A DNA stretch of 63,984 nucleotides from a virus. Lineage: Duplodnaviria; Caudoviricetes. This document shows positions 1-63,984 of the stretch, one piece after another; position 1 is the first letter of the stretch, and each line of letters opens with the position of its first letter. The notes under the pieces are model-generated. The model did not search any database and was not told where the DNA came from. It was given only the letters and a program-made list of their open reading frames with translations. The translations under genes were made by a program, and so were the position numbers. The DNA lies in IMG/VR virus record IMGVR_UViG_3300007609_000018, positions 1 to 63,984 of that record; one strand, written 5' to 3'.

Positions 1-224
1 CTTTCAAGTTCTAAGGCAGTACGCTTTGTTTTTTCAGCGTGTTTTAATCGTTTTGTTTTTGCTTTTACTTCTCGTTTGCTAGGGCATTTTAAAATAGTGT
101 CACAGTTTTTTGCTTGACAATGAACTAATTTTATTTCAAGGTCGTGTATTTGTTGGCGAAGTTTCTTTTTAGTTTGTCCGTTTGCTGCAGAAAATAAAAA
201 TAATATTATTATAAAATGTTTCAT
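1..224 (-). CDS. partial ORF, signal-peptide/membrane-anchored protein in lysis region (possible spanin-like)
   Basis: ATG at 224 gives MKHFIIILFLFSAANGQTKKKLRQQIHDLEIK..., a hydrophobic N-terminus followed by a coiled coil; it runs off the window edge. Confidence 0.4.
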   Translation of the reverse strand, partial: MKHFIIILFLFSAANGQTKKKLRQQIHDLEIKLVHCQAKNCDTILKCPSKREVKAKTKRLKHAEKTKRTALELE

Positions 225-235
225 ATACACTTTTA

Positions 236-262
236 GTTGTGTTTATTCAGTTGTTGTAAGTA
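236..262 (+). other. attI-like cassette boundary site (GTTGTGTTTATTCAGTT-GTTGTAAGTA)
   Basis: GTTGTAAGTA 253-262 is the exact reverse complement of TACTTACAAC 862-871; the upstream part resembles 57351-57370. Confidence 0.6.
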
Positions 263-268
263 ATAAAA

Positions 269-847
269 TTAAAAAAGGGTAGGTGCATTTTTAAATCGGC
301 TCAATCTACCTTCTGCCATTTTAAAATACTTCTCGTTTAACTCACAGCCTATAAAGTTTCGCTCTTCCATTATTGCTGCTAATGCTGTACTTCCAGAACC
401 CATAAAAGGGTCAAAGATAGTATCACCTTGTTTAGTATTTTCTAACACCAATTTACGCATCAATGCCAACGGCTTTTGGCTTGGGTGGTCATAATATTCA
501 TCTTTTGCAAAACTCGCAGCTACTGTACTATTTATAAAGTAATGGTTATAAACTTTATAGGCTTTACCACCGTTTCTTTCTAATATAATTTCGTACATAG
601 AGCCTACACCACATTTTTTATCCCAAATATGTTTTGCTGTATAATCCAAAGGAAAGTCAACTTTAGCAGACCAAAAGATAATTTGAGGGCAATTATAATT
701 TTTAACCCAGTCTAATAATCCATCGTAATAATGGTATTCTTCTGCCATATAATCAGGGTATGGTGGGTCTGTTATAATTGCATCGAACTTTATCGTTGGC
801 AAAACATCTTCAAATCGCTTATTAAATAACTTTATTTCCATATTCAT
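269..847 (-). CDS. DNA N6-adenine/N4-cytosine methyltransferase (beta class)
   Basis: TDPPY catalytic motif, HPSQKP, DPFMGSGST SAM-binding motif. Confidence 0.92.
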   Translation of the reverse strand: MNMEIKLFNKRFEDVLPTIKFDAIITDPPYPDYMAEEYHYYDGLLDWVKNYNCPQIIFWSAKVDFPLDYTAKHIWDKKCGVGSMYEIILERNGGKAYKVYNHYFINSTVAASFAKDEYYDHPSQKPLALMRKLVLENTKQGDTIFDPFMGSGSTALAAIMEERNFIGCELNEKYFKMAEGRLSRFKNAPTLF

Positions 848-861
848 TTTTTTAATTTAAC

Positions 862-998
862 TACTTACAACAACGTATAAAGTTAATAGCTACTTTAAGC
901 GTGTTTAAGATGTTTATTTATTAATCTAAGTGCACTAGTGTACTTAATTAGGTTAGGTGCCTTAAACACGCTACTAACCTTATACAATTCCGTTACCG
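862..998 (+). repeat. attC-like imperfect inverted repeat #1
   Basis: TACAAC-aac-GTATAAAGTTAATAGC ... GCTACTAACCTTATAC-aattcc-GTTA; two A.C mismatches. Confidence 0.75.
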
Positions 999-1220
999 CC
1001 AATAATAAAGACGATACGATTGACCTCTTAACGAAGCATTGTTTTTGTCGCTTTCGTCTGAATTTTTACAACTTAATTTTGCTTTATCAAATTGATTTTT
1101 ATTTATCCTATTCTCAACTTGTTCGCTACCGATAAAATACCAATCTTCAAAATAAGCATTGTTTTTAAAAATCAATTTTTCACCTTTTGATAGTCGTTGT
1201 TCTATTTCATTTGCTTTCAT
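993..1220 (-). CDS. hypothetical protein
   Basis: 75-aa ORF co-oriented with its neighbours; stop codon overlaps the GTTA end of the attC-like site. Confidence 0.6.
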   Translation of the reverse strand: MKANEIEQRLSKGEKLIFKNNAYFEDWYFIGSEQVENRINKNQFDKAKLSCKNSDESDKNNASLRGQSYRLYYWR

Positions 1221-1326
1221 AATTAACTATTTCTTATCCAATCTAATATACAAATCCAAATTGAAATATTAAAACAAAGCCAAAGAAATAAAGATATAAA
1301 ATAAATAAATATTTTTACTTCTGTTG

Positions 1327-1719
1327 TCATTTAATTACAAGTTCAAATTCATTAGGCAAATAATCTACTAATTCATTCATTTTAGAACGGCTGCTTGTAA
1401 CATCTCTATAACCATCACCATCTATATCGGTGTGCCTATAACCTACTAATATGCAGCCTAAAATATCTTTATGAAAATTGCCGTGATGGATTAAAATCCA
1501 ATCCCTACCAACTACGTCTAAAATATGAAAATGCTCATTATACTTTGCAGAAGTTCTTTTAACTACTTTGTAACATCCTTTTGGTATGCAGCTTATACTT
1601 CTTTGATTGTCCGCCCATTCTAACTCTAAAGTGCAAGCTAATTTTTTTAATCCGTCAAATAAATAACCTAGTGTTTGCTCTTTTTCATAAGATAATCTTA
1701 TTAAAGTTAGTTGTTTCAT
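1327..1719 (-). CDS. DUF5675-family putative endolysin (L,D-peptidase-like)
   Basis: CTLE...SCIPKGCY...ILIHHGN...GCILVG motif; adjacent to membrane proteins. Confidence 0.75.
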   Translation of the reverse strand: MKQLTLIRLSYEKEQTLGYLFDGLKKLACTLELEWADNQRSISCIPKGCYKVVKRTSAKYNEHFHILDVVGRDWILIHHGNFHKDILGCILVGYRHTDIDGDGYRDVTSSRSKMNELVDYLPNEFELVIK

Positions 1720-1955
1720 TTCTTCAAGTCTTTTTCCTTAATTTTATGGTTGGTTGAGTTATTTTTATGAAACCAATAAACTCTTATTATCAAATAGATT
1801 AAACCAACTATTGAGAATGACAACTTAACTATTCCGTTAATATTGATTAGTGTTATATTTAAAAGTACACTTTGGATTATTTCAATAGTATTAAACCCCC
1901 ATACTACCATAACAGTAGTGTCTATATAACCTAAAATAGATTTAAACTTTTCCAT
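1716..1955 (-). CDS. small membrane protein, putative holin
   Basis: probable start MEKFK at 1955; two hydrophobic segments and a basic C-terminus; overlaps endolysin start. Confidence 0.5.
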   Translation of the reverse strand: MEKFKSILGYIDTTVMVVWGFNTIEIIQSVLLNITLININGIVKLSFSIVGLIYLIIRVYWFHKNNSTNHKIKEKDLKK

Positions 1956-2295
1956 TATCACTTTTAACCTTAGTAGTTTTATTAAATAGTAACTTAGCAA
2001 AAGCAGCACCAAAAATAAGCAATCCAACGCTTGAATAAGTTAGTTCTGTTCCTGTTAAAGAAGTAATAAATTTTGAACTTTCGGGTATCCAATTTAAAGT
2101 AAATGATATAGTGAAAGAACAAACTAAAGAGTATAAAAAACGTGGGTAATTCTCTTTAATCATTACAAGTAGCTTGAACTTACCATTGCTTATGCTTTCC
2201 CTTGCGTGTATTAAATTGTAAATAAAACCACCTAACATAATTATAGCGGTCATTATTCCTATTGTTTCCCAATGTATTTCGTTTACTACTATCAT
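1942..2295 (-). CDS. 3-TM membrane protein, putative holin
   Basis: three hydrophobic helices, basic tail, lysis cluster position. Confidence 0.5.
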   Translation of the reverse strand: MIVVNEIHWETIGIMTAIIMLGGFIYNLIHARESISNGKFKLLVMIKENYPRFLYSLVCSFTISFTLNWIPESSKFITSLTGTELTYSSVGLLIFGAAFAKLLFNKTTKVKSDNGKV

Positions 2296-2297
2296 TT

Positions 2298-2588
2298 TTA
2301 CTGAACTATATAATCTATTTGATAGGTAGGATTGTTGTTTGCATCAAAATCAGTAATTCTAGCTTCAAAAAAGAATTGAGTTGTTTTTGTAAACAAAAAA
2401 TTATCATTTCCTAATGGTATTGCTAGTTGTGAAGTAGTTGCATTTAAAAAACTTCTATTTTCAGATGATGCCCATCCAAACATCTGTCCTATCGCTTGAT
2501 TGTAATTATTAACGCAATCTTGATATTTAGAACTATCGCCTGTTGCGTTTCCTGTTGCAGTTACTACTATAATTTTATTTGCTTCCAT
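2298..2588 (-). CDS. hypothetical protein
   Basis: 96-aa ORF tightly packed in the operon. Confidence 0.6.
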   Translation of the reverse strand: MEANKIIVVTATGNATGDSSKYQDCVNNYNQAIGQMFGWASSENRSFLNATTSQLAIPLGNDNFLFTKTTQFFFEARITDFDANNNPTYQIDYIVQ

Positions 2589-2600
2589 TTTTTTTAATTT

Positions 2601-3377
2601 TTATTTAGTGAATAATAAACCTTCTTCGCTGAAAATTGCACCACTTCCAGTTCCGTCAGTTTGTAAAATTGTACCATTAGATGCGTTTATCCAAGTGCTA
2701 TCTGATTTGTCAGTAAATGATTTTACACCACCTTCAAAAATAATAGTGTCGGTTGTCGCAAATCTTATATTTCCAAAACTTTGAATATTAATTAAACTAT
2801 CACCTTGAATTGATAAATCTTCATTCGCTAAAATTAATAAATCTTCATTCGCTTTAATTAATAAATCTTTATTTGCTAATACATCTAGCTTTGATGTGTC
2901 AGTTACACTTATTGAGTTAAATTTTTGATTAGGAAAATCAACCCAACCTAAAGATGATACATCCCCAGCACCTAATATGTTTGCATCTACTATTCCTACT
3001 GTATTTATGAAATTTCCGTAGTCTTTGCCTTTAAATCCTATAAATGGCAAATCTAATCCTACGTTAATTGAGCTATTTAATAAAACAAAATCACCATTTT
3101 CACTTTTTACAACAGGTATATAAACACTTCCGTACTTTTCGTAGTATAAACTATCTTCTAAATTGAACAGAATAGACGCATCATTTGCATTTGCTACATT
3201 TGGAATGGTATCTACTGTTTCAAAATTGAAGTTTTGAATTTCATTACCCTCTAACGTTAGATTATCTCTCATTTTTGTTTGCCCATATATATCTACATTT
3301 TGAAAATATGGTGTCCAAGTTTGAGAATAAGTTATTGAAGTAATTAATACTGCTAATATTGTTAAGATTTTTTTCAT
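2601..3377 (-). CDS. signal-peptide-bearing beta-rich protein (tail fibre/spike-like repeats)
   Basis: MKKILTILAVLITSITYSQ Sec-type signal; ANKDLLIK-ANEDLLIL-ANEDLSIQ 8-aa repeats. Confidence 0.55.
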   Translation of the reverse strand: MKKILTILAVLITSITYSQTWTPYFQNVDIYGQTKMRDNLTLEGNEIQNFNFETVDTIPNVANANDASILFNLEDSLYYEKYGSVYIPVVKSENGDFVLLNSSINVGLDLPFIGFKGKDYGNFINTVGIVDANILGAGDVSSLGWVDFPNQKFNSISVTDTSKLDVLANKDLLIKANEDLLILANEDLSIQGDSLINIQSFGNIRFATTDTIIFEGGVKSFTDKSDSTWINASNGTILQTDGTGSGAIFSEEGLLFTK

Positions 3378-4084
3378 TTTAAATATGTTATTGTTCCTGT
3401 TAATGATTGCCCTAAAAAGTCAAATGTAATGGTTGTTCCATCATCTGATACTGTTGGGTTTATTTGTTGTCCTCCATCTAATACTATTCCATATATAGTT
3501 GGAAACCCTAACCCATGCTCTATCTCTACACTTGTTTCATTTGTAAAATCCAATGTTTCAAACGTGAAATTAGATGAACCTGCTGTCGATACTTCAGCAT
3601 TCGTTACATATATTCCAGAATTAGTTGCATCTATCAATATTGGTTTTATTGTTGAATTTTGAAACTGATAAAAGTTTACTTGTCCTACCGGTAAAACCCC
3701 ACCATCTACTTGTACGTTTGATGCCCCTATATTATTTATAGACCATTGAAGTTGTTTTCTGTAATCTTCTGGCTTGATTATGTAAACATCTTCATCATCT
3801 ACTGATGTTGCAAAAGCATCTTCTAAATAAACGTTCATACTGCCGTCATTTAAGCCGTCAAACCCCTTAACTAATGATAATTGACCGTTTGTCTTGTCTA
3901 AGATGTAAAACTCGCCTAAACGCAATGTTTCTGCAAAATCATAAGGCCAATCTGTTATCCGTAGAACTGAATCAACTTGTGCGTCAGATGTCATTTTTGC
4001 TGAAGGTACCTGTTCGCTTAATGGTAAAGTATTTATTTCCCCTGTTATACCGAACTGATTTGTGTTGTTTGAATTAATAATCAT
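3374..4084 (-). CDS. putative virion/tail-associated protein
   Basis: beta-rich acidic ORF; C-terminal IEHGLG...ITFDF...TGTI module typical of tail fibre domains. Confidence 0.5.
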   Translation of the reverse strand: MIINSNNTNQFGITGEINTLPLSEQVPSAKMTSDAQVDSVLRITDWPYDFAETLRLGEFYILDKTNGQLSLVKGFDGLNDGSMNVYLEDAFATSVDDEDVYIIKPEDYRKQLQWSINNIGASNVQVDGGVLPVGQVNFYQFQNSTIKPILIDATNSGIYVTNAEVSTAGSSNFTFETLDFTNETSVEIEHGLGFPTIYGIVLDGGQQINPTVSDDGTTITFDFLGQSLTGTITYLK

Positions 4085-4088
4085 AATA

Positions 4089-4096
4089 CAAATATA
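4089..4096 (-). promoter_or_regulatory. Bacteroidetes sigma -7 element TATATTTG
   Basis: matches TAnnTTTG, immediately upstream of the ATG at 4084. Confidence 0.5.
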
Positions 4097-4148
4097 TAGA
4101 TTTATTTTAATAAGTCTTGTTTTGGTTAAATATTAGATATTTAGTGCT

Positions 4149-7100
4149 TTATTTTAACCCTAACTCTATTTTTGCCTCGCTTTTTGCTTTTTGCCATAGT
4201 TTAGCTACATCTTTTTGAATTGTGGTTATTGGTTCGCCTCTTGATTCCATTTTTTTGTTCTTAAAGTACGGTTTTTTTGTAAATTCCATATAACCTTTTA
4301 TTCCCATGTATGTCCATTTTGGTTTTGGTAAACCATCTTGTGTTATTTCGAGTGGTGCGTTTAAGAATTTTTCACCTGCTAATTTTATGTATTCGTAATG
4401 CTCTTCTTCTGTAAGATACCTGTATTCTAATCCATTTTCGTCAAAATAATATCCTGCTGTGTTTTTTATCTTATTTGGAATTGCAGCGTTGTTTAATAAA
4501 AACATATCTACTTCGTAATTTTCCGAATCCTTACCTTTTCTATCTATGTAGTAGCTTATGTTTATGAATTGATCGCCTGGAAAGCCTTTTACCTCTTGTC
4601 CGTAAATATCTAATCTTGGCTTATTTACAAAATAATTTATTCCTGCTTTGTAAGCCATGTAACCTTTTAAATCTTGATAAGTGTAAGAATTACCTGTCAT
4701 TATTTTTTCAATCTGCCTTTTAAGGTTTATGTTCCAAAACAATACATCCCCAACTTGACCAATAGTCATATCTGCAATGTTTTTAATCAATCCTTTAAAT
4801 GGTTTGTTTTTTTGTGTATCAGTTATACTTTCCTCTGTTTCTTCGGCTTTTCTAAATGCTGTTCCAACTTCTGATACTAACTTAGATACACCTTGTAGGA
4901 TAGACATATCTAAAACCATTGTTGAAGTGTTTTTAGTTGCATCTAACCATAACATCCTACCTGTTTCGGCAGCTACTGCAAACCTTAAATTCATCTCATC
5001 TTCAGAGATAGATTTATCTGCCTTGTGTTTTCTCAATAAATCATTATAATTTCCAATCAACGTCAAGGGAATAGATAATGCAGGTATGTTTAAGAAATTT
5101 ATACCAGGGGTATAAGGTAATTTTAAAGTATATGCAGGTAGTGCTTCTTTTGCTTGTGTTCCATAGTTATCTGTTCCTGCCTTTAGACTTCCTGTTAAAT
5201 AAAATTCATCATCATCTTCGCCTGTTCTGCCTATAAATAAAGCACCTAAACCAAGTAAAGTTGCCGTTCCAAGCATTGCCCTCCCCATTTGTATTTCATA
5301 TTTCCTTGTGCCTCTTTCACCCATCATTGCAGAATTTTCAGCAAAACCACCAAAAAACTTACCACCATCTACTACTCTTTTCGATCTTGAATATATACCA
5401 GATACACTTAACCCATTGGCCCTTAATATGCCGTAAAAAGGTGCGTGGTCAAGCATATATTCCGATATGTTACCTACTACTGTTGTGAATGGAATATAAT
5501 TCATTGTAGCTAACTTTGATGCAATATTGTGATTAGATACGGTTGAAAGTAGTTTTGTGAACTTAGCTACTGTTCCGTTTCTTTCTCCTGTAAAGGTTTG
5601 CTGTTTAGCAATATCCATTAACTCATCTTTAGCATCTTCTGTTAAATCTTCAATGTTATTGTATATTATTTCTTGAAGTCTAATGGCTTTTTCCGAATTG
5701 GATAGTTTTTTACCAGACAGTTTTTCATATTGAGCAAACTCTTTATCAGCTTGTTTTTGAATTTTTTTAGTTTTATCGGTATCTGTGTTAAGTATTGCCA
5801 TTTGATTTGACACCATTGTTCTCAAATCTTTGCCTTTATATCCTTGATTAGAGTACACATCGTATAGATTCTGATACATTTCTCTTTCAAAATTAAGGTT
5901 TGTCATAAAAGCATCTTGTGCTGCCAAAAACCTACCAACATATCTTGCATAGTTATAAGGATTAAAAAATCCCAACTTAAACCTGTGTCCGTTATACTTT
6001 TCTCTTTCCAACTCACTTATGGTAAACTTGTTATCACGAGATATTGATTCTATTTGTTTGTAGTTTTGAGTTCCCTCTATCATGTTTGCAACGGCTAAAT
6101 TCCATGAGTTTGCCCAATTATTCGCATCTCTTCTGAATGTAAATAACCTCTGTATTGGGTTTCTTCTTTTGTCGTTAAAATATGAAGTAGGATTTAACAA
6201 ATCCGAAAACGGTGCTATTGCATAATTCCAAGCATTAGACCACATATTTATTACTGTGGTAAAAGGACCACTAAGCATTGAAGCGTATCTCAAGCCAACA
6301 AATACATTTACTAAGTTTACAACATTTTCTGGGTAAAGTTCTGTTATGTACTTTGCTATATCTCTTGTTGCCTTTGTTTCTATTGCACTACCTGGTCTTG
6401 ATAACTCTACATTTTCAGCTAATTCTTTTATTCTTTGAATTTGCTTGTTTGTTAATGGATTAGTAAGATTAAACTTATAAGCAAATAATTCTCTATTTAA
6501 TTTAGATGTAAAAGCACCATTGTTTATTGCTTCCATCATTTTATTAAGAACAGTTTTTCTTTTTCTTTTAACTGATGGCAACCTACTACTCCCCATAAAG
6601 TTAATAAGTGCTTTTTCTATTTTAGGTTTTAATGTCTTGTTTACTTCTGCCGTTATTTCATCGTTTAATTTTTTAGCCTCGCTTTTTGTTAAACCGTATT
6701 CATTCATTAATACCGTAACAATGTTCTGAACTTCTTTTTGAGTATTGGAATAATGCTTTCCTATCAATTCCTTAAAATCTATTTCATCTAATAGTTCTCT
6801 TTTTCTATTTTCAACCGTCAATTCTTCATCTGCCTCCTTAAATATTTTATCTGTATGGTTGTTATAGGCATCTTCTATTGTTTTCTTTTGCTCTTTTGTG
6901 GCTTTTTTATATCCTTGATGTTTTTTCAAAGCTGCCATTCCCTTTTTAATGACTTTAGCCTTATCTCCGCTTCTTTTTATTTCTTTTACACTTGCCTCTA
7001 TTGCTTTATAAAATGCTTGCTGTGCAGGTGTTAATTTAGCACTAAATTGAATTTCTGAAGAAACAACACTAAGGCTTATGTTTTTATATTTCTCTGCAAC

Positions 7101-10100
7101 TTTGTCTTTAAACTTTTGTGTCTTTTCTTTTGGCGATTTAGACATTTTTATTGCTTTCGCCTTTAACCTTTCTATTAACGATTTGTTTTCTTTTGCTAAA
7201 TCAACAACTTCTTTTTTTAGTCCATTTATAGTTTTTTCAAATTGAGTAAGCATTTCTCTTGCTGTTTCTCCTTTTGGACCTACTTTTTGATCAAGTGATT
7301 TTGTATTACTTTCATCTATTTTTCTTGATACTCTTTCTGCAATAGCTATCCCTTGACTTGCATATATTTTACTCATAAACTGAATACCTCTACCTGCTGT
7401 TCTGGCCATTTGGTCGAAAGTGTTTGCTATTGTTTTTTGCTTATTAAGTAGTTCATCAATCTTAGCCATTACGCTAATTTCATTATCTACATTTCTCATA
7501 TCAGATTCTTGAAGTGAATACTGATTCAATGCAGTTCCAAGTATCATAGACCTCATATCAAATGGCATATACTTAGTTTCATCCATTGCTAAAACTACCG
7601 CTTTGTCTATCCCCCCAAGTTGCTCTATTAAAGCATTTCCCATTTCAATAGTTTGCTGATTAGTTTGAACATCGTAATAAAGTCCAACTTCATCTTCTAT
7701 GGATTTTTTTGTTTCTGAACTAATACCTTTTGATAAGTTTACTATTTTATCTATTAATGATTTAGCTCTTTTTTGCAAATTACTATTGTTTGGATTAGAC
7801 GTATCTGGCTCTTTTGGTGGTGTTTTAGAGGGTTCTTTCGATTTAACTTCTTTAGATATTTCATTTCCAGATAACAATTCTGCTGCTGCTAAATCGGTAA
7901 ACTTTTCTAATGTTAAGTCTGCTAATTGCTCTGAACTCATGCTTGTTATTCCTAAAGCATTTTTTACTTTATCAAACAATTCCTTTATATAGGCTTTAAA
8001 TGCGTTCTCTTTGGCTTTTAAAAACTTCGCACCCTTTTCCCCTATTGCTTGTGCTAACGCTTCTTCTAATATGCTTTCCTTGCTATTATTGGCATATACA
8101 GGGTTGTTTCTTACGTCTTTTTCGTATTGAGTTCCTTCTACTAACTCTATCCCTTTATCATATACCTCTTTATGGTTGTTTTTAATGTATTCATTCCAGA
8201 TATGACCGAACTCGTGAATTGGTGTGTCTGTTGTTGCCTTATCTGTGTTTATGAATACTTCTCCATCTTTTACATATCCTAATGGCGGTATCGCTCCTTC
8301 AGTTAATTTTAAATCTTTTGCTATTTCTTCTGAATTTTTGAAGTTTACCTTAATATTCGGAAATGCTTTGTTTAGCACTTTTGTTAGTTTTTCAAGTGCT
8401 TTTTCAGATAGCTTTTGTTCTTTTGATTGTTCTTGGAATGGAACCTCAAAATCATCTACTTGTCCTTGCTCATTTTCGTCTGGCTTTTTGCTTTCATCTT
8501 TCTTTTTGCTTTCAATGCTTTTGCTGCTGCTCGGTAGCACTTCTCTATTGTTGATTCTTCCATGGTTTTTGTTTAAATAGTTATAAAAATAATCGTTTAC
8601 AGGTGGAAATACTGTATCTAAATATTCCTCTGTTTTTTCTGTGTCTAATAATCCATCTTCATTAACAAAGTTTTCAGCTATGTGTGCGTAAAATTCTTGC
8701 TCATAACTTTCAAACTCGTCAATACTTTCAACTGCTTCTTCTAATTCTACATCTTCCTCTAATTGCTCTTCTTTTGCTATTTTTTCTTTTTTAGCTTGTT
8801 TCTCTTTTTCTATTCTTTCCATTGCAGCAATATCCTCTTTAGTGTACTGTTGCTCTTGCTGCATTGTACCTAAATAAGTTTCTATCATTTCTGCTTTAGT
8901 GTTGTGGTTTCTCATTACATCTAATATCTCGTTTCTGTAAACAGAATCGTCTATATCGGTATTATACTCAACACTCTGATCACTTTTAAGACTTTCTATT
9001 AAGTCGTCTATTGTATTACCTTTTCTATTGGTTAATAAGGTCTTCTTCGCACCTGCCTCTTCTGATTTACCTACTTCTCGACCGCTTTTATCTAACCTGC
9101 TGCCTATTCCTAATTCTTGATAGATTTCATTCTTGTCCATTTTACCACCAAATATCAAATATTGAAGTATGTGTTGCAATGGACTTTTAGGTGTATCTGA
9201 ATTTATTTTATCTTTTATTTCATTTTCAATGGTTGCCGAACTTACCGCACCTATCATTTTATTCTCAATAGCTGAAAATTGAGTGTTTTTACCTATTGTT
9301 TTCTTTCCTTTCTTATTGTATTCGGATGTTCTTGATACTTCTTTTCCTGTGTCTTTGTTTTTTATAGTAACAGCTTTACCATCTTTGTTTACACCTACTT
9401 CAAATGTAGCATTTCTATATTCTACTTCTTTGGTTTCTACTACGGTTTCATTTTCTTTTTTAGCTTTTTCTATTCGCTTTTGACGTTCTGTTTTTTGTTC
9501 TTGTATGTCAGATTCTAAATCTTTGGTTTCTTGGCTTACATCGCTTTCCTTTGCCTTTTTTAACTCTTTTTTAGCTTTCTCTACTTCTGCTACAAATGGT
9601 TTTAAACTCTCGGTTGCAGCATCTTGACTTACTCTCTCATCAAATAATTGACCTTTGTTGCTTTTTCTTTCCCCAAACAAGTCTGCTTGATCCTCGTTTA
9701 TCTTTTTACCAAACTCTTTCTTTTTAGCTTCTAACTTTTGTCTTGCTTTAGATAATCTATCTTCTGCTTTAGATATTCTTTCCTCTTTCTGTTTTTGTTC
9801 TGGGGATTTTGTTTTTGGCTTTTCTTCTTCTAATATACCCTCTAAACCTGTTTCTACCTCCGTATCATCATCTAAAATGCCTTCTAATCCTGTTTCTACT
9901 GTTGGTTCAGTTTCTACTTCTGCCTTATTTTCTTCTATTTGCTCGTTTTTAGGCTCTCTAACCATAGTTAAGCCATCTTCTTGCATAACGAACCCATTAT
10001 CTTCATAAAGTTTCTGTAAACGGTCTTTATCGGTATCGGCATCTTCTGGTACTACTTTTAGTTTTATTTGTTTGCCATCTTCATCTGCTGCATCAGTTAG

Positions 10101-13100
10101 CTTTTTTAATGCTTTTTTTGCGTTTCCTCGACCTTTCTCTTTTGACTTGACACTTTCTAAGGTAATTCCGCTTTCATCTTCTGTAAGGATTATTTCTGTG
10201 CCATCTACGTCTAATGCTACACCTCCTTCCATTACATCTTCTATGCTTTCGGATTTACCTATTTTGTCTGCGAATTGTTTTGTTTCACTCGGTTCAGTAT
10301 CTCCAACCGTTTCTTTATCGGTAGTTGATTCAGTTTCTCCTTTAGCGATTTCCTCATCTGCGATTCGCTCAACTTCTTGCTGTTGTTCTGGTGTGTATTC
10401 TTCATATACTTCTTTTAATTTAATTTGATATGCTATTTCTTCGGCAGCTCTACCTCTAAATGTTCTTTTTTCTCCGCTTTCGGTTTCTAATGATACTGAA
10501 TAAGAACCATCTTCTTTTTGAGTAACCGCCATTTCTGGCTTACTAAAATTGTTTTTGTAGGTTTTGCCATTTACTGTAACAGTATTATCTTCTGCTATTT
10601 CAACTTCATCTTGTTTCTGTTGTAATATTCCATATTCTTTTAACTTCTTAGATGATATTTGGTTTTTGTTCCCTAACTCAATTATTTCGTTGCTTGTTTC
10701 AAACACGACTGTTTGTCCATCTAATCTTAATCTTCCTTCTTTACCGTCTTTTTCGTAAACGCTATCTTCATCAATAGATTCTGCAATAGTATTGTTACCG
10801 CCTAAATCATCTACTTCTTTTTCAGACTTTCCTGGAGTGTAATCTTTTTTAGATTGTACATTGAATTTACTTCTTGTGCTTTTTTCTTTTGTTGGCTCAT
10901 CTTCCAATGTTTCCTCAAAACCTGTTTCTGCTTCTTCTTCAGTAGATTGCTCTAATTTTGCTATTTCTGCATCATATTTAGCATTGATTGAATTTCTCTT
11001 GTTTTCAGCTAATTGCCATTTACCGGCACTTACTTTTATATCGAATTGTTCCTTTATTTTTACGGAAACATCCTTTAAAGACATACCACTTTCAAGCCAT
11101 AATTTAATTTTAGCTTGTATTAACTTTAATTCTTTAGCACTTATAAATCCTTTCTCGTATGCTTGTACTGCATCATTTCTTATTTCTTTTGATCCTTGAC
11201 CTACAATAGATAGTTCTCCGTCATTATAGTTCGTTAAATCTTCTTGAATAACTACATCTCCAAATTTCTGCTCTTTTAACTCACCTTCTCTTTCAGCTTC
11301 TATTTTTTCAATAGGAGATTGAGTTTTTTCTTTTTTAGGCTCTATCTTTCCTTTTTCGTTAAGGCCTAATATTTCTTTTTGCTTTTTATCTATTTCAGAT
11401 ATTTTAGCATTGTTTAGTGTTTTTAAATTCTTATCAGCTATTTCTTCGCCTTTCTTTTCTAACTCTGCTCTTTCTTTGCCTAATTCAAAGTATTCAAACT
11501 TTTTATTATCATCTAATTCATTTGGTAGCTGACTTGTAATTTCAGATGCTTCCTTAATGTCTTTTCTTGCTTGTGTAGCTTGTTCTTTGGTTATTTCTTG
11601 TTCTTTCTCTAATTCAGATAATACTTTTAGTGAGTTATCTTTTTTAAACGAACTATTGAATATAAAAGCATTATATCTTTTTTTACTGTTTAATTGGTTT
11701 TGTGTAGCTTCTATTGCACCACCAAAAATTCCCATTGCTGAACCTAATAAAAAGTTATCTCTAGCCTCTCTGTAATCAAATACGTTCTCTACTCTTGTTT
11801 CTGATGATAGGTTGTATGTTCCGGTTACACCCATTTCAGTTAGTTTCTCTAATACAGATTCTTCTAAACCTTCCCCAAAACCATTTTTAATTATAGCACT
11901 ACCATAATTTCTTATTGTGTTTATTGTGGCGTTTTTAAATCCTTCTTTAGCAATACTATTTCTAACTGAATTTTTTGTTATCTCTTTTACAAACTGTGAT
12001 TTAGAACCTTGAATTATTCTAGCCTCCATTCCAAATATCAAGTTGGTTAAACCTATAACTATGGAAACATCGTTTGAATATCTTGAGGCCTCGTCTTTTG
12101 TCATTCCCATTCCAATAGCTTGCTCGTATATGCTTTTTTGCATTTGCGCTGCTATTATTCCTGTTACTGCTGCTTTTGAACCTATTGTAGCTGACTTGCC
12201 TGTTAAACTCAATCCTTTTACCATTCCACTACCACCAACAAACATAGTTCCTAAGTCTGCTAATACATCTAATCCTTGGTCCACAAATTGATTAACATTA
12301 AACTTTTCTTTTGGTTTTGGTTTATTATCATCTGCTAAATACGCATTTTTTACTTCTGTGGCTTTTTCTTCTGATACCGCATACCCATCTTTATCTCTTA
12401 CTGATACTACATCACCTTCTTCGTTGAATAATATTTTAGAATCGCCATAGTCTGCCTCGAAATTAAACATACCTTGCTGAAATCTTGATGATTTAGTGAT
12501 TGTTCTTCTTTCTACATAATCTCTTGACATATCTTGAATGGCATTTGTCCAACCATAAGAAGGTGTGTCGGAGTAACTAAACGCTTGAAATCTATCTACT
12601 AATGAACCTGGCATTTGTAAAAGTCCACCCATTGTTTTTGTTACTGCATTTTGAACCGCTATAAGTGGTTTTGAAAAGAAAAATTCACTTTCTCTACCTT
12701 TTTCCTTAAATCTTTTTTTAAGTTTTTCTTCTCTTGCAGCCGTTTCGTTTTCTATTTTAGTAATGTATTCTTTTGCTAAACTATAATCGTCTTTTTTAAG
12801 CAAGTTTTTAGACGTTTCAATTAATTCTTCTTGTCTTTTTTCTATTTTAAATACATCGTTGAATAAAGGATCACTTTGTAGTTTTTCCAATTCCTTTATT
12901 TCTTCTTCACTTTTGTTTTCTTTCTCAAATAAGTTTGCGTATGCGTTTAAGTTTTTATAATCTATTATCTGCTCTTTTAAATCGTTTAATCGATTAAAAT
13001 TCCATTCGATAGCTTCTTGGTGGTGTAGGTATTTATCTTTATTAGCACCCTGTTCGTCTTTGTCTGTTGCAAAGAAATATTCGCCTCTCTCTCTACTTTT

Positions 13101-13844
13101 TTTAGCGTATTCGTATTTTTCTGGGTTTGTTTCTTTTAGATATTTATTGTAATTCTCTAAGGCGTTTCCACCTATTAAATCTACTTCTTTCTCGTATATA
13201 TCTTTTAGGTTGTTTGCTTTTAGTTGTTTTTCACTTGCTTGTAGTTCAAGTAATGAGTACCCTTTATCAGATGTTTCTTCTTTGGGTTTTTCTTGTATTC
13301 CCATATCTACATTAGTCGTACTTGAATCTAATGTTTCTGGCTTTTTAAACTCACTATAATCTTCCATTCCAATATCCTTTACATTGGATTGTGTTTTATA
13401 GTAATCAGCTTGGTAGTTTAATAAATCAATTTTGCTTTGGTAAGGGTTGTTTTTTCTTTCTTGCCTTTCTTCTTTAAACTGCTCTATTCCTTCTCTTTCT
13501 TCTTTTCTTTGGGTTTCTGAAATATTTGGAACTTGATTTTCGGTAGGTTGCTTATCATCTTCTTTAGGTATTTGATTATTGCTTTCGGTAGATTCCAATT
13601 CTCCAACTTGTGATCCACTTCCACCACTCTCGGATTGTTCTTTTTTTTTTAAGCCGTATTTGTTAAGTATAACCTCTTTTTGCTCTTCGCTTATTGGTTT
13701 ACCTGTCTTTTCTGCAAACTTGTCTAATAACGCACCATAATTACCTTTATACTTGGTTTTAATGCTTTCCTTTTGCTCGTTAGACATAGTTTTGCCTGTC
13801 TTTTCTTCAAAACTGCTTAATAATTGGTCTATATCCTTACTCAT
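4149..13844 (-). CDS. giant virion cargo/ejection protein, large polyvalent type with GNAT and zincin metallopeptidase domains
   Basis: 3231 aa; GNAT-like KGRGNAKKAL...LYEDNGF (~9960-10240); GYVKDGEVFIN...TPIHEFGHIW HExxH (~8200); lies after the tail genes. Confidence 0.7.
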   Translation of the reverse strand: MSKDIDQLLSSFEEKTGKTMSNEQKESIKTKYKGNYGALLDKFAEKTGKPISEEQKEVILNKYGLKKKEQSESGGSGSQVGELESTESNNQIPKEDDKQPTENQVPNISETQRKEEREGIEQFKEERQERKNNPYQSKIDLLNYQADYYKTQSNVKDIGMEDYSEFKKPETLDSSTTNVDMGIQEKPKEETSDKGYSLLELQASEKQLKANNLKDIYEKEVDLIGGNALENYNKYLKETNPEKYEYAKKSRERGEYFFATDKDEQGANKDKYLHHQEAIEWNFNRLNDLKEQIIDYKNLNAYANLFEKENKSEEEIKELEKLQSDPLFNDVFKIEKRQEELIETSKNLLKKDDYSLAKEYITKIENETAAREEKLKKRFKEKGRESEFFFSKPLIAVQNAVTKTMGGLLQMPGSLVDRFQAFSYSDTPSYGWTNAIQDMSRDYVERRTITKSSRFQQGMFNFEADYGDSKILFNEEGDVVSVRDKDGYAVSEEKATEVKNAYLADDNKPKPKEKFNVNQFVDQGLDVLADLGTMFVGGSGMVKGLSLTGKSATIGSKAAVTGIIAAQMQKSIYEQAIGMGMTKDEASRYSNDVSIVIGLTNLIFGMEARIIQGSKSQFVKEITKNSVRNSIAKEGFKNATINTIRNYGSAIIKNGFGEGLEESVLEKLTEMGVTGTYNLSSETRVENVFDYREARDNFLLGSAMGIFGGAIEATQNQLNSKKRYNAFIFNSSFKKDNSLKVLSELEKEQEITKEQATQARKDIKEASEITSQLPNELDDNKKFEYFELGKERAELEKKGEEIADKNLKTLNNAKISEIDKKQKEILGLNEKGKIEPKKEKTQSPIEKIEAEREGELKEQKFGDVVIQEDLTNYNDGELSIVGQGSKEIRNDAVQAYEKGFISAKELKLIQAKIKLWLESGMSLKDVSVKIKEQFDIKVSAGKWQLAENKRNSINAKYDAEIAKLEQSTEEEAETGFEETLEDEPTKEKSTRSKFNVQSKKDYTPGKSEKEVDDLGGNNTIAESIDEDSVYEKDGKEGRLRLDGQTVVFETSNEIIELGNKNQISSKKLKEYGILQQKQDEVEIAEDNTVTVNGKTYKNNFSKPEMAVTQKEDGSYSVSLETESGEKRTFRGRAAEEIAYQIKLKEVYEEYTPEQQQEVERIADEEIAKGETESTTDKETVGDTEPSETKQFADKIGKSESIEDVMEGGVALDVDGTEIILTEDESGITLESVKSKEKGRGNAKKALKKLTDAADEDGKQIKLKVVPEDADTDKDRLQKLYEDNGFVMQEDGLTMVREPKNEQIEENKAEVETEPTVETGLEGILDDDTEVETGLEGILEEEKPKTKSPEQKQKEERISKAEDRLSKARQKLEAKKKEFGKKINEDQADLFGERKSNKGQLFDERVSQDAATESLKPFVAEVEKAKKELKKAKESDVSQETKDLESDIQEQKTERQKRIEKAKKENETVVETKEVEYRNATFEVGVNKDGKAVTIKNKDTGKEVSRTSEYNKKGKKTIGKNTQFSAIENKMIGAVSSATIENEIKDKINSDTPKSPLQHILQYLIFGGKMDKNEIYQELGIGSRLDKSGREVGKSEEAGAKKTLLTNRKGNTIDDLIESLKSDQSVEYNTDIDDSVYRNEILDVMRNHNTKAEMIETYLGTMQQEQQYTKEDIAAMERIEKEKQAKKEKIAKEEQLEEDVELEEAVESIDEFESYEQEFYAHIAENFVNEDGLLDTEKTEEYLDTVFPPVNDYFYNYLNKNHGRINNREVLPSSSKSIESKKKDESKKPDENEQGQVDDFEVPFQEQSKEQKLSEKALEKLTKVLNKAFPNIKVNFKNSEEIAKDLKLTEGAIPPLGYVKDGEVFINTDKATTDTPIHEFGHIWNEYIKNNHKEVYDKGIELVEGTQYEKDVRNNPVYANNSKESILEEALAQAIGEKGAKFLKAKENAFKAYIKELFDKVKNALGITSMSSEQLADLTLEKFTDLAAAELLSGNEISKEVKSKEPSKTPPKEPDTSNPNNSNLQKRAKSLIDKIVNLSKGISSETKKSIEDEVGLYYDVQTNQQTIEMGNALIEQLGGIDKAVVLAMDETKYMPFDMRSMILGTALNQYSLQESDMRNVDNEISVMAKIDELLNKQKTIANTFDQMARTAGRGIQFMSKIYASQGIAIAERVSRKIDESNTKSLDQKVGPKGETAREMLTQFEKTINGLKKEVVDLAKENKSLIERLKAKAIKMSKSPKEKTQKFKDKVAEKYKNISLSVVSSEIQFSAKLTPAQQAFYKAIEASVKEIKRSGDKAKVIKKGMAALKKHQGYKKATKEQKKTIEDAYNNHTDKIFKEADEELTVENRKRELLDEIDFKELIGKHYSNTQKEVQNIVTVLMNEYGLTKSEAKKLNDEITAEVNKTLKPKIEKALINFMGSSRLPSVKRKRKTVLNKMMEAINNGAFTSKLNRELFAYKFNLTNPLTNKQIQRIKELAENVELSRPGSAIETKATRDIAKYITELYPENVVNLVNVFVGLRYASMLSGPFTTVINMWSNAWNYAIAPFSDLLNPTSYFNDKRRNPIQRLFTFRRDANNWANSWNLAVANMIEGTQNYKQIESISRDNKFTISELEREKYNGHRFKLGFFNPYNYARYVGRFLAAQDAFMTNLNFEREMYQNLYDVYSNQGYKGKDLRTMVSNQMAILNTDTDKTKKIQKQADKEFAQYEKLSGKKLSNSEKAIRLQEIIYNNIEDLTEDAKDELMDIAKQQTFTGERNGTVAKFTKLLSTVSNHNIASKLATMNYIPFTTVVGNISEYMLDHAPFYGILRANGLSVSGIYSRSKRVVDGGKFFGGFAENSAMMGERGTRKYEIQMGRAMLGTATLLGLGALFIGRTGEDDDEFYLTGSLKAGTDNYGTQAKEALPAYTLKLPYTPGINFLNIPALSIPLTLIGNYNDLLRKHKADKSISEDEMNLRFAVAAETGRMLWLDATKNTSTMVLDMSILQGVSKLVSEVGTAFRKAEETEESITDTQKNKPFKGLIKNIADMTIGQVGDVLFWNINLKRQIEKIMTGNSYTYQDLKGYMAYKAGINYFVNKPRLDIYGQEVKGFPGDQFINISYYIDRKGKDSENYEVDMFLLNNAAIPNKIKNTAGYYFDENGLEYRYLTEEEHYEYIKLAGEKFLNAPLEITQDGLPKPKWTYMGIKGYMEFTKKPYFKNKKMESRGEPITTIQKDVAKLWQKAKSEAKIELGLK

Positions 13845-13853
13845 TGCTTTTTT

Positions 13854-15515
13854 TTAAAAATCATCCCAAATATCAGAACCACCACTTGACTTTGGTCGGA
13901 ATACCTTTTTTTCCACTCCATACTTTTCAGCTAGTTTGATAGCTTGTTCTTCAGTAAATTCAATTCCCCCATTTGCAACTTCTATTTTTATTTTATTTAC
14001 ATCTGAACGCTTTGTAGCGTTTGATATTAATGTATTATAAACCTGTTCTCCTGCCTCTAATGGTGTGTTCGTTTGTTGTTGGTTTATTGCTTCTGGAATA
14101 AATACACCATTTTCATAGGCATTGTTTTCCGTCATGTAATCAACTGCTATGGTTGCTGCTTCGGCTGTATTCTTCTTAAACATTTCACTATTCTGCAATA
14201 CATCCATCATTATTGACGTATTTTCTATCGGAACAAACTCTGCGCCTCCGTTTAGTCTATTGTCTATGGTTGATTGTGTTGTTTTTATGGTAACACCCCC
14301 ATCTTCTGAATATTTTATTTGAAGTATTCTATTGTCTAATGCAATTTCGTTTCCTTGATCAGCTGCGTTTCTAATATCATCTTCTGTAATACCTAAATCT
14401 AACAAATCGTTTGATGATAACGCTTTCATTTGTATTGCTTGAGGCAAAGGTATTGCAATATTACCTAATTTCTGATTATTGAGATAATCACCTGTGTAAA
14501 CATAATCGCCTGTTTTTGGGTTTTTTGTAAACACTCTTTTATCCCCTGTCATCATTAATGACATTTTATTTACAAAATCATTTACTCCACGCTTTAAATT
14601 ATCTCTATCTTGATTTCTTCCTGCATTTGGATTGTTCCTAGAATTAATTTCTTTTTTGTTGTAAGCCATATAGCCAAACATCATTTTCATATACTCTTCT
14701 TCTTCTGTTGCGAATACACCGTTAGTTTCGTTTACAGACATTCTTCTTGCTAATTCTTTTTGCTGTGTTGGTGGTAGGTTTGCTATCCCCTCAATAGCTA
14801 ATTCTTTCGCTTCTGGATTTGATTCCAACAATCCTCTAAATGCTTCATAGGTTCTGTCCTTACCTACTGATGTTTCTTTTACAGTTCCTTGCATTGTTTT
14901 CCCTACAAACGTTCTTGAACTTATATCTTCTTTTAGTTTTGAAAAAGCATTTTCTGCAAGTTCTTGTAAATTGTCTTTTTTTATAACTAATAACTCATCC
15001 ATTTCAAGCCTTTCTTGTGGTGTGGCTTTTTGGTATTTCATTAAGTTAGTCATTGAATTATCCCAATCATAAACACTATTGGTCGCATCTCTGTCTTGGT
15101 ATAATGCCTCGTATGCCTCTTTAAATGATTCTTTTTGTTGTTCTGATGTGTTTACTAATGATTCTATTTGTCTTTTTTTAGCTTGGTATTTTGGGTCCGT
15201 TTCTGGATTTACGTTTTCCATTAATGAATTTGTATAATCTGTTTGTAAGCTATTTATACTTTCATCAATTAAAGGTATGTCATATTGCCACGCACCTTCA
15301 GAATCAACATCAAATTCGCCCAATGCTTTTTCCATTGCCTTTTTCTCTGCTGCTTTCTTAGCCTTTTGTCCTGCTTGGAACTTTTGGACATTGTTTACTA
15401 TGTCTAAATGTACATCTAAAGGTTTTCTTCCAGATGTTTCAAATATATATGCACCCACACTACTGCCACCTCCATCTTGTGCATACATAAAATCATTTCC
15501 TTGCTGTGCTGCCAT
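13854..15515 (-). CDS. putative internal virion/ejection protein
   Basis: helical 553-aa ORF between the tail stabilizer and the giant cargo gene, the typical podovirus arrangement. Confidence 0.55.
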   Translation of the reverse strand: MAAQQGNDFMYAQDGGGSSVGAYIFETSGRKPLDVHLDIVNNVQKFQAGQKAKKAAEKKAMEKALGEFDVDSEGAWQYDIPLIDESINSLQTDYTNSLMENVNPETDPKYQAKKRQIESLVNTSEQQKESFKEAYEALYQDRDATNSVYDWDNSMTNLMKYQKATPQERLEMDELLVIKKDNLQELAENAFSKLKEDISSRTFVGKTMQGTVKETSVGKDRTYEAFRGLLESNPEAKELAIEGIANLPPTQQKELARRMSVNETNGVFATEEEEYMKMMFGYMAYNKKEINSRNNPNAGRNQDRDNLKRGVNDFVNKMSLMMTGDKRVFTKNPKTGDYVYTGDYLNNQKLGNIAIPLPQAIQMKALSSNDLLDLGITEDDIRNAADQGNEIALDNRILQIKYSEDGGVTIKTTQSTIDNRLNGGAEFVPIENTSIMMDVLQNSEMFKKNTAEAATIAVDYMTENNAYENGVFIPEAINQQQTNTPLEAGEQVYNTLISNATKRSDVNKIKIEVANGGIEFTEEQAIKLAEKYGVEKKVFRPKSSGGSDIWDDF

Positions 15516-15517
15516 TT

Positions 15518-16420
15518 TTATTTTATTTTACTTATAGCTTTTTTCATTGTAGGCCCATAAACACCATCTATTATTCCATCATATAAACCTGCATCTTTAA
15601 GTCTTTTTTGAACTTCTGAAATACTCTTTGAATCAAGTTTACTAAAGTCTGTATTTTTTGCTTTATAAGGATTTAATTCTGCCATATTGCTAAGGTTTGG
15701 CGTATCTATGTTTGAAGTATCTATTCCCATAGAGTTGCTTTCGTCTTGTTTTTTCTGCAAATCAGACTTAGTTGTAGATAAGTCTGAATTTATTTTTGGA
15801 CTTACACTTTCATCTTTAGATTTTTTCTTGCCACCACCTTCAATACCTGCTAATGTACTTGCAGTAGAACCAATGGTGCTTGTAATATCGTCTATTGCGT
15901 TTTGGCTGTTGGCTGTTGATGCTATTTCTAACGCATCTGCTTGTTCTCTTAATTTTTCTTCTTCTAACCTTGCCTCTTGTCGTCTGTCATCTTTTAATGC
16001 ACCTATTCCTTCTTGTGATCTATTGGCTACATCTTGTCTTTTTACCCTAAAACCTGCATTTTTAACATCTAAATCTGCTAATGTTTTCATTTTACCTACA
16101 CCTAATGAAGCTATTGCGCTTAATCTGTCTGAACCTGTTTTGCCACTTTCTCTAATTGTTCTTGCACTATTAGCCTCGCTATTATCTAAACCCGACTTTG
16201 CAGTTTCAAGTCCTGGCATATTCGATAGTGCCATCATTTGATTCATATTCGCAACATCTTTATATTCTTGCTGAATAGGTTGCGCTTTAATTCGCTTTTT
16301 TCTTAGTTCTTCTGCTTTTTTAGCTTGTTCTTTTGCAGTTTTAATTCTTGTTGCTGCTGAACCAATGCTTCCTATTGTTGAAATTCCTAAACCTATTGCT
16401 TGACCTATTCCTGGTAACAT
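15518..16420 (-). CDS. putative ejection protein with C-terminal peptidoglycan-binding domain
   Basis: Gly/Ala-rich hydrophobic N-terminus; C-terminal VQKRLKDAGLYDGIIDGVYGPTMKKAI matches the PG_binding_1 pattern. Confidence 0.65.
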   Translation of the reverse strand: MLPGIGQAIGLGISTIGSIGSAATRIKTAKEQAKKAEELRKKRIKAQPIQQEYKDVANMNQMMALSNMPGLETAKSGLDNSEANSARTIRESGKTGSDRLSAIASLGVGKMKTLADLDVKNAGFRVKRQDVANRSQEGIGALKDDRRQEARLEEEKLREQADALEIASTANSQNAIDDITSTIGSTASTLAGIEGGGKKKSKDESVSPKINSDLSTTKSDLQKKQDESNSMGIDTSNIDTPNLSNMAELNPYKAKNTDFSKLDSKSISEVQKRLKDAGLYDGIIDGVYGPTMKKAISKIK

Positions 16421-16423
16421 ATT

Positions 16424-19400
16424 CTAAATTTTTGTTCGTTCACTTACTTCAAAGTTAATAATATAAGACCACAAATCTACACTTTCTTTATTATCGTTCC
16501 TTAATTTAAGCAAAATTGCAACACTACGCAACCTTTCTCCGTTCAATATCGGATTAGATACAGTTGTGTTTAAATCACGCTTAAACTCTGAATACCAATG
16601 GTCTTGCTTGTTTCTCCAACTTCCTTTTAGTATTCTTGATAATTGTCCTTCTCTATTTGTTATTTCATATATCTCCCAATCACAATTTCCATCTAATTGT
16701 TTTTGTTGCAACTCATTTGCATAAAATACTTTTGGATGGTTTGGATCTGGATTAGCCAACAGCCATAACTCACTTGGTGCAAATATTCCGTTAAACTCGT
16801 TTATATTTCCTTTATCGTGTACCATTAATTGTCCATTATTAAACGATATAAGGCTGTTTAAAACAGAAGTATAGTAATCTTGTTCATAAGTGTAAAAAGT
16901 GGTCCAAATCTTCTTTAAATTGCTATATGCGATTGTTTCTCTATCGCCTCTTATGTACAATTTTACTTTATCGCCTATTTTGTATTGGTCTGTTATGTTT
17001 CCTAATATAAATATTTTATTGTTGCTTGTAAAGTATATTTGAAACTTGGTTAATGTTCCTTTGTATTCTATTTCTACTGAAGTAAAGTTTGGTATTCCGC
17101 TTGGTGCTGATGATTCTAAACCTGTTACATCTAAATTATCGTCTGATGCTACAACCTCAAATTCAAACTCTTGACCTCTTTTCCCTATTGTTAAAATGTA
17201 TTCTCTATAAAACGGATCATATACTGCCGGTGCATCCCATATTCCGTTTTCGCATACTTGTCTGAAATAGTTTCTTGCTTTGTTCTCTGATATTATCTCT
17301 AACCCTGCTTGACTATATTGCCAAACTGCATTTCTAAATGAATCAAACCCAAATGCTAAGTTTTCATACTCAACTATACTTTCTGGGTGCTGTGTTCCAT
17401 AGTTTCCTGTTAATGGTCTTACATTGTTTAAGAATTTATCTGATACCCCAACTGTTTCTTCTCCGTTTGAATCTATAAATATGCTTTCGTTTACATACAC
17501 GCTTACAGACCTGTTTAAGTGTACTGATAGCAATATGCTACCAACTCTCAATAATCTTTTTATCAATCCAAACTCTCTATCTATTTCAATATCCTCTAGT
17601 CCTTCATTGTTTGATAATCCATTTACCTCTGTATCTGGCACAAATATATTTGACACTCTTAATGATGTCGGTCTAAATATCTCTTTAAAATCTTTATCTA
17701 CAATACCTACTCTACCTAAATCTAAATCTTCACTTGGGTAATTGTCTGATATTCTTAAAGATTCTATTACATAGTTAAATGATGAAAATACACTATCATC
17801 TTCATCAATAACTCTCATCGTTCTTTTTCTGAAATAACTATCTCCACCTTTTATAAATAATTGCGGAACACTATGACTGTTTTGACTTGTTCCTGGACTT
17901 GTGCATTTATAACAAGTTGCTGATTCATAGTATATTTTTTCTTCTTCAAGTAGCCTACGATTGAATATTTCAACCAAAACACCTGTTTTTATCTCTGGTA
18001 GCGAACTTTCTGTTTTAAGCACTAACCAATTACCGTTTTTGTACGAAACTGCCTTAAACTCGAATAATTCGTCATAATAAACACCATCTTCATTTAGTAC
18101 AAGTCGAACTCTATCTCCTTCTTCAAATGTATATCCTAATTGACTGTCGTTTTCTCTATCAAATTGGTCTATTAAGTTATTCAAGTTAATCATAACTTGG
18201 TTTGCATCTCCATTTGAGTAACTCGTTTCACTTGCTTCTTGGTTATCATCATCGTAAGAAGTGATGTATTGAACGTTATTTACCAAATATTGCAACGATT
18301 TACTGTGATGGATGTTTTTTGTAATTAGTATTTGATAGTAATGCGCCCATTTAGGAGGTTTTGAGTTTAAATTAACTCTTATTCTTGCAGGTCCGTATTT
18401 CTTTGTGTTTGGTATTGGGTAGCTGTCTGGATAGTATTGGTTTAAATCTTCTCCATAAAACGGTATGTATGCTTTTCCTAAATCAACTACACTACAAACT
18501 CTACCTGCTTCATCTTGGTACCTTATACCTACTAAATATGAACCACCTCTTTTTCTTGCTTTACCAACCTCTTCTGTTCTAACTGTTACACCTATATCGA
18601 ATAAAGTAAATACTGCTGTTGGAGAATATGGTGGTCCAACTGTTGTTACGTTTTCATCAAACTCTATTTGCGCTAAAAACTGACTTCCAGATAATGAAGG
18701 AACTAAACTTGAACTGTATGTTATAGGACAACTATTGTAATCACTTAAAAGTATGTTATCGTTTCTTAGAGTGTAGTTTCCGTATGTTTGAGTTATAAAC
18801 TGTACTGTATTATTTTCTTCTGAAGATGTAAGAGGAATGTTGTTTAACACCAATGTTTTTCCTATTGTGTTTGACCACTTTATATATGCAAATGATATAT
18901 TTGCAAACACAGGTATTCTGTAAAATCCTTGCGAATCTGTTAATGCTACTCTTCCTGTTTCTGCAAATTGCACCATTACATTAGAAACACCATTCCCGTC
19001 TGAATCTTTAACATACCCTTCTATAAACGTTTTAAGGTTGTTTGAAAACTGTTGGTCGCTTACAATAGACAGTAATTGTTGATGCTCGTTTAGGCTTAAT
19101 GGGTTTGGATTAGTAGATAGCAAGTTAAAATCTTTTAACACACCATTTGATTGACTATCATAATAAGTCTGTACGGAGTATGAATCTTCACTAAAACTAG
19201 GGGGATTGTTATTTTGTATATGGCTTATTTTTGGTGTTTGAACTATAACATCAGACAATTCAAATGCGTATAACTTTCTTCTGTACCAATATCCGTTATG
19301 GTCTGTGTAATAAGGATATTTTGCATCTATTAATAAGTTATCTGTAACGTCATTTTCATTTATAATTAAAGCTGCTTTTTCAACTCTATTTCCTTCGTCT

Positions 19401-21544
19401 GCATCATCTAATGAAGTGTTCCCTTTGTTGTCAATCAAATATCCAGAAACAGAAGAACCTTTTATATCATCTTCTGGCTTAATATTTACTAAATCATCTA
19501 CATAAAAAGTTCCTACATCAATATCTGAATTGGTTATTTCAATTTCAAATTCACTTACAAAATATCTTCTACCATTTGCATCCTCTACCGCACAAACATT
19601 TGTACTCGTTCCTTGATATGCTCTTCCTTTTGTGATGTCATACATAGGTCCTTTATCTAACTTATCGCCTATACTACACCAATGACTTGCTATTCTTACA
19701 ATGTATCTTCCTGGTCTTACATTTTTAATATTGAACGTACTGTAAACATCATTCCCATCTTTAATCCAATCTGTAATTCCATCTACATTATCTTGAGCAT
19801 CAATTATATTGTTTGTGGTTTGTGCAAAATCAGTATTTATTTGTTTTGAAATATCTACATAGTCTGTTCCTGCTAAGTAAACCGGAAAACCACCTTCTGG
19901 AATCCATTGTTCGTACCCAGAACCTTGAAATGTTCTTGTTTCTGAATTTGATATAACACCTATACCACCCCATACAGGAAATTGACCTATACCATTTTCA
20001 TCATCTTTATTCAACTGCATTATAGGTTGTGATGTATTTGTTAATGGTAAAAAGTCGGACCCATAAGGCTGTCTTATTGTTTCACTTTCCCAATTCCCAT
20101 TATTCTGCCAATTGAATATCCTTATTTTCCCTGTAACATTGTATGTTTCTTTGTTAGCGCTATCTTCTACTTGAATACCTAAATCAGCATCTACGCATGG
20201 TGTATCGTAATCATCTAACACCCCACCGTCAATCAATCTGTTTTCTATTATCTTTTGCGATTCTGAATATCTTGGAACTTTATCATACAATTTTGCAGCT
20301 AATACATCATCTATTCCTGCCTGTGCTACATCATTGAAATACTTATACATTACCTTTTTGTTGGCATCAACAATATGGTAAAACTCACATATATCTAAAT
20401 CTTCTACTACTTTCCAAAATCCACTATTTCTTTCTCTTACGTGAACTCTTACTCTCTTTAAAATAGTCCAAATATTGCTATCTAAGAGGTTTTCATCGTT
20501 AAAGTCTATCTCTACGTAGTTTAGGTCTTTATTTGCGCCACAAACGGTATTATTGATAGGTATTTCACTTATTGGTCCTAATGCACTTCTTTCAGCATCA
20601 TCATAAACATATTGAAGTCTAAATTGAAATACCTTTTCTTTTATGTAGTTGTAATTTATTTTTTCGTCTTTTTTATAAATTACTAAAGGATCGCAACCTG
20701 GTGGATATTTTGCTCTATCAAAAAATCTATCTACTAAATTTGTTCCATACCAATTTGATGGTGTTACTTTTGGAAATAAATCGTTTCCTTGACTGTCTGT
20801 AAATTCTACCTCTACTTCTACTGCATTTAAACTTAGATTTGTTTCGGTTACTTTTAAAAAACAATTACACTCATCTGCTTTTAGGAAATTACTAAACCCA
20901 TTGTTTATTGCACTCGATAAATCTTGTATTACATCTTTTCTATTATCGTCTGTTACTTGACGTATAAGGTCTAATAAAATATTTCCTTGACTGTCTTTTA
21001 ACTTTAACCTAAAGTCTTTGTCTGTGTCCTCTGAATAGTCAAATTTAGGTAGGTAAATATCCCAACTCTTAGCCTTGTTTGTAATATTGGCTTTGTTGAT
21101 GTTTATTTTTCTTGGTTTTATGTTGTCTGTCCAATACAGTAAATCGTTATTAATTAAATCTATTCCTGTAATGTATCTGTCTTTTATCCAACCAAAATTA
21201 AATGTTATTATCCTTTCAACTACTCCATTTGGGTTTGCTGTATCTGTTCTTTCTGGAAAGTATCTGTATATGCTATGGTTAAACTCACTATTCCATATCA
21301 TATAGATACAGGTTCTTTGTTGTTTGTCGTTTAATGCGCCTATACACTTATTCTCTCCTTCTGGCAAAGCAAACTCTACTAATACATTTCCTTTTACGTT
21401 TGTTGATGAGTTTTGTCTTTCAATATAAGCCACACTATTCCTAATATTGATAGCTTTACGATAGTCCGTTTGTTTTACATCTCTATCATCGCTATCGAAA
21501 TCCATTCCTCCAATAGGTCGTATTTCGTGCTTTTTGTATGACAT
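16424..21544 (-). CDS. tail stabilization/nozzle protein (P22 gp10-like, crAss muzzle-like)
   Basis: N-terminal GGMDFDSD...YRKAINIRN, LLYWTDN..PRKIN, C-terminal G.RLR; 1706 aa. Confidence 0.75.
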   Translation of the reverse strand: MSYKKHEIRPIGGMDFDSDDRDVKQTDYRKAINIRNSVAYIERQNSSTNVKGNVLVEFALPEGENKCIGALNDKQQRTCIYMIWNSEFNHSIYRYFPERTDTANPNGVVERIITFNFGWIKDRYITGIDLINNDLLYWTDNIKPRKININKANITNKAKSWDIYLPKFDYSEDTDKDFRLKLKDSQGNILLDLIRQVTDDNRKDVIQDLSSAINNGFSNFLKADECNCFLKVTETNLSLNAVEVEVEFTDSQGNDLFPKVTPSNWYGTNLVDRFFDRAKYPPGCDPLVIYKKDEKINYNYIKEKVFQFRLQYVYDDAERSALGPISEIPINNTVCGANKDLNYVEIDFNDENLLDSNIWTILKRVRVHVRERNSGFWKVVEDLDICEFYHIVDANKKVMYKYFNDVAQAGIDDVLAAKLYDKVPRYSESQKIIENRLIDGGVLDDYDTPCVDADLGIQVEDSANKETYNVTGKIRIFNWQNNGNWESETIRQPYGSDFLPLTNTSQPIMQLNKDDENGIGQFPVWGGIGVISNSETRTFQGSGYEQWIPEGGFPVYLAGTDYVDISKQINTDFAQTTNNIIDAQDNVDGITDWIKDGNDVYSTFNIKNVRPGRYIVRIASHWCSIGDKLDKGPMYDITKGRAYQGTSTNVCAVEDANGRRYFVSEFEIEITNSDIDVGTFYVDDLVNIKPEDDIKGSSVSGYLIDNKGNTSLDDADEGNRVEKAALIINENDVTDNLLIDAKYPYYTDHNGYWYRRKLYAFELSDVIVQTPKISHIQNNNPPSFSEDSYSVQTYYDSQSNGVLKDFNLLSTNPNPLSLNEHQQLLSIVSDQQFSNNLKTFIEGYVKDSDGNGVSNVMVQFAETGRVALTDSQGFYRIPVFANISFAYIKWSNTIGKTLVLNNIPLTSSEENNTVQFITQTYGNYTLRNDNILLSDYNSCPITYSSSLVPSLSGSQFLAQIEFDENVTTVGPPYSPTAVFTLFDIGVTVRTEEVGKARKRGGSYLVGIRYQDEAGRVCSVVDLGKAYIPFYGEDLNQYYPDSYPIPNTKKYGPARIRVNLNSKPPKWAHYYQILITKNIHHSKSLQYLVNNVQYITSYDDDNQEASETSYSNGDANQVMINLNNLIDQFDRENDSQLGYTFEEGDRVRLVLNEDGVYYDELFEFKAVSYKNGNWLVLKTESSLPEIKTGVLVEIFNRRLLEEEKIYYESATCYKCTSPGTSQNSHSVPQLFIKGGDSYFRKRTMRVIDEDDSVFSSFNYVIESLRISDNYPSEDLDLGRVGIVDKDFKEIFRPTSLRVSNIFVPDTEVNGLSNNEGLEDIEIDREFGLIKRLLRVGSILLSVHLNRSVSVYVNESIFIDSNGEETVGVSDKFLNNVRPLTGNYGTQHPESIVEYENLAFGFDSFRNAVWQYSQAGLEIISENKARNYFRQVCENGIWDAPAVYDPFYREYILTIGKRGQEFEFEVVASDDNLDVTGLESSAPSGIPNFTSVEIEYKGTLTKFQIYFTSNNKIFILGNITDQYKIGDKVKLYIRGDRETIAYSNLKKIWTTFYTYEQDYYTSVLNSLISFNNGQLMVHDKGNINEFNGIFAPSELWLLANPDPNHPKVFYANELQQKQLDGNCDWEIYEITNREGQLSRILKGSWRNKQDHWYSEFKRDLNTTVSNPILNGERLRSVAILLKLRNDNKESVDLWSYIINFEVSERTKI

Positions 21545-21547
21545 ATA

Positions 21548-22366
21548 TTATCTTTTTGGTAGTTGATGTATTGAACTTCTAATTACGGTAAGCCATTCGT
21601 CTTTTGTCATTGCATTTTCTCTTCGTGTCATTCCTTTAAACTCTCTTTGAAATTCATTTTTCCAATACATTGCTTGGTTTAAATCTACTCTGTTTGTTCT
21701 TTTTGAAACTTCAAAGCTGTTTCTTTTCCAATGAACAAATGCGTTTAGTACAGGAATGGCTGTTTCTGGAATTATAGCGTTTCCCGTGCTATCTATTCCC
21801 TTAGTCTTATATTCTAATATCACCTCATCTACTTCTACATAGCTACTGAAGTGTATTTTCCTATTCTTTAGGTCCATCTTATAGCCTCTACCACTAAAAC
21901 CCTCGCCTAATCCGTAATAGCCTGCTACGTGCTGTCCATTGTGAAAGTGCGGTGTATATCCCCAATTTATAAAGTTTGAAGGTGTTACGTTTCCTTTACT
22001 AAAATTGTCAAGTGTGTTTATTACTTCTTCATCACCACAAGCGTTTTTCTTATACTTTGCTTCGTCTATACATAAACTTGGGTGGTGGTCGAAATTACAT
22101 AAGTAGCCATTAATACATACCCCTATTTTGATATAATCAACATAGTCTAATGGTATATCAATGGTGTTTGACGAACTCATAGGTAGTCTTACGGTTTTTA
22201 TTGTTGTGTCAAAAGAACCTGCAAGGTTTAATCTTCTATAACCATCTATTGCCCATTTTAATAATTGCTTAAACTTAGAGTTGTCTTTTTCCCCTAAATC
22301 AGCCATTACACTACTAACTATATAATGTAAGTCATATATACCACTAATCAAGTTGTTCTGAATCAT
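21548..22366 (-). CDS. tail ring/tubular protein (crAss-like)
   Basis: IDIPLDYVDYIKIG and ILEY motifs; position upstream of the stabilizer. Confidence 0.65.
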   Translation of the reverse strand: MIQNNLISGIYDLHYIVSSVMADLGEKDNSKFKQLLKWAIDGYRRLNLAGSFDTTIKTVRLPMSSSNTIDIPLDYVDYIKIGVCINGYLCNFDHHPSLCIDEAKYKKNACGDEEVINTLDNFSKGNVTPSNFINWGYTPHFHNGQHVAGYYGLGEGFSGRGYKMDLKNRKIHFSSYVEVDEVILEYKTKGIDSTGNAIIPETAIPVLNAFVHWKRNSFEVSKRTNRVDLNQAMYWKNEFQREFKGMTRRENAMTKDEWLTVIRSSIHQLPKR

Positions 22367-22934
22367 TATACTTATCCTCTTTAGTTTCTTTTTGTTCTCT
22401 CAACTGCTCTCTTATCATTGAAATCAAGTCTAATTCATAGTCCGATGGTACCGGTATCTCATCTTCTGGGTTTAACCCTTTTATCTTTGGCACATATTTA
22501 ACCAATAATTCTTCTACTAATGGTGGAACACCACTTACATACACTTTATCTGATTGTAATTTAGCCTTTGAGTTACCAACAAGTCCTCCTGCTTCTAAAT
22601 TCCAATAAACCGAATCTTCTCCAACCATAAAAAAAGCAAAGGCATTGTTTTCCCCATCTGTAAAAGAAACTTCTTTCAATCCCTTGCCATTTATATTTAC
22701 AGGATATGTAGGAAGTTGTAAATACTTTTTGTTTCCATCTGATAGTATTGGAAGTGTATATGATTTTAAGAATTGATCGACTACATCTTCTCCGTCTTGC
22801 TTTATCTTAGCTTGAATAAGTTTAGGCAAAACACTATCTGCTAATATCCATACCAATCTCTCATCAAGTTTTTTATCTTGATTAGAATAGCCTTTCAGCA
22901 TTATTATCATATCCCCTAATTCAGCCTTTGTCAT
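22344..22934 (-). CDS. tail ring/adaptor protein
   Basis: YLQLP and EDEIPVP motifs; lies in the ring-protein cluster. Confidence 0.55.
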   Translation of the reverse strand: MTKAELGDMIIMLKGYSNQDKKLDERLVWILADSVLPKLIQAKIKQDGEDVVDQFLKSYTLPILSDGNKKYLQLPTYPVNINGKGLKEVSFTDGENNAFAFFMVGEDSVYWNLEAGGLVGNSKAKLQSDKVYVSGVPPLVEELLVKYVPKIKGLNPEDEIPVPSDYELDLISMIREQLREQKETKEDKYNDSEQLD

Positions 22935-23632
22935 TACTTACCTGTCATTTTTCTTGATTCACTAAATTGATATAAATTTCTTTCTGCAAGATTTACCCCA
23001 TAGTATTGCAACATTCTTACTGCAAAGTCATTATGTAATGTTACAGGCCACTCTAATTGTGTTGAATTTTGCTCGTCATACTCATCAATATCATTTACTA
23101 CATTATATGCCCTAAAAGGTGTTTTAGGCTCTCTAAGGTATGTTAAAATCACTTTATCAACCAATTCGGGCCACACCTTAATTCCTTTTTCGTAATAATT
23201 ACCAATAGGGTAGTTTTTTGATGGTGGTATTATGCTATTATTCAATCTTTCACTTAATTCTGAATCGGTAATAATTTCTATTCCTGTTCCTTCGTCTTTT
23301 CTTACTCCGCAATTCTCATTGTAAGTGTATAATGCTCTTATTGAACTGAACGCTAAATAATCACTTGGTCTTTGGAAATACCCATCAACCTTACTAAGTA
23401 TAACCATAGGTAGCAAAAAACTTAAATCATCTGTGATTTTTTGTGTTATTTGCCATGATTGAGTTGGTATCGGTTGCCCTGGCCTATACTCTTCTGGTAG
23501 TCCATACTTTTCTTTAAATAAATCAATATTGATTATTTTTAATGATAAGTTAAACTCATTTGGCGATACCGAACCTGCTTGTTCTTTATTTGATACCCAA
23601 TTAATCCATCTGTATAATTCGTCTATTGTCAT
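22934..23632 (-). CDS. tail ring/head-tail adaptor protein (crAss-like)
   Basis: MTIDELYR...NKEQAGSVSPNEFN, LTYLREPKTP, SxQLEWP motifs. Confidence 0.65.
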   Translation of the reverse strand: MTIDELYRWINWVSNKEQAGSVSPNEFNLSLKIINIDLFKEKYGLPEEYRPGQPIPTQSWQITQKITDDLSFLLPMVILSKVDGYFQRPSDYLAFSSIRALYTYNENCGVRKDEGTGIEIITDSELSERLNNSIIPPSKNYPIGNYYEKGIKVWPELVDKVILTYLREPKTPFRAYNVVNDIDEYDEQNSTQLEWPVTLHNDFAVRMLQYYGVNLAERNLYQFSESRKMTGK

Positions 23633-24888
23633 TATCCGCTAAAACTTGTTCGATTTACTTGAATACTTAAATGCACCTCACCGCCTGGTGTTGTTTTACT
23701 TGTTGATATTGTCATTATTTGACCTGCTGTAAATGTATTGTTAGAACTTGGACTTAGTGTGAATCCTGTTCCTACTGATGAATTTGCTGTTGCCGTAATT
23801 GTTCCCATAGAACTTCCAGAGTTGTCTTTTACATTTAAAGAGGCATCATCTGTTGCTTCGATCAATTTATCTACGTGGGCTGTTATTTTCTCTACTGTGC
23901 AATTAAATGGTATAGCTATTTTAACATCACCTAAAAAATCTGTTTCAAGAGATATGTTTCTGTAAATTCCCTCAAATGGTGTTGCTGCTATTGTTGTTGC
24001 GCCTGCGTTATCCATTACAACTTGCCCTGTCATTCCGACTGCATTAAAGTCTGTTCCATCGCCAAGTAAAAACTCACCTGTTCCTGGTTTAATTGCTGAA
24101 GGCCTGTCGCTTGAGTTACCAATCAATACCGAACCTCTTGCTAAATCTGCCATTTTAGCTACCGTAACTGCTTCATCAAGTATTTTAGCTGTTGTAACCG
24201 CATCATCTGCCAATGCAGGTGCAGCTTCGTATGTTTCTGAAAATATTACAACCCAACTTGTTCCATTGTAAAATGCTCTTATAAATACCTTTTTATCCAA
24301 TAAAGCATCTGGCATTAATGTTCCTAAAATTGTTACAGTATTTCCGTCTGGATCAATATCGCCCTCGTAATAAAAATAGACTTCTTTATTTTTTACCCCT
24401 GTTGCGGTTATTGATATACTTGCCGTTAGTGTTATTGCTCCTGCTGTGTACAATCTTTTTCCTGTTTTTGATTGTAACGTTCCTAAAGCAATAGCACCTA
24501 TTCCACTTCTTAACTCTATATCTTCGTCAATTACAAATTCAGATTCATCTAAAACTCCATCTTTATTGTTCTTCAGTTCTACTACATAAAAATTAGTGCC
24601 ATCATATTCAAAGATAAATTTAGTGTTTCTTGACAACTGTTTTTCAGTCATTGTAACACCAAGTATTGTTAAATCATTTCCATCTAAATCCGTTCCACTT
24701 GCGTTCCACCAAACTTCTGTTCTTAACCCCTTTATTTCTAAACTTTCGTCTGATTCTATATTTACATCCGCAGTAAGTGTTGGACTTCCTGTTAATTTAA
24801 AAACACTATTACCATTTGTTGAATATGGTAGAGTTAATGTACCGCTTGTTGGTACTGTCTTTTCGATTGTTGTTATAAATTCTATCAT
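23632..24888 (-). CDS. virion structural protein / tail fibre-like
   Basis: internally duplicated beta domain (DLDGNDLTILG / DPDGNTVTILG) and ADDAVTTAKILDEAVTVAKMA repeats. Confidence 0.55.
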   Translation of the reverse strand: MIEFITTIEKTVPTSGTLTLPYSTNGNSVFKLTGSPTLTADVNIESDESLEIKGLRTEVWWNASGTDLDGNDLTILGVTMTEKQLSRNTKFIFEYDGTNFYVVELKNNKDGVLDESEFVIDEDIELRSGIGAIALGTLQSKTGKRLYTAGAITLTASISITATGVKNKEVYFYYEGDIDPDGNTVTILGTLMPDALLDKKVFIRAFYNGTSWVVIFSETYEAAPALADDAVTTAKILDEAVTVAKMADLARGSVLIGNSSDRPSAIKPGTGEFLLGDGTDFNAVGMTGQVVMDNAGATTIAATPFEGIYRNISLETDFLGDVKIAIPFNCTVEKITAHVDKLIEATDDASLNVKDNSGSSMGTITATANSSVGTGFTLSPSSNNTFTAGQIMTISTSKTTPGGEVHLSIQVNRTSFSG

Positions 24889-26495
24889 TACTGTTTTAAT
24901 AAGGTTATCATTAATTGTTCCGCAATTACTAATTCATCACCGTAAGTAGGACCGCTTATACCTCCATCATCATCTCCGTTTTGACCTTGTTGCTTTATAA
25001 CTAATGCACTTGTTTCATCTTCGCCTGTTATTTCAACTATTTGTCTTGGTGATGTATAAAATGCGTTTCCAAATACACTTCCACCTACTTTAGTAGAATA
25101 TGTTGCATATAATTTTGTGCCATCTCTATATATCTCACAATCAATAGAAATTCTGTGGTTTGAAAAGAAATTGTCTAATGTGTCTATAATTCCTATTGCT
25201 GCAATGTTAAAAGAACCTACCGTTAGTAAGCATGACTTAAAGTATGTATCATCACTTTTAAATCTAAAAGTTGCTTTTATTTTTAAACAATCCCCGTCAG
25301 CTAACGCACTTGCTGTTGTGTGTGTTATTAAATCCTCTACACCTGTTCCTGTGCTTGTTTTTGGTGCTGTTGCATCGTTAAACGCATAATATTCGTTAAA
25401 TAGTAATGCTGAACCATCCGCACCATCTTCTCCGTCTGATCCATCTGCTCCATCCGCACCGTCTTCTCCATCTGCTCCGTCTGCACCACCTAAATTTGGC
25501 AGTTCATTTGTAAACACAGTTCCATCGCTCATTGTTTGAACCAAACTATATGTTCCTGCATCTTCTACTATTTCAGAACTACTTAAAAAGGTGTCTGATG
25601 TACTTAATGCTACAACTAATGTAGGCTCATCCCCTTCACAATCACAATCTTCTGTACACTCTAATAAAGTGTAAATATTTTGTAACATAGATTCTGGAAC
25701 TTCTTTACCGCAATACTTCATTTGTTTTGCTAACTGCCATTCGTTAAAAGCTAAATTGTAGTCTTTACGCATACTTTCAGCCTCTAATGGGTTGGTAGCA
25801 ATTTTTTTAAGTAAACGACCTCTAAACTTATCAAAACAGCAAATAAACTTGCATAACGTTTCATCACAATCTACTTTAAACTCTTCTATTGTTTCCAACT
25901 TTTCTACTTGATAAACATTGGCCGATAACAAATATGTTACTGTTGCAACAACTTTAACTGTCCATGTTCCTGTGTAAATTGGTGTTACTGTGTTTGTTTT
26001 TAATACTGATACTATCGGATCATTTTCAAGTGATGATGGGTAGTATAATGTATGCGCTCTTACTATGCTATCAAAATTACCATAACTCGTTGTGTCGGTT
26101 GTTTTTATCAATGATTTACTACAATCAATCTCTTGCTTTATAGTTCCGGTTGTACTTCCTAGTTTTGTACAAAAATTAATAGTCTTATCTTGAGTGTATA
26201 TTTCAGTATCGCCTGTAACTTGTGCTTTTATGTTTACCACATAATCCCCACTCATTAAATCCCCACCTGTTATAGTTGATAGGTCCTTACAGATATTATC
26301 TACATCAGCACTTGAAAAATCATCTGAATCATATCCTGTTGTCTTATAGACTAAATTACCTAACGGATCAACTATATTGTATAAAAAAGAAAATGTGTCT
26401 GTTCCTGTGTTAAAACCTAACGATGTCCAATCTGTTTCATCTTCTAAACAGATTTTTTTGGTAATAGTATTAATTGTGTACTTAAATGATAGCAT
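24888..26495 (-). CDS. structural protein with Cys-rich region and collagen-like repeat
   Basis: GADGADGEDGADGADGSDGEDGADG at ~25410-25490; probable start MLSFKY at 26495. Confidence 0.6.
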   Translation of the reverse strand: MLSFKYTINTITKKICLEDETDWTSLGFNTGTDTFSFLYNIVDPLGNLVYKTTGYDSDDFSSADVDNICKDLSTITGGDLMSGDYVVNIKAQVTGDTEIYTQDKTINFCTKLGSTTGTIKQEIDCSKSLIKTTDTTSYGNFDSIVRAHTLYYPSSLENDPIVSVLKTNTVTPIYTGTWTVKVVATVTYLLSANVYQVEKLETIEEFKVDCDETLCKFICCFDKFRGRLLKKIATNPLEAESMRKDYNLAFNEWQLAKQMKYCGKEVPESMLQNIYTLLECTEDCDCEGDEPTLVVALSTSDTFLSSSEIVEDAGTYSLVQTMSDGTVFTNELPNLGGADGADGEDGADGADGSDGEDGADGSALLFNEYYAFNDATAPKTSTGTGVEDLITHTTASALADGDCLKIKATFRFKSDDTYFKSCLLTVGSFNIAAIGIIDTLDNFFSNHRISIDCEIYRDGTKLYATYSTKVGGSVFGNAFYTSPRQIVEITGEDETSALVIKQQGQNGDDDGGISGPTYGDELVIAEQLMITLLKQ

Positions 26496-26510
26496 ATTGG
26501 TATAAATTAA

Positions 26511-26548
26511 AAAACTCACACCAAATATAATAATTTAATGTGAGTTTT
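26511..26548. terminator. hairpin, possible terminator, overlapping a TATATTTG -7 element (26522-26529)
   Basis: AAAACTCACA...TGTGAGTTTT inverted repeat in the intergenic gap. Confidence 0.4.
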
Positions 26549-26571
26549 GTTTTTTTGATTGTTTTTAACTG

Positions 26572-27468
26572 TTATGCACTTTCTAATTCTAACTCTTTTT
26601 CTTCGACTAATTCTTTTAGTTTTGATAAAAGTCCGCTACTGTCTTTTTTCATTACCGTAACGTATAAGTGGTCCATTTTGTCTATTCCTTTTGGAACCAT
26701 ACAAATTTGCTGTCCTCCTACCCATTTCCAGAACCTTGTTTTAGGTGTTTCTTGATATGCAATTATATCATAATCTATGGCTCTGTTTACAATAGAATTA
26801 AACACCCTTCTTTGACTTTTAGCGTATTCGTCAAATTTGTGATAACCTATTCGTGAAGCATATTGAATTAACATTTCTTTTGCTCCTTCAGTACCTACTT
26901 CGTCAAATGGCTCTTTAAATTGACTGATAGATTCGTACAATTCTTGAGTATCAGTTTTCTTCAACTTAATAATGTAGTCTTTGGTATCTACTTCTGCTTT
27001 TATAGATGCGTAAGCTACTTTCTTTTCAGCTTGAATGTTTTTCTCTCTGAATATAAATCTATTTGGTCTTTCTGCGTATTTATCTTCGTACTTAGGATTT
27101 GTTTCATTGTTTGGATGGTTTCTTAAAAACCAAATTAAATCTGCTCTGCTCGCAGGTACTTCTAATTTACCATCTTCAAATTGAATGTTTACAGGCGTGT
27201 AGTTTACTTTAACCTCACTACCCATTCTTACTTTTTGTAGGTTCTCTACATACCTAATTTGGTCTGCTACCCCTGTTAAGATATCTGAATTGTATTGTGC
27301 AGGTATTGATGTTCCTGCTGTTGCCGATTTCAGCACTACTACCGAATCGTTTTTCTTCGCCAATCTTGATGAGTATTGGCTTGAATGAATTAGGAAAGTT
27401 ACTTTCTTTTTGTCTTTCCCTAAATGCTCTTTAATCCCCTTAAACTCTGTGTCGTTTACGTAAATCAT
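26572..27468 (-). CDS. conserved protein downstream of the major capsid gene (crAss-like)
   Basis: IQFEDGKLEVP...FLRNHPNN motif; syntenic position. Confidence 0.6.
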   Translation of the reverse strand: MIYVNDTEFKGIKEHLGKDKKKVTFLIHSSQYSSRLAKKNDSVVVLKSATAGTSIPAQYNSDILTGVADQIRYVENLQKVRMGSEVKVNYTPVNIQFEDGKLEVPASRADLIWFLRNHPNNETNPKYEDKYAERPNRFIFREKNIQAEKKVAYASIKAEVDTKDYIIKLKKTDTQELYESISQFKEPFDEVGTEGAKEMLIQYASRIGYHKFDEYAKSQRRVFNSIVNRAIDYDIIAYQETPKTRFWKWVGGQQICMVPKGIDKMDHLYVTVMKKDSSGLLSKLKELVEEKELELESA

Positions 27469-27490
27469 TACTTTGTTTTTTGTGTTTAAT

Positions 27491-27520
27491 AAAAAATAGA
27501 GGGTTTTTACACCCTCTATT
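27491..27520 (-). terminator. rho-independent terminator after the capsid gene
   Basis: AATAGAGGG-loop-CCCTCTATT followed by a T run on the minus strand. Confidence 0.75.
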
Positions 27521-27541
27521 GAATCTAATTTATTGGTTGGA

Positions 27542-28885
27542 CTATAACGCCTCCCAAAGATAAAATGAACGTACAGCGCAAAATTGACTTGCTAATTCTG
27601 CTCTTTGATTCATTACTCTCTCATCTATATCATTCGTAGGTCTATCTACCCCTGCTGAACCTGTCATCCAAGTCTTAACTCTTCGACTAACACCATTCAA
27701 CTCCTTGTATCTCATACCAACATAAGGAAGTTGTTGCTTGGTCTTAGAATCTTTAGTAGTTCCCATTGGAATCCAAACACCTAAACCATCTATATTGTAC
27801 CCATTCGCACCATATAATTTAGGGTGGTTAAATGAATCCATTTTTTTGAAGTTATACTTACGGTCTGTCTTAATCAACTGCTTAACGTCAATGTCAATCT
27901 TTTGACCTTTTCTTGAACCGTTTGCATAAATCACAGGATTCTGCTCAAATGAATCTAAAAATAGATTTTCAATGTTTTGGAATAAACCAATACCTAACAT
28001 ACCTAAATGCTCTCCTGGTGCAAAATACTTATCAAGTCGTCTTGTCATTGCATCAAAATCAGCAATAGTTAATGTACCTGGCGTATAAAACGCTTCGTTA
28101 CCACCCGACTTAATCCATGGTATTAAACCTGTCATAGAACGTAAACCGCCCAATGCAGGGTTATTGATTGGCTTATTAAATAAAGATGCACCATCTACTG
28201 CTAATGCAAATCTGTAATCTAAATCAACTTGCTCACCTTTTAAGTGCCATGCGTTAATTGATCTACCATCACTATCTTTATCAATCCACGATTTATTTGT
28301 CATTTCTGAACCAGAAACTTCAATAGTTTCTTTAATAATTTGGTGCTTGAAAAAGAACTCTAATGGTTTTGTTACACGACCTTCTGGGTTTCCTGTTCTC
28401 TCATTAAACTCGTTTGAGAAAATAACAAGGTTTTGACCCGATGCAACAGGACCTAAAACTTCTGTTTCATCGTGAGGCACAACTGTTGCGCTTTCACTTC
28501 CAGATGTTTTGTTTACTGCTGTTACTACACCTACCGCTCTACTTGGAAACAAAATAACATCGCCTTCTCTTACATAGAAGTTTCCTTCTGAATCAACTGT
28601 TGATGAATCAATAGGAATAGTAATTGCAGCCCCTGCTGCCCCTGCTGCTACTGCTGAACCTGCTACTAATGTTTCGTGAATCCAATCTTCCTCAAAGTGA
28701 GAAACTTGAGTTTGAGTTGATGGTGTAATATTACCAAGTGTATCTAACAACTGAAAAAATGTTAGACCTTGATTTCCGTATTGCCTAAATAAAGCGTTTC
28801 GTTTATCTGGCTTGTGAATGTCCACGTCAAATGAACTGACGTAAGAATCTGTATATGCTGCTGATGCTGCTGCTGGATTATTCAT
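27542..28885 (-). CDS. major capsid protein (crAss-like HK97 fold)
   Basis: 447 aa after the scaffold gene; QIIKETIEVSGS and MTGLIPWIKSGGN motifs; followed by a strong terminator. Confidence 0.8.
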   Translation of the reverse strand: MNNPAAASAAYTDSYVSSFDVDIHKPDKRNALFRQYGNQGLTFFQLLDTLGNITPSTQTQVSHFEEDWIHETLVAGSAVAAGAAGAAITIPIDSSTVDSEGNFYVREGDVILFPSRAVGVVTAVNKTSGSESATVVPHDETEVLGPVASGQNLVIFSNEFNERTGNPEGRVTKPLEFFFKHQIIKETIEVSGSEMTNKSWIDKDSDGRSINAWHLKGEQVDLDYRFALAVDGASLFNKPINNPALGGLRSMTGLIPWIKSGGNEAFYTPGTLTIADFDAMTRRLDKYFAPGEHLGMLGIGLFQNIENLFLDSFEQNPVIYANGSRKGQKIDIDVKQLIKTDRKYNFKKMDSFNHPKLYGANGYNIDGLGVWIPMGTTKDSKTKQQLPYVGMRYKELNGVSRRVKTWMTGSAGVDRPTNDIDERVMNQRAELASQFCAVRSFYLWEAL

Positions 28886-28898
28886 AATTTATTTTTTT

Positions 28899-29897
28899 TT
28901 ACATTAAAGAATCCAACCCAACTTTTTTATCCGTACTTATTTCTTCTTGCCTTTGTAATCCGTTTGGATTATGTAGTTCTTGATGATATTGTTCTTCTTT
29001 CTTTGAACGTACACTTTCTGCAATGGAACTGTATATTTTGTCCTTGTTTTTATAGAGATAATCAGCCTCTAACGCATACTTTAATTGTTCAACAGAACCT
29101 TCTACTCCGTTTGAAACCCAATTATTCACAATATGACCTGCCATCTCGGCTATGTCTTTTTGATCCTCTTTTGGTACTTCAAATTGAAACTCATCTGAAC
29201 CGAAACTAAAACCATTTATGCTACTTACAACTTCTGGTATCTTACCTTTCCACTCTGTTACCTTCTCGGCACTTATGGCTTGTTGCTTTTGCTCTGGTGT
29301 TTGTTTTTCTTGTAGTTTTTGATTGTATTCTTTTATTGATTTATCTGCCTTCTCGGCTTCTAAATCCAATTTTATCATTCCAATCCTAACATCTTCGTCT
29401 AATTCGTCATACTTTCCATCTTCGTTTTTAAATAATCCAAAGTCTTTCTCGATTACTTTTTTTAATTCATCTAATGACTTACTTGTTCCTTCTAGTTTCA
29501 TTGCAATTGCAACTTTATCTATTGGAGATAAATCATCTCCTTTTGATTTCTGAATCAAGTCTATTTCATTATAACTTAATCCCTTATCCAATAAATCAAT
29601 TACCGCTAATTTGTTTTCGTCTTTTACAACTCTAACGCCATCTTGAGAATATTCTTTCCCTTTTTCAATGAACTGTTTTAACTCATCTTCGGAATGTCCG
29701 AATTTTTCAGTTATATACTTTCCGTAATCAACTTCTTCGGTTTTTGGTTCTTCAGTTGGCTTGGTTTGTTGTCCCTGTCCTTGTTCCTCCGATGCAACTT
29801 CTTCCCTATTTTGTTCAGATGGTTGATTTGAGTTTGGACCTAATTGGTCTAATATACTTGTTTCATTTCCTTCTGTATTTGTGTTTTCCTCTGCCAT
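28899..29897 (-). CDS. putative scaffold protein
   Basis: acidic, coiled-coil, between portal and capsid. Confidence 0.65.
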   Translation of the reverse strand: MAEENTNTEGNETSILDQLGPNSNQPSEQNREEVASEEQGQGQQTKPTEEPKTEEVDYGKYITEKFGHSEDELKQFIEKGKEYSQDGVRVVKDENKLAVIDLLDKGLSYNEIDLIQKSKGDDLSPIDKVAIAMKLEGTSKSLDELKKVIEKDFGLFKNEDGKYDELDEDVRIGMIKLDLEAEKADKSIKEYNQKLQEKQTPEQKQQAISAEKVTEWKGKIPEVVSSINGFSFGSDEFQFEVPKEDQKDIAEMAGHIVNNWVSNGVEGSVEQLKYALEADYLYKNKDKIYSSIAESVRSKKEEQYHQELHNPNGLQRQEEISTDKKVGLDSLM

Positions 29898-29915
29898 TTT
29901 TTTGTGTATTTAAAG

Positions 29916-29923
29916 CAAATATA
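29916..29923 (-). promoter_or_regulatory. Bacteroidetes -7 element TATATTTG
   Basis: TAnnTTTG upstream of the scaffold/capsid genes. Confidence 0.55.
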
Positions 29924-29933
29924 TAATTTTTTT

Positions 29934-32156
29934 TTATTTTGTTTCGTGTTCAGCCTTTATTTTAGCTAATTCTCTTTCCTTTTCTATTTCAATTTTGGCT
30001 AACTGCTCTTCCTTTTTAACTTCTACGTCAGCTTCAAATTGTATTGTATCACGTTCTTCTTGTTTTGTGATTTGTGCTAATTGTTGCTGTTGTTCGCCTT
30101 GCACTCTTGAATTTTCTTCTGCTTTTTTCTGGTCTGCTTTCAGTTTTCTTTTAATTCTGTAAGACAATGTAGCTTCTGCAAGTTTTATATAGTTTTGGTC
30201 TATTAAATCGATTATATGCAGGTAATCATCCATTCCTATACCGCCCATTCCACCTTGCTCTGACTTAGTAAGTGCTTGTGTAGCTGCTTGTTTTATCAAT
30301 TCCCTTTGCTCTGAACTTGCTTTTTGTTCTAATCTAAGGTTGAATTTACCATTGTTTACTTCGTTGCCTATTTCAAATGTTTTTGCAATGCTTTGTCCGA
30401 ACTCTGGATAGGTATATTTTAATTTGCCTTGCTTTGCTTTAATTTGAATTTTTGAAAGTATATCTAAACACGTTTTTTCCTTTAAATAAGAATAACCGCT
30501 TACCATTGGGTGTATAGCGTTTTTAGTTCCCTCTACTGCTATTTTACCTACACCAACTAATGCTCTTTCGCCTGGATTACTTGCATCCATAAAATCATTA
30601 ATCCCTGTTACGTCTTTTATAAGTTCTATGTTTCTTGCTATGTCTGAAACTAACTCTACAAACTCATTTCCTAATCCACCTTCATCTGGTATCATTGGTG
30701 GCATTGCATTTCCATTATCATCTATTGAGGATTCTTTGCTGACTATTTTCCAACCTGTTTGTGTGGCTATTTCTAATAGTTCTTGAACTTTCATTTTTTT
30801 ACCATCTATTGTTACATTTTCAAATGCTTCTTGATAAACAGTAAACCCTTTCGGCATTGCTCTTGCCTTTGCGTTTTGTATTTTTAACCACGATAGCTGT
30901 ATTGCATCAGCAAATGGTAACATTCTCTCTAAATGACTTGTGTTTGATACCCTATAAAATTTTATAGGTAGCATACATTCTCGGGCATTATCACTATACC
31001 TTGAAATGTCTTTCATTTTTCCATAATTGTATATCCAATCACTTCCAACAATCCAACTACTTGCATAGACTGTTTTTACATCTGTTGAATATACTTCGTA
31101 GTTTTTCCTTTTACCCTCTTTCTTTTCAAACTTTTCTGGGTATATGTACTCGTTTCCGTATGCTTTTTTCTTTTTACTTTTCTTTTTATCTAATGAATAC
31201 CAAAATAGGTCTAATACTAATACCTTGCAATTATCAAATGTATCGTAATCATAAATATCGTCTGTATTTATGTATCGTGAGTTAAATAGTGATGAGTTGT
31301 ATTTTTTTGTTCTGTGTTGCTCAAATATTTCCTTGTATTGGTCGTCTGTAAAGTACCCACCGCACTCTTGTTTTAACTGCTGTATGGTTATCATTCTGTA
31401 TTCGCCTATCCTTTCTATTCCGTCTGGCTTATGACCTCTAAAACTGTCTATTAAAACGTTTACAGGATCAACGTAAGATATTCCTATTCTTTTGCCGTTT
31501 GATGTGTGAACCTTACAAGCCATTACGCCATTATCAAAAGCATCTTCTCTCATTAGTTTAGATACTTCGGACCACTCGTTTTCGTACAATACACCGTTTA
31601 TACCAACTCTTGCTGATATTTCTTGCTTTAACTCAAACTTCATATTCATAAAAAGTTCAAGTTCTTCTATTGTTTCTGGTAAATCTTCTTCGTTAATTTC
31701 TTCTCCTGCGTTCATTTTTAAACGCATTTTATCTATAAATGGCTTTAATAACTTAGTTGCCCAAATTTCCCACTTAACACTTTCTCTTTCTGCGGAAGCT
31801 GATGGATCAATGTCTGTTACTTTTATATTGTAATCCACCTTTTCCATAAACGATAAAACAATATCTCGGTACTTTGGTATTATCTTAACAATGCTATGGT
31901 CTAAATCCATAAAAGAAACTGTTTTTCCAGATTCCTCTAGTTTTGACAACCATTTTTTATACTTATCGGTTTCTTGATTTCCTTCAGCATATTTTCTGTT
32001 TTCTATCCAATCGTTTATTCTTGAGTAAATATTATTATGTCCTGTACCGTTTCTAAACGAATGATGTGCTGCTTTACAATATTTTAAACACCACTTATCG
32101 TCTTTTCTCTTTGGATCAATTAGGTGTGATGGAAATGGATGTACTTCGCTACTCAT
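29934..32156 (-). CDS. portal protein (crAss-like)
   Basis: RKYAEG.Q...YK, IIPKYRDIV, YVDPVN, DVTGIND motifs; follows terminase. Confidence 0.85.
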   Translation of the reverse strand: MSSEVHPFPSHLIDPKRKDDKWCLKYCKAAHHSFRNGTGHNNIYSRINDWIENRKYAEGNQETDKYKKWLSKLEESGKTVSFMDLDHSIVKIIPKYRDIVLSFMEKVDYNIKVTDIDPSASAERESVKWEIWATKLLKPFIDKMRLKMNAGEEINEEDLPETIEELELFMNMKFELKQEISARVGINGVLYENEWSEVSKLMREDAFDNGVMACKVHTSNGKRIGISYVDPVNVLIDSFRGHKPDGIERIGEYRMITIQQLKQECGGYFTDDQYKEIFEQHRTKKYNSSLFNSRYINTDDIYDYDTFDNCKVLVLDLFWYSLDKKKSKKKKAYGNEYIYPEKFEKKEGKRKNYEVYSTDVKTVYASSWIVGSDWIYNYGKMKDISRYSDNARECMLPIKFYRVSNTSHLERMLPFADAIQLSWLKIQNAKARAMPKGFTVYQEAFENVTIDGKKMKVQELLEIATQTGWKIVSKESSIDDNGNAMPPMIPDEGGLGNEFVELVSDIARNIELIKDVTGINDFMDASNPGERALVGVGKIAVEGTKNAIHPMVSGYSYLKEKTCLDILSKIQIKAKQGKLKYTYPEFGQSIAKTFEIGNEVNNGKFNLRLEQKASSEQRELIKQAATQALTKSEQGGMGGIGMDDYLHIIDLIDQNYIKLAEATLSYRIKRKLKADQKKAEENSRVQGEQQQQLAQITKQEERDTIQFEADVEVKKEEQLAKIEIEKERELAKIKAEHETK

Positions 32157-32160
32157 GGTT

Positions 32161-32168
32161 CAAAGATA
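32161..32168 (-). promoter_or_regulatory. Bacteroidetes -7 element TATCTTTG
   Basis: TAnnTTTG just upstream of the portal ATG. Confidence 0.45.
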
Positions 32169-32171
32169 TAA

Positions 32172-34394
32172 TTATTTTGGTTTATAAAAACTTGACATAC
32201 CTTTTGACTCCGTTTTTATCTTTTTCATTGGTAGTCCTTTTGCTACTAATGCTTTTGAACCGGAAACAAAAAAATCGTATGGTGAAAAATCATCTGGGTC
32301 CAAAGATAGTGCATCTTCTAAAAATCTAGGAAATGGACATCTAAACCCTCTTGTTTCAATATATGTGTCTGTTGATGCTACCATTCTTTCTATTTTAGCG
32401 GTTCCTGTCGTGCTTTCCCCTGGCGTTGCTCTTTGTTTTTGTTTTACCTTTCCTTTATAAGATTTATATTCTCTCTCAAACATTAAATACTTTTCATATC
32501 CTCTTTTTATAAAGTGTTCCCAAATTATTGGTACGTTAATCTCTGGGTACATTTTACAAGATAAATAAATACAGGCTTTTAACATATCTTCTGCGTACAT
32601 CTCTGGAGTTGCAGGTCTTTTCCCATATTCTAATACAAAGTTGTCTGTAATCCATTCTTCTTCGTGCTTTCCTAAATCTACATGAGGGTCGTAATATGCC
32701 CATATATGGCCCGTACCCATTGATTTTTTATTTGTTGCTACTTTTCTGTATCTGAATGGATCTGCTCCACCAACAAACTTGTCTGTGTTTACAGGATGTT
32801 TTTTACCACCATCTACTGTGTGTTTGTTTGATTCGGATTGTGGCATTATTTCCGTCAATCCTTTCATTAGCCACCCTCCGTTGTTTGTTGGCCTCCATAT
32901 TACTTTTGTATCTTCTTTATCGTCTAGCCAAACAAAATCACCTCTAACTAAATCTCTTTCTTCATCCCATACAAAGTAGTCAAGTCTTTTTTGAATTATA
33001 TCTGTATTAAATGGACAGTCTTTTGACATTGACCTAAAGGCCTCTTTTACTGTAAACGGATATTTCCTTATTTCGTTTTGCCTATCTTCTGGGTCCGTTA
33101 TGGATTCTCTAATTTCTGTTAATATTTGCTTTCCACCTTTTTCCCAATTTTTCAATTTTAATTCATCTGCATCTATTTCTTTTGATTCTACCATTTTTTC
33201 AATGGCTTTTCTTCTATATTCTCTTTGGTACTCTAATGGTTCATCTACTATTGGAATACCATATTGGTCGAATATGAAATTTGAATATGCAGGTTCAAAA
33301 AGTCTTATTAATCCACTTTGAGTTCTTCCTAGTGCTTTTATTTTATCTCTACCGCTTTGTTCCCATATTTTTTTGAATTGCGCACCGCCTTTTGCTTCTA
33401 ACTCTTCTACTGTTGTGGTTATTAGTGCTTTTCCAAAGACATAGTCATCTTTTAATAGCGTTGGTTTTACTTTATCCCATGTTTCATATACGTCTGATTT
33501 TTCAGTTTTTCCTGCCTCATCCATTCCGTATTTATATAGCTTTGCGCCATCATAAGCTGTTTCTGTGCTTGATCGATAATCTAAAAAACTATAAAGTTCG
33601 TCTGGCTCATCGTCTAAATCTATGTTTCTTCCAGAAGTTGTTGGGTTCCTAAATTCTAAAATGCTTTTAGGATTAGATGAGTTTGCAAATGTTGGCGAAA
33701 ACCAAAAGGGTAGTTTTTTCCATGCAGGTATTATTGCTTTATTCCAAACTGCTTGAGCATCTAAATCTGTTTTAGACTGCATTCCAGATAATACATTTTT
33801 CTTTCTTGTTGTTCCCTCTAAAAGTATGTTTCCTAAACGATATGTTTTCCCCACCCTTCTTCTTGTAAAGTTCACTCCTCCAAATACACTATTTTTTTTA
33901 CATACTTCATATTCCCACCACAACCAAAAGTCATTATCTGTCATTCTAAAATTAGGACTTCCAATATCTAATGTGTAATAGTTTAGATAGTACCATGCTA
34001 TTCCTGGAATATGAATTGGTTTTCCATAAATGTACTGCCAAACACCATGTATTCTTTTATGCCATTGTTCTTCTATCCATGCACCAATTTCTCTATCTTT
34101 TTTGGCTAACTCTATCTGAATGTTTCTTAATGGATTTTCTTTTTGTTCTTTTTTATTTTGCTTTAAGAAGTCTTTTTTTGCTTGTTCGTATAGCTTTGGT
34201 AATTTGGGGTGCTGTTCTTCTTTTACAAAGTATTGATTTTCTTTTTTTAAACCAAAGTTTTGAATATCCTCTGGCTTTGGATGGTCTGGAAGTTTTATAT
34301 TGTAAGGTAATACCCCATCTATATCTTCAGATATTGTATGTATCGGATTGAAATCTTGGTAATCTAGTATTTTACTATTTATTATGATGCCCAT
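32172..34394 (-). CDS. terL: terminase large subunit
   Basis: RRRVGKT Walker A, YGMDEAGK Walker B, GGADPF RNase H-like nuclease motif. Confidence 0.9.
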   Translation of the reverse strand: MGIIINSKILDYQDFNPIHTISEDIDGVLPYNIKLPDHPKPEDIQNFGLKKENQYFVKEEQHPKLPKLYEQAKKDFLKQNKKEQKENPLRNIQIELAKKDREIGAWIEEQWHKRIHGVWQYIYGKPIHIPGIAWYYLNYYTLDIGSPNFRMTDNDFWLWWEYEVCKKNSVFGGVNFTRRRVGKTYRLGNILLEGTTRKKNVLSGMQSKTDLDAQAVWNKAIIPAWKKLPFWFSPTFANSSNPKSILEFRNPTTSGRNIDLDDEPDELYSFLDYRSSTETAYDGAKLYKYGMDEAGKTEKSDVYETWDKVKPTLLKDDYVFGKALITTTVEELEAKGGAQFKKIWEQSGRDKIKALGRTQSGLIRLFEPAYSNFIFDQYGIPIVDEPLEYQREYRRKAIEKMVESKEIDADELKLKNWEKGGKQILTEIRESITDPEDRQNEIRKYPFTVKEAFRSMSKDCPFNTDIIQKRLDYFVWDEERDLVRGDFVWLDDKEDTKVIWRPTNNGGWLMKGLTEIMPQSESNKHTVDGGKKHPVNTDKFVGGADPFRYRKVATNKKSMGTGHIWAYYDPHVDLGKHEEEWITDNFVLEYGKRPATPEMYAEDMLKACIYLSCKMYPEINVPIIWEHFIKRGYEKYLMFEREYKSYKGKVKQKQRATPGESTTGTAKIERMVASTDTYIETRGFRCPFPRFLEDALSLDPDDFSPYDFFVSGSKALVAKGLPMKKIKTESKGMSSFYKPK

Positions 34395-35023
34395 TGTTCT
34401 GGTGTTACCTTGTATGTGTGTTTCTCTTCAACATCAAAGCTACCAACAAAATTTTGCAAATTAATATCTTTTTGAAATAATCCTTCTGCAAGGTCGTCTA
34501 TTGACTTACGAACTTCGGCTAATTTATTCATTACTTTTATCTTTTTATCTGATAGACTTAAAGCATCTTCTTTATCATCTTCTTTATTGTTTAGTGATTC
34601 TAATATTTGACTGTGCGATTCGATCATAAAACACATTGTCATAAAATCTAAACTATCTTGCATTTTTAACCATCTCAAAATTAAGTGGTTTACTATCTTG
34701 TTTTGGCCTGCTATTATTTCCATTACTTGCTCTGTAAACATTCCACTTTTATTTGGCTTATATCCTGCTAAATTCATAGCTTGTTTCTTTCTTTCGATTA
34801 TATCTACCAATTCCTTTTTTACTAATGGACTTTTTTTATCATAACACAATACAATAAATCTAATAATCTTATTTGCTGATATGCCTTTTGGCAGCTTGTG
34901 CAATATCCCAATAAATATGTTTTTTAAGTCTTTAAACTCTTCTACGTTTGTTATATCACGACCTACTTGTACGCTCATAACATTAAACTTCATTTCTCTA
35001 AATTCTGTTGGGTTGTAGTTCAT
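34382..35023 (-). CDS. putative terminase small subunit
   Basis: helical 213-aa ORF overlapping the terL start; YDKKSPL motif. Confidence 0.45.
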   Translation of the reverse strand: MNYNPTEFREMKFNVMSVQVGRDITNVEEFKDLKNIFIGILHKLPKGISANKIIRFIVLCYDKKSPLVKKELVDIIERKKQAMNLAGYKPNKSGMFTEQVMEIIAGQNKIVNHLILRWLKMQDSLDFMTMCFMIESHSQILESLNNKEDDKEDALSLSDKKIKVMNKLAEVRKSIDDLAEGLFQKDINLQNFVGSFDVEEKHTYKVTPEQWAS

Positions 35024-35040
35024 TTTAGTATTATTTTTGA

Positions 35041-35067
35041 TATTAACTATATTCGGTAGTTACCTAT
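35041..35067 (+). other. attI-like cassette boundary site
   Basis: TTAACTATATTCGGTA-GTTACCT; GTTACCT 35059-35065 is complementary to AGGTAAC 35982-35988. Confidence 0.55.
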
Positions 35068-35087
35068 AATAATTTTTAAAAACTGCC

Positions 35088-35921
35088 CTAACTCAAACTC
35101 TGAAAAAAATGCTTAACAACTGTCACAGTCCATCCATTTCCTAAAAGGTTCTTTCTTATATTCTCACTATACCCTTTTGTATAGTCTTTTGGAATACCTT
35201 GCAATAACTCCCAATAACTACTGTTTGCCATATAAAATTCATTGTTTTTTTGGTAAAATATACTTGCAGATGTCGTTTGTCTATTTCCTGTTGATGTTAA
35301 TGTTGGTGCATTTTTCAATTCACTTAAATTATAAGGGTTAAAGAAGTTGGGTAATTTTTTAAACATAGATGTTTTTCTTTTAACAAAAGGAACAGGGTTT
35401 ACTTTATTAAATAATTCACTACTGAACTTAATTGGAATATTCTTTTTTTCATAATCTGTAAACGGTATATTAGTCCAGTAATACCTTGGTCTATTTTGCC
35501 CGGTAAAATACTTAGAGTTTATTTTTATTGGCTCAACACCTAATTTCTCGTTAATAATATTTAGCCATTCTTTTTTCATAGAAACATTTTCTAAAAAAAA
35601 ATATTTAGGTTTTAAAAATTCTTTTGCCTTTACAAACTCAAAAAACAACTTACTTCTTTTGTCGTAAAAATTTAATTGTTTACCAATACTACTAAACCCT
35701 TGACAGGGACTTCCACCTATTAATAAATCAATTTTTGGTAATTTATTTAATTTAGCAGAACAAACATCCCCCATTTGTTTGGTGCTTGGGTAATTTCTCA
35801 AAGTTACTTCTATCGCTTTTTTATCTATTTCATAAGCAAAATAATTATCTATTTTTATATTTAATTTGTCTAAAGCAATTTGCCCACAACTGATTCCATC
35901 AAAATAGCTTACTACATTCAT
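35088..35921 (-). CDS. DNA (cytosine-5)-methyltransferase
   Basis: SYFDGI, GGSPCQGFS, LENV, QNRPRYYW, LGNGW motifs. Confidence 0.92.
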   Translation of the reverse strand: MNVVSYFDGISCGQIALDKLNIKIDNYFAYEIDKKAIEVTLRNYPSTKQMGDVCSAKLNKLPKIDLLIGGSPCQGFSSIGKQLNFYDKRSKLFFEFVKAKEFLKPKYFFLENVSMKKEWLNIINEKLGVEPIKINSKYFTGQNRPRYYWTNIPFTDYEKKNIPIKFSSELFNKVNPVPFVKRKTSMFKKLPNFFNPYNLSELKNAPTLTSTGNRQTTSASIFYQKNNEFYMANSSYWELLQGIPKDYTKGYSENIRKNLLGNGWTVTVVKHFFQSLS

Positions 35922-35979
35922 TTTATTTATGTTTTATTTGCCCTCGTACATCACGCAGGGCGGTTTTAAAAAATTACAG

Positions 35980-36078
35980 ACAGGTAACAATGTATATAAA
36001 AAATAGCTACTTTCAGTTGTCAAGTAATCCTTAACAACTGCTCTTTTATATCGCTACTTTACATACACAATAAAGTTT
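35980..36078 (+). repeat. attC-like imperfect inverted repeat #2
   Basis: GGTAAC-aat-GTATATAAAAAATAGC ... GCTACTTTACATACAC-aataaa-GTT. Confidence 0.7.
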
Positions 36079-36147
36079 AAAAACACAGAGGCAATTCAAC
36101 AACCTAAACCAAACTTTAAAAAAACATGACGAAAAACCGCCCCTGTG

Positions 36148-36428
36148 TTACTCTTTTACTGCATATCCCCACTTCCTAACTTTCTTAATAGCGTTCTTTA
36201 AATTCAACGCCTGGAAATATAAACAGTTTTTTCTACATTTACCCTATGTGATACACTACCATTAAACTTCGCTAAAGTGTCTTTTAAATCAATTTCTAAC
36301 ACCTTTTGTGTAGAACCTTGATACTTCCAACCCTTTAATCCTTTTCTTAGCCTTAAAGATGCAAATTTAACTTGCTTTCGCTGTTCAGCTTTCTTTACTA
36401 TCTCATCTTTTTGGTGGTTTTCAAACAT
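36148..36428 (-). pseudogene. hypothetical protein, apparently frameshifted at an A6 run (~36227-36232)
   Basis: annotated ORF ends at 36204; one added A gives ...VEKNCLYFQALNLKNAIKKVRKWGYAVKE, ending at 36148. Confidence 0.4.
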
Positions 36429-36434
36429 AATATT

Positions 36435-37070
36435 TTATTTAACAGATAACAACCTATCAATTCCTATTGCAAACCCTACTCCTCCATCATACTCTCCTCC
36501 TCCACAAATCTGTTTTGAACTTCCTAATTTATCATAAACAATTTCAAAACCTTTACCATCTTTATAGTAGTCCAACCCCCTACTTACGTTTCTATTTACT
36601 TTAAAACCCTCTATTCCAAAATATTTAATCAAATCTATTGAAATAGAAATTAAATATTCCAAAAGATCGCTTTTTGGATTTATTACTTCAACACCTAATT
36701 GTGTAAATTGCCTATATCTTCCGGCTTGTGGCCTTTCCCCTCTAAAACATTCTTGAACATAAAATAAATTAACATCTTTTTCATACTTAAATTGAGTTTT
36801 TGATAATTTCTGAATAACAGATGTATATTCTGGTGCAAGACAAATATTTCTATTTCCTCTATCAGTAAAGTTAAACATTAAATTATTATTTTCTACACCC
36901 ACTTTATCTTCAAATATATCTTGCATTTGAATAATTGGTATTGATATTTCTTGAAACCCATGGCTTGTTAAATATGTAGCCATATCAGAAATTACACTTC
37001 TTTTCTCATTTCCTAAAAGTATTCTTGTTCCTTTGTAAGTTGTCTTTTTAATCTCTAACATATTTCTCAA
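36435..37070 (-). CDS. stand-alone histidyl-tRNA synthetase catalytic core (no anticodon-binding or insertion domain)
   Basis: KGTR, GFQEISIPI (motif 1), LAPEYT, FRGERPQAGRYRQFTQLGVE (motif 2), RGLDYY, GGGEYD, GFAIGIDRL (motif 3); only 211 aa. Confidence 0.88.
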   Translation of the reverse strand: MRNMLEIKKTTYKGTRILLGNEKRSVISDMATYLTSHGFQEISIPIIQMQDIFEDKVGVENNNLMFNFTDRGNRNICLAPEYTSVIQKLSKTQFKYEKDVNLFYVQECFRGERPQAGRYRQFTQLGVEVINPKSDLLEYLISISIDLIKYFGIEGFKVNRNVSRGLDYYKDGKGFEIVYDKLGSSKQICGGGEYDGGVGFAIGIDRLLSVK

Positions 37071-37482
37071 TTTCAGCTTGAATTTTCCTATTCATTTCAA
37101 TATCTGAATCGTGAAAACCTATTAATGCATCACGACTTCCTAATAACCTTACTTCATCTCTACGTAAAAGTTCATATAAATAGCTTATAAAGTCTTTGTC
37201 ATTACCCTTTATTTTAGCATTTGTAAAGTTTCTAATTCTTTTTTGAACATCAACACTATCATTAATAACAACAGACAAATTGCCTACATATTCAAACTTT
37301 TCAATAGGTTCTTCTGACGAATCTACTTTAGGTATAAACTTATAAGCTGCAATTAGAAACTCTAAGGCCTCGTTTTCATTTTTAGCAAATTTTTTATCTA
37401 CAAAACAAAATCTTTTCGTAACTAAATCATTAAACCTGTAACCCTCTTTTTCTAAACTATCAAACTGCCATACTGTTATCAT
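37048..37482 (-). CDS. hypothetical protein
   Basis: 144-aa ORF in operon. Confidence 0.6.
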   Translation of the reverse strand: MITVWQFDSLEKEGYRFNDLVTKRFCFVDKKFAKNENEALEFLIAAYKFIPKVDSSEEPIEKFEYVGNLSVVINDSVDVQKRIRNFTNAKIKGNDKDFISYLYELLRRDEVRLLGSRDALIGFHDSDIEMNRKIQAEIEKYVRD

Positions 37483-37484
37483 AA

Positions 37485-37700
37485 TTACTTAAAATTTTTG
37501 TTATAACTTTCTTCAGTAATTAACCATTGCTTTGATTTATTATTCGGATCACTCGCTATTACATCGCCTAACTTTGGTGAACCACTAATAAAATCACTTT
37601 CACTTATCTTTACTGTTACTCCTTCTGTAATAATACTTCCCTTTGTGTTAAAGTGAATTATATCCTTTTCAGTTACTTTTCTTATTTCTGGAATTACCAT
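37485..37700 (-). CDS. hypothetical phage protein
   Basis: GSPKLGDVIASDPNN..QWLI..SY..NF motif, 71 aa. Confidence 0.6.
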   Translation of the reverse strand: MVIPEIRKVTEKDIIHFNTKGSIITEGVTVKISESDFISGSPKLGDVIASDPNNKSKQWLITEESYNKNFK

Positions 37701-37702
37701 TT

Positions 37703-37894
37703 CTACAATTCTATTTTTATACTAACAACAATATGTGTGCTTGGCCATTCACTATCCTCACGTTCAATATGAACTTCACAATCATCAATCAATAAATCAT
37801 TTTCTTCCTCGAAATCTTTTATCAATCTTTCAATTTGGTTAGAAAGTTTTATTCTTTTTTTTCTTATTTCTTCTATTGTCTTAGACATACTCAA
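37703..37894 (-). CDS. hypothetical protein
   Basis: 63-aa ORF in operon. Confidence 0.55.
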   Translation of the reverse strand: MSMSKTIEEIRKKRIKLSNQIERLIKDFEEENDLLIDDCEVHIEREDSEWPSTHIVVSIKIEL

Positions 37895-38441
37895 TTACCC
37901 CCACTATGTTATTCCTATTTACTCTAAAAACATCTGTATCACCCATTATCTCACTATGAGCAAATGGTACATCACAATCTACTTCCGTTGCTATATGCTG
38001 CCCTTTCTCAAACCCATATCCATCATACAAAACTTTAAACTGATTTTTCTTATACCCTGGCTTTAACTCTAACTCTGAAACTCTCTTCTCTTCTATCTTC
38101 TCACACAAAACATAATCATTTATAAACACCGTTTTTCCTTCTCGTTTAACAAAAAACAATGATTCTTTATGCAAGATCGCTTTACGCTTTCTATCTTCCC
38201 CAACAGAATATTTATAATCAATTATCCTATTCTCTTCCTTGGCCCGAATAGTCGCTAAATAATGAAAATAAACTTCATCCCCCTCTAATACTTCCGGATT
38301 ACCACTCTCTAAACAAATCCCCTTAATTGGCGCATACTTACATGGCTCATAACTCGTAGCAATGTAAATCCCAGAATCAGTTTTCATCTCATTCTCCGTA
38401 TCTACAAACTCAACCAATATGTTCTCGTGTAATAATTGCAT
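37881..38441 (-). CDS. GroES-like co-chaperonin with tandem domains
   Basis: LHENILVE...KTDSGIYI...GDEVYF, then a second NDYVLCEKI...NIVGVI repeat. Confidence 0.65.
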   Translation of the reverse strand: MQLLHENILVEFVDTENEMKTDSGIYIATSYEPCKYAPIKGICLESGNPEVLEGDEVYFHYLATIRAKEENRIIDYKYSVGEDRKRKAILHKESLFFVKREGKTVFINDYVLCEKIEEKRVSELELKPGYKKNQFKVLYDGYGFEKGQHIATEVDCDVPFAHSEIMGDTDVFRVNRNNIVGVIEYV

Positions 38442-38560
38442 AAAGCCTTAAATTAAAAAAACCTTGCCAGATGTAGGAATTAAAAAATCTATTGTGGAAG
38501 TAGTTTTTTTGCTCTGACAAGGTTCAATATGTTTTCTATCTTCCATCATAATTCCTCACA

Positions 38561-38590
38561 CAAACATAAAACCTTTTTTTCAATTTCCAA
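38561..38590 (-). promoter_or_regulatory. leftward Bacteroidetes-type promoter (-33 TTG / -7 TATGTTTG)
   Basis: minus strand reads TTGGAAATTGAAAAAAAGGTTTTATGTTTG, upstream of the GroES-like gene. Confidence 0.55.
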
Positions 38591-39240
38591 CTATTTTTTT
38601 AAAATTATTTTTTTTCACTCATATATATTCACACGCACACACGCTCTTAGTTATATATCTCTATTCTAATTACTACTTACTTAGTATAATACAAAAAATA
38701 CTAAGTATAATTAGGAAAAAAGAAAAAGAAAAAATATATTAAAAAAGAAAAAGAAAAAAGACAACCAAATTCCCACAGTTAAAATCACATTATTCCCACT
38801 TTAAAAAAATAACTTCTAAGCAATTAAAACCACTTCCCCCTATCTATCACACCAACTACTCAATAAAACCCCTCAAATCAAATAAAAAACACTAAAACAC
38901 CCATTTTTTGAAACTCAACAATAACAATACTTTAGGCAACTTCCCCCACCGTATGAACACCAACTTTTTATCCCACCAATCAAACAAACATTTATATCAC
39001 TCAAATTAACCACTAATCAAACCCAATAACAAACACTCTTAACCGTATACACTTTTTCTGCGCATAGGTGCTGTGAGTGAGTGATAGGTATATATAGGGG
39101 GGAGGGTGTCAAGGAATGGAAACGGGATCCTAAAACCCACCCCCACCGAAAACAGAACCAAATAACGAAACGCAAAGCCAACAATGCCAAAGGTCCAGAC
39201 TAACCAATGAACACAGACAAACCAATATTTTTAGAAACCT

Positions 39241-39268
39241 ATTTAACATAATATAAATTATCTACCAT
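39241..39268 (-). other. dif-like XerCD recombination site
   Basis: minus strand ATGGTAGATAA-TTTATA-TTATGTTAAAT; perfect XerD arm, 6-bp spacer, XerC-like arm ending ATAA. Confidence 0.75.
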
Positions 39269-40061
39269 ATTTTTATTGTGTAACTCATTGATTTACAGGA
39301 AACTAAACCAAAGGGAATATTCAAAATCCTTGAAACTCTGACAAGGTGGCACAATTCAACGGATAAATAACTCATTCAGATAGAAAACTAAACTATCTAA
39401 ATTTCAATTCTAAGCGCATTAAATTACCTTACCTATGCTATACCATTACTAAAAACTAAACTCTCGATATACGCTAAATTTGATACCTTTTTGAACGTTT
39501 GCACGGACACGCTGACTGTTAAAAGAAATGAATACCGCTTAAATACTACATTTTCTTTGTTTTTTTACTTTTATTCTAATGTTTAATATTTAGGTTTTTA
39601 AATAGTTGTTTTTGTGATTGGTTTTTTTTCTTTTTTTTGTTTGCTTTACTTACTCTCTATGCTTACTCTATCGCTTCGCTCTTCTTTCCTTTGTTTGTTG
39701 GGGTTTGCGTTATGTTGGTTGTTTGGCTTATTTGCTTGTTTTTATTGCTTGTATGGCATTTACTTTGTTTTGGTGGTGGATTAGTTCAGATGATTTATTT
39801 TACTTCTTTAGTCGGTCCGTTTTGAGCGCTCTCTTCGTTTCCTTTCCTTACTCCCTTTCGTTCCCTTTCCCTTTACTTGCTTTATTCTTTATGTATTAAT
39901 TATTTATTTTAAATTCTTTTGCATTGGTTTTCAGTTAGTTACAAGTTTTTATAAAGTTTTTATTCTCGTTTGTTTAGTTTTTTGAATTGTATGGGCTTAT
40001 ATTTACAACCGTTAAGGCATTAAGCCGATTTTAATATTTATAACAAGTAAATAAAAAGATT

Positions 40062-40283
40062 ATGAGAACTACAAAAGTTTATAGAGCAACATTAAGAAAA
40101 GATTTAAACGAAGATAATAAAAAAGGGAAAACTTTGAAGTTGGAGTTTGAACTTAATAATAAAGTTTCTGTATTATCAAATACAGAATGGGATTGGTATC
40201 TAGACACTATAACCGTAGATGATGTAGATAATATGTTTGAAAATCTTACTTTCTTAAAAACTAACACATGGAGAGAATTATGA
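40062..40283 (+). CDS. early hypothetical protein
   Basis: first ORF of the plus-strand cluster, A-rich leader. Confidence 0.6.
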   Translation: MRTTKVYRATLRKDLNEDNKKGKTLKLEFELNNKVSVLSNTEWDWYLDTITVDDVDNMFENLTFLKTNTWREL

Positions 40284-40525
40284 AATACTTACTAATTATA
40301 CCGATACTATTTTTATTAATTTCAAACGCATCAAATTCAGTTGTCAAAAGGCAAGCTATATTAAACCATATAATGATTGGCGAAGATTATAAAGGTTCTG
40401 GTTTTGAAATTTGGCGAATAAATTATAAGGAGAATTGTGTATCTCACATCGCTTACTACTATTCAAACACAAAAGAAATAGTTTATAACGATTATCAAGA
40501 AATTCCTTTACACTTAAACAAATAA
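40268..40525 (+). CDS. hypothetical protein with hydrophobic N-terminus
   Basis: MKYLLIIPILFLL. Confidence 0.55.
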   Translation: MERIMKYLLIIPILFLLISNASNSVVKRQAILNHIMIGEDYKGSGFEIWRINYKENCVSHIAYYYSNTKEIVYNDYQEIPLHLNK

Positions 40526-40553
40526 AATTTTTTACACAAATAAATAAAATATT

Positions 40554-40913
40554 ATGAACAATTCAATAAGAAAAGAACTACTAGAACACATTTTAGACAA
40601 AATAAGCGATGGTGTAATTGATGACACAAATAAAGATGAATGGCATTTTTATTGTTTTAACGAAGATTATTACTGCATCGGTTATTACAAATGCTCACAA
40701 TGGCTAAAAAGGCACAATTTGGGCGAATTTGAATCTGCTGCAATTTGTACTCAATACGAAATAGATAACTTTGGCGAATGTGGTAAAGTATATGATAATT
40801 CAGAAAAGGTAGTAAATATGCTTGCTTACATATACGGCGAGGAGCTTTTTTCTGATTTAGATTGTGAAACAATAGAGGAATTGCAAGAAAAGATAGAAGA
40901 AGAAATAAATTAA
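40554..40913 (+). CDS. Ocr-like acidic anti-restriction DNA mimic (putative)
   Basis: 119 aa, acidic; H..FNEDYY.IGYY...QWL...YEIDNFGE...EKVVNMLAYIYGEE pattern; early position. Confidence 0.55.
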   Translation: MNNSIRKELLEHILDKISDGVIDDTNKDEWHFYCFNEDYYCIGYYKCSQWLKRHNLGEFESAAICTQYEIDNFGECGKVYDNSEKVVNMLAYIYGEELFSDLDCETIEELQEKIEEEIN

Positions 40914-41012
40914 ACCACCATTTTAACCGCTTTTACCCTTGCACCGCTATTTTATAGTATTGGGCAAGGGTTAAGGCAGTAGAAGTAATATTTTTAACAA
41001 AAAAATAAAACA

Positions 41013-41204
41013 ATGAAACACACAGAGATAACAAAAGAAGCGTTTAAAGCTATTGTAACCAACGAACAAGAATCTTTTGATTATAACGATAAAGGAGAAC
41101 TATTCGAGAAAACATATTTTAAAGCAAAAGGCATGAAACTACTAACTATATACAACTTTGTAAGCAACACAAAGCAGTACTACATACAAGATATTAACTA
41201 TTAA
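41013..41204 (+). CDS. hypothetical protein
   Basis: ORF in early cluster. Confidence 0.6.
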   Translation: MKHTEITKEAFKAIVTNEQESFDYNDKGELFEKTYFKAKGMKLLTIYNFVSNTKQYYIQDINY

Positions 41205-41227
41205 TTTAACTTAAAAAATAAAACAAG

Positions 41228-41608
41228 ATGAAACTAAAAGCAACGATAGAAAAATTAACAAATTTTGCTAATAAAGATAATATTCAAAAAGATATAAATA
41301 GATATTTCTTTACAATACACACTCCTAACGGAGAAACATTAAGGGTAGCTAAGTCAAGTTTTAAGGAGATTAAAAATTCTGATGATTTTAAGGGATGGTT
41401 GGCAAATTGTGAAGGCAAAGTAACAAGATTATTATTGACTTTATTCGATTTTGATTTGGAATTTATAGAGAATAAAAAGCCACATATTGACTCGTATGGA
41501 AAATATCTAATATATACAAAGGAACACGAAGAAAAGTATGAAGAGTGGTTAAAAACGACTAATTCAAAAGATACATCATTAAGCTATTTTTTAACATTTA
41601 AAAACTAA
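41228..41608 (+). CDS. hypothetical protein
   Basis: ORF in early cluster. Confidence 0.6.
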   Translation: MKLKATIEKLTNFANKDNIQKDINRYFFTIHTPNGETLRVAKSSFKEIKNSDDFKGWLANCEGKVTRLLLTLFDFDLEFIENKKPHIDSYGKYLIYTKEHEEKYEEWLKTTNSKDTSLSYFLTFKN

Positions 41609-41614
41609 AACAAG

Positions 41615-41833
41615 ATGAAACTATTAAAAGTAGATTATTTAAACGAAATACCTAAAAAAATTAACAATTACACTTTAATAAATGTAATAAATAAAAAATC
41701 CTTCAATGAAGATACTTTTATAAGACTATCCAAAGGTTATAAATATAAAGTGTTTAGAACTATAATATCATCGTTAGATGAAATATCCCAAGATTATAAC
41801 TACGGAGCTTTATATCTTATATTAACAGACTAA
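41615..41833 (+). CDS. hypothetical protein
   Basis: ORF in early cluster. Confidence 0.55.
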   Translation: MKLLKVDYLNEIPKKINNYTLINVINKKSFNEDTFIRLSKGYKYKVFRTIISSLDEISQDYNYGALYLILTD

Positions 41834-41876
41834 AAAACAGATAGAAAAAAAATCTAATAACCAATAAAAATACACT

Positions 41877-42119
41877 ATGAAAACTTTTAAAAGAACAAGT
41901 TTACCGCAGTCAATAAATTACAACGGAGAAACTTATACTCCCAATATGACCTCCTCCGCTCAACTTGACACCAAAAGAGAAGCAAACAAACTAAAATCAC
42001 AAGGCGAAAAAGTTATTTTAGTTGAGGTATTGAGTAAAAACCTAAGAGGTAAAAAGGACCTTTATAATTTACCATACAAGCCGACTAAATGGATATTCAC
42101 TAAAAAACTAAATAAATAG
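41877..42119 (+). CDS. hypothetical protein
   Basis: ORF in early cluster. Confidence 0.6.
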   Translation: MKTFKRTSLPQSINYNGETYTPNMTSSAQLDTKREANKLKSQGEKVILVEVLSKNLRGKKDLYNLPYKPTKWIFTKKLNK

Positions 42120-42124
42120 AAATT

Positions 42125-42712
42125 ATGATAACTATAAAAACAAATATTTACACGTTTGAAGAACTAACGGAAGAACAAAAAGAAAAAGCTATTGATAGCG
42201 TAAGAAACAAATACTATGATCATAACGATTTTGCAGAGTGGGCTATTGATGATTGCTCACTATTTGAACCACCACAAAAAGAGTTAGAAGAACTTTTTGG
42301 TAAAGATTACAAATTCCCTTTATTAGAAAACACTAGGGAAAAACTATTTTTTTCACTAGGTAGAGATAGATATATAGATATTTCTAACGCAATGCAAATT
42401 TCAGATGATACCTACTTTTTAAAATGGCTAGGGATTAATAAATATGATTTTTTAAATGATGATGGCTGCCCTGTTTTAGACTATAAAATAGGTAAAGACA
42501 CAATAGAATTTTATACTAATGATTTTAATGTTGAGTTTACAAATGAACAAGAAACTATTTTAGAAAAAGCCAAAGAAAAATTTGAAGAACATTGTGAAAA
42601 TATCTTAAATAGAATTGAATATGATATTGATTATAGGTTTACCGATGAAGCTATCATAGAAGATATACACGCAAACGATTATCAATTTACTGAACAAGGT
42701 AATTTGTATTAA
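42125..42712 (+). CDS. acidic early protein (YTFEEL...EKA / DEAI.E.I.ANDY.FTE.G family)
   Basis: terminal motifs of a family I recall from phage and plasmid leading regions; highly acidic. Confidence 0.55.
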   Translation: MITIKTNIYTFEELTEEQKEKAIDSVRNKYYDHNDFAEWAIDDCSLFEPPQKELEELFGKDYKFPLLENTREKLFFSLGRDRYIDISNAMQISDDTYFLKWLGINKYDFLNDDGCPVLDYKIGKDTIEFYTNDFNVEFTNEQETILEKAKEKFEEHCENILNRIEYDIDYRFTDEAIIEDIHANDYQFTEQGNLY

Positions 42713-42820
42713 AACACTACAACCCCAAAAACCCCTTAAAATTTACGTTCTAAGCAACTTTTAACTAAAAAAGGTACAAACACCTTACAAAACATTTTTA
42801 ACCGATTAAAACTAGAAATA

Positions 42821-43630
42821 ATGACAAACGAAATACAAAAAAAAGACGTAATAAACGTAGCAAATTCATTAAATATAAAATTAACTGAAGAACAAGTAAC
42901 GGAAGTTTTAAAATTATATGATGATAAAGCGGATGATCTACCGAACGAAAACTTTACCTACATTTTAGAAACTATTTTAGTGGATGATATGGGTTTAAGT
43001 CAAAAACCAATAAAGAAAACCTCTAAACACCTAAGAACTACATTTGAAAACCTTGAAAAAGGAATAAAAAACCAATTTAAGAAACTTACAAAAGAACAAG
43101 AGATAATTTTCATTGAACAATCTATGTTTCCAAACTATCAAGAATATAAAGAAACGATGACAGAAATGGATGATGAAAGCGATGATTTTATTGAAAGAAT
43201 AGACTTGTTTAATTTAAGAGAAAAACTCCCAATGATAGATTTTTATAACTCTGGATTTCAAGAAAAAACAGGGCATATATACAAAATTAGAGGGCAATTC
43301 ATAGATGTTATAGAGCAAGGAGATGACGAACTAATTACAATAAGATTAAAAGACGTTGTAAAAACTTCTCATAAAATTTCAATTATTGAATTTATCGAAT
43401 CAAATATGGAATGTAAAGCAACACGCATAGACAAATTAATAGAAGGTGCTGAAGAATGGTACCCTAAATATGATAGATGCGATGAAATAGCCTTTATTTT
43501 AGATGTTCTGCAAACCTATGAAGATGGAGAAGTAAAACTTCACAACGAACCAAGCCTATATAACGCACTAGAGAGTAGTTTAATTACGGCAGAGTACATA
43601 AACACCAACCACCACCCAAAACACGCTTAA
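42821..43630 (+). CDS. hypothetical acidic protein
   Basis: 269-aa ORF. Confidence 0.65.
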   Translation: MTNEIQKKDVINVANSLNIKLTEEQVTEVLKLYDDKADDLPNENFTYILETILVDDMGLSQKPIKKTSKHLRTTFENLEKGIKNQFKKLTKEQEIIFIEQSMFPNYQEYKETMTEMDDESDDFIERIDLFNLREKLPMIDFYNSGFQEKTGHIYKIRGQFIDVIEQGDDELITIRLKDVVKTSHKISIIEFIESNMECKATRIDKLIEGAEEWYPKYDRCDEIAFILDVLQTYEDGEVKLHNEPSLYNALESSLITAEYINTNHHPKHA

Positions 43631-43631
43631 A

Positions 43632-43883
43632 ATGGATATTTTGATAGAATTTAGAAAAGCAGTAGGATCCTCTACAATGCTAACTATTGATAGCAATAAA
43701 ATAGAACTAAGTTATACAGACGAAAGAGGAAAGATTAAAATATGGTTTGAAACAGAAAACCGAAGTGCATTTTTACATTTTAACCCTCAATCTAAATTAG
43801 CTTCTGAATATGGAGATTTTTGGAAACACCCAAAGGAAGTAGTAAACAACAAAATTTTTAAACAATTAAACTTAAAGAAATGA
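43632..43883 (+). CDS. hypothetical protein
   Basis: ORF in early cluster. Confidence 0.55.
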   Translation: MDILIEFRKAVGSSTMLTIDSNKIELSYTDERGKIKIWFETENRSAFLHFNPQSKLASEYGDFWKHPKEVVNNKIFKQLNLKK

Positions 43884-44101
43884 AAAAACCAATACCAAAA
43901 TTTGACAAGAACAACAATTTAAGAATAGGAATGAAAATTATAGGCTATGTAAGACAGTCCAGAAAAACAGGAGGATATGCTTATTTAATAGGTAAACCAA
44001 GCGATATAAGCGTGGCAAGTTTTACAAGTAATAAGGAACCATTCACAGAGGAACAAGCAAAGCAAAGATTAATAAACGCAGTAACGCCACTACCGTTTTA
44101 A
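43880..44101 (+). CDS. hypothetical protein
   Basis: ATGA overlap with the previous ORF. Confidence 0.55.
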   Translation: MKKPIPKFDKNNNLRIGMKIIGYVRQSRKTGGYAYLIGKPSDISVASFTSNKEPFTEEQAKQRLINAVTPLPF

Positions 44102-44117
44102 GAATAAGTAATACAAA

Positions 44118-44567
44118 TTGACAACGAAAAAACAAAAACTAGAAAAGATGAAAACAACTACAAATTCAGAAAAATATATTGAATCAATATATAGAAGAAA
44201 GAAGAACGAGGAGCAAAATGCAATAGAATTGTTTGAACAAAGAACCAACATAAAGACAACCAAAAAGTACGGAAAACATTACATAGTAATTGATGAAGTA
44301 TTTACGGACAAGCCAACAAGACAAATATCTTTATTTTTTAAATATATTGGCTATGGTTCAGTAATTTTTTTAGGTAACATAAACGGAAAAACCAAAGAGA
44401 AGTTGAGATACAAAAATACTGAAATTCAAAAAGAAACTGAAAGCCTAATATTAAAACTTAATTACATAAACCAAGAAGTTGAGCAGGCAACACAAGAAGT
44501 GTTTAAAACACATGGAAAACCAAAAACACCAATAGGAATTATAAGGGATAGAATTTTTTATAACTAA
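44118..44567 (+). CDS. hypothetical protein
   Basis: ORF in early cluster (start may be the internal MKTTT). Confidence 0.55.
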   Translation: MTTKKQKLEKMKTTTNSEKYIESIYRRKKNEEQNAIELFEQRTNIKTTKKYGKHYIVIDEVFTDKPTRQISLFFKYIGYGSVIFLGNINGKTKEKLRYKNTEIQKETESLILKLNYINQEVEQATQEVFKTHGKPKTPIGIIRDRIFYN

Positions 44568-44607
44568 AAACCAAAACAATTAACTAATCAATTTAAAACT
44601 ATATAAA

Positions 44608-44814
44608 ATGGAAACAGGAATAATACAAGTAAATTTAATTGATGGAGGTAAATATTTTGTACACTTCAAAAATAAAAACCAAAAAAATAGAATACTATTA
44701 TCTTTAAAAGAAAACGCTGAAAAAGTTTCTGAATGGGGGGTATTAGTAAATGGCATTCACAGCACAAAAGATTTTGAATCAATTATAAAAAACAGACAAA
44801 AACTAAAACAATGA
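44608..44814 (+). CDS. hypothetical protein
   Basis: ORF in early cluster. Confidence 0.55.
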   Translation: METGIIQVNLIDGGKYFVHFKNKNQKNRILLSLKENAEKVSEWGVLVNGIHSTKDFESIIKNRQKLKQ

Positions 44815-45002
44815 ACGGGGCAATTTTAGACAGACAAGGCAAGCAAGTTGAAATAACAGACCTTAATTCAGCTTTAATACAAGCAAAGGAAGCAGTACAA
44901 TTCCACAGAAGAAAAACAGGCATAAAATACCCAGAAGTAGCAAAAGATTGGGAGCATATTTTACACGAATTACAAAAAATCAAAAAAAGCAACGCACAAT
45001 GA
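44811..45002 (+). CDS. hypothetical protein
   Basis: ATGA-coupled ORF. Confidence 0.55.
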   Translation: MNGAILDRQGKQVEITDLNSALIQAKEAVQFHRRKTGIKYPEVAKDWEHILHELQKIKKSNAQ

Positions 45003-45307
45003 ACCACACTAAACAAAAAAACATAATCAAGGCACTAACTACCGAACAACTATTTGAACGCCTTAAAACGGATTTTTCAGCCATAAAGGATAAACTATTT
45101 TGCAAGGTAAGAACCAAGAAAGCAATAGAGTATCTTATACACCAAACCATTCAAGAGTTAAGGAATAGGAATATAAACTTTACAACCTCTATTGAAAATC
45201 CAGAAAAAAGAAAGGAATTTAAAAACTTTGATTATTCTAAAAGGTTAGTTCAGCTATACCAAAAAATAGATGGAAAAATTACATTCACTCACATATTAAT
45301 TTATTAA
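44999..45307 (+). CDS. hypothetical protein
   Basis: probable start MNHTKQ at 44999, overlapping the previous stop. Confidence 0.5.
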   Translation: MNHTKQKNIIKALTTEQLFERLKTDFSAIKDKLFCKVRTKKAIEYLIHQTIQELRNRNINFTTSIENPEKRKEFKNFDYSKRLVQLYQKIDGKITFTHILIY

Positions 45308-45308
45308 A

Positions 45309-45521
45309 ATGAAAAAACTAAAAGAAACATTAGAAAGTAAAAAATCCGAATTGGATAATATAATTCAAGAAAGGAACAAAACCTATGAAAATCGATCTGA
45401 CAAGTGGAAGAGTTCAGAAAAGGGGTACAAACACCTTTCACAAACTGAAAGACTACAATCCTCTTCAGACAACATGGAGGAATCTATTGTATTCTTAGAA
45501 TTTTATATTAGTGAATCTTAA
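45309..45521 (+). CDS. hypothetical coiled-coil protein
   Basis: RSDKWKSSEKG motif. Confidence 0.55.
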   Translation: MKKLKETLESKKSELDNIIQERNKTYENRSDKWKSSEKGYKHLSQTERLQSSSDNMEESIVFLEFYISES

Positions 45522-45702
45522 AACTATGAAAAACTTTAAAATAACAAGAGAAGCATACGCAAAACAATCTGGACAAATTGATGATGAAAAAACAATCATT
45601 GAAGATATTTCATTGCACGAAGCTAGAATAGGACTTAAAGTTCTCAAGAAGTATCAACAAATACAGAAAACCAATTTTGAATTTACAATTAAAAACACAT
45701 AA
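45511..45702 (+). CDS. hypothetical protein
   Basis: ORF in early cluster. Confidence 0.5.
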   Translation: MNLKTMKNFKITREAYAKQSGQIDDEKTIIEDISLHEARIGLKVLKKYQQIQKTNFEFTIKNT

Positions 45703-45705
45703 CAA

Positions 45706-46161
45706 ATGGAAAAGCTAATTAATGAATTAGAATCAATCGCAAAGGAAATTTCACTTTTAAGCAACACTAAACAACCATTGCTTATCAAACCATATGGTAA
45801 GTTAGAAAACGTCATAAACAGGCTTAAATCAAACGAAATTCAGCAATCTGAACTTACAATGGCACTTGCCAACCTAAAAGAAGAAAGAGTGGGCATGATT
45901 AAAATGCGAAACACAGTCAATAAATACCTTAGAGAACACGACTTGAGCGAAGAGATAAAAGCAAGGCGGAGAATTCAAATTGCAGAAATAAACGAAGAAT
46001 TGGGATTAATTAAAGAACAAATTTCTTACCTTCACACAGTAGAGAAAAAATCAATAGACCAAAAATTCATAGAATTAGTATTGCAAAAATTAGGAAAGGA
46101 AGAGTTCCAGGCATTGCACAAACAAGCAACTCAAATTTGCAAAAATGGAGGTTCAAAATGA
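45706..46161 (+). CDS. hypothetical coiled-coil protein
   Basis: 151-aa ORF. Confidence 0.6.
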   Translation: MEKLINELESIAKEISLLSNTKQPLLIKPYGKLENVINRLKSNEIQQSELTMALANLKEERVGMIKMRNTVNKYLREHDLSEEIKARRRIQIAEINEELGLIKEQISYLHTVEKKSIDQKFIELVLQKLGKEEFQALHKQATQICKNGGSK

Positions 46162-46241
46162 TATACTTAATACTTTGGATAACACTTCAGTTAATATTTA
46201 GTATTCCTATAATTGTAGGGATATATATGGCGATTAAAAGA

Positions 46242-46439
46242 TAACATATTGTATAACAAATTTAAAGCGTATAAAAATGAAATTACTAATAGTTAATAGA
46301 CGATATTTAACAGGTGGTAAATTTTTTAGATACCAACGAATGAAAGGAGTAAAAGATTTAGGTTTTAAAATTGCAATTGGTAAATATGAATTTAGATTCT
46401 ACAAAAACTAGCGTATTTTTGTTATACGTTGTTGTGCGC
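46242..46439 (-). repeat. attC-like inverted repeat #3 (flipped; 44-codon ORF 46277-46411 in its loop)
   Basis: TAAC-atatt-GTATAACAAA ... TTTGTTATAC-gtt-GTTGTGCGC. Confidence 0.6.
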
Positions 46440-46454
46440 TTTTAATTAATTGAA

Positions 46455-46586
46455 ATGAATAACAAAGAAAAAATGATAGAACTATGTAAAAGCATGGTTG
46501 AATTAAACGAAAAAAGTAGTAGTGTCTTTGCTTCAATAAATAAAGCTATTTGGCAAAAAAAACTTGAATATTGGATTAGAGTTTAA
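46455..46586 (+). CDS. 43-aa cassette ORF (MNNKEKMIELCKSM...YWIRV)
   Basis: read manually; flanked by GTTGTGCGC 46431 and GCGCATAAC 46589. Confidence 0.5.
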   Translation: MNNKEKMIELCKSMVELNEKSSSVFASINKAIWQKKLEYWIRV

Positions 46587-46588
46587 TT

Positions 46589-46616
46589 GCGCATAACACC
46601 TTTATATAATCAACTA
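46589..46616 (-). other. attI-like cassette boundary site (flipped)
   Basis: GCGCATAAC-ACCTTTATATAATCAAC resembles the reverse complement of the other boundary sites. Confidence 0.5.
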
Positions 46617-46686
46617 AACCAAACCTTAATGCAAACAATATCAATAAATTATAATTTGAAATGGCAGTTTAAAAAACCAAAAAACA

Positions 46687-46965
46687 ATGACAGAACAAGA
46701 AAGAGTAAGACACATTAATCAATTAGTCGTATTAACAAGTTTAGTAATAGACAAATTGGAAGATTTAGAAAACGATCGGTTTCCAAAGTTTGCATTAAAG
46801 AAAGCTGCAAACAATTATAAGAGAGAAATTGAGAAGTATATTAATACTGTTTATGATGAAGGAAAACGTCAAGATGAAAGCAATGCAAGAAAAGAACTTG
46901 ACACTTTACACGAATCAGTAGGTAAACTAGAAACATTTTTAAACGAAATTTATGGACCGATATGA
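46687..46965 (+). CDS. hypothetical protein
   Basis: 92-aa helical ORF. Confidence 0.6.
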   Translation: MTEQERVRHINQLVVLTSLVIDKLEDLENDRFPKFALKKAANNYKREIEKYINTVYDEGKRQDESNARKELDTLHESVGKLETFLNEIYGPI

Positions 46966-47276
46966 AAATAGCATACATAGCACATCCAATATCTGGTAAT
47001 GAAGAAGAAAACATTAAGAAAGTAATATCTATTGTAAGGGAAATTAATTTATCACAAAAAGGAATACTTCCCTTTGCACCTTATATAGTTGATTTAAAAG
47101 CCTTAGATGATTCAAGCCCAACAGAACGTATGATAGGTATAACAAACAATCAAGAATACTTTATGCGTGGAATTATAGACGAACTTTGGGTTTATGGAAT
47201 AAGTCCTGGAGTAAAACAAGAAATAGAACTAGCAAAAAGGTTTAACATTAAAATAGTTTACAAAAATTCACTTTGA
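46962..47276 (+). CDS. DUF4406/nucleoside 2-deoxyribosyltransferase-like protein
   Basis: YIAHPISG...PFAP...DELWVYG.S.GVKQEIELA motif. Confidence 0.7.
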   Translation: MKIAYIAHPISGNEEENIKKVISIVREINLSQKGILPFAPYIVDLKALDDSSPTERMIGITNNQEYFMRGIIDELWVYGISPGVKQEIELAKRFNIKIVYKNSL

Positions 47277-47804
47277 AGCATTGTGTTTAATATCAAACTC
47301 TTTTAAAGAACTTTCTAAGCAACCTTCAGCACCAATTTTATTCCAAAATAATGTAAAGTCTTTTTTAACACTTGATAGGTTTATTTGTATTTTCTTATCC
47401 TTATCTTTTAAAAAGTGTTCAATATTATTGTTTACAGTATCTATGTAATCATAACACACCTGCTTTTTGTCAGATACTTTAACATTCATTCTAATCAATC
47501 TTCCAAATGATTGTGCTATGCTTACAGGGTTGGTATATCTTTTTAAAAAACTATTACAAACCAAATCTCTATCTCTTATTAGGTGAACATAAAAAGCATC
47601 GTTTCCAAACATCTTATCTAATGTTCCTAAGTGCCAACTCAATCTGTTATCTGATTCAATATGATAATCTGAATAGTTAAATCTGTTTATTCCAAATTCT
47701 CTTGCCAAACTTTCATGTCCAGATGTGTAATTTTTAATGTGTTTACAGGCCTTAAATATTGTAGTTGAACCACACCTACCTGTACTTAGTATAAACACTC
47801 TCAT
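47268..47804 (-). CDS. sulfotransferase-like P-loop protein
   Basis: N-terminal FILSTGRCGSTT (PAPS-binding loop), HES, VHLIRD...SF. Confidence 0.7.
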   Translation of the reverse strand: MRVFILSTGRCGSTTIFKACKHIKNYTSGHESLAREFGINRFNYSDYHIESDNRLSWHLGTLDKMFGNDAFYVHLIRDRDLVCNSFLKRYTNPVSIAQSFGRLIRMNVKVSDKKQVCYDYIDTVNNNIEHFLKDKDKKIQINLSSVKKDFTLFWNKIGAEGCLESSLKEFDIKHNASK

Positions 47805-47820
47805 AGAGCTAATTTACCAT

Positions 47821-48087
47821 TTAAAATTTATTCATAACTTTTAAATGAACTTCTTTTAAATATTCTTTAGTTAGTTTTTCTTCGTCAGAACCAAAATCAG
47901 CTTTGTTATGACAACTTCTACACAATGCTTGTAAGTTCTCTATGTAATCTTTAGTTTTAGATCCACCCATACCTCGAGGAGATATATGGTGTATATCAAC
48001 AGCTTTATTATTACAAACTTCACAAGGAATATGCTCTCCTGGATAGTAACCAAAGTATTCGTGATATATTTTAACGTGTTTTTTCAT
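47821..48087 (-). CDS. HNH endonuclease
   Basis: CEVC...DIHHI..RGMGG...NLQALCRSCH. Confidence 0.85.
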   Translation of the reverse strand: MKKHVKIYHEYFGYYPGEHIPCEVCNNKAVDIHHISPRGMGGSKTKDYIENLQALCRSCHNKADFGSDEEKLTKEYLKEVHLKVMNKF

Positions 48088-48103
48088 AGTTCTTAAAATT
48101 ACA

Positions 48104-48129
48104 AAAGCCAGATGATTAGTCTGGCTTTA
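48104..48129 (-). terminator. possible rho-independent terminator
   Basis: AAAGCCAGA-loop-TCTGGCTTT hairpin. Confidence 0.45.
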
Positions 48130-48383
48130 CACAAAAAAGAAGTAATACACATAAATAGTGGATTGTGAAGTTCAAATTTAACTCCTTCTTTTTATTATTT
48201 AATACAAAATTTTTCATAGGAATTGACTAAAATTTAGTCTTTAATTCAGCAAGGTAAATCCACATTTTCTCTATTGCAGGTTTTAGTTTTTCAGCTTCAA
48301 AATCTTTCTTTTTATCTCTTAACTGATAATAAATACTTTCGTGCAATCCTATTGATTGTCTTAATCTTTGATACTTAGTCTTG

Positions 48384-48596
48384 TTATCCATTATTCATAG
48401 CTTTGTTTAAAATTGTATTACTTACTCGTTCTTTTACCTTTCCATTGTCAAGGTTTACAATATCATTATAGACTGCTCCCGTTTGCTCATCTTTATATGT
48501 TCCTTTCACTAAAAATGTTACCCCTTTAGATTTAAATAGTAATACTGAAGGATATGGTATTCCATTTTTATCCTTGTATTTGGTTTGTTTTTTCAT
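48384..48596 (-). CDS. hypothetical protein
   Basis: coupled to the primase stop codon. Confidence 0.55.
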   Translation of the reverse strand: MKKQTKYKDKNGIPYPSVLLFKSKGVTFLVKGTYKDEQTGAVYNDIVNLDNGKVKERVSNTILNKAMNNG

Positions 48597-50281
48597 AAAC
48601 TATTCAACGTTTTCATTAATTCATTCATTTTATCAAAATCTTCTGGTGTTTCTACTACCATTGATTCTATTACTTTTGGCAACTCTATCCTCAAGTAGTT
48701 GTTTACTACATCTTTACAATCCCTAATTATGTAGTGTATATCCTCTGTAAGCGACTTTATTTGTTTTTTAGATGATAGTGTAGGGGTGTTTAATAAAACC
48801 TCGCTACAACCCTTTATATTGGAAACAAACCAATCGGTGTTTTTATACTCTTCAGTCATTTCCATTTCAAAGTAAGCATTATTTATATTTTTTAGTAACT
48901 CATTGTCTAATTTAACATAAGGTTCTACTGAACCCATTATTACTTTTATGAATGGACCTTTATCGTCTAACATCCATCCGTACTCTATCATTACTCTTGC
49001 CAACTCTTCATAGTGATTGTTTAGTTTTTGTGTTTGTACAGGTGTTTTTGATTTACTTACCTGGCCTTTATTTACATACTCACTAAACATTTGTTCGCTT
49101 ATTCCAAATAGTCTTGCCGATTCCTTTATGTAAACGCTTTTCTTTATGCCATCTGTAATTAATCTTAATAACTCTACTACTTCTTTTATCTTTTCGGTCC
49201 TTTTAGACGGTTCGCTTGTATATTGCCTTTTGTTTTGATCTGTTTTAAACACTAAGAAATCTTTTTTATTATCTCTAAGGTATTCTTTAAATCCACCTTT
49301 TGCGACCATGCTGTCCGGGTCTTGCTTGTTTGGGAGTATAACTACCTTAACATCAAAATCTTCTTCTAAGGCTATCTGTATGCCCTTTTCAATAGCTTTT
49401 AAACCTGCTACATCTCCATCAAGTAAAAATGTTATATTCTTACTAAATCTACCTATCATTGAAAGCTGACCTTTAGTCAATGAAGTTCCAGAACTACTTA
49501 CTACATTTTCTATACCCCCTTGGGCCATGCTTATTACATCTGTATATCCCTCAACTATATAGCACTCGTTTAGTTTAACTATTGAATCTTTTGCGTGATA
49601 CAATCCATATACATCTTTTGACTTGTTGTAAATTTCTGTGTTCCTACTGTTAAGATATTTTGGTGCTTTTTTATTTTCTTTAATTATTCTACCTCCAAAC
49701 CCACATACCTTTCCAGATAAAGTAAATATTGGAACTGTGGCTCTATTTCTAAAAAAATCATTTCCTTTAGAGTTTAGCAATGATGCTTGTTCCATTAATT
49801 TTCTATCAAAGTTTAGTGTATTTATATCATCACTTGCAAACCCTAATCTAAACTTGTTTATGGTTTCTGCATTATATCCTCGATCAATCCAATACGATAT
49901 ATCTTTTGATTGAAAATGTAAACAAACAGATTCGTGTATTGAATATAAGTTTTCTGAAACTTGTCTTTTCTTTCTTTCTTCTTCAGATATTTCTTCTTCA
50001 AATGGTAAATCAAACTTTTCACAAATCCACTTTATAGCTTCTGGATAAGTAAATCTTTCGTGTTCCATTACAAACCCTACCTTGTTGCCACTCTTACCGC
50101 ACCCAAAACATTTATATATGCCTTTAGAGGGCGATACTACAAATGATGGTGTGTTCTCATTGTGAAACGGACAACAAGCCTTATAGTTACTCCCATTGCG
50201 TTTTAATGACACAAATTCAGATACTATTGAATATATATCTGTATTGTCAAAAACTTTATCTATTGTTGATTTCGCTATCAT
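48593..50281 (-). CDS. dnaG: DNA primase
   Basis: CPFH..CFGC CHC2 zinc finger, KYLNS, VEGYTDV, DGDVAG, DPD Toprim motifs. Confidence 0.95.
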   Translation of the reverse strand: MIAKSTIDKVFDNTDIYSIVSEFVSLKRNGSNYKACCPFHNENTPSFVVSPSKGIYKCFGCGKSGNKVGFVMEHERFTYPEAIKWICEKFDLPFEEEISEEERKKRQVSENLYSIHESVCLHFQSKDISYWIDRGYNAETINKFRLGFASDDINTLNFDRKLMEQASLLNSKGNDFFRNRATVPIFTLSGKVCGFGGRIIKENKKAPKYLNSRNTEIYNKSKDVYGLYHAKDSIVKLNECYIVEGYTDVISMAQGGIENVVSSSGTSLTKGQLSMIGRFSKNITFLLDGDVAGLKAIEKGIQIALEEDFDVKVVILPNKQDPDSMVAKGGFKEYLRDNKKDFLVFKTDQNKRQYTSEPSKRTEKIKEVVELLRLITDGIKKSVYIKESARLFGISEQMFSEYVNKGQVSKSKTPVQTQKLNNHYEELARVMIEYGWMLDDKGPFIKVIMGSVEPYVKLDNELLKNINNAYFEMEMTEEYKNTDWFVSNIKGCSEVLLNTPTLSSKKQIKSLTEDIHYIIRDCKDVVNNYLRIELPKVIESMVVETPEDFDKMNELMKTLNSL

Positions 50282-50363
50282 TTAGTCTTATACCTTACAA
50301 AGTGGGTAAATTCAGAATTGTCTTGTAGCTTTCCTTGACTACATATTTCTGCTTTCATTCCAC

Positions 50364-50582
50364 CTATTTTTCTAAGGAATTTTTGATAGGCTTTTCTTGA
50401 TTTGACTTTTTTCGTTTTCTCCCACATAAAACTACTTTTTTAAATGTTAAACTTTTATCGTTACTGTATTTTAGCTGATGTCTTAAAAACCAATTTTCCA
50501 ATATATGTTTCATTGGGTATCTTTTGGTTTCTATTAATTTATCGTCTTTGTATATTCTTAGCAAATATTTGTTATTTTTCAT
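50364..50582 (-). CDS. hypothetical protein
   Basis: basic 72-aa ORF. Confidence 0.45.
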   Translation of the reverse strand: MKNNKYLLRIYKDDKLIETKRYPMKHILENWFLRHQLKYSNDKSLTFKKVVLCGRKRKKSNQEKPIKNSLEK

Positions 50583-50729
50583 TTTTTCCGTTTAAGCAAT
50601 TCTTGCAAATTCCTAACTGTTCAGAGTTTGGGTTCTTTTTGCAGAATACGCAGTATTGTTTATTTTTCATAATTCTCTAAAGTCTTAATAATCTTATCAA
50701 GTGTATCAATAGTTGAAATTATTTATATA

Positions 50730-51269
50730 CTAATATCTCTTATCTGTCCAATGAATTAATTGACCTGTACAATTACCTTGAAACCAATCCCAAAAGTCCT
50801 CTACGTTATCAAACCCATCGTTTACCGCCAATTCCTGTACTTCTTCATCACTCAATTCTCTTCCATCTATGGTTATATTTCTAAATGGACCTATCTCTGA
50901 ATCAATATTAATTAATTCATAGTCTTGAACAGATACACAAGGAATAATCGGTGCAAAATTAAATGTTTTACTCTTGTATGGCTTTCCTTTCCAAATCTTA
51001 AAGTGTATGTCCATTCCTGCTCTCCATCTGTTTCCAGAACGCATTGTGTGTATTTTAGGCTTACACTCTACATCTAAAAAATCTTCTTGCCCAATAATTT
51101 TTAAATAATCGGATGCATAATCAAGGGCGATAAACTCTGCGAACTGTTCTAAAGTTAATGTTAGATGTTCTAAATCATAAAATCCACTATACACCTTTTC
51201 TACAAAATATGTAAGTTCTCCTGCTCTTGGGTGTCCTGCTAAATACTTTCTTGTTAAATTAATTGTCAT
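50730..51269 (-). CDS. ASCH/PUA-like domain protein
   Basis: KIHTMR...RWRAG...LAVNDGFDN.EDFWDWF pattern. Confidence 0.6.
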   Translation of the reverse strand: MTINLTRKYLAGHPRAGELTYFVEKVYSGFYDLEHLTLTLEQFAEFIALDYASDYLKIIGQEDFLDVECKPKIHTMRSGNRWRAGMDIHFKIWKGKPYKSKTFNFAPIIPCVSVQDYELINIDSEIGPFRNITIDGRELSDEEVQELAVNDGFDNVEDFWDWFQGNCTGQLIHWTDKRY

Positions 51270-51271
51270 AA

Positions 51272-51499
51272 CTATTTAATTTTGTTCTTAAAATAACGCT
51301 CTAAGGCGATTGAAATAATAAACCCTATACCAAATATGCCTAAGTGTATAATAACCTCTCTAAACTTAATTAAAGTGCCAAATACATGGTAAGAAGTGTT
51401 TGCTGCAATTACAATAAATATCTGTACTGCAAATAATACCTTGAATATCTTGCATACTAAATATTTTTGAGTGTAATATTCTATCTGTTCTGGTTTCAT
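51272..51499 (-). CDS. small 2-TM membrane protein
   Basis: two hydrophobic segments. Confidence 0.55.
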   Translation of the reverse strand: MKPEQIEYYTQKYLVCKIFKVLFAVQIFIVIAANTSYHVFGTLIKFREVIIHLGIFGIGFIISIALERYFKNKIK

Positions 51500-52602
51500 A
51501 ACTTTAGTTTTTTAATTATTTTTGCTAATACGTTTACAACTATACTATTACCTGCTTGTATATACATTTGAGTATTGCTACAAGGTATTTTGAATGTATC
51601 TGGAAAGTCCATTAGTCTGAAACACTCTCTTGGTGTTAATCTTCTCACCTTGTTTTCTATTAAATACTGTCCTGCTTTATCATTGCAATTTCCACCACTT
51701 CCCATAAGTGTCCTGCCAATTGTTGTAGAGCTGTAAATCCTTCTACTAAAATCGTTATATTTTTCATTAGGCAACATACCGATAACTTTTAATTCAATTG
51801 AATTGTCAGTAGGGCATAATGCACCATTTGCTCTTAAAGCATTTGCAACATCATCTTCTGTTTTAGGTTGCCATTTAAACCCAGTTCCTTTTTTTTCGTG
51901 TCGGTCTTTATGATTTATAAATCCTTTTATCAATGTTTCACTCAAAAAATACTTTTCATCAACATCATCTTCTAAAACATCTTTTAGTCTTTTTGTTAAT
52001 GGAAATGGTTTTGGAAAGCTAAAGACATTATCCTTATCATCACGTATTCCAATTATAAACACTCGTTCTCGGTTTTGTGGAACTCCATAGTCTTTTGCAT
52101 TTAAAACTCTATGGTATATATGATATGGTACTGAATCTTCTCTCGGAAATATTATAGGATTTCCATTTACACTCTTTCCGCCTAACATATCTATCCACGT
52201 ATTAAAAGTTTTACCATAAGTAGCGTTCTTGTATTTCTTGTTATCTGAAAGCAATCCTTTTACGTTCTCAAATATGAAAAATCTTGGTTTGTTTACTTTT
52301 ATAAATTCGTGGCTATTGTAAAACAATATTCCTCTTTTATCATCTTCTCCACCACGTTTACCGGCTAAACTGAAACTTTGACATGGAGGCGATGTAACGT
52401 ATATATCTAAAGGTTTGGCAGGAATTTCTCTGTCATAAACATTCAAAGGATAGTATGCAGGCTCTCCATAATTTTCTATATATGTCTGTCGTGCATACTT
52501 ATCCATATCACAAGCAAAAATTGTTTTAAACTTTATGCCTAATCTCATCAATGCTTGTTCAAATGCCCCTACTCCAGAAAAATCACTACCTACTTCAATC
52601 AT
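51496..52602 (-). CDS. DNA (cytosine-5)-methyltransferase
   Basis: FSGVG, SPPCQSFS, FENVKG, PQNRERVF, RRLTPREC, QAGNSI motifs. Confidence 0.95.
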   Translation of the reverse strand: MIEVGSDFSGVGAFEQALMRLGIKFKTIFACDMDKYARQTYIENYGEPAYYPLNVYDREIPAKPLDIYVTSPPCQSFSLAGKRGGEDDKRGILFYNSHEFIKVNKPRFFIFENVKGLLSDNKKYKNATYGKTFNTWIDMLGGKSVNGNPIIFPREDSVPYHIYHRVLNAKDYGVPQNRERVFIIGIRDDKDNVFSFPKPFPLTKRLKDVLEDDVDEKYFLSETLIKGFINHKDRHEKKGTGFKWQPKTEDDVANALRANGALCPTDNSIELKVIGMLPNEKYNDFSRRIYSSTTIGRTLMGSGGNCNDKAGQYLIENKVRRLTPRECFRLMDFPDTFKIPCSNTQMYIQAGNSIVVNVLAKIIKKLKL

Positions 52603-52796
52603 TACTGATACCCTCCTTCATCTGTTCTTCCTGGTGGTACATTCATACCACTATTCATAAAATTATCATAGCCTGGATGGTCTGATGGTGCTTTGGCTAC
52701 TTTATCTACTTCAAGCATTTTATCCATTGCAGTTTTTGCATCTAAATTCCCTTTCTTGTATTCGTCTAATACTTCTCTAATCTTATTGTTTTCCAT
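52602..52796 (-). CDS. hypothetical protein
   Basis: coupled small ORF. Confidence 0.55.
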   Translation of the reverse strand: MENNKIREVLDEYKKGNLDAKTAMDKMLEVDKVAKAPSDHPGYDNFMNSGMNVPPGRTDEGGYQ

Positions 52797-52797
52797 A

Positions 52798-53883
52798 TTA
52801 ATTTTCTTTTATAAATGTTACTAAATCTTTTATTTCTTGTATAGTTGCTTGCTCGTAGAAATCTCTTGCATTTTCATACTTTAATCCTATTGTTGCAATA
52901 GCGGTTTCTATTTGGTCCTTGTCTTTTATATCTATGCCTTTTAAAGCATTGTATATTGACATATACTCTTTTTTATCTCGAACTACTCCTTCAGTAAGTT
53001 TTAAATCATCTATAAAAGATAAATCAATGACTTCTTCAAACTCTGCATCTTCTACTTGGTTCTTCTTGTCAATCTTTTCAGTTCCTCTCTTGATTACGTT
53101 TTCTACATCTTTTGCAGTTGATTCATTGGTTTTAATCTTTTTACCACCACGTTCTATCATTTCATCTTTTGGATCTGCTTCATCTACTAAATTCATTAAC
53201 TGTCCAACTCTATCTGCGTGTGCTGTGTTTTTAGGCAATACTTTCCAAAGAAGTCTTATCCCTGTTTTCTTAATCATCTCCCCTAAGTGTACTCCTGTCC
53301 AAAGTGAATTGTTTTTATTACTCTTGTAAGATTGAGATGTATTTCTAATTTCCCATATTCTTTCAATTGGTGTAAATAAACATTGCTTTGTTCCATCACT
53401 AAGTAAACAAGTTGCTAATACACCATACTCTTTGCCTCTTTTGCTTGCACTAAGTCCTTTAGCGTAATATGGTTTATATTTTATTAAATCATCAAAAGCG
53501 TAATCATATTCAAAATCATCGTTTTCATAAATAACGTGAGCATTTGGTTTTTTTGCTATACCTAATACTTCCATCATTGTAATTAATCCTTTGTAGTCTG
53601 GGTCAAGGCAACACTCAACTACTTTTCCTTTTTTTCTTGGAACTAAGTGCGCTTGTTGCAGTACAGGATTCAAACTTAATCCAGATAGTGCTACGTTAAG
53701 TATAGCCTTTTTTGCACTCTCTGGTGTGCAGCTTGCTAAATAACTGTTTGATTGAAACGCCTGTAAAGCATACCCAACTTCTTTCTTAAATGCTATTTGC
53801 GTTTCTTTAGGCAAATAACTTACAAATTCTCTTTTTACATCTTCTGATGCAATTTCACTCTTTAATTTTACTATGTTACTCAT
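52798..53883 (-). CDS. recT: RecT-family single-strand annealing protein
   Basis: GLSLNPVLQQAHLVPR...YKGL...W...EMIKKTGIR....LP. Confidence 0.85.
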   Translation of the reverse strand: MSNIVKLKSEIASEDVKREFVSYLPKETQIAFKKEVGYALQAFQSNSYLASCTPESAKKAILNVALSGLSLNPVLQQAHLVPRKKGKVVECCLDPDYKGLITMMEVLGIAKKPNAHVIYENDDFEYDYAFDDLIKYKPYYAKGLSASKRGKEYGVLATCLLSDGTKQCLFTPIERIWEIRNTSQSYKSNKNNSLWTGVHLGEMIKKTGIRLLWKVLPKNTAHADRVGQLMNLVDEADPKDEMIERGGKKIKTNESTAKDVENVIKRGTEKIDKKNQVEDAEFEEVIDLSFIDDLKLTEGVVRDKKEYMSIYNALKGIDIKDKDQIETAIATIGLKYENARDFYEQATIQEIKDLVTFIKEN

Positions 53884-53934
53884 AACTTTTTTGTTTTAAA
53901 ATGGTTAATTAATTTTATTTATAGACGTTTATGT

Positions 53935-53965
53935 TTTATCTTTTGTATATTTTATAGTTAGCTAC
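53935..53965 (+). other. attI-like cassette boundary site
   Basis: TTTTGTATATTTTATA-GTTAGCTAC; near-complement of GTGGCTAAC 54165-54173. Confidence 0.5.
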
Positions 53966-54152
53966 AATTATCCAACGCACGTTCTATCGTGTAAAAACCT
54001 AACCTATCACCATTTACTATTTTCCTGCATTTAGTTTCAAAATCCCTCTCGTCTTGCCCTAACACAATATAACCGCTGAACTCTCTCACTATTGGTGCTT
54101 TGTGCTTTACGTTATTAATTGCTTGTTCAATTTGTTTATCTGTATATGCCAT
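53958..54152 (-). CDS. hypothetical cassette protein
   Basis: 64 aa; stop codon is the TAA of the boundary core. Confidence 0.6.
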   Translation of the reverse strand: MAYTDKQIEQAINNVKHKAPIVREFSGYIVLGQDERDFETKCRKIVNGDRLGFYTIERALDNCS

Positions 54153-54164
54153 AGCTCTTTAAAA

Positions 54165-54260
54165 GTGGCTAACACAAAATATAGTGAATAGCCGATTAAA
54201 CATTTATTTCAATAGCCAAGTTTTAGGTGTCGGCTACTCACCATACATTCAACGTTATAA
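54165..54260 (+). repeat. attC-like imperfect inverted repeat #4
   Basis: GCTAAC-acaaaa-TATAGTGAATAGCCG ... CGGCTACTCACCATA-cattcaac-GTTATAA. Confidence 0.75.
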
Positions 54261-54803
54261 AAACTTTTCTATTTGTTTATATTGTGCCGTTTTCATTCCT
54301 GCATGTGCTATTGCTATACAATCGCAAATATGCTCCATTCTTGCTTTAATTAAATCGCCTTTCTTATTCCTTTCATAAGGAAAGTTTGGATAATTAGTTT
54401 CTACCCACTTCATCATATCGTCTTTACTTGCATTTATTCTTCCAACAGTAGCTTTTTTTACCTCCGTTGGTGTTACTTGTATTGCATCTGGCTTTAATAA
54501 TGCTATAAACGCACAACTCAACCCGTAGCTTTTCATGCCGTTTGAACTTTGACTTCCACTTGGTGTTTCTGCAAATGTAATAATTGGCTTGATTTCTTCT
54601 GTTTTAGCGAATATCTCGTCTATTACTTGCTTGGCTCTAGATACTGTGTCAGAACTTGCTCTAATCTGCTTATTTTTAGTTTTTTCAGTTTTAACTAAAC
54701 TCCAATCTTGAGGTACAAACTTACCATTCTCTATTACACCCCAAACAAATCCTGTATTTGCCATACTAGGGTCTATTACTAAAACTCTTGTTTCTTTACT
54801 CAT
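54255..54803 (-). CDS. ruvC: RuvC-like Holliday junction resolvase
   Basis: VIDPSMANTG, FAETP, TPTEVKKA...ASKDDM, EHICDCIAIA. Confidence 0.8.
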   Translation of the reverse strand: MSKETRVLVIDPSMANTGFVWGVIENGKFVPQDWSLVKTEKTKNKQIRASSDTVSRAKQVIDEIFAKTEEIKPIITFAETPSGSQSSNGMKSYGLSCAFIALLKPDAIQVTPTEVKKATVGRINASKDDMMKWVETNYPNFPYERNKKGDLIKARMEHICDCIAIAHAGMKTAQYKQIEKFL

Positions 54804-54806
54804 AGC

Positions 54807-55547
54807 TTATTTAATTAATTCTTTAACAATATTCTTTGTGTGTATTGGAAACGAACTTTTGAGCATCCAATTTAGAAACCCTGGTTCATCATACACGGAC
54901 TTATCTTTGTGCTTTCCAATATTAAATCTAACAATACCTTTTTCATCTTCATAGAATGCACTACAAAATTTGTATGGTTTCTTTTTAGCAAAGAAGTAAT
55001 CACTTATTTCTTTTTTAGTTAAATGGCCTGTATCATTTAAAGTAAATACATCTCTTTGTTTGCTTAATATTTCTAAAGTAGCGTTACAATCCCCTAATGC
55101 TGAATGTGAGTTTTCCATTTCTTTTCCAAAATATCTACTATACACCCCAGATAGTGTTTGAGGATTTAACTCTTTCTCTATTTCGTAGCTATCTAAGACG
55201 TTTAAACCGTCAAGCGACCATTCTATACCACACCTTAAAAATTCTTCTATTAGAAGTGGAATATCGAACCTTTTACAATTATATCCTGCTATGTCGCAAT
55301 ATTTAATGGATTCATACAAGCTATTTGCTATTTGTGAAAATGTAGGACAATCTATTACATCTTCATTGCTTATGCTATGAACTTCGGTAGCTTCTTCTGG
55401 AATTGATATAGTAGGATTAATCTTTCTTACCTTTTCTTCCTTATCTCCGTTTTCAAATATTTTAATAAATCCAAACTCTACAATTCTATCTTTTGCAATG
55501 TCTGTTCCTGTTGTTTCTAAATCGAATATTACTAATGGTCTGCTCAT
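54807..55547 (-). CDS. DnaQ-like 3'-5' exonuclease (DEDDh)
   Basis: FDLETTG, GYNCKRFD, HSALGD motifs; start MSRPLV at 55547 couples with the upstream stop. Confidence 0.9.
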   Translation of the reverse strand: MSRPLVIFDLETTGTDIAKDRIVEFGFIKIFENGDKEEKVRKINPTISIPEEATEVHSISNEDVIDCPTFSQIANSLYESIKYCDIAGYNCKRFDIPLLIEEFLRCGIEWSLDGLNVLDSYEIEKELNPQTLSGVYSRYFGKEMENSHSALGDCNATLEILSKQRDVFTLNDTGHLTKKEISDYFFAKKKPYKFCSAFYEDEKGIVRFNIGKHKDKSVYDEPGFLNWMLKSSFPIHTKNIVKELIK

Positions 55548-55906
55548 AATGTTAGTTCTTTTTGTGTTAGTGCAAAATATAGGTTTTGAAGTTGGTGTAC
55601 ATATTGTATATTGCATAATGTATCAGACTTGTAATAAACGTACCATAAACCATTAATATATCCTATATTGTAAACGCTTGATTCCCAAAAATCATATCCA
55701 TATCCTAATTTCTTAAATCGAAATTTCAACAACCATTCTTCTATTAGTGGTATTCCAAATATTTCATCTTCACTACAATCAATATCATCAGAACCGCTTT
55801 CGTCAGAAGATAATTCTGCCCCTCCTTTCCAAATACGATACACATATTGAACTATACCAAACTCGTCTTGCACCCAATTACCTATCCTTAATTCTTTTGC
55901 TTTCAT
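55544..55906 (-). CDS. hypothetical phage protein (ELRIGN / YVHQLQNLYFAL family)
   Basis: terminal motifs recalled from Bacteroidetes phage proteins. Confidence 0.65.
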   Translation of the reverse strand: MKAKELRIGNWVQDEFGIVQYVYRIWKGGAELSSDESGSDDIDCSEDEIFGIPLIEEWLLKFRFKKLGYGYDFWESSVYNIGYINGLWYVYYKSDTLCNIQYVHQLQNLYFALTQKELTL

Positions 55907-55907
55907 A

Positions 55908-56210
55908 TCATTTCCCTTTAAAATCGTTTCTAATTACTACTCCTTGTGATTCCTCAAACATATAAATTATACAATACTTTGTATCTTCTGGATATGTCTT
56001 TGGTAATAATGAATTTAATTTACCTATTCTTCTTATAGGCCCTTCGTAAATTATCTTTTTTGGTTTTGGTACTCCATTATTGCTACAAGTGCCATCTTTT
56101 ACTAACCAATTTATAGGTTTACTTAGTCCTAAAAACTTTATTGTTTGTTTATATTCTCCTACTATTTGTGTTCTCATCTTCCTACTGTTTAAACCATTCT
56201 TTAAAATCAA
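55908..56210 (-). CDS. hypothetical protein
   Basis: ORF in operon. Confidence 0.5.
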   Translation of the reverse strand: MILKNGLNSRKMRTQIVGEYKQTIKFLGLSKPINWLVKDGTCSNNGVPKPKKIIYEGPIRRIGKLNSLLPKTYPEDTKYCIIYMFEESQGVVIRNDFKGK

Positions 56211-57291
56211 CTGTATCTAATAGTTCTTTCACTAATGTTTCTGGTGGACAGTCTTTTATTCGGTTGTTTAGTTGTAATTTTCCATATCTGTTTTTCTTAT
56301 TGTCTATTCTACCACCTTCAGATATGTCTAAATCATCAAACCTTAACTCTTCTAACTCTATCATTTCTTTTGCTATCAAGTTCTTTACTTCCAATTCTCT
56401 TGATTTACATTCTTTTGAAATTTCATTTAAGCATTTCCACTTGTAAGCTAATTCTAAATGCTCGTGTGTTCCAATACCCCAATCCGGATCAGTTCTATAT
56501 CTTTCACTCATAAATTGCTTATAAGTTTCCGTATTGTCTGGGTCCGGTTCTAATTTCTGAATACCACTTGGAGTGTCTTGATTTACAAATGAAACATATC
56601 CTTCTTCTTTTGCTATCTCTTTTGCAGGTAATACTTTGTCATACCAAAATCTTTTAGAAATGTCTATAATTTTGTTTTTAAGGGATTTTATTCCATCACT
56701 ATCGCCTGGTATCGGAAATGTTTTAAAGTTTCTTAGATTGTCAAATATTACTGTTTCTGCGTAATCTAACTCAAAGATTATCATTCCTTGTGTTGGTTGT
56801 GCAATATATTCTGGTGGTATTCCATCTTCCCACTTATTTAAAGCAAATGAATTGGCTGTTTTAATCTCTAATACAGATTCTTTTTCTTCTACCTCACCTG
56901 TGGCTAAGTTTACACTTCCCTTATTCATTAATCTGTCAATAGAGTAAAATAGCCATGGATAATCTGGATTAACTGCATATCCATTTATCTTTCTACACCT
57001 TCGGATTATTTTACCTTCATTGAAGTTTTCAATATATCCATCTTCCGTTCCATCTATGTATTGCCAAATGTTAGCTATCATATCTTCCATTTGCCTACCC
57101 CAAAATAAATGTTGGTTATCCTTTAGTGGTTTTAAAACACCTATCTTCTCATAGAACACTTCTACTGCTGATTTATAAGGGTTTAATCCTAACATAGCAC
57201 TTATGTCTGAACCACCTATGCCGTTTAGCCTAAACTCATACCATTCTCGACTATGGGTTTCTATTCTGTGTATTTGTATTTTACTTTTCAT
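56182..57291 (-). CDS. YqaJ/lambda-exonuclease-family recombinase nuclease
   Basis: W...R.NGIGGSD..A.LGLNPYKS, WG..ME, SIDR, LEIKT, Y.AQ motifs. Confidence 0.9.
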   Translation of the reverse strand: MKSKIQIHRIETHSREWYEFRLNGIGGSDISAMLGLNPYKSAVEVFYEKIGVLKPLKDNQHLFWGRQMEDMIANIWQYIDGTEDGYIENFNEGKIIRRCRKINGYAVNPDYPWLFYSIDRLMNKGSVNLATGEVEEKESVLEIKTANSFALNKWEDGIPPEYIAQPTQGMIIFELDYAETVIFDNLRNFKTFPIPGDSDGIKSLKNKIIDISKRFWYDKVLPAKEIAKEEGYVSFVNQDTPSGIQKLEPDPDNTETYKQFMSERYRTDPDWGIGTHEHLELAYKWKCLNEISKECKSRELEVKNLIAKEMIELEELRFDDLDISEGGRIDNKKNRYGKLQLNNRIKDCPPETLVKELLDTVDFKEWFKQ

Positions 57292-57350
57292 ATTTTTCTA
57301 TATTTTCAAACTATATTTTTTTGATTATAAATACTTTATAGTTTGGTTGG

Positions 57351-57377
57351 GTTGTTTATATTCAGATGTTACCTGCC
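57351..57377 (+). other. attI-like cassette boundary site
   Basis: GTTGTTTATATTCAGAT-GTTACCTGCC; 57368-57377 is the exact complement of GGCAGGTAAC 57591-57600. Confidence 0.65.
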
Positions 57378-57378
57378 A

Positions 57379-57645
57379 TTATACAGCAGACAGGCTATTC
57401 CAAGTTTTTAATATTGTGAACTTATACCAAGCTCTATCAAAATAATAGCCTTTCTTTGCAAGTATAAGTTCAATCAAATGTTGTTCGGCTTCTTTTTCAG
57501 TTTCAAACCCTTCTTTAGGTTGTTCATCAATCGTTTTCACATCTCTACTACCAATATTTCCAACTTGGTAATAAACGTAAATAAAATAACGGCAGGTAAC
57601 AGCACCTATATTCAATAGCGGTTTTTGTGGTTCATTTGAGTTCAT
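57379..57645 (-). CDS. hypothetical cassette protein, start codon inside attC-like site
   Basis: N-terminal MNSNEPQKPLLNIGAV is encoded by the hairpin. Confidence 0.6.
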   Translation of the reverse strand: MNSNEPQKPLLNIGAVTCRYFIYVYYQVGNIGSRDVKTIDEQPKEGFETEKEAEQHLIELILAKKGYYFDRAWYKFTILKTWNSLSAV

Positions 57646-57725
57646 ATTTTCTAATTTAATTTTGTGAATAATTCAAGTTTTGTACTTCTAAGTTCGCAAC
57701 TAAATATAGCTGCGAACCGTTATAG
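57591..57725 (+). repeat. attC-like imperfect inverted repeat #5
   Basis: GGTAAC-agcac-CTATATTCAATAGCG ... CGCAACTAAATATAG-ctgcgaacc-GTTATAG. Confidence 0.75.
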
Positions 57726-58085
57726 GTCATTCATCTCCCAACCTTTACAGCTTGCAATTTTATTTGAAAGAGCAAGAATTTCATCGGTGTTGTAAACCAC
57801 ATAAAGTGCGTCATCTTCAAATAAGCCATCACGCTGACCGCATTCAAAGTCAAGTTTAAATTCAGTTTTTTCTTTTTGGCCTTTATCGAGTATATCAAAA
57901 AAATTACCATAAGAATTTGCATCAACATTTCCAATTAAATCTTCATAAAAAAAGTCTATTGGCTCATCTCCATTAAAAATCGTATCATTCTTAATTTTAA
58001 GCCCTGTAAAAATACAAGGTTCATATTTTGAATAAAGCGTTCCACTTGGGAGTTTATAAAATTCTTGTTTAGTAACTATTCTCAT
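57720..58085 (-). CDS. hypothetical cassette protein
   Basis: 121 aa, bounded by GTTATAGG 57719 and CCTATAAT 58104. Confidence 0.65.
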   Translation of the reverse strand: MRIVTKQEFYKLPSGTLYSKYEPCIFTGLKIKNDTIFNGDEPIDFFYEDLIGNVDANSYGNFFDILDKGQKEKTEFKLDFECGQRDGLFEDDALYVVYNTDEILALSNKIASCKGWEMNDL

Positions 58086-58101
58086 TATTTCTAAGTAAAA
58101 C

Positions 58102-58233
58102 GCCCTATAATAAAGTGTATAGCAAATTGTGGGCGTGTTACAGTTTGCTACTTTGTACCTTTAACTTAATGCTTTGCAAGCTGTTAGGTAGATACTTTTA
58201 ATCCCACAACTTGCCATATTCAAATCGTTACCC
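58102..58233 (+). repeat. attC-like imperfect inverted repeat #6 (AAC core changed to AAT)
   Basis: CTATAAT-aaagtg-TATAGCAAATTGTGGG ... CCCACAACTTGCCATA-ttcaaatc-GTTA. Confidence 0.75.
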
Positions 58234-58239
58234 GTAATA

Positions 58240-58653
58240 CTATCTACGGAATAATCTAACACCGTCTACTTCTTCAAAATCTAAATCTCTTACTTTGCTT
58301 AAAACAGAATTTCCAAATTCAGAAAGTTTATCGTACAATTCCTTTAAGCGATTTTCATCCTCTCTATTATCACATAATTCTACCCATCTTCTTATAAGTT
58401 CTCTGTTTAATTCTGGGTGGTTTAATGAGTTGTTTTTAAGTTTATGAAATTCTGCACTCCAATATGCTACCGTATCGCTTATTTGTTTTACTTTCATTTC
58501 AAGTGGGTAGCATCTATCGCTTACATCACTACTTACTAACCTAAGCACTCCATCACTAACACTTGTAATTCTGTTTTCCTCTGTTTCCATTATTTGTTGA
58601 AGTTTGAAATCACAGAAACACCAATCTTCTTTTTTAAACTTTAAATTTTTCAT
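58240..58653 (-). CDS. hypothetical protein
   Basis: 137-aa ORF between the two arrays. Confidence 0.65.
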   Translation of the reverse strand: MKNLKFKKEDWCFCDFKLQQIMETEENRITSVSDGVLRLVSSDVSDRCYPLEMKVKQISDTVAYWSAEFHKLKNNSLNHPELNRELIRRWVELCDNREDENRLKELYDKLSEFGNSVLSKVRDLDFEEVDGVRLFRR

Positions 58654-58669
58654 CTGTTATATTTTTTAA

Positions 58670-58697
58670 GTTGTTTATTATTAGATTTTAGCAGTAA
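58670..58697 (+). other. degenerate attI-like boundary site
   Basis: GTTGTTTATTATTAGAT-TTTAGCAGTA versus GTTGGCAGTA expected from the complement of 58973-58982. Confidence 0.4.
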
Positions 58698-58700
58698 TAG

Positions 58701-59033
58701 CTACTCACTACCGTTAAACCTTAGTGGTTGCTTACCCAATAGTGCAATCATTTCTTCGGTTCGTTTCTCGTTATACTCTTGGTATTCTTTAGGTGTCATT
58801 AACTTATAACCATCGCTTTCAAATACTTGAAACCTTTTTCGTAGTTTCTTATTAATCCAAGAGTAATAACGTTCCCAACTATCTAAATCTCTTGGCTTAA
58901 ACATATCTCCTGCCGTATCAATATCGTCAAGTAATTCCCAAAGAAATTCGGCTTGCTTTCTGTCAATTTTACTACTGCCAACAACAGGTGTAGTGCATTG
59001 CTCTGTTTTGTTCTTTTTGCTATCGTCTTTCAT
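58701..59033 (-). CDS. hypothetical cassette protein, start codon inside attC-like site
   Basis: N-terminal MKDDSKKNKTEQCTTPVV is encoded by the hairpin. Confidence 0.6.
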   Translation of the reverse strand: MKDDSKKNKTEQCTTPVVGSSKIDRKQAEFLWELLDDIDTAGDMFKPRDLDSWERYYSWINKKLRKRFQVFESDGYKLMTPKEYQEYNEKRTEEMIALLGKQPLRFNGSE

Positions 59034-59106
59034 TTATCTAGATTTAAGTGTTACTAATTAAGTTCGTGCTGTAAGGTTGTCACACACCATACCCAAAACG
59101 TTATAC
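58974..59106 (+). repeat. attC-like imperfect inverted repeat #7
   Basis: GCCAAC-aaca-GGTGTAGTGCATTGC ... GTCACACACCATACC-caaaac-GTTATAC. Confidence 0.6.
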
Positions 59107-59112
59107 TCAACG

Positions 59113-60171
59113 TTACTTTTCTATATGAGCAACAACCTTATCAATCAAAGCATTTACATCTGAATACATCTTTTGATTCTTCTTTGATTTAAAAGAATAT
59201 TTTGTTTTTAATTCTAATAAATCTGCTTTCAAGTCTGCTACCTTTTCAATGTCGCCTTTTGATAGTTCTAGTTGCCTTGCTTTTTCTTCTTCTGCCAACC
59301 TATCCTTTTCTTGTTGTTCTTTGGCTTTTAACTTAGCTGCTAACTCGTCTTTTGCTTTCTGTTCAGCTTCAAGTTTGGCTTTGTTTTCAGCATCTATTTT
59401 GGCTTGTTTTGATCTTTCTTCTTCTTGCTGTTGTTTTAATTTTTCATTTTCTTCTCTGATTCTTTCTTGCTCAAAATCATAGGCCTCTTTTTCAGACTTT
59501 AATTCCTTTAGTTTAGATTGAAATTCATCTTCAGACATTTCTCTTAAATCTAAATCTTCGTATAAAAAATTAAAATAAGGTCTTAATAATACTTGTCTTG
59601 AATGGCTTAACTCAGTTTTCTCACGTTCTATCCTTTCTTGTTCTAATCTATCTTCTTCTGCTTTCTTAATTGCAGCTTGTTCATCTTCCCATGCCGTTTT
59701 CTTTGCACTTAAATACGCTTGCCATACATCTTCTTCCATTGCTGATAAATTGCGCTCTGCTGCATCTTCTAAGTACGGCTCTAATTCAGATACTCTTTTT
59801 TGTTGAAGTTTGTCTAAACGCTCTTTTTCAAGGTTTTCATAGTAGTTCTCAATTTCAGATAGCTTTTCTTCCATTTGCACTACCGGTTCTGTTAGTTTAT
59901 TTTTAATTGCATCAACAAACTTTCCTGCTTGTAAAAAGTATTGCTTTTCTACCTTATGGATTTTAGCTACACCTGTTCTAACTTTTACAAGTTTCTTTCT
60001 TAATTCAGATGCTTTTCCTACTAAATCTTCTGATATTTCAGCATTAATTATTTCAGCATACACTTTTTCATACCCTTTCTTTTCTTCTATTTTAGGAAAG
60101 AATGATTGCTCTATGCTTATTGCTTTTTCTGGTTGCAAATTAAAATCTTCGTGTTTTACTATTTGTGTCAT
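59113..60171 (-). CDS. coiled-coil protein (DUF1351-like, recombination-module associated)
   Basis: A..LR..LVKVRT...K..K...L..GKFVD...LTEP...ME..L; long E/K-rich coil. Confidence 0.55.
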   Translation of the reverse strand: MTQIVKHEDFNLQPEKAISIEQSFFPKIEEKKGYEKVYAEIINAEISEDLVGKASELRKKLVKVRTGVAKIHKVEKQYFLQAGKFVDAIKNKLTEPVVQMEEKLSEIENYYENLEKERLDKLQQKRVSELEPYLEDAAERNLSAMEEDVWQAYLSAKKTAWEDEQAAIKKAEEDRLEQERIEREKTELSHSRQVLLRPYFNFLYEDLDLREMSEDEFQSKLKELKSEKEAYDFEQERIREENEKLKQQQEEERSKQAKIDAENKAKLEAEQKAKDELAAKLKAKEQQEKDRLAEEEKARQLELSKGDIEKVADLKADLLELKTKYSFKSKKNQKMYSDVNALIDKVVAHIEK

Positions 60172-60190
60172 CTTTTTTGTGTTTTAAATG

Positions 60191-60394
60191 TTATTTAATT
60201 GGTTTCCAAACCACAATCATTTGTGGTCCTGTAATATCTATTTTCATTCCGTTTTCATATTCTACTGAATACAGAACTTCGTTAATTTCTCTTTCGTAAT
60301 ATTTGTCAATACTTTTAACACCTTCTACTCCTACTTCATATCGTCTGTACTGTCCACAAATTTGTGTTTCCACTTGATGTATATATCTACTCAT
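60191..60394 (-). CDS. hypothetical protein
   Basis: 67-aa ORF. Confidence 0.55.
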   Translation of the reverse strand: MSRYIHQVETQICGQYRRYEVGVEGVKSIDKYYEREINEVLYSVEYENGMKIDITGPQMIVVWKPIK

Positions 60395-60728
60395 CGTTTC
60401 TATTTATCATTTTATCTAATTCGTTTAATTTCTTGATATTTAAAATGTAGTGTTTTATGCCACCTACCCTATCTATTTTGACAAACCCCCTATCCTTTAA
60501 CATCTTTACATTATAATGATATGTTGGTCTTTTACATCTAAAGTATGAGAAGAAATCATCGGTTGGTTTCATTCCTTCAGATAAACTCTTTAGCATATCC
60601 ATAGATAATTGATTTGTAAGGCATTTTAGATCACTTTCTAAATCTACAACATCTGTCATTCTAATTTTAATATCCGTTCCTGTACCGTCTTTGTAGGTAA
60701 GGTTTTTATCTAATAGTGTTCTTGCCAT
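60387..60728 (-). CDS. winged-helix DNA-binding protein
   Basis: RPTYHYNVKMLKDRGFVKIDRVG..KHYILN, ArsR-like wHTH. Confidence 0.55.
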   Translation of the reverse strand: MARTLLDKNLTYKDGTGTDIKIRMTDVVDLESDLKCLTNQLSMDMLKSLSEGMKPTDDFFSYFRCKRPTYHYNVKMLKDRGFVKIDRVGGIKHYILNIKKLNELDKMINRNDE

Positions 60729-60890
60729 TACTTTTTGTTTTGTAGTTCTAAATCAACTTCTTCTAGTTTTTGATAAGCACCTTTAACTTCTTCTCTCATT
60801 TCAAAGGTTACCTTTTCGCCACAAATGACAGCACTCTTTAAAAATGCTATTGTGTTTTTTACTGATTCTAATTTTTTATTTTTCATTGTT

Positions 60891-61076
60891 TTATTTTTTA
60901 ACTATTTTATATCCAGAACTATCTAATCCTTTTAGTATATTTTCAACTATTTGATTAGCTTCTTTTACGGTCAATACTGCGCTTAATGCAGTTTCATCTT
61001 CATTCCACCTTAAAATCCATATAGCATCTTGTAGTGCTATGTTTATTTCTCTGTCATTTTTTTTTAAGTTTCTCAT
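60891..61076 (-). CDS. hypothetical protein
   Basis: ends in GYKIVKK. Confidence 0.5.
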   Translation of the reverse strand: MRNLKKNDREINIALQDAIWILRWNEDETALSAVLTVKEANQIVENILKGLDSSGYKIVKK

Positions 61077-61077
61077 G

Positions 61078-61329
61078 TTATAACATTTTTGATTCAGCTT
61101 CTTTATAAAGTTTATATGAAAGTTCTAAATGGGCTTTTTCTAATTCTTTAACTGTTTTATTTTTTACTGTTTTACTATAAGGATGATCCTCTATTATCTC
61201 ACTTAAAATTTCAACTTTAAGTTTATCTCTACTTGACATTTTCATTTGAGATAATAATTTGTTTTTCATATTTACAATGGTAAACCAATGTTTTTGTAAC
61301 TCTTCTTTTGCTTTTTTACTTTTAGCCAT
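61078..61329 (-). CDS. hypothetical protein
   Basis: 83-aa ORF. Confidence 0.55.
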   Translation of the reverse strand: MAKSKKAKEELQKHWFTIVNMKNKLLSQMKMSSRDKLKVEILSEIIEDHPYSKTVKNKTVKELEKAHLELSYKLYKEAESKML

Positions 61330-61338
61330 AACTATTTT

Positions 61339-62748
61339 TTAAAATGGTAAATCTTCTACTATCTCTTCCTTGTTGTTGTTTAATAATATTTCTTCTCCTG
61401 TTTCTGTATCATAGATAAAATCACTAAACGAACTATAATGCTTGTCAAATTTAGACCAAAACACACCTAAATCGCCTCCTCTGTGCTTCTCTACTATAAG
61501 ACAACCCAAACCCTTACAACTTGATTTATTTGCTCGTGGTGCTATCTTAGTTTCGATATTGTAGTATTCTGGTCTGTATGCAAACATTACTACATCAGCA
61601 TCTTGTTCTATACCCCCAGAACCTCTTAAATCAGATAGTTTTGGTTTTGGTATTTTCCTATCTTCTACTTTTCTTGATAATTGTGATAGTGCTATTACGG
61701 CAATATTTAATTCCTTAGCTATTTCTTTTAATCCTTTTGAAATGTCATTTAACTCGGCATTATCATTTCCTCTATAATCTTTCCCTATTTTTCCTGTCAT
61801 TAACTGAACATAATCTACTATAAGTAATTTAAGTCCTTTTTCTTTTTTCAACTTTCTTGCTTTGCTTTTTAAGTGTGTTATACTCAATCCTACTACCGGA
61901 TCTACAAATATGTTTGGATATTTAGATATTTCTTTACGTATATCCTTTAAAGCTGCATCTTTATACTGCATTTTAGTAAACACCTTTGAATTTGTTTTTA
62001 ATCCTCTAGCTATTATTCTGGACCAAACTTGAAATGCTGACATCTCTAATGATATTATAGCTGTTGGTACTCCAGAATTTCTTGCAAAATCAGTTGCTTT
62101 TGCACTCTTTCCCATTCCTGGCCTTCCACCTAAAACAATAAAATCAGTATATTGCCACCCACTTGTACATTTATCTAAATATGTAAATCCACTTGGAATA
62201 CCTGTTATGCCATCATCTTCTTCTTCTGTTTTTGTATTTACATTTTCTTCAAATACTTTAATTGCTTTAACTGCATCAACAGGTTCTTCCACACTAGCAA
62301 ATGCAGATATGTTATTTATCTCTTGATTAGCTTTATCAATCGTTTCAAACACATCAATAGAATCTTCATAAAAATTAGTTAGCAAGTTTCCAGATGTTTC
62401 TATTCCTTTTCTTCTCAAGTATTTTTCAATAATAATTTCACAATACTTAGATATATTGTTTTTTCCTGTTTGCTTTTTAACTAATTCAGCTAAATATTGA
62501 AACCCACCTATCTCTTCAAGTTTCTTTTCTTTTTTCAACTCATTGCTTACCAATAGGGTATCTATCTTTTCATTCCTATTGTATAATGTCATTATTGTTG
62601 AATACACTATCTCATTTTTAGTATTATAAAAATGCTTTGGCTCTAACATATCTACTTCCCCTATATTGTCTTGGTTGGCTAATAAAGAACCTAATAGAGA
62701 ATTTTCAAAATCAATAGCTTGTGGTAATATTTTGCCTAAATCGTTCAC
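61339..62748 (-). CDS. dnaB: replicative DNA helicase
   Basis: GRPGMGKS, SLEMS, IVDYVQLM, LSQLSR, SDLRGSGGIEQDAD. Confidence 0.95.
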   Translation of the reverse strand: MNDLGKILPQAIDFENSLLGSLLANQDNIGEVDMLEPKHFYNTKNEIVYSTIMTLYNRNEKIDTLLVSNELKKEKKLEEIGGFQYLAELVKKQTGKNNISKYCEIIIEKYLRRKGIETSGNLLTNFYEDSIDVFETIDKANQEINNISAFASVEEPVDAVKAIKVFEENVNTKTEEEDDGITGIPSGFTYLDKCTSGWQYTDFIVLGGRPGMGKSAKATDFARNSGVPTAIISLEMSAFQVWSRIIARGLKTNSKVFTKMQYKDAALKDIRKEISKYPNIFVDPVVGLSITHLKSKARKLKKEKGLKLLIVDYVQLMTGKIGKDYRGNDNAELNDISKGLKEIAKELNIAVIALSQLSRKVEDRKIPKPKLSDLRGSGGIEQDADVVMFAYRPEYYNIETKIAPRANKSSCKGLGCLIVEKHRGGDLGVFWSKFDKHYSSFSDFIYDTETGEEILLNNNKEEIVEDLPF

Positions 62749-63251
62749 TATCCTTCAAATTTTGTGTAAAAACTATCTTGATCACTCTCTACCTGCCCTA
62801 TCATATCTTTTATTACTTGCCACCTTAAAGACCTACTCAATAATCTCTTCCAATTCTTTACAGGTCTATCTTGTTTGCCCCATTTCCAATCTCTATCTTC
62901 ATAGTAACTTACAAAGTATTCAGACACTTCTTCTGCTACCGATTCAGATATTTCTAATTTTTCTAATAAATGATCTACTACTTCTTTTCCTGTTGGCGGT
63001 GTAAATCCATCTAAAACAACTTTATTTTCCTTAACTATCCCTAATTCTTTTTTTATCTCTTTGGAAAGTTTTAAATAACCATTAATATTTCGCAGATACT
63101 TTTGTTTTACGAGCATATTAATTGTATCGGGTACTATTTGCTCATCTACATTAAAACGATTGCTTAAACGCTTTAAATCAGCTTTTAATCGTTTTGAAGT
63201 GATTAACTGTATAGTCAGTTTGTTAGTGAATATTATTTGTTCGTTTGTCAT
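62748..63251 (-). CDS. putative replication initiator / helicase loader
   Basis: N-terminal wHTH-like region; FTPPT.KEV...FVSYY...W.....VKNWK; coupled to dnaB. Confidence 0.6.
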   Translation of the reverse strand: MTNEQIIFTNKLTIQLITSKRLKADLKRLSNRFNVDEQIVPDTINMLVKQKYLRNINGYLKLSKEIKKELGIVKENKVVLDGFTPPTGKEVVDHLLEKLEISESVAEEVSEYFVSYYEDRDWKWGKQDRPVKNWKRLLSRSLRWQVIKDMIGQVESDQDSFYTKFEG

Positions 63252-63318
63252 TTTTTAGTTGGTTTTTTAATTAAATCTTTAAAATTTTGGTTTAAATATG
63301 GTTGATAGCTAGGTGGAA

Positions 63319-63528
63319 CTAGAATGACACTATTATCATGTTGCCATATCCATTACCTAAATTATAGTTTGAGCATAATGGTTGTATTATTATTTTATAA
63401 TCAAATATACCCTTATCAATCATAGTTATTACGCCCATTCCATCATAAACAGCATCGCCACATTTGCTAACATTATGGCGTTGTAGCCATAATTCTAATT
63501 GTTGTAATTTACCTTGTTTATTCATAAT
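63319..63528 (-). CDS. hypothetical protein
   Basis: probable start MNKQGK near 63525 within the listed 63319-63615 ORF. Confidence 0.35.
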   Translation of the reverse strand: MMNKQGKLQQLELWLQRHNVSKCGDAVYDGMGVITMIDKGIFDYKIIIQPLCSNYNLGNGYGNMIIVSF

Positions 63529-63565
63529 AGTCAATGTTTTATATTTGGGTGAGTATATATGGTAG

Positions 63566-63826
63566 TTACCTATGTATTCTCGGATTGTTTTCACACCAAA
63601 CCTTGAACCTTTCATACTTATCGTTATCTACAATTACTTTGTAGCCTTTATCCTCTTTCTCTTGACCTTTAATTACATACTTTCCAGAAAAAGCAAATGC
63701 ACAATCTAAATCATCATCTATTATTGATTGCTCAATAGTTGCTCTACTTGCACCTGTTTCAAACATTACTTTTCCTATTGACTTTACATTAGGAATACTG
63801 TTTATTACTATGTTTATTAATGCCAT
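63566..63826 (-). CDS. hypothetical protein (possible excisionase-like HTH)
   Basis: 86-aa ORF. Confidence 0.5.
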   Translation of the reverse strand: MALINIVINSIPNVKSIGKVMFETGASRATIEQSIIDDDLDCAFAFSGKYVIKGQEKEDKGYKVIVDNDKYERFKVWCENNPRIHR

Positions 63827-63984
63827 TATATTGTGTTTTTATCTATTGCTAAATTGTTTTCTATTAAGTTGTGAATGTCAAAGTGATGTTTGTATAGTAA
63901 TTGAACAAGTCCGTAAGGTAGGTTTTCAGCTTTAATATTTTTTATTTCATAAATTTCTATATCAAATTTATCTAAATATCCTGC

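Follow-up and report, generated by a model that had tools for sequence, protein, structure and literature searches.

A 2023 paper described clusters of attC sites lacking an integrase (CALINs) in virulent phages, among them a Polaribacter phage with methyltransferase cassettes (PMC9892861). In that study, IntI1 recombined attC sites from virulent phages; of two such sites located next to methyltransferase genes in Polaribacter phage P12002L, one was recombined. In T4-type phages, a further paper documents both gene shuffling mediated by promoter/stem-loop cassettes (PeSLs) and mini-circles (PMC2839356).

The DNA analyzed here, hereafter the window, is a stretch of 63,984 nucleotides from a Caudoviricetes genome (IMGVR_UViG_3300007609_000018). 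The original prediction read its intergenic hairpins as parts of an integron-like cassette system and knew of no described phage feature of this kind, although PMC9892861 describes integrase-less attC clusters in phages. Our analyses suggest that the hairpins are probably attC-type, structure-specific recombination sites, belonging to an integron-like cassette system common in Bacteroidota and their phages. Recurring cassettes, junctions at AAC↓G, complementary cassette ends and recombinase-flanked arrays all support this reading. Unlike in canonical integron cassettes, the phage cargo genes are inverted here relative to attC polarity.

The hairpin family

All seven predicted intergenic hairpins are present at approximately the expected positions, and the AAC opening and GTT closing cores were confirmed in the window sites. 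The sites, all on the transcribed (sense) strand, are as follows, with scores from the covariance model R1.

856–1001 (−), attC-like hairpin S1: TAAC core at 992–995, GTT core at 872–874 / 869–871; 114.6 bits (training member)
35973–36085 (−), attC-like hairpin S2: 5′ core AAAC instead of TAACG; 32.5 bits, E 9e-5, outside the training set; RNA fold z −3.5
46242–46439 (+), attC-like hairpin S8, within the block of + strand genes: read directly; R1 match partial and marginal; 44-codon ORF within the loop
54158–54263 (−), attC-like hairpin S3: 86.4 bits; 17-bp stem with three non-Watson-Crick positions, all G·T on the − strand
57585–57728 (−), attC-like hairpin S4: 116.8 bits
58096–58236 (−), attC-like hairpin S5: 127.7 bits; 3′ core ATTA instead of GTTA
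58967–59109 (−), degenerate attC-like site S6: 42.5 bits, E 4e-7, outside the training set

R1 was trained on four window sites (S1, S3, S4 and S5, all on the − strand) plus the copy in Cellulophaga phage phi18:3, and the window was searched with filters off. Beyond the training sites it recovered S6 and S2, and at S8 it matched 46328–46446 (+), overlapping the predicted hairpin, with only 19 bits (E 0.12); six of the seven sites are thus firm and one is marginal. By eye, the wider 46242–46439 version fits the family better, with TAAC, a 5-nt spacer, GTATAACAAA pairing with TTTGTTATAC, and then GTTGTTG. S6 is conserved in sequence, yet five of the 17 pairs in its stem are disrupted, and gene 58701–59033 starts within it.

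The hairpin arms have a common sequence, roughly TAACG..GTATGGTnAGTAGC and GCTATTnACTATAT..GTTA, and form a 17-bp helix rather than the predicted 10–16 bp; against the integron reading, no extrahelical bases are evident. With a threshold of E<0.01, R1 found 34 copies across the window and 10 further loci. In their alignment, which was fitted to the R1 model and includes the five training rows, the AAC and GTT cores are invariant in 33–34 of the 34 copies, both sides change at 14 of the 17 stem pairs, and 90.7% of cells pair as compared with 70.3% in shuffles. Family members were also found in all five phage records searched, in phage P12002L, and, at E≤1e-4, in 40 of 151 sampled Bacteroidota genomes, so that the proposed model search did reach phages of Flavobacteriia-type hosts and chromosomes of the host phylum. 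In a specificity control of 80 IMG/VR loci (664 kb) chosen solely by a 14-mer, four loci matched at E≤1e-4.

Generic counts taken from the window itself would fit chance palindromes in AT-rich intergenic DNA. Descriptors of AAC, a 13-bp stem and GTT numbered 15 and 19 per strand (8–18 and 10–26 in 20 shuffles), and 16-bp stems 22 and 49 (13–37 and 28–49 in 12 shuffles), neither in excess; likewise, inverted repeats of at least 9 nt bracketed 49 genes, inside the range of 29–52 (mean 40.1) for mismatched pairings. It is therefore family conservation and comparison with other genomes that give the hairpins their significance; the window by itself does not. Chance has practically no credibility as an explanation, being contradicted by the recovery of untrained sites, the covariation across 34 copies and the matches in other phages and in Bacteroidota genomes. 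Judged from sequence, the seven hairpins are real members of one conserved family, apparently of integron-style recombination sites.

Cassettes, their ends and their junctions

The window appears to contain about eight cassettes at five loci, not the six loci predicted: one array of about four at 57.4–59.1 kb, and single cassettes at 0.25–1.0, 35.1–36.1, 46.2–46.6 and 53.96–54.26 kb.

250–995 (−), cassette 1: S1, N6/N4 DNA methyltransferase gene 269–847 (Pfam PF01555) and end box TTACTTACAACAAC (250–263); ends pair as a 14-nt helix
35059–36079 (−), cassette 2: S2, C5 DNA methylase-like gene 35088–35921 (PF00145) and end box ..ATAGGTAAC (35059–35072); 9-nt helix
46428–46597 (+), cassette 8 cargo: ORF 46455–46586 between GTTGTGCGC and GCGCATAAC; 9-nt helix with one G·T, weak alone (window-wide frequency 0.015)
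53957–54257 (−), cassette 3: S3 and a 64-aa gene, 53958–54152
57368–57722 (−), cassette 4, last in the array and abutting the YqaJ exonuclease gene: S4 and ORF 57379–57645, with its start codon inside the S4 loop; ends GTTACCTGCCGTTA / TAATGGCAGGTAAC (inverted repeat I22), a 14-nt helix of window-wide frequency 0.0007
57719–58230 (−), cassette 5: S5 and gene 57720–58085 (PHROG match phrog_11827, unknown function); 8-nt helix
58227–59103 (−), two more array genes, 58701–59033 and 58240–58653: read directly; cassette limits tentative
57292–57367 (−), candidate insertion-platform (attI-like) side: sequence after the array's last AAC (AUCUGAAUAUAAACAACCCAACCAAAC...)

The two further array genes are parted by a short hairpin (58681–58721; fold z −1.67) that starts with TAACGG and contains AGTAGCTATT; it gave no R1 match in the window search. 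The predicted attI-like sites come down to a loose common motif after the last AAC, seen also at 46598 (+), 249 (−) and 35058 (−) and in Cellulophaga phages.

Each of the six complementary pairs predicted to bracket genes is present. For six of the seven elements, a search of the 1500 nt downstream placed the best complementary AAC-ending 14-mer at the 3′ end of the neighboring gene; S6 has no convincing partner within that distance. With at most one mismatch and G·T allowed, the window helices measure 14, 9, 9, 14, 8 and 9 nt, and three of the six pairs are individually unremarkable. Among the 16 phage cassettes bounded by consecutive R1 matches, six have a full 14-nt end helix, and the mean length of 9.5 nt exceeds the 6.6 of mismatched pairs (p=0.0003 by permutation). 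Intervals in bacterial arrays behave similarly (6 of 17 with a full helix; mean 7.7 versus 5.5; p=0.0011). A long end helix is absent from 10 of the 16 phage cassettes and 11 of the 17 bacterial intervals, some of which may be multi-cassette intervals. The methyltransferase cassette ends are GTTGTTGTAAGTAGT / ATTACTTACAACAAC here and GTTATATAC / GTATATAAC around an 87%-identical homologue in locus L067, different yet again complementary; between homologous cassettes, the ends thus change in a compensatory way. Family members also flank the methyltransferase genes of phage P12002L; a methyltransferase homologue in locus L008 (81% amino acid identity) has no hairpin.

Cassettes of hairpin plus gene recur among unrelated phages, joined inside AAC↓G, and precisely at these junctions related phages differ in the genes they carry, as the original prediction had anticipated. 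Cassette 3 is the only block common to the window and phi18:3, and the similarity (86% identity) is confined to 53953–54253/54257, from GTTAGC to ACGTTA. In two IMG/VR loci (L122 and L136), a hairpin 91% identical to S3 precedes a different gene. Phages phi13:2 and phi19:3 share a 371-bp module (99% identity) that is placed in a different order in the two; its limits are AACG and TAACGG, leaving only 4–6 common bases per junction. Four Cellulophaga phage arrays all finish at (T/C)AAC, after which one conserved block follows. Some mosaic boundaries lie away from hairpins: one common module ends at a different conserved intergenic motif, as does another on its left side. Homologous recombination therefore contributes to shaping these regions as well.

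These boundaries favor a rival view based on homologous recombination, in which the hairpins are regulatory repeats comparable to the PeSLs of T4-type phages: the elements would be transcription or RNA-processing signals, and the phage's own RecT and YqaJ would recombine copies, shuffling genes and sometimes freeing circles. The elements are indeed intergenic, repeated, sequence-sharing and located in hypervariable regions; RecT, YqaJ exonuclease and a RuvC-like resolvase are encoded beside the array; and PeSLs offer a precedent. The junctions of the cleanest module, however, have just AACG(G) in common, too little for annealing-based exchange. Bacteroidetes-type promoters have the −7 consensus TAnnTTTG, and this motif is missing within 60 nt of six of the seven elements. 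Positions 53800–59300 contain no terminator-like sites and fewer sigma-70-like sites than shuffles (14 versus 24.7). Regulatory repeats would also leave unexplained why cassette ends are complementary and covary, and why bacterial arrays, whose genes run on the opposite strand, lie by tyrosine recombinases. We consider this explanation unlikely.

Strand polarity and RNA structure

R1 scores drop sharply on the opposite strand (28 versus 86, 24 versus 128 and 19 versus 117 bits), and a G·U (G·T in DNA) is fixed at two stem positions, in 26 and 32 of the 34 copies. This polarity could reflect structures that act solely at the RNA level in polycistronic phage mRNA (RNase III-type processing sites, stabilizers or translational operators, for example); G·U would then be normal RNA pairs, and the boxes that bracket genes would act as long-range processing stems. 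Consistent with such a role, all phage copies have the element on the sense strand, where all stem mismatches are G·U; start codons lie inside the loop in some cassettes; and RNA folds surpass DNA folds (z −3.5 and −3.2 versus −2.3 and −2.3). The fold scores are modest for RNA (−3.5, −3.2, −2.1, −2.1 and −1.1, with 58970–59110 at +1.45, no better than shuffles) and weak for single-stranded DNA (−0.4 to −2.3).

In bacterial arrays, by contrast, G·U is retained at these two positions in 15 and 19 of 20 copies and 93.6% of cells pair, even though flanking ORFs in three arrays are on the strand opposite to the element. Polarity is therefore a property of the DNA and not of mRNA. Moreover, G-C or A-U hardly ever replaces the fixed G·U, uncommon behavior for a simple RNA stem, the elements match no Rfam family, and RNA structure would not account for the AAC↓G cassette limits in other phages. 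A purely RNA-level function is thus very unlikely, while a dual role as DNA recombination site and RNA-level structure may apply.

Recombinases and a model for cassette exchange

The predicted lack of an integrase in the window was borne out by profile searches and tblastn. PF00589, PF01797 and PF00239 gave no candidates at E≤1, indicating that tyrosine, serine and Y1 recombinases are not encoded in the window, and tblastn with the phi18:3 recombinase gave a best E of only 0.56. No recombinase was detected in P12002L either. In the four Cellulophaga phages, the array is directly upstream of a tyrosine recombinase.

In Bacteroidota chromosomes, element arrays adjoin short Xer/IntI-like tyrosine recombinases, within ~0.5–4.4 kb of enzymes of 278–306 aa in three genomes (G047, G071 and G067) and within ~0.8–1.6 kb of like matches in two others (G084 and G058; open frames of 290 and 389 aa). 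The first three match NF040815 ('tyrosine recombinase/integron integrase') best, with 219–237 bits, and score 203–216 bits against the integron integrase family TIGR02249, under its cut-off. The linked recombinases score under the cut-off of the integron-integrase profile and match it in two pieces, skipping approximately positions 177–240, and the nearest solved structures to the G047 enzyme are XerA, a XerC-like protein and IntI4. In three genomes, canonical integron integrases are on contigs other than those of the R1 matches listed.

These enzymes weigh against hairpin-dependent single-strand transposition of the IS200/IS605 or palindrome-associated-element kind, in which an HUH (Y1) transposase, guided by the hairpin, would cut beside the short target TAAC. 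Insertion beside a fixed tetranucleotide, the lack of target duplication and strand-specific hairpins are in keeping with transposition, but the window has no Y1 transposase and each unit has one hairpin rather than one per end. We regard transposition as highly improbable.

In the preferred integron-like system, the element reads, on its own strand (here the gene sense strand), as an invariant AAC↓G core, a ~6-nt spacer, a 17-bp stem in which two G·T wobbles are fixed, a variable loop, the returning arm, a ~5-nt spacer, the box GTT-N6/7-AGT, the cargo gene, and a closing box ATT-N6/7-AAC complementary to the GTT box. A cassette would be excised at two AAC↓G cores and circularized; its end boxes, thereby brought together, would pair over as many as 14 bp as the R helix beside the stem and so complete the folded site. 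Strand exchange by a tyrosine recombinase would then take place within AAC↓G / C↓GTT of the folded single strand that bears the G·T pairs. Since the window has no recombinase gene, exchange would need a host Xer/IntI-like integrase or that of a co-infecting element. Our analyses show the conserved family with its structure and strand polarity, the limits of the cassettes, the compensatory changes in their complementary ends, and a link to recombinase-flanked arrays in other genomes. We infer the enzyme and its supply in trans, the exact cleavage point and the circular intermediate, and the cassettes may still be mobile in this phage. Two window cassettes carry DNA methyltransferases, plausibly as anti-restriction cargo. 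Given that the hairpin family bounds swappable small genes in both phages and host chromosomes, this phage apparently exchanges accessory genes in cassette form through an enzyme that it does not itself encode.

Hairpins and their setting in the phage genome

The 63,984-bp window record is complete by the CheckV estimate, lacks terminal repeats, has a GC content of ~31%, and carries its genes on the minus strand throughout, save at 39.6-47.3 kb. DNA and protein searches found no close relatives of this phage among deposited phages, nor did queries of IMG/VR with the YqaJ protein or a query with a 121-aa cassette protein; the sole DNA similarities to deposited phages are short patches in phages of Cellulophaga, Polaribacter, Olleya, and Flavobacterium. 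Because no close relative was found, an empty-site comparison was impossible for the window phage, and other phage lineages were compared instead. Its replication and recombination proteins include a DnaB helicase, primase, RecT, YqaJ exonuclease, DnaQ-like exonuclease, and RuvC-like resolvase. A 3231-aa ORF (4149-13844, minus strand) lies within the structural block, and a 211-aa protein (36435-37070, minus strand) contains the core domain of a His-type class II tRNA synthetase (PF13393, E 7e-19), an odd cargo for a phage. Rfam and tRNA scans of the window gave no matches, and k-mer enrichment detected no highly repeated words.

The original prediction of seven attC-like palindromes is confirmed, all of them being present in the window:

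856-1001, minus strand: hairpin S1
35973-36085, minus strand: hairpin S2
54158-54263, minus strand: hairpin S3
57585-57728, minus strand: hairpin S4
58096-58236, minus strand: hairpin S5
58967-59109, minus strand: hairpin S6
46242-46439, plus strand: hairpin S8

Beyond the features ascribed to them, they have arm sequences in common on the transcribed strand: UAACG is followed by a spacer and an arm resembling GUAUGGUnAGUAGC, and the arm that returns after the loop, GCUAUUnACUAUAU, is separated from GUUA by a short spacer. All non-Watson-Crick arm positions of the best sites are G·U on this strand; exceptions to the core are AAAC in S2 and ATTA in S5. In many cases the UAA of UAACG is the stop codon of the preceding gene (993-1220, 54255-54803, 57720-58085, and 59113-60171). 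The sites are dispersed as predicted, over five loci by our count rather than six.

We refer to a hairpin, its cargo gene, and the closing end box as a cassette. Two of the three methyltransferase genes of the window lie inside hairpin-bounded cassettes:

269-847, minus strand: N6/N4 DNA methyltransferase gene, in a hairpin-bounded cassette
35088-35921, minus strand: C5 methylase-like gene, in a hairpin-bounded cassette; its product aligns only to positions 1-113 of a 324-position profile
51496-52602: C5 DNA methyltransferase gene, outside the hairpin-bounded cassettes

Several smaller features accompany the cassettes. The annotated start codon lies inside the hairpin loop in several of them (window 57585-57645 and 58967-59033; 2424-2500 of the Cellulophaga phage locus L063), and there the returning arm and GTT box fall in a single frame, giving similar peptides (..LNIGAVT.., ..TTPVVGS.., and ..LNIPVVM..) at the predicted N-termini. 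At two cassette loci (57340-57367, minus strand; 46598-46625, plus strand), the last AAC is followed by a motif resembling AUAUAA(A/U)CAAC..AACCAAAC, and a similar string occurs on the plus strand at 36095-36115, within a minus-strand region. On the plus strand at 35945-35966, in the gap that separates the C5 methylase-like gene from S2, GCCCTCGTACATCACGCAGGGC forms a GC-rich hairpin with GGTTTT after it; this structure is terminator-like and opposed to the local gene direction.

An excess of such structures over chance was not borne out: AAC..stem..GTT hairpins, long stems, and gene-bracketing inverted repeats were no commoner in the window than in shuffled sequences or mismatched pairings, and these generic counts, too permissive in DNA of 31% GC, were set aside as evidence. 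The fold z-scores of the hairpins are modest, and the site at 58970-59110 folds less well than its shuffles. With generic counts at chance level and modest folds, the claim would not stand on the window alone.

A conserved structure and complementary cassette ends

We therefore rely on a covariance model, R1, and on comparison with other loci. First alignments of all seven sequences misplaced two members, and the model was built from five of the seven (S1, S3, S4, S5, and the copy in Cellulophaga phage phi18:3), S2 and the phi46:3 copy being left out. The modelled structure pairs TAAC with GTTA and adds a stem of 17 bp; in the training alignment, 89.5% of positions are paired (shuffles, 79.8%), and both partners have changed in 8 of the 21 pairs. 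R1 recovered the untrained S6 (58967-59109) at E 4e-7, the untrained S2 (35973-36085) at E 9e-5, and the phi46:3 copy at 38.8 bits, as one would expect of a single family; recovery of the plus-strand site S8 was marginal (E 0.12). Reverse strands of the sites scored far lower. Within the window, 57585-59109 holds three R1 matches and one short hairpin with no integrase, and is in this respect a CALIN (a cluster of attC sites lacking an integrase), while the remaining four loci have one site each.

At E<0.01, R1 matched 34 copies in the window and ten other loci. In the alignment of these copies, which was fitted to R1 and includes the training rows, 90.7% of cells are base paired and 14 of 17 stem pairs covary. 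The core pairs A-U, A-U, and C-G are kept in 34, 34, and 33 of the 34 copies, and in all 20 bacterial ones, and G·U occupies two stem positions in 26 and 32 of the 34. The architecture that emerges is a 17-bp L helix with unpaired spacers of ~6 and ~5 nt and variable loops of 40-160 nt; conserved bulges, the extrahelical bases by which attC sites set strand choice, were not found in the model alignment. In the DNA element, the two fixed G·T pairs become C·A mispairs on the opposite strand. As a specificity control, IMG/VR was scanned for exact copies of a 14-mer from one stem arm, which gave 89 stretches; among the 80 listed (664 kb), R1 matched a real element at four loci, indicating that the 14-mer scan returned chance matches for the most part.

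The cassette ends add a second line of evidence. Read on the element's strand, GTT-N6/7-AGT, which comes after the hairpin, and ATT-N6/7-AAC, with which the cargo closes, are complementary boxes. In 16 phage cassettes delimited solely by consecutive model matches, a 14-nt end helix is found in six, and the mean of 9.5 compares with 6.6 for mismatched pairs (permutation p=0.0003); end complementarity is likewise found in 6 of 17 intervals of three bacterial arrays (p=0.0011). The original suggestion that each gene has its own complementary end pair holds for six of the seven window elements, whose best partner is found where the adjacent gene ends, although three of the six pairs are individually unremarkable. 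For the N6-methyltransferase cassette, the metagenome contig L067 contains a homologue of 87% identity, whose two end boxes differ from those of the window yet match each other. These compensatory changes are the most telling sign that cassette ends are self-complementary.

Probable exchange of cassettes among phages

Related phages were expected to differ in gene content at the hairpin junctions, and such differences were indeed seen in Cellulophaga phages and IMG/VR contigs. Phage phi18:3, otherwise unrelated to the window phage, has one block in common with it at 86% identity, comprising the hairpin at 54158-54263 and a 64-aa gene and limited by GTTAGC at the start and ACGTTA at the end. 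Four related Cellulophaga phages, phi18:3, phi13:2, phi19:3, and phi46:3, each carry several family members in a hypervariable stretch whose content is almost wholly different, with a few modules in common. The cleanest module, 371 bp at 99% identity between phi13:2 and phi19:3, stands in a different order in the two and is limited by AACG and TAACGG, with only 4-6 bases in common at the junctions. IMG/VR contigs L122 (515-1000) and L136 carry a hairpin with 91% identity to window 54159-54258, after which comes a different gene and then a near-identical closing end box, as would be the case for one recombination site with different cargo. Overall, similarity blocks begin and end in AACG or CGTT, which places the boundary in the core, as for the integron crossover at G|TT, and resolves it to the core rather than to a single bond. 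A methyltransferase homologue in locus L008 was discarded as a guide to cassette limits, as it has no hairpin and its similarity ends at the ORF.

Taken together, the cassette limits and complementary ends fit a unit cut between AAC and G at two cores, whose ends pair when joined, which is the logic of an integron cassette. Not every module follows it. One end of a two-gene Cellulophaga module lies within the conserved arm of the next hairpin, and its left edge is an AAAAC run; a third module has edges with no hairpin but with another conserved intergenic motif, implying that homologous exchange also acts in the hypervariable stretch.

This bears on a second reading, in which the hairpins are PeSL-like promoter-terminator repeats that recombine by homology. 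PeSL were reportedly described by Comeau and colleagues in 2014 as mobile regulatory cassettes of T4-type phages. Like PeSL, the hairpins are repeated stem-loops between small non-essential genes in hyperplastic regions, with modular shuffling among related phages and proposed circular intermediates. In T4-type phages, PeSL are promoter plus terminator units recombining by homology (Arbiol et al. 2010, PMC2839356). Such repeats are a possible contributor, given that the window phage encodes homologous-recombination enzymes and that some module boundaries fit. However, consensus scans, which a phage-specific promoter could escape, found neither a promoter nor a terminator signature here, the best junctions have only 4-6 bases in common, and homology would leave unexplained both the self-complementary cassette ends and the recombinase-linked arrays of bacteria.

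Two further observations concern phi18:3. A ~550-bp stretch spanning gp107-gp108 (L002:3460-4013) with a 130-aa gene is ~90% identical in phi4:1, Nekkels, phi19:1, phi10:1, and phi13:1, and is thus promiscuous among otherwise different Cellulophaga phages; no hairpin was noted in it. Just before the cassette common with the window, a tiny palindrome, GTTTAGCA-TTAT-TGCTAAC (L002:3303-3322, minus strand), places two core types back to back and may be the remnant of an emptied site.

Recombinases, host chromosomes, and relation to known systems

In agreement with the claim that the window encodes no integrase, tyrosine, serine, and Y1 recombinases are all absent from it, and none was detected in Polaribacter phage P12002L. 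We rejected an IS200/IS605-type or palindrome-associated element, as PF01797 (Y1 HUH) is absent from the window and each unit has one hairpin and no second. By contrast with the window, which lacks the adjacent intI of a complete integron, four Cellulophaga Pachyviridae phages (L062:2000-6732, which is phi18:3, and L063, L064, and L065) have arrays built of family hairpins together with small genes, some of them for DNA methylases. Each array ends in (T/C)AAC followed by the conserved AATGTTATATAAC; ~35 nt further on, and on the same strand, come a 78-aa gene, itself conserved, and a tyrosine recombinase of 428 aa. Together, the array, its single conserved insertion site, and the recombinase appear to make up a complete phage-borne platform. 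The recombinase was not accepted as an integron integrase, its best NCBIfam match being XerD at 29 bits. A partial IMG/VR phage contig, L089 (G001:C1:11000-21589), has 4-5 family elements with a 309-aa Xer-like recombinase (8273-9202, minus strand) between them.

R1 matches at E<=1e-4 occur, often clustered, in 40 of 151 sampled Bacteroidota genomes. Three arrays lie beside an Xer/IntI-like recombinase:

G047:C33:370500-389500: bacterial array L100
G071:C44:8000-27500: bacterial array L101
G067:C14:33500-50284: bacterial array L102

In three of the first five genomes examined, the array lies 0.5-4.4 kb upstream of a 278-306-aa recombinase on the same strand; among five further genomes, two have a recombinase neighbor within 1-2 kb (one in the other orientation) and a third has one at 9 kb. 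The best family for the linked recombinases is NF040815, "tyrosine recombinase/integron integrase" (219-237 bits), followed by the TIGR02249 integron integrase at 203-216 bits, below its cut-off of 265 and in two pieces that skip positions ~177-240. Unlike IntI, these enzymes are short and under the integron-integrase cut-off; they are about equally close to XerA/XerC/XerD and IntI, the nearest solved structures to the G047 enzyme being XerA, an XerC-like protein, and IntI4. The canonical integron integrases of three genomes are not on the contigs of the R1 matches listed. In L100, weak 71-nt matches lie ~55 nt before several full elements, and a box, AATTCTTCTTCAAC, recurs before four.

The bacterial element measures ~143 nt. 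In its three arrays the flanking ORFs occupy the other strand, as is canonical for attC, whereas in the window and in every phage array examined the hairpin comes first and the ORF after it, both on one strand. The cores and the same two G·U positions are nevertheless retained in the bacterial arrays, so that strand polarity belongs to the DNA element and not to the mRNA, which is the chief objection to a role at the RNA level alone. Processing of the transcript at the hairpins may coexist with recombination but cannot account for the comparative data.

The integron-like interpretation is supported by these sequence comparisons, from which we infer recombination activity, an acting enzyme, and a circular intermediate. 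The family resembles integron attC sites in its inverse AAC...GTT cores, imperfect palindrome, inner stem, unpaired spacers, variable loop, strand-specific folding, and cassette limits within the core. The first cassette bases are complementary to the cassette's own distal box, and an array strings together individual accessory genes, orphan DNA methyltransferases among them, as in integrons and CALINs, here in a phage with no integrase. The textbook attC R helix is 7 bp; the end (R) helix here reaches 14 bp. Also unlike canonical attC, the family has stem arms of conserved sequence, in which two G·T pairs are fixed, extrahelical bases are not evident, and the window sites are scattered over five loci instead of forming a single array. 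The attP of CTX phage is a folded single strand that serves as substrate for host Xer recombinases in trans, and Xer-dependent dif modules are also known. The proposed action of a host Xer-family enzyme in trans on a folded phage strand is of the same kind, and GCGCATAA may resemble a dif/Xer site. Xer/dif systems, however, insert entire elements at dif instead of arrayed single-gene cassettes.

In its account of virulent phages, Qi et al. (2023) describes attC clusters lacking an integrase (PMC9892861); its account of P12002L gives a CALIN with two methyltransferase genes and two sites, of which IntI1 recombined one (PMC9892861). In P12002L, R1 matches lie at 38023-38096, 38867-38942, 30897-30961, and 29996-30062, and the methyltransferase genes have family members on their flanks, a possible match to the published sites that is based on the flanked genes and not on coordinates. 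Integrons are rare in Bacteroidetes according to the IntegronFinder 2.0 paper (PMC9024848), while passages of two reviews count Bacteroidetes among the phyla with integrons (PMC8618304, PMC9668308). Beyond these four sources (PMC9892861, PMC9024848, PMC8618304, and PMC9668308), we found no literature on an integron-like system specific to Bacteroidota or their phages. Integrase-less attC clusters of phages are already published; what is distinct here is the inverted cargo, longer R helix, conserved arms, dispersal, and short linked recombinases.

The bacterial platform may consist of a short Xer/IntI-like integrase lacking the IntI-specific segment, ~140-nt attC-like sites, and a 14-bp covarying R box, and standard integron finders would miss most of such a system. 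That Bacteroidota have their own lineage of integron-like platforms, with a cassette pool common to their phages, is a possibility we advance only tentatively. Virulent phages with integrase-less cassettes would use a host enzyme during infection to gain and swap anti-defense genes such as methyltransferases, and the inverted orientation would be fixed in phages for expression by phage read-through transcription. If the sites are active, a lytic phage could swap single accessory genes, DNA methyltransferases included, by site-specific recombination at several places in its genome with no enzyme of its own. This would offer a concrete, testable explanation for some of the mosaicism of phages and for the fast turnover of anti-defense genes, and would tie the phage gene pool directly to the cassette arrays of host chromosomes. 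Given that 40 of 151 genomes carry the element and surveys call integrons rare, a large cassette reservoir may have gone overlooked, which the family covariance model would make directly searchable; the wider implication would be a Bacteroidota-wide cassette system, phages included.

Follow-up and report, generated by a model that had tools for sequence, protein, structure and literature searches.

The hairpin at positions 862-998 of the phage contig studied here, and the five further sites named with it in the original prediction, were confirmed as members of one structured hairpin family. Very probably these hairpins are recombination sites of an attC-like, structure-specific kind, belonging to a cassette system that resembles integrons, is native to Bacteroidota and works with an Xer-like enzyme lacking the integron-integrase insert. 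Two G.T wobble pairs, held at fixed places in the helix of the favoured strand, apparently replace the bulged bases of classical integron sites.

The window analysed was the whole virus contig of 63,984 bp, which is rated complete, has a G+C content of ~31% and carries most of its genes on the - strand. Its gene set comprises a DnaB-like helicase, a primase, RecT, a RecE/YqaJ-like exonuclease, a RuvC-like resolvase, an exonuclease, three DNA methyltransferases and very long structural ORFs. Tyrosine recombinases were absent from the window, both in a PF00589 search and with the bacterial array-type enzyme as query; no Y1 transposase match was obtained among the 30 window ORFs scanned against Pfam, and no tRNA genes were found in the window. 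DNA similarity of the contig to deposited phages was limited to one 300-bp stretch, shared with Cellulophaga phage phi18:3. As megablast of positions 47000-63984 against phages returned this 300-bp cassette only, there was no close relative for a comparison of filled and empty sites. Among viral contigs, no relatives were found of the RecE-like protein or of the 121-aa cargo protein described below, and relatives of the 64-aa cargo protein were found in phi18:3 and one other contig only. Three further ORFs, all on the - strand, were recorded during annotation. A 211-aa ORF (36435-37070) has a match to the core domains of class II aminoacyl-tRNA synthetases (tRNA-synt_His, 7.2e-19) and is far below the length of the full enzyme; a 186-aa ORF (37881-38441) has a weak Cpn10 (co-chaperonin) match, barely past the Pfam cut-off (E 2.4e-4); and the third DNA methyltransferase (C5, 368 aa, 51496-52602) has no adjoining hairpin, unlike the other two.

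A covariance model, R1, was built on the - strand from a hand-checked alignment (A2) of eight sites, six from the window and one each from phi18:3 and phi17:1, with a hand-written structure of a 4-bp foot and a 17-bp helix. Searching the window with R1 gave exactly six sites, all on the - strand, at 76-112 bits (table 1), with no seventh - strand site at E<0.01. The + strand reading of the same places scored 14-21 bits in four, and the other two were absent among the matches listed. The folded layout consists of the 4-bp foot (TAAC/GTTA), an asymmetric internal loop (4-6 vs 2 nt), the 17-bp helix and a variable tip. An inverted-repeat finder missed the six hairpins because of their mismatches. 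Three of the sites lie inside 1.5 kb (57587-59111), in a window that encodes no integrase.

Table 1. Hairpin sites, cargo ORFs and terminal half-sites in the window.
Feature	Position	Strand	Remarks
Terminal half-site, cassette 1	253..262	-	TACTTACAAC; perfect 10-nt complement of site 1 3' box
Cargo of site 1	269..847	-	N6/N4 DNA methyltransferase, 192 aa; PF01555 3.2e-24, phrog_67
Hairpin site 1	858..1003	-	R1 112.1 bits; matches the named site 862-998; layout: 5' box ..GGTAAC, 5-nt spacer, 17-bp helix with two G.T, variable inner hairpin, 2-nt spacer, 3' box GTTGTAAGTA
Terminal half-site, cassette 2	35059..35065	-	AGGTAAC; 7-nt complement of site 2 3' box, 24 nt past stop
Cargo of site 2	35088..35921	-	C5 cytosine DNA methyltransferase, 277 aa; PF00145 5.1e-32, phrog_116
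Hairpin site 2	35975..36087	-	R1 76.3 bits
Terminal half-site, cassette 3	53957..53962	-	GCTAAC; 6-nt complement of 3' box; holds cargo stop codon
Cargo of site 3	53958..54152	-	64-aa ORF; hairpin + ORF 86.5% identical to phi18:3 gp106, unrelated context
Hairpin site 3	54160..54265	-	R1 84.6 bits
Terminal half-site, cassette 4	57368..57377	-	GGCAGGTAAC; perfect 10-nt complement of site 4 3' box
Cargo of site 4	57379..57645	-	88-aa ORF, start inside hairpin loop
Hairpin site 4	57587..57730	-	R1 107.2 bits; inner G.T only, outer pair A-T
Cargo of site 5	57720..58085	-	121-aa ORF; phrog_11827; 50% identical to phi17:1 gp7
Hairpin site 5	58098..58238	-	R1 105 bits; 3' box ATTATAGG
137-aa ORF between remnant and site 5	58240..58653	-	no family
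Loop-less remnant	58690..58719	-	5' box + 5' arm fused to 3'-arm-like stretch; below R1 threshold, read by eye
110-aa ORF, start inside loop of site 6	58701..59033	-	no Pfam or PHROG match
Hairpin site 6	58969..59111	-	R1 100.4 bits; first in three-site cluster

The sites had been predicted to hold top-strand A.C mismatches, equivalent to G.T wobbles on the bottom strand, at fixed places amid covarying arms, and this was borne out by alignment A2. The inner wobble pair was G.U in 8/8 sites and the outer in 7/8, the exception being site 4, at 57591, for which only A15.C had been read. The wobbles sit five pairs apart, each - strand G.T corresponding to a + strand A.C mismatch. The numbering A10 and A15 from the AAC core holds for the site at 862; at the other sites the hand alignment gives a better register when counting starts from the helix end TAGC/GCTA, which puts the wobbles at positions -4 and -9. 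Around the wobbles, 12 of the 17 main-helix pairs were changed on both sides in A2. Pairing was found in 89.9% of its cells, compared with 76.5% in shuffled alignments, none of 500 of which reached 89.9%, and sliding the partner by 1-3 columns reduced pairing to 29-49%.

The covariation also held in larger alignments. Among 22 distinct phage sites, 13/17 helix pairs were changed on both sides, with G.U at the inner wobble in 22/22 and at the outer in 20/22; among 58 distinct bacterial sites, 15/17 helix pairs were changed on both sides, with G.U at the inner wobble in 57/58 and at the outer in 37/58. These G.U counts lean upwards, as the larger alignments (A3-A7) were fitted to a model that rewards G.U at both wobble pairs; G.U at the outer pair is not imposed by the model, since that pair still varies among bacterial sites. 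In the phage sites the pairs between the two wobbles take four to six pair types, and 93-94% of cells pair across the phage and bacterial site alignments. The A-U, A-U and C-G pairs of the foot were present in 22/22, 22/22 and 20/22 phage sites and in 58/58, 58/58 and 57/58 bacterial sites, respectively, the outer bases of the core sites fitting the RYYYAAC/GTTRRRY consensus in part only. The right-hand spacer, expected to be 2-4 nt longer than the left, was so in 6/6 window sites (4-6 nt on the right of the + strand, which is the 5' side of the - strand, vs 2 nt), and the asymmetry was repeated in three alignments (22, 9 and 58 sites).

Both strands were folded, and the bottom (-) strand folded better, as had been proposed. 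With DNA parameters, which handle G.T crudely, the energy of the consensus stem on the - strand minus that on the + strand was -2.6, -6.6, -2.4, -2.1, -3.4 and -1.7 kcal/mol at the six window sites, a preference of 1.7-6.6 kcal/mol at 6/6. Over 30 sites the consensus stem was better on the wobble strand in 26 with DNA parameters (mean -2.15 kcal/mol) and in 28 with RNA parameters (mean -7.7 kcal/mol). The bias in whole-site minimum free energy was weaker because the variable tips fold on both strands: the wobble strand was better in 21/28 sites with DNA parameters (mean -0.9 kcal/mol; the - strand was favoured at 5/6 window sites) and in 22/28 with RNA parameters (mean -5.6).

The cargo adjoining the window sites consists of two DNA methyltransferases and four small ORFs. 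In 4/6 window cassettes a lone half-site following the cargo complements the 3' foot of the hairpin, over 10, 10, 7 and 6 nt, at distances of up to 605 nt from the hairpin. The half-site of cassette 1 lies directly 3' of the methyltransferase stop codon and its 10-mer has no second copy on the contig's coding strand; that of cassette 4 lies 6 nt past the stop codon and its 10-mer is unique in the contig. The AGGTAAC 7-mer of cassette 2 occurs seven times in the contig and is weaker evidence. Downstream of site 6 no complementary half-site was found. The 5'-foot box now present matches the 3' box of its own hairpin over 0-4 nt only. Since the half-site complements the 3' box and the current 5' box barely does, circularisation of such a unit would restore a long foot, in keeping with the logic of integron cassettes. 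The 3' box of site 5 (ATTATAGG) also complements the 5' box of site 4 at 7/8 positions. At 3/6 sites the stop codon of the preceding gene lies in the 5' box (TAA|C), the genes being ORF 993-1220 (site 1), the RuvC-like gene 54255-54803 (site 3) and the cargo ORF of site 5 (site 4).

The two window ORFs that start in a hairpin loop read through the 3' arm and 3' box, as do phi19:3 gp030 and gp033. The cargo ORF of site 4 was compared with phi17:1 gp6 and was unrelated. ORF 63566-63826 ends in a stop codon overlapped by a lone GGTAAC box (63565-63570); this box has no hairpin close by and may be a further cassette junction or target site.

Searches of other phages with R1 gave four sites in phi18:3, two in phi17:1, one in phi4:1 and two in phi19:1; in partial loci, three were found in phi19:3, five in phi13:2 and two in phi46:3, with a third phi46:3 site in another search. 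Polaribacter phage P12002L contained eight family members at E<0.005, and methyltransferase genes are flanked by several of these. No site at E<=0.001 was obtained in Nekkels_1, phi13:1 and phiST, which are three of the five other Cellulophaga phages searched.

Comparison of shared segments located the cassette ends. Homology between window positions 53953-54253 and phi18:3 begins at the hairpin's TAAC, spans the 64-aa ORF and stops at the lone GCTAAC, with unrelated flanks; in phi18:3 this 300-bp unit sits among structural genes. The phi18:3 copy of site 3 has a diverged 5' arm that pairs less well, and its 3' half is 100% identical. Phages phi19:3 and phi13:2 have a unit of hairpin and ORF in common, with 99% identity but a different place in each array; it starts at AAC and ends at the next TAACGG. 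Lastly, a hairpin together with the beginning of a methyltransferase gene recurs in phi18:3 and Polaribacter phage P12002S, at 90% identity from TAAC on. The junction thus lay at the core at both ends in two cassettes and at the left end in a third, at a resolution too coarse to place the cut within TAAC. These limits of homology define the mobile unit as the hairpin plus the ORF downstream of it, and its junctions fall in the wobble strand's 5' box. Ordinary homologous recombination also shuffles these regions, since phi19:3 and phi13:2 have a further segment in common whose ends lie away from any box.

A clean empty site was sought, and not found, in the variable region that follows the gp108-like gene of phi18:3. 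The phi17:1 locus was rejected as junction evidence: a direct repeat of ~180 bp (L002, 2800-2990 and 3770-3950), which includes the start of gp5, brackets the two genes and hairpin gp7-hairpin-gp6, suggests insertion by duplication rather than at the core site, and is uninformative on the hairpin junction. The 130-aa gp108 of phi18:3 (L001, 6583-7000) shows 90-92% DNA identity across six or more Cellulophaga phages from different genera, including phi4:1, Nekkels_1, phi19:1, phi13:1 and phiST, and is another widely exchanged module; in phi46:3 a hairpin begins exactly at the stop codon of the gp108-like gene. In phi18:3, phi19:3, phi13:2 and phi46:3 (L010-L013) a conserved gene for a 428-aa tyrosine recombinase is immediately preceded by a hypervariable array of small genes in the same orientation, with two to five hairpin sites. 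This Pachyviridae enzyme was considered as a candidate partner of the hairpins and not retained; it is of a generic phage integrase type (PF00589 + SAM_5) with a weak XerD match and no IntI match. When used as a query it gave one distant bacterial relative.

Bacterial relatives of the hairpins were sought in 151 genomes of one order, reached via one bacterial locus in a Bacteroidetes MAG. Sites at E<=1e-4 were found in 60/151 genomes, with no more than 21 candidates scored per genome; some of these sites may lie in prophages. No genome of the 151 had a match to TIGR02249 (integron integrase) above the cut-off. Many of them encode an ORF of 360-394 aa that matches TIGR02249 in two pieces (model positions 5-181 and 239-314), model positions 182-238 being missing from the array-linked enzyme. 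Two such recombinases scored 187-197 bits against TIGR02249, compared with a cut-off of 265, and scored equally well or better against Xer models. By numbering alone, the missing segment would map approximately to the part of VchIntIA, residues 209-241, that contacts two extrahelical bases (PMC3053210).

Sites and recombinase were associated across genomes (40 carried both, 20 had sites but no such recombinase, 23 had the recombinase but no site, and 68 lacked the two; odds ratio 5.9, P=6.7e-7). Eighteen site-recombinase pairs lay within 15 kb of each other, in 12 genomes, and in 16 of these pairs the site was downstream of the recombinase gene with its wobble strand opposite to the gene. Thirteen of 35 - strand recombinase genes end within 600 nt of the contig start, as expected if a repeat array comes after the gene. 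In one locus (L049) the gene for a 372-aa recombinase (2839-3957) is followed by at least six units of ORF then hairpin over 14 kb, and in another (L052) a recombinase gene is followed by three such units. The suggestion of a distinct recombinase family is supported by this placement of bacterial sites just downstream of an Xer-like enzyme with a two-piece match to TIGR02249 below the cut-off. Genome G016:C1 (L049 and L050) carries two recombinase copies, 97% identical, each with its own hairpin array, ~1 Mb apart.

Orientation of the cargo was counted from crude calls of the flanking ORFs. On this count the wobble strand was the coding strand for 50/54 flanking ORFs in phages and was opposite to 90/105 in bacterial loci. 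All flanking ORFs were on the folding strand at 26/30 phage sites, the unit being hairpin then ORF, and all were opposite at 42/56 bacterial sites having a flanking ORF. Read along the wobble strand the order was always AA|C, hairpin, cargo, ...TAA, with the cargo antisense in bacteria and sense in phages. As the relation to the coding strand flips between phage and bacteria, the polarity of the wobbles follows the junction and not transcription.

Set against classical attC sites and IntI (class 1 and Vibrio chromosomal integrons), the family has in common an imperfect palindrome, AAC...GTT cores, an unpaired spacer between foot and second helix, a variable tip, one favoured strand, the AA|C = G|TT junction and cassette arrays; the classical crossover on the attC bottom strand is AA|C = G|TT, in a G|TTRRRY junction (PMC9892861 section 3.4). 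The order of cargo then site is shared by the bacterial relatives, whose loci have the classical layout except that the recombinase gene stands upstream of the array, co-oriented with the cargo. The phage units depart from the classical cassette, in which top-strand cargo precedes attC, by carrying folding-strand cargo downstream of the site. As had been foreseen, the geometry is unlike that of proteobacterial attC: there is no bulged base in the 17-bp helix, and instead of extrahelical bases the family has two fixed G.T pairs, a loop of 4-6 vs 2 nt and a second helix of 17 bp. The partner enzyme differs from IntI in being Xer-like and in lacking a segment that probably corresponds to the part of IntI contacting the extrahelical bases.

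Three other groups of described elements resemble the family in one respect or another. Clusters of attC without an integrase (CALINs) were reported by Qi et al. 2023 in virulent phages, including P12002L with two methyltransferases, and IntI1 recombined one P12002L site with attI1 on the bottom strand only (PMC9892861). As in the present case, attC-like sites stand around methyltransferase genes in a phage that lacks an integrase, and the published P12002L sites are likely to be members of the hairpin family; in the available part of that report they are treated as classical attC, with no description of wobbles, an Xer-like partner or reversed cargo. The rAID-1 arrays of gut Bacteroidales (Ross et al.) combine an XerD-family recombinase with integron-like intergenic repeats, the criterion being >44% identity to the Bacteroides fragilis rAID-1 recombinase (10.1101/471110). 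A similar layout, in which an Xer-like recombinase heads a co-oriented array with repeated intergenic sites, was seen in 16/18 bacterial pairs, and the window has the sites and no recombinase. The rAID-1 arrays belong to another order and carry immunity genes, and no folded-strand anatomy is given in the available part of their report (10.1101/471110). Bacteroidota are placed among the phyla with integrons in a review (PMC8618304). Beyond the CALINs and rAID-1 arrays as partial precedents, the literature search returned nothing on G.T wobbles in attC or on an Xer-type hairpin system in Bacteroidota, and no paper on the folded-strand anatomy of the hairpin family. IS200/IS605 and REP/RAYT elements also use strand-specific single-stranded DNA hairpins, with HUH enzymes and insertion beside a short target word. 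HUH elements have two short hairpins, one per end, and a Y1 transposase; the present family differs in having a single long hairpin, in which the opposite end of the cassette completes the foot, and a link to a tyrosine recombinase.

Other explanations of the hairpins were weighed against this evidence. Ordinary integron attC sites, served by IntI and picked up by the phage from an integron of its host, would account for the invariant AAC...GTT cores (22/22), for boxes such as GCTAAC/GTTAGC that fit RYYYAAC/GTTRRRY, for the calling of a CALIN in P12002L by generic attC finders and for the activity of IntI1 on one site of that phage (PMC9892861). Such an origin is nevertheless very unlikely: the sites have no extrahelical base, whereas the folded bottom strand of classical sites has two on one side (T-N6-G type), which are recognised by IntI (PMC3053210), the integron integrase model passed its cut-off in none of the 151 genomes, the array-linked enzyme lacks the same stretch of that model, and phage cargo has the orientation opposite to that of a classical cassette. 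A role in RNA alone, as phage mRNA structures (processing sites, stabilisers or translation controls) in which DNA plays no part, is highly improbable, even though G.U is normal in RNA, the wobble strand codes nearly all the phage flanking ORFs, the strand bias is larger with RNA parameters, start codons stand close behind the 3' box and two ORFs start in the loop. An RNA-only role had been named in advance as grounds for giving up the recombination reading, and it is contradicted by the bacterial loci, where the wobble strand is not the sense strand. Moreover, AA|C junctions and half-sites lying hundreds of nucleotides away would be useless to an RNA hairpin, no Rfam match at gathering score was found in the window, and 53800-59300 contained no terminator-like site vs 1.7 expected, promoter-like sites also being fewer than expected. 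In phages the hairpins may have an added RNA role.

The remaining alternative dispenses with a site-specific enzyme and takes the hairpins for linker repeats or MITE-like elements that offer homology for RecET recombination between co-infecting phages. The phage does encode RecT and a RecE-like exonuclease, the off-box segment of phi19:3 and phi13:2 fits such exchange, and the identical 3' half and diverged 5' half of the phi18:3 copy suggest a breakpoint inside the loop. However, the arms covary and are not conserved, and thus have little homology on offer; junctions fell at the core in three comparisons; the 10-nt half-site complements are unique; and the bacterial sites are tightly linked to a tyrosine recombinase in position and orientation. 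This was judged the least probable of the three, with hardly any weight left to it.

On the preferred reading, that of attC-like recombination sites, each site would fold as a single strand, and only the - strand of the window would make the full helix. The original view of the sites as single-stranded hairpin substrates resembling attC bottom strands gains support from the limits of homology at the AAC core and from the half-site complements, and single-stranded DNA would be the recombination substrate. Exchange would take place in the 5' box of the wobble strand (AA|C), making the cassette C + hairpin + cargo + ...TAA, and a free circle would rebuild the long foot from the two ends of the cassette. 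In a phage without a recombinase, cassettes would be moved by an enzyme of the host or of a co-infecting element, acting in trans on the phage sites, and the G.T wobbles may serve as the signal for strand choice. A more specific proposal is put forward tentatively, as possible and somewhat short of probable: the wobbles and the asymmetric loop would do the job of the extrahelical bases, telling an Xer-like recombinase without the IntI insert which strand to fold and cut, and Bacteroidota phages would keep their own pool of cassettes with cargo sense on the folding strand, dropped in at stop-codon TAA|C by a recombinase borrowed from the host.

The standard example of recombination on a folded single strand is the integron, in which the choice of strand is attributed to extrahelical bases recognised by a domain that IntI alone possesses. 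The hairpin family retains core sequences, junction and cassette logic without bulges or the IntI domain, and so provides a natural experiment on what the integron mechanism needs. Through it, anti-restriction genes, represented here by two methyltransferases, move in cassette form among marine phages that are unrelated and infect Cellulophaga and Polaribacter, and phage accessory genes may be exchanged site-specifically as well as by general recombination.

Follow-up and report, generated by a model that had tools for sequence, protein, structure and literature searches.

Can a histidyl-tRNA synthetase (HisRS) of half the usual length, reduced to its catalytic core, be a working enzyme, and what would it do in a phage? 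This question is raised by a gene on the minus strand at positions 36435..37070 of the window, i.e. the whole stretch of DNA that was analysed, a phage record of 63,984 bp which is complete or near-complete (IMG/VR class 'linear', CheckV 100%). From a TTG start the gene codes for 211 aa; the ATG at codon 4 (37061) is the likelier start and gives 208 aa, and a database protein of 208 aa (P0001) is 100% identical to this ATG form. The protein is referred to here as mini-HisRS.

The phage codes for a large terminase, a portal, a virion structural protein, a primase, DnaB, RecT, YqaJ-type and DnaQ-type exonucleases, and two C5 DNA methylases, and its 63,984 bp contain no tRNA genes. Megablast of window positions 26000-46000 against phage records returned no match, and PHROGs holds no family for the mini-HisRS protein (best E 0.11). 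Two minus-strand ORFs with no assigned function flank the gene. The upstream ORF of 144 aa (37048..37482) overlaps the mini-HisRS start with its 3' end and belongs to the same operon, and the downstream ORF of 74 aa (36204..36428) begins 6 nt past the mini-HisRS stop. Among 83 loci compared, a partial homologue of the upstream ORF was seen only in L005. A terminator-like hairpin at 36128-36141 lies beyond the 74-aa ORF, which is a weak signal (one such site vs 0.7 expected), and promoter-like sites show no excess over shuffled sequences (19 vs 18.1).

Domain architecture and motifs

Mini-HisRS matches Pfam tRNA-synt_His (7e-19) as well as the NCBIfam models hisS (TIGR00442; 4e-41, 141.2 bits) and hisZ (TIGR00443; 1.7e-25, 89.8 bits, or 73.5 bits in another search), and it reaches neither the curated hisS cut-off of 286.75 nor the hisZ cut-off of 271.65. 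The alignment to E. coli HisRS (1htt) falls into two pieces, query residues 30-134 with chain residues 28-136 and query residues 149-198 with chain residues 244-291. Therefore, the insertion domain of about 107 residues has no counterpart in mini-HisRS. The alignment to T. thermophilus HisRS is likewise in two pieces (query 12-159 with 6-162, and query 161-206 with 256-311). The residues without a counterpart, 137-243 in E. coli and 165-257 in T. thermophilus, correspond to the helical domain that is inserted after motif 2 and ahead of HisA, and the site where canonical HisRS carries these approximately 90-107 residues is a junction at residues 152-160 of mini-HisRS (36591..36617, minus strand). 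Two lesser deletions were found, one of 3 residues before MFNF and one of about 11 residues between GGGEYD and motif 3.

The C-terminal HGTP-type anticodon-binding domain (PF03129) is absent from the protein, which stops 3 residues past motif 3. A stand-alone copy of this domain, as would be supplied by the partner of a split enzyme, was not found in three genomes searched, those of the window phage (G000), W01 and W02. Mini-HisRS is a HisRS catalytic core without the insertion domain and without the anticodon-binding domain; with these two absences and a score under the cut-off, it departs from the hisS family in three features.

The class II core with motifs 1, 2, and 3 is recognised by profiles, alignment, and fold, and the His-specific motifs LAPEYT, RGLDYY, and GGGEYD are present together with the motif 2 stretch FRGERPQAGRYRQFTQLGVE. 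All of the following features lie on the minus strand. The motif 1 region (GFQEISIPIIQM, residues 38-49, 36924..36959) is at the centre of the predicted dimer interface and includes P45, which is kept in at least 90% of the family. PEYT (residues 80-83, 36822..36833) is a histidine-binding motif of the TXE type; in the homologue P0122 an intein with a LAGLIDADG domain is inserted exactly within it (PEY/T). Motif 2 and its loop, FRGERPQAGRYRQFTQLGVE, occupy residues 109-128 (36687..36746), the region of the ATP and acceptor-end contacts. The HisA motif RGLDYY (residues 164-169, 36564..36581), the HisB motif GGGEYD (residues 190-195, 36486..36503), and motif 3, GFAIGIDRLL, with R206 (residues 199-208, 36447..36476), follow. 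The sequence-only reading of this locus had proposed the core-only architecture with all of these motifs, and the two-piece alignment and the position of the stop bear it out. It had also singled out the Glu in place of Arg in the GGGRYD motif; this replacement carries no meaning because the position varies in full-length HisRS too (R in 29, S in 10, and E in 9 of 67).

Retention of catalytic and tRNA-contacting residues

In 45 mini representatives, the residues kept are P80 (42), E81 (43), T83 (40), R110 (43), E112 (35, with D in 8 more), R113 (25, with K in 12 more), Q115 (38), R118 (39), R120 (40), Q124 (43), E128 (42), R164 (37), Y169 (38), Y194 (38), and R206 (41), and the histidine and ATP ligands are retained in 35-43 of the 45. 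The corresponding E. coli HisRS numbering is presumably R113, R116, Q118, R121, R123, R259, and R311. As a control set, three alpha-proteobacterial genomes each contributed their host HisRS, their HisZ, and their mini gene. The ERPQxGRYR loop is lost in all three HisZ controls and the motif 3 Arg in two of them; both are present in all five mini proteins compared. HisZ is without adenylation activity, as a review states. The claim that catalytic residues are retained here, unlike in HisZ, therefore stands.

In the T. thermophilus HisRS-tRNA-His complex, R7, R115, Q117, R120, and R122 contact G-1 or the acceptor end, and Glu64 is essential (Tian 2015, PMC4357726). The counterparts of these contacts in mini-HisRS are R113 for R115 (R or K in 37 of 45), Q115 for Q117 (38), R118 for R120 (39), and R120 for R122 (40). 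The equivalent of R7 is K13 in the query, with R or K in 28 of 45 representatives and a gap in 7. The equivalent of Gly72'Gly73', which forms the trans-subunit G-1 pocket, is GG in 3 of 45 mini proteins vs 38 of 67 full-length enzymes, and the subfamily of the window gene has GN at this dipeptide (89/117). At the position equivalent to Glu64, the query has L and 17 of the 45 representatives have Q.

Predicted fold and assembly

The AlphaFold2 model of mini-HisRS, built on a family alignment of 57 rows, has a pLDDT of 92 and a pTM of 0.89. Its top Foldseek matches in the PDB are structures of E. coli HisRS with the adenylate (TM 0.85 on the query, E 5e-17), and the next matches are short PylRS enzymes (TM 0.70-0.72).

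When two copies were modelled together, the prediction scored 0.87 vs 0.00 for the best control; among proteins solved as pairs, 20 of 30 attain this mark, and among those solved as single chains, 1 of 23. Contacts agreed between runs by at least 98%, and the pLDDT of the partner was at least 87. The predicted interface is of the class II type and involves residues 7-24, 40-49 (motif 1), and 66-78. Mini-HisRS is thus predicted to form a class II homodimer, although this prediction may reflect only memory or likeness since solved HisRS dimers exist.

Family, distribution, and selection

A search for proteins of near length gave 1527 matches of 116-370 aa at E<=1e-3; among the 120 of these that were listed, 110 are 205-215 aa and identity is 67-100%. 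In an exhaustive search of 50%-identity representatives, approximately 45 single-stretch clusters (185-250 aa) outrank the first full-length HisRS. A representative set of 150 was reduced to 45 mini (185-250 aa) and 67 full-length (390-470 aa) proteins by dropping 38, i.e. 16 below 185 aa, 9 of 251-389 aa, and 13 above 470 aa. In a quick IQ-TREE tree based on 214 shared columns, a single branch splits 46 mini rows from 67 full-length rows (SH-aLRT 100, length 1.09). Judged from these sequences, the mini family appears to have one origin.

Genes of the same length are present in phage records: two uncultured phages, one of 642 kb and one of 635 kb, code for proteins of 210 and 211 aa, respectively, and the homologue of Sinorhizobium phage Phosso (196 aa) is annotated as histidyl-tRNA synthetase. 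In IMG/VR, 96 mini-HisRS loci were found on contigs of 4 to 676 kb. Most of the 82 complete ORFs are of 190-265 aa (73), with 8 of 145-185 aa and 1 of 277 aa; the 83rd locus, L059, is incomplete as its ORF crosses the contig end. Its members come mainly from phages that range from 40 to 676 kb. In a cellular survey with one genome per species (185,579 species), the mini type accounts for 8 of the best 80 matches, the rest being full-length, and these 8 include five alpha-proteobacteria and one Flavobacterium MAG. The core-only HisRS lineage is real, widespread, and mostly viral.

Pairs within the mini family with dS of 0.3-0.6 have dN/dS of 0.05-0.13, i.e. they are under strong purifying selection; pairs that involve the window gene itself are saturated at synonymous sites. 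Both same-length phage homologues and dN/dS had been named beforehand as checks on this gene: many such homologues exist among proteins, phage records, and IMG/VR, and the dN/dS values give no sign of decay.

Automatic annotation labels members of the family either as HisRS or as 'ATP phosphoribosyltransferase regulatory subunit' (HisZ-like). The literature searched contained no account of a core-only HisRS from a virus; the supplementary phage-synthetase tables of Al-Shayeb 2020 may include members.

Genomic context and mobility

Among the 16 window ORFs within 5 kb, only mini-HisRS recurs across the 83 loci, and any one neighbour family is present in at most 7 of 64 non-redundant loci. The mini-HisRS gene is mobile and passes from one phage genome to another, unrelated one. 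Its surroundings in large phages are islands that contain tRNA genes, RNA ligases, and further synthetases.

For the tRNA counts, 20 of the 83 loci were removed as duplicates of at least 90% identity, which left 63. Within 8 kb of the gene, tRNA genes are present in 36 of these 63 loci and tRNA-His in 22, and no tRNA gene is present in 27 (approximately 43%). A tRNA-His is the closest tRNA in 5 of 36 loci vs 2.7 expected, which is not significant (P = 0.12). The tRNA-His genes of the phage loci have G at -1 in 27 of 29 cases and C73 in most.

A Pfam tally, for which 149 of 191 candidate neighbours were used, showed 7 RNA ligases, 6 Clp_N, 9 other synthetase-domain matches, and one formyltransferase among these 149 close neighbours. 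Three of the Clp_N neighbours were checked and are Clp_N-HD fusions, and a fusion of kinase, phosphatase, and ligase lies near mini-HisRS in locus L088. The RNA ligases and the L088 fusion give only contextual support for a possible tie between the gene and tRNA repair. The neighbouring phage synthetases that were checked retain their anticodon domains, and no second HisRS homologue besides the mini gene was found in five huge-phage genomes.

Hosts whose tRNA-His lacks G-1

The Rhizobiales have a tRNA-His without G-1 and a divergent HisRS, and the HisRS of C. crescentus fails to charge E. coli tRNA (Yuan 2010, PMC3064791). The host tRNA-His of Pararhizobium sp. BT-229 carries T at -1 together with U72 and A73, and where canonical enzymes show the RGGR and ERPQxGR loops, the HisRS of this host reads DDDE and EKPGPGR. 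Besides this host enzyme, the only HisRS-like genes in the genome are HisZ and the mini gene. The mini gene retains the canonical loop, so that it is the sole HisRS of the G-1-recognising type in that genome. It is located within an array of 15 tRNA genes, where a G-1:C73 tRNA-His precedes it by 3.3 kb. The recorded host of phage Phosso is S. meliloti, a member of the Rhizobiales, and in this phage a G-1:C73 tRNA-His precedes the mini gene by 275 nt. We infer that in such G-1-less hosts only the mini enzyme would keep a phage-type tRNA-His charged. Mini genes are also present in Thalassospira and Azospirillum, whose host tRNA-His is of the ordinary G-1:C73 type. Therefore, the argument from tRNA pairing is confined to the Rhizobiales cases.

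Proposed function and alternatives

The explanation that is favoured here, with a probability of roughly 0.6, is that mini-HisRS is a functional dimeric HisRS which charges tRNA-His through its acceptor end and ignores the anticodon. The fold, the family, the selection, the retained residues, and the genomic context are what the computations show; adenylation, charging, and dimerisation are what we infer. The class II core would bind ATP and histidine and form histidyl-adenylate. The motif 2 loop, the N-terminal basic residue, and the partner subunit would grip the acceptor end of a tRNA-His of the G-1:C73 type, and the histidine would be passed to A76 with the anticodon unread. In large phages, mini-HisRS would accompany phage tRNAs and could pair with the phage tRNA-His in a self-contained manner, and such a pair would be indispensable where the host histidine system lacks G-1. 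In the tRNA-less 64-kb phage, it may add a histidylation of host tRNA-His during infection which does not depend on the host enzyme.

According to the literature, HisRS charges 8-bp microhelices bearing G-1:C73, and the insertion-domain contacts R197 and K209 of T. thermophilus HisRS are dispensable (Tian 2015, PMC4357726). The proposal that the anticodon domain can be spared because identity lies in the acceptor stem is in agreement with this literature and with the Pararhizobium comparison. The catalytic domain of E. coli HisRS alone has approximately 0.6% of the aminoacylation efficiency (Tian 2015, PMC4357726, citing Augustine & Francklyn 1997), and residues 1-326 of that enzyme have background activity only (Ding 2020). 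Since the truncated E. coli core is poor, the mini family must have compensated, work slowly, or use histidyl-adenylate otherwise.

In the last case, mini-HisRS would hand adenylated histidine to a non-tRNA acceptor (a small molecule, a protein, or a nucleic-acid modification) or mainly make Ap4A-type nucleotides, like other truncated synthetase paralogues. We regard this as unlikely. It would suit the loss of both accessory tRNA-binding domains, the poor performance of the E. coli core as a tRNA enzyme, the poorly kept G-1 pocket glycines and Glu64 equivalent, and the loci (approximately 43%, and the window phage) without tRNA nearby. However, the equivalents of R115, Q117, and R122 are as conserved as the catalytic residues and are lost in HisZ, there is no conserved partner or carrier gene among the neighbour families of the 64 loci, and the neighbours are enriched for translation genes, not biosynthesis genes. 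The pairing of the mini gene with a G-1 tRNA-His in Pararhizobium and Phosso would also be left unexplained. A non-catalytic regulator or decoy, either a HisZ-like partner of the host ATP phosphoribosyltransferase or a heterodimer with host HisRS that alters charging or stress signalling, appears very improbable. The frequent database name, the match to NCBIfam hisZ (1.7e-25), and a class II dimer interface that is predicted to be intact point in that direction, but the catalytic residues for ATP and histidine are nearly invariant under strong purifying selection, and real HisZ has lost them. In addition, the hisZ score of approximately 90 bits is far under the 272-bit cut-off and under the hisS score, HisZ proteins are of 384-406 aa with the insertion region kept, and the HisG profile (PF01634), which matches 14 of 14 control genomes, has no match in the window phage. 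An identity of mini-HisRS as HisZ was rejected on its score, its retained residues, the absence of HisG, and its length. That the gene is a functionless, decaying fragment of a captured cellular hisS has next to no probability: its half length and its scores under the family cut-offs could be read in this way, but hundreds of intact homologues of the same length form one branch apart from full-length HisRS, the dN/dS values are low, the predicted fold is confident and compact, and whole modules have been cleanly excised. The decaying-fragment reading is refuted by the family and selection data.

Returning to mini-HisRS as a dimeric tRNA-His synthetase, a wider proposal is offered tentatively, at somewhat short of even odds. 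The family may be the smallest natural aminoacyl-tRNA synthetase (approximately 185-215 aa), free of accessory domains and blind to the anticodon, which together with a phage G-1:C73 tRNA-His would make up a portable, self-contained histidine-decoding module, also for orthogonal hosts; in phages without tRNAs such as this one, blindness to the anticodon might also allow it to handle broken or otherwise damaged tRNA-His, in parallel with phage RNA ligases. If the enzyme is active, it would be a natural and selected answer to the question of how small a class II synthetase can be, which has so far been approached with engineered fragments and urzymes, and it would explain the use of a G-1-type tRNA-His by phages in hosts without G-1. 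An active enzyme would also provide a tiny, anticodon-ignoring histidine synthetase with cognate phage tRNAs for genetic-code engineering, and would correct a widespread database label, as many members are named HisZ-like regulatory subunits.

Comparison with known systems

Mini-HisRS shares with bacterial HisRS (E. coli 1KMM and 2EL9; T. thermophilus 4RDX with tRNA-His) the class II core fold, motifs 1-3, HisA and HisB, a motif 2 loop of the G-1/C73 type, and a predicted dimer formed through motif 1. In contrast to the bacterial enzymes, it is of half length, lacks the insertion and anticodon domains, is shortened in two further loops, diverges in the loop of the G-1 pocket, and branches apart from all 67 full-length enzymes sampled. 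HisZ is likewise derived from HisRS and without an anticodon-binding domain; however, with 384-406 aa it is longer and still has the insertion region, its residues for adenylation and tRNA contact are gone, and HisG is its partner. Mini-HisRS retains the residues for adenylation and tRNA contact.

The E. coli core fragment and the HisRS urzymes, which are laboratory constructs of 119-145 aa (Li et al. 2011), show that a HisRS without the anticodon domain can still activate histidine and weakly charge tRNA. These laboratory excerpts reach an efficiency of approximately 0.6% or stop at activation. The E. coli fragment (1-326) retains the insertion domain, whereas the mini family is natural and selected, with a complete core and no insertion. 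The designed urzymes are excerpts of motifs 1-2(-3) without specificity motifs and are monomeric, whereas mini-HisRS has 208-211 aa with HisA and HisB and is predicted to be a dimer. Therefore, the term 'urzyme-like' applied to it in the sequence-only reading was too strong, as the protein is a complete class II core and not an excerpt of 120-145 aa.

The C. crescentus-type pair of HisRS and tRNA-His without G-1, which belongs to alpha-proteobacteria, shows that two mutually orthogonal systems of histidine charging exist in nature (PMC3064791). Its enlarged HisRS (508 aa in Pararhizobium) recognises the anticodon along with A73 and U72. The mini enzyme represents the opposite extreme. Finally, short PylRS without the N-terminal domain (273-278 aa; M. 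alvus, ISO4-G1) is, like mini-HisRS, a small natural class II core, and it matches the query in sequence over the full length (7-211 vs 43-251) as well as in fold. The short PylRS enzymes ignore the anticodon. Unlike mini-HisRS, they serve another amino acid and another tRNA, are approximately 65 residues longer, and are not viral.

5' flank of the tRNA-His genes and an intein in mini-HisRS

An exact A-T-G, the G of which is the extra 5' nucleotide G-1, precedes 27 of the 29 phage tRNA-His genes found at loci that carry mini-HisRS, the core-only histidyl-tRNA synthetase (tRNA-His loci: L001, L003, L011, L012, L026, L030, L032, L043, L046, L056, L059, L060, L062, L063, L073, L075-L077, and L081-L083). 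The same flank is present in both tRNA-His copies of the bacterial islands, one in Thalassospira xianhensis (L088, position 4640) and the other in Pararhizobium sp. BT-229 (L093, position 2560). In Thalassospira and Azospirillum, the hosts' own tRNA-His genes carry C-G ahead of G-1. The A-T-G flank may be a determinant of a 5' processing that retains G-1.

The mini-HisRS coding sequence is itself interrupted in P0122, a metagenomic homologue of 564 aa, in which an intein with a LAGLIDADG endonuclease splits the protein exactly within the histidine-binding motif, at PEY|T.

tRNA arrays and bacterial islands

In the arrays of huge phages, many tRNAs are 84-92 nt long although they belong to isotypes which normally have short variable arms. 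Examples are found at L012 (7820-7909), L026 (6029-6118), L030 (5690-5775), and L032 (6690-6778), and many others, for Lys, Trp, Met, Asn, Cys, and Ile, at L003, L013, L030, L046, L049, and L056. It is possible that these tRNAs contain insertions or introns. RNA ligase genes lie close to the arrays.

In the Thalassospira island, a 774-aa fusion protein (L088, 1798-4122) combines a kinase (AAA_33), a phosphoesterase, and an RNA ligase of the T4 Rnl1 type, and it looks like the domain set of a complete tRNA heal-and-seal enzyme. Genes resembling those for gyrase B and topoisomerase IV A flank its gene, and an array of nine tRNAs and mini-HisRS lie immediately downstream of it. Pararhizobium sp. 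BT-229 has at least 21 extra tRNA genes in islands on a bacterial chromosome-sized contig (L093, which lies on contig 3 at about 194-204 kb, and also L204 and L170), including one that bears the anticodon GTG, T at -1, and G73, as well as another with the anticodon ATG within an 8-nt loop. Genes for mini-HisRS, for a homologue of LpxC, and for an AAA+ ATPase resembling Clp adjoin these tRNA genes.

Other genes of the window phage and neighbours of mini-HisRS

Two ORFs of 3231 and 1706 aa (window 4149-13844 and 16424-21544, both on the minus strand) occupy 23% of the 64-kb genome. The phage also encodes two C5 cytosine DNA methylases (window 35088-35921 and 51496-52602, both minus). In the former (277 aa), the profile match is confined to positions 1-113 of 324, and therefore its target-recognition half appears to be either divergent or shortened. 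Three genes upstream of mini-HisRS, the first 69 residues of a 186-aa protein (window 37881-38441, minus) resemble Cpn10/GroES with an E-value of 2e-4, just above the cut-off.

Elsewhere, the gene immediately 3' of mini-HisRS encodes a protein of 324-350 aa in which a double Clp_N domain is fused to HD_4, a RelA/SpoT-type HD domain (L068, 8611-9663; L071, 8728-9711; L074, 8695-9669). This fusion could oppose the stringent response in the manner of a (p)ppGpp hydrolase. On a 508-kb phage contig, mini-HisRS adjoins a gene for a 366-aa single-chain PheRS-like protein (L046, 8654-9754), which consists of a class II core and an FDX-ACB anticodon domain, a single-chain architecture otherwise known from mitochondrial PheRS.

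Follow-up and report, generated by a model that had tools for sequence, protein, structure and literature searches.

What are the short non-hairpin motifs at the ends of small gene arrays in this phage genome, and do they deserve the name attI-like? Throughout, the window denotes the whole stretch of DNA that was analysed, i.e. the complete virus record of 63,984 bp (completeness rating 100%). In an earlier note, made from the sequence, six such motifs had been listed as a second, non-hairpin site class that closes every array, and had been read as primary insertion sites. All six motif sequences were found exactly as written there, with correct coordinates and strands, and a seventh was added (s1–s7, Table 1). 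The motif is genuine, and integron-like cassette arrays of a phage carry it at their array-start junction; that s1–s7 as a set are such junctions, in a lytic phage of the Flavobacteriaceae type, is the reading favoured here, with somewhat better than even confidence. The label attI-like appears reasonable and is partly supported, being backed by an independent comparison with host chromosomes. From the sequence pattern we infer use as primary insertion sites, which would still be live.

The window is the complete 64 kb genome of a lytic phage of Flavobacteriaceae type, with a G+C content of 31.6%. The late/structural block (portal, large terminase, capsid-type proteins) runs on the minus strand from approximately 38.4 kb down to 0.3 kb and includes a 3231-aa ORF without match in Pfam, PHROG or PDB sequences. 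A block of small ORFs occupies the plus strand at 38.5–47.3 kb, and the minus strand from 63.8 to 47.3 kb carries the replication/recombination block, with DnaB, DnaG, RecT, a YqaJ exonuclease, an RNase T-type exonuclease and a C5 methylase. The nearest counterparts of the large terminase, from Flavobacterium, Cellulophaga and Tenacibaculum phages, were no more than 30% identical to it. No tyrosine recombinase or Phage_integrase was found in the window by Pfam searches on 61 ORFs and a six-frame PF00589 search; ORF 57379-57645 gave a sub-threshold Arm-DNA-bind_4 match (E = 1.9e-4), the sole hint of a recombinase in the window. The window contained no tRNAs, and Rfam, which holds no attC model, returned no relevant match on it. 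Close relatives were searched for via the YqaJ protein in viral and metagenome contigs, with none found, and megablast of 8 kb of the window against the phage collection gave no match. The nearest capsid relative (71%) lies on an 11-kb contig, and 40 IMG/VR loci collected from the capsid alignment had identities of ≤41%; the degenerate 14-nt pattern TAACNNNNGAATAT was absent from the five distant-relative contigs, taken from these 40 loci, in which it was sought.

Mutual likeness of the six sites was assessed by a leave-one-out weight matrix over 127,930 positions of the window (ranks in Table 1). Four sites (s3, s1, s4 and s6) ranked far beyond chance and two (s2 and s5) weakly, and the claim of one related motif was upheld to that extent; s7, additional to the original list, emerged as a non-training match of the six-site matrix. 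Read in gene direction, hairpin and non-hairpin sites alike begin with (Y)AAC, which a short spacer rich in A/T, in many cases including GAAT, separates from (G)TAT. The TAA of TAAC is frequently the stop codon of the upstream ORF. Among the window cores (GTTACCT, GTTAGCT, GTTATGC, GTTGTAA) AAC/GTT alone is constant, and when compared with the R-box consensus RYYYAAC/GTTRRRY, some fit GTTR and none fits the whole.

Each site lies at a joint between genes. On the plus strand, s1 reads as an L-box ..TTTAT, 6 nt, then GTTGTAAG; it follows the methylase cassette and precedes by ~12 nt another ORF (ATG at 224), which runs off the contig start. The C5-methylase cassette is joined at s2 to ORF 34382-35023 (no family match), itself upstream of the large terminase gene, and the cassette of ORF 57379-57645 is joined at s3 (core GTTACC at 57368-57373, plus strand) to the YqaJ-type exonuclease gene. 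Site s4 follows a 43-aa ORF (46455-46586) and precedes ORF 46687-46965; s5 follows the 64-aa ORF 53958-54152, whose TAA stop lies within GCTAAC, and precedes RecT; s7 overlaps the TAA stop of ORF 63566-63826, within GGTAAC. Site s6, correctly described beforehand as decayed, is internal to the last array, between ORF 58701-59033 and ORF 58240-58653. The description of the sites as standing in place of a hairpin had to be softened, as s2 is able to form a 6-bp mini-hairpin and s1 keeps an imperfect palindrome directly beside it (by eye).

Table 1 Positions of the non-hairpin sites, hairpins, cargo genes and far-end arms in the window
Feature	Positions	Strand	Description
s1	236..260	(-)	attI-like junction; leave-one-out rank 3; TAT-N6-GTT
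s2	35042..35066	(-)	leave-one-out rank 84; 32-nt bracket repeat; TAT-N6-GTT
s3	57351..57377	(-)	leave-one-out rank 2; bracket repeat; TAT-N6-GTT
s4	46590..46614	(+)	leave-one-out rank 11; TAT-N6-GTT
s5	53940..53964	(-)	leave-one-out rank 193; TAT-N6-GTT
s6	58670..58689	(-)	leave-one-out rank 28; decayed, core triplet lost (AAA/TTT); no TAT-N6-GTT, no bracket repeat
s7	63548..63572	(-)	same motif (63548-63567); TAT-N6-GTT; no bracket repeat
Hairpin A	862..999	(-)	full-length homologue of host chromosomal cassette repeat (attC-like); directly upstream of methylase ORF
Hairpin B	54153..54254	(-)	TAAC, spacer, then 17-bp imperfect stem
Hairpin C	58086..58239	(-)	host attC HMM match no. 4, E = 3.7
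Hairpin D	46240..46440	(+)	large loop; right flank as in A over 14 nt; host attC HMM match no. 3
Element E	59034..59112	(-)	host attC HMM match no. 2, E = 0.65; host attC matrix rank 3
Hairpin F	57646..57719	(-)	short 10-bp stem of another sequence type, then C, then core
Hairpin region G	35922..36203	(-)	includes far-end arm 35957-35988
Methylase cargo	269..847	(-)	N6/N4 DNA methyltransferase ORF, 192 aa; Pfam match to C-terminal end of model only
C5 methylase cargo	35088..35921	(-)	C5 cytosine methyltransferase ORF, 277 aa; Pfam positions 1-113 of 324
Far-end arm (R''-like), methylase cassette	848..871	(+)	complementary to 237-260
Far-end arm, s3 unit	57586..57600	(+)	pairs with 57368-57382; within first codons of ORF 57379-57645

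Five arrays were delimited: hairpin A, the methylase and s1; hairpin G, the C5 methylase and s2; hairpin D, the 43-aa ORF and s4; hairpin B, the 64-aa ORF and s5; and, in the last, hairpins E, C and F down to s3. The motif closes each of these five, as had been claimed, and not the position held by s6. Three of the hairpins (E, C and F) are confined to 1.5 kb, with A, B, D and G elsewhere in the window; E is located at the stop codon of gene 59113-60171 and forms the far boundary of the 57–59 kb array. Hairpin A consists of an outer pairing (GGTAAC/GTTGTT), a 5' bulge and an inner stem, and has a 14-mer of right arm and flank in common with D. As in attC sites, it is an imperfect palindrome with outer triplets, and the repeats that bracket the cassettes end at the core (s1, s2, s3). 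At least two attC-type sites stand close together without an integrase, as in phage CALINs; these sites were called by homology and structure rather than with IntegronFinder. The hairpins of this family are without T-runs, and canonical terminators are found elsewhere in the window (26520-26571, 27469-27541 and 48088-48226). Hairpin promoters of the N4 or crAss type are far smaller than the window hairpins, and a role as such promoters for a virion RNA polymerase was dropped on this ground, the 3231-aa ORF having no match.

The hairpins belong to a repeat family found in phages and Flavobacteriaceae. An exact scan with TTATACGTTGTTGT returned at least 120 loci, mostly by chance, and a longer degenerate right-arm pattern (21 nt, ATTAAYTWTAYACGTTGTTGT) was used instead. 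It matched 29 viral loci and at least 125 bacterial loci, nearly all of them in Flavobacteriaceae (Winogradskyella, Lacinutrix, Olleya, Polaribacter, Tenacibaculum, Psychroserpens), with two outliers among the bacterial loci listed, one record labelled Gammaproteobacteria and one Balneola. The bacterial element is an imperfect palindrome with a median of 109 nt arm to arm (106 distinct copies), situated between co-oriented ORFs on the opposite strand. Five host genomes contained 18–67 copies each (≤3 mismatches) vs 0–5 per strand for a backwards control, in same-strand clusters at a spacing of 0.5–2 kb. A profile HMM of 102 Flavobacteriaceae chromosomal copies matched hairpin A over its whole length, at 46 bits (E = 2.9e-13), which supports the hairpins as homologues of cassette recombination sites; the match was significant for A only, the next three in the window being E, D and C (E = 0.65–3.7). 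With a host cassette half-site matrix (107 sites), hairpin A ranked first (score 18.9) and E third, and none of the non-hairpin sites was among the top 25 of the whole window.

Among phages, stretches of Polaribacter phage Freya and Tenacibaculum phage JQ were 73–77% identical to hairpin A, and its right arm matched Polaribacter phages P12002L and P12002S, in P12002L ~0.7 kb upstream of an annotated methyltransferase. Rfam gave only a chance miRNA match (E = 0.93) on 18 phage loci and nothing on 18 host loci, and locus L165 had no megablast match in the phage collection. In other phages the left arm lay ~36–72 nt (mostly 40–50) upstream of the ATG in 31 of the 111 ORF contexts tested, and the right arm at approximately codons 39–46, often coding AINYTRCC, with compensatory changes between the arms. 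Coding stems of this type were absent from the window, where the 5' leaders of the genes downstream of the sites gave no convincing pairing with codons 35–50.

The inner stem of 106 host repeats held 263 G.T vs 14 A.C pairs, counted on the strand opposite the host ORFs. From this excess on the antisense strand it follows that the fold is favoured in that DNA strand and not in host mRNA, as in attC bottom strands; stems acting purely as mRNA structures were therefore dropped as an explanation. The excess is a family trait that may go back to a single inheritance, and the search pattern had itself set the right arm. In phages the fold is favoured in the gene-sense strand. Measured from the site, ORFs of the window and of other phage contigs point away from the direction taken by host cassette ORFs, and the window units are therefore not ordinary host cassettes.

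In five host genomes, the best matches to integron-integrase models were ORFs of 374–396 aa that head the arrays, and the recombinase stood at the head, co-directional with the cassette ORFs, in all four arrays fetched. The host enzymes scored 189–236 bits with NF040815 ('site-specific tyrosine recombinase/integron integrase', cut-off 220) and 178–205 bits with the IntI model TIGR02249 (cut-off 265), of which positions 180-236 were unmatched. The host array enzyme is a Xer-like tyrosine recombinase and the arrays are integron-like and rAID-1-like; as the enzyme falls below the IntI cut-off, 'integron' is used by analogy only. A recombinase match at E ≤ 1e-60 was obtained in 88 of 151 sampled Flavobacteriaceae genomes. 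At 19 loci the recombinase stop was followed on its 3' side by a palindrome (arms of 10–12 bp), a spacer of 1–6 nt and GTT. Ten further loci were left out of this docking-site set (longest ORF not the recombinase, flank cut, or no clear site), and at four more host loci the site was visible by eye and missed by automatic detection.

The window sites were compared with those beside integron-like recombinase genes, as had been suggested as a check. The host site just after the recombinase gene reads as a palindrome, then TAT, six bases, then GTT. TAT-N6-GTT was present in 18/19 host recombinase-proximal sites vs 0/107 host cassette repeats (Fisher p = 7e-21), in which the triplet at that distance from GTT is never TAT; 67 of the 107 have CAC there and 13 have TAC. 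The same geometry was found in 6/7 non-hairpin sites of the window, all but s6, vs 0/7 window hairpins (Fisher p = 0.005). A matrix made from the 19 docking sites only placed s1 first among ~128,000 positions (score 19.2; mean of the shuffle maxima 13.7) and s3 fourth (12.5), with s4 and s5 at ranks 19 and 26, which is noise level; s2, s6 and s7 were outside the top 30 of the whole window. With nhmmer, s1 ranked first under both models and s3 second (right-arm model) or fourth (full-site model), at E-values of 0.5–5 that are non-significant alone, and on 53 kb of other phage loci the host-attI HMM gave no interpretable ranking.

By TAT geometry and host matrices, the two site classes of the window separate along the host's own two classes. 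Since the sites were first chosen by eye for their likeness, the shared TAT is partly built in, and the host comparison alone is independent. Individually, only s1 is convincing as a host-attI-type site, and s3 less so. The proposed attI-like class is supported by its distinct geometry and by the top ranks of s1 and s3, the only two of the seven sites to score clearly in the host attI models, in which s2, s5 and s6 are poor. Host docking sites are full palindromes and most window sites retain one arm only; in host-cassette orientation, the non-hairpin sites of the window lie at the array start, where attI lies.

Whether each cassette start is complementary to the opposite end of its own ORF unit was tested against 100 shuffles. 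Scores were reached by 0/100 shuffles at s1 (24 nt, 22 matches), at s2 (32 nt with one gap, 35957-35988 vs 35059-35090) and at s3 (15 nt, 14 matches; also detected as a 16-nt inverted repeat, 94%), and all three alignments end exactly at AAC/GTT. The methylase cassette carries a 39-nt repeat (243-281/843-881). At s1, s2 and s3 a long inverted repeat brackets the upstream ORF and has the first AAC of the motif as its final triplet, and the motif is therefore not a free-standing word. No significant repeat was detected by the shuffle test at s4, s5, s6 and s7; the s4 bracket (GTTGTGCGC/GCGCATAAC) is short and non-significant, and s6 and s7 had no repeat at all. In another phage (G006), the same brackets flank three methyltransferase genes of different families. 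By analogy with integrons, complementarity of start and end up to the core is what insertion of a cassette at G/TT would leave (here and below, the slash within a triplet marks the joining point). An interpretation of the 57367/57586 repeat as a MITE or target-site duplication was dropped, being explained better by pairing of cassette start and cassette end.

Were the sites merely worn-down halves of ordinary cassette hairpins, with one arm lost by deletion or decay, no dedicated docking class would be needed. The layout of arm end, spacer and GTT is indeed common to the sites and to the cassette-side halves of the hairpins, s6 is visibly decayed, s2 retains a compressed and s1 an imperfect palindrome (by eye), and four of the seven sites are without significant bracket repeat. 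This explanation is opposed by the distribution of TAT-N6-GTT, which host docking sites and window sites share and both sets of hairpins lack, and by the absence of every non-hairpin site from the top ranks of the host cassette half-site matrix, and it is considered unlikely.

If s1–s7 are array-start junctions, as favoured here, each array would be read on the strand opposite the phage genes, in the order [TAT, 6 nt, G/TT], cassette, hairpin, cassette, hairpin and so forth. The hairpins are homologous to the imperfect palindromes found between cassettes in the chromosomal arrays of Flavobacteriaceae, and the non-hairpin sites have the host attI-type geometry, usually with the cassette-side arm, spacer and GTT core only. 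During infection, the host recombinase would join a folded cassette site to a simple site at G/TT; the gene-strand equivalent, AA/C, often consists of the stop codon TAA of the preceding phage gene and a following C. Add-on genes (DNA methyltransferases, small ORFs) would thus be inserted between core genes, with a docking half-site left at one end. Because the motifs resemble the docking site of the host family, the virus probably borrows the host's cut-and-paste enzyme. The host enzyme would then act on phage DNA, and the sites would be targets rather than remnants and may still be active.

A wider version of this scheme is offered tentatively, as possible rather than probable: lytic Flavobacteriaceae phages may carry several docking sites of host-attI type at core-gene stops (TAA/C), at which a host Xer-like recombinase would load, swap and unload inverted cassettes. 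This would amount to a multi-site integron platform tied to a widespread, so far unnamed Flavobacteriaceae cassette system. Its cargo would be DNA methyltransferases and small anti-defence-type genes.

The motifs might instead be regulatory joints like the PeSLs of T4-type phages, with cassettes moving by homologous recombination via the phage RecT and YqaJ and without a site-specific recombinase. In the portions available of two papers (PMC2839356, PMC4122927), PeSLs are described as composite promoter/terminator motifs that mediate modular shuffling, i.e. short conserved intergenic stem-loop motifs that bound small non-essential genes and serve as joints for modular exchange. Several features of the present data agree: the sites lie 16–81 nt upstream of start codons, s3 and s4 have ~70 nt in common, including TATARTTTG exactly 35 nt downstream, both recombination proteins are encoded by the phage, and in related phage contigs the conserved right arm is the exact point at which one N-terminal module is followed by differing C-terminal modules (L176 vs L179/L183). 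However, PeSLs are, according to the same portions, sigma70-type early promoters with terminators, acting by homologous recombination, and the window sites are without promoter consensus. The Bacteroidetes -7 motif TAnnTTTG was present in no site, though it precedes late genes here (consensus test only), and a strong host-type promoter with a terminator stem-loop was likewise not seen at the sites; the family hairpins have no T-runs, and canonical terminators lie elsewhere in the window. The motifs are homologous to host site-specific recombination sites, and both their likeness to the host recombinase-proximal site and the antisense G.T bias would be left unexplained, which makes this alternative improbable as well. 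Chance likeness among A/T-rich intergenic stretches picked by eye, for which the low G+C content, the low leave-one-out ranks of two sites and the missing 14-nt pattern in five distant relatives could be cited, is largely refuted by the high ranks of four sites and by models from bacterial genomes alone, in which s1 takes the top rank of the window and s3 a rank between second and fourth, and is given very little credence.

The reading as array-start junctions was set against known systems, beginning with CALINs (attC clusters without integrase). CALINs with methyltransferase genes were reported from virulent phages by Qi, Ghaly, Tetu and Gillings in 2023 (Front Microbiol, PMC9892861), and phage-borne arrays were therefore already known. 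In the sections of that paper that were available, Polaribacter phage P12002L has a CALIN with two methyltransferase genes, its attC sites having been predicted with IntegronFinder/HattCI; phage attC sites were recombined into attI1 by IntI1; and in a Shewanella prophage a CALIN begins with an attI. As far as these sections describe CALINs, the window resembles them as an integrase-less lytic phage with co-oriented cassette-like units, hairpin sites and DNA methyltransferase cargo, and the P12002L genome shares the right arm of hairpin A. It differs in its five separate arrays, each opening with a simple site of host-attI geometry, in the host partner enzyme of the family, which is Xer-like and not IntI, in cargo ORFs that are all antisense to the usual cassette direction, and in site length (two P12002L attC oligonucleotides of ~60–70 nt vs a family of ~110–140 nt here). 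A limited check of the published literature, covering the parts of the sources available, did not find the combination of multiple docking-geometry sites in one lytic phage, a link to Xer-like arrays and inverted cargo.

The host arrays resemble rAID-1 arrays of Bacteroidales (Ross et al. 2019, 10.1101/471110), which, in the accessible part of that report, have genes co-directional with a XerD-like recombinase at the 5' end, a motif of its own immediately 3' of that recombinase gene and repeated intergenic sequences 'reminiscent of integrons'. The same layout of 5' recombinase, co-directional genes, intergenic repeats and a motif 3' of the recombinase was found at the host loci. The likeness is one of layout; rAID-1 is defined there by gut Bacteroidales, immunity-gene cargo and ≥44% identity to the B. 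fragilis recombinase; the window differs further in being a phage without a recombinase. Classical integrons share with the window the order of docking site, cassette, hairpin, cassette, hairpin, the crossover triplet G/TT, the complementarity of the cassette start to the far end of its own site, and the favouring of one DNA strand. Unlike them, the window has no IntI, the host enzyme leaves the middle part of the IntI model unmatched, the R-box consensus is reduced to AAC/GTT, 6–7 simple sites without intI take the place of a single attI beside intI, and the phage ORFs are read towards the simple site (inverted cargo). In the consulted part of the IntegronFinder 2.0 paper (PMC9024848), only one complete integron is given for Bacteroidetes, in Salinibacter.

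If true, the favoured reading would offer a concrete path for the acquisition and exchange of add-on genes by lytic phages, via the cassette recombinase of the host. The add-on genes here are mainly DNA methyltransferases, which would counter restriction. Phage CALINs would be linked to a chromosomal cassette system that is seemingly common in marine Flavobacteriaceae and falls outside the usual integron definitions.

The host docking-site matrix, a weight matrix built from 19 recombinase-proximal sites of Flavobacteriaceae arrays, ranked positions 45696-45719 (-) second in the window with a score of 14.3, the mean of the shuffle maxima being 13.7. No cassette adjoins this match, which falls on the TAA-C/ATG junction between the ORFs 45511-45702 and 45706-46161; it is a possible empty docking site, or else a chance hit. 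Likeness between the attI-like sites s3 and s4 was found to continue for about 70 nt past the motif (57285-57370, - and 46595-46690, +, respectively), the common stretch reading CAAC-yyAAmCCAAAC with TATARTTTG exactly 35 nt downstream, and its middle part recurs in a third copy.

In the Flavobacteriaceae chromosomes (L326-L359), small co-oriented ORFs are arranged in arrays, with an imperfect palindrome about 110 nt long between one ORF and the next. At the head of each host array stands a Xer-like recombinase of 374-396 aa, which is followed by a perfect palindrome + GTT, and matches to the recombinase at E<=1e-60 were obtained in 88 of the 151 sampled Flavobacteriaceae genomes. In other phage contigs, the stems (imperfect palindromes) of the cassette-repeat family span the 5' leader and approximately the first 40 codons of small ORFs, and a stem was present in 31/111 ORF contexts tested. 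The right arm of the stem is there translated in two frames, as AINYTRCC or LSLYDVV, and marks the exact point at which N- and C-terminal modules of small ORFs are swapped.

Loci and motif positions in the window, other phages and host chromosomes
Feature	Position or locus	Strand	Remark
Third copy, middle part of s3/s4 common stretch	36100-36119	+	
-7 promoter motifs	4089-4096, 26522-26529, 29916-29923, 32161-32168	-	TTATATATTTG-type
Phage loci with coding stems	L162 (G008), L163/L164 (G006), L166-L194		
Example host array loci	L329:3095-3182, L348, L352		

Both cassette methyltransferase ORFs may be truncated or split genes; their Pfam matches are partial: ORF 269-847 (-) covers model positions 158-220 of 221 only, and ORF 35088-35921 (-) positions 1-113 of 324 only. 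The ORF 1-224 (-) begins with an ATG at 224, about 12 nt past site s1 (attI-like), has a signal-peptide-like N-terminus and is cut off by the contig start; the record (ends 1-224 and 63827-63984) is probably circularly permuted or cut inside this gene. For the 3231-aa ORF 4149-13844 (-) of the structural block, no match was retrieved from Pfam, PHROG or PDB sequences. The 211-aa ORF 36435-37070 (-) hits PF13393, the histidyl-tRNA synthetase class II core, at E=7e-19; for a phage of such size this is an unusual cargo.

Late genes are preceded by Bacteroidetes -7 promoter motifs located just 3-19 nt before the start codon, suggesting that their leaders are very short. A gap of 1.1 kb (38442-39617) parts the late block from the small-ORF block divergent to it and contains no more than two short ORFs, along with long A-rich, purine-rich runs; this region may serve as an origin or early control region.
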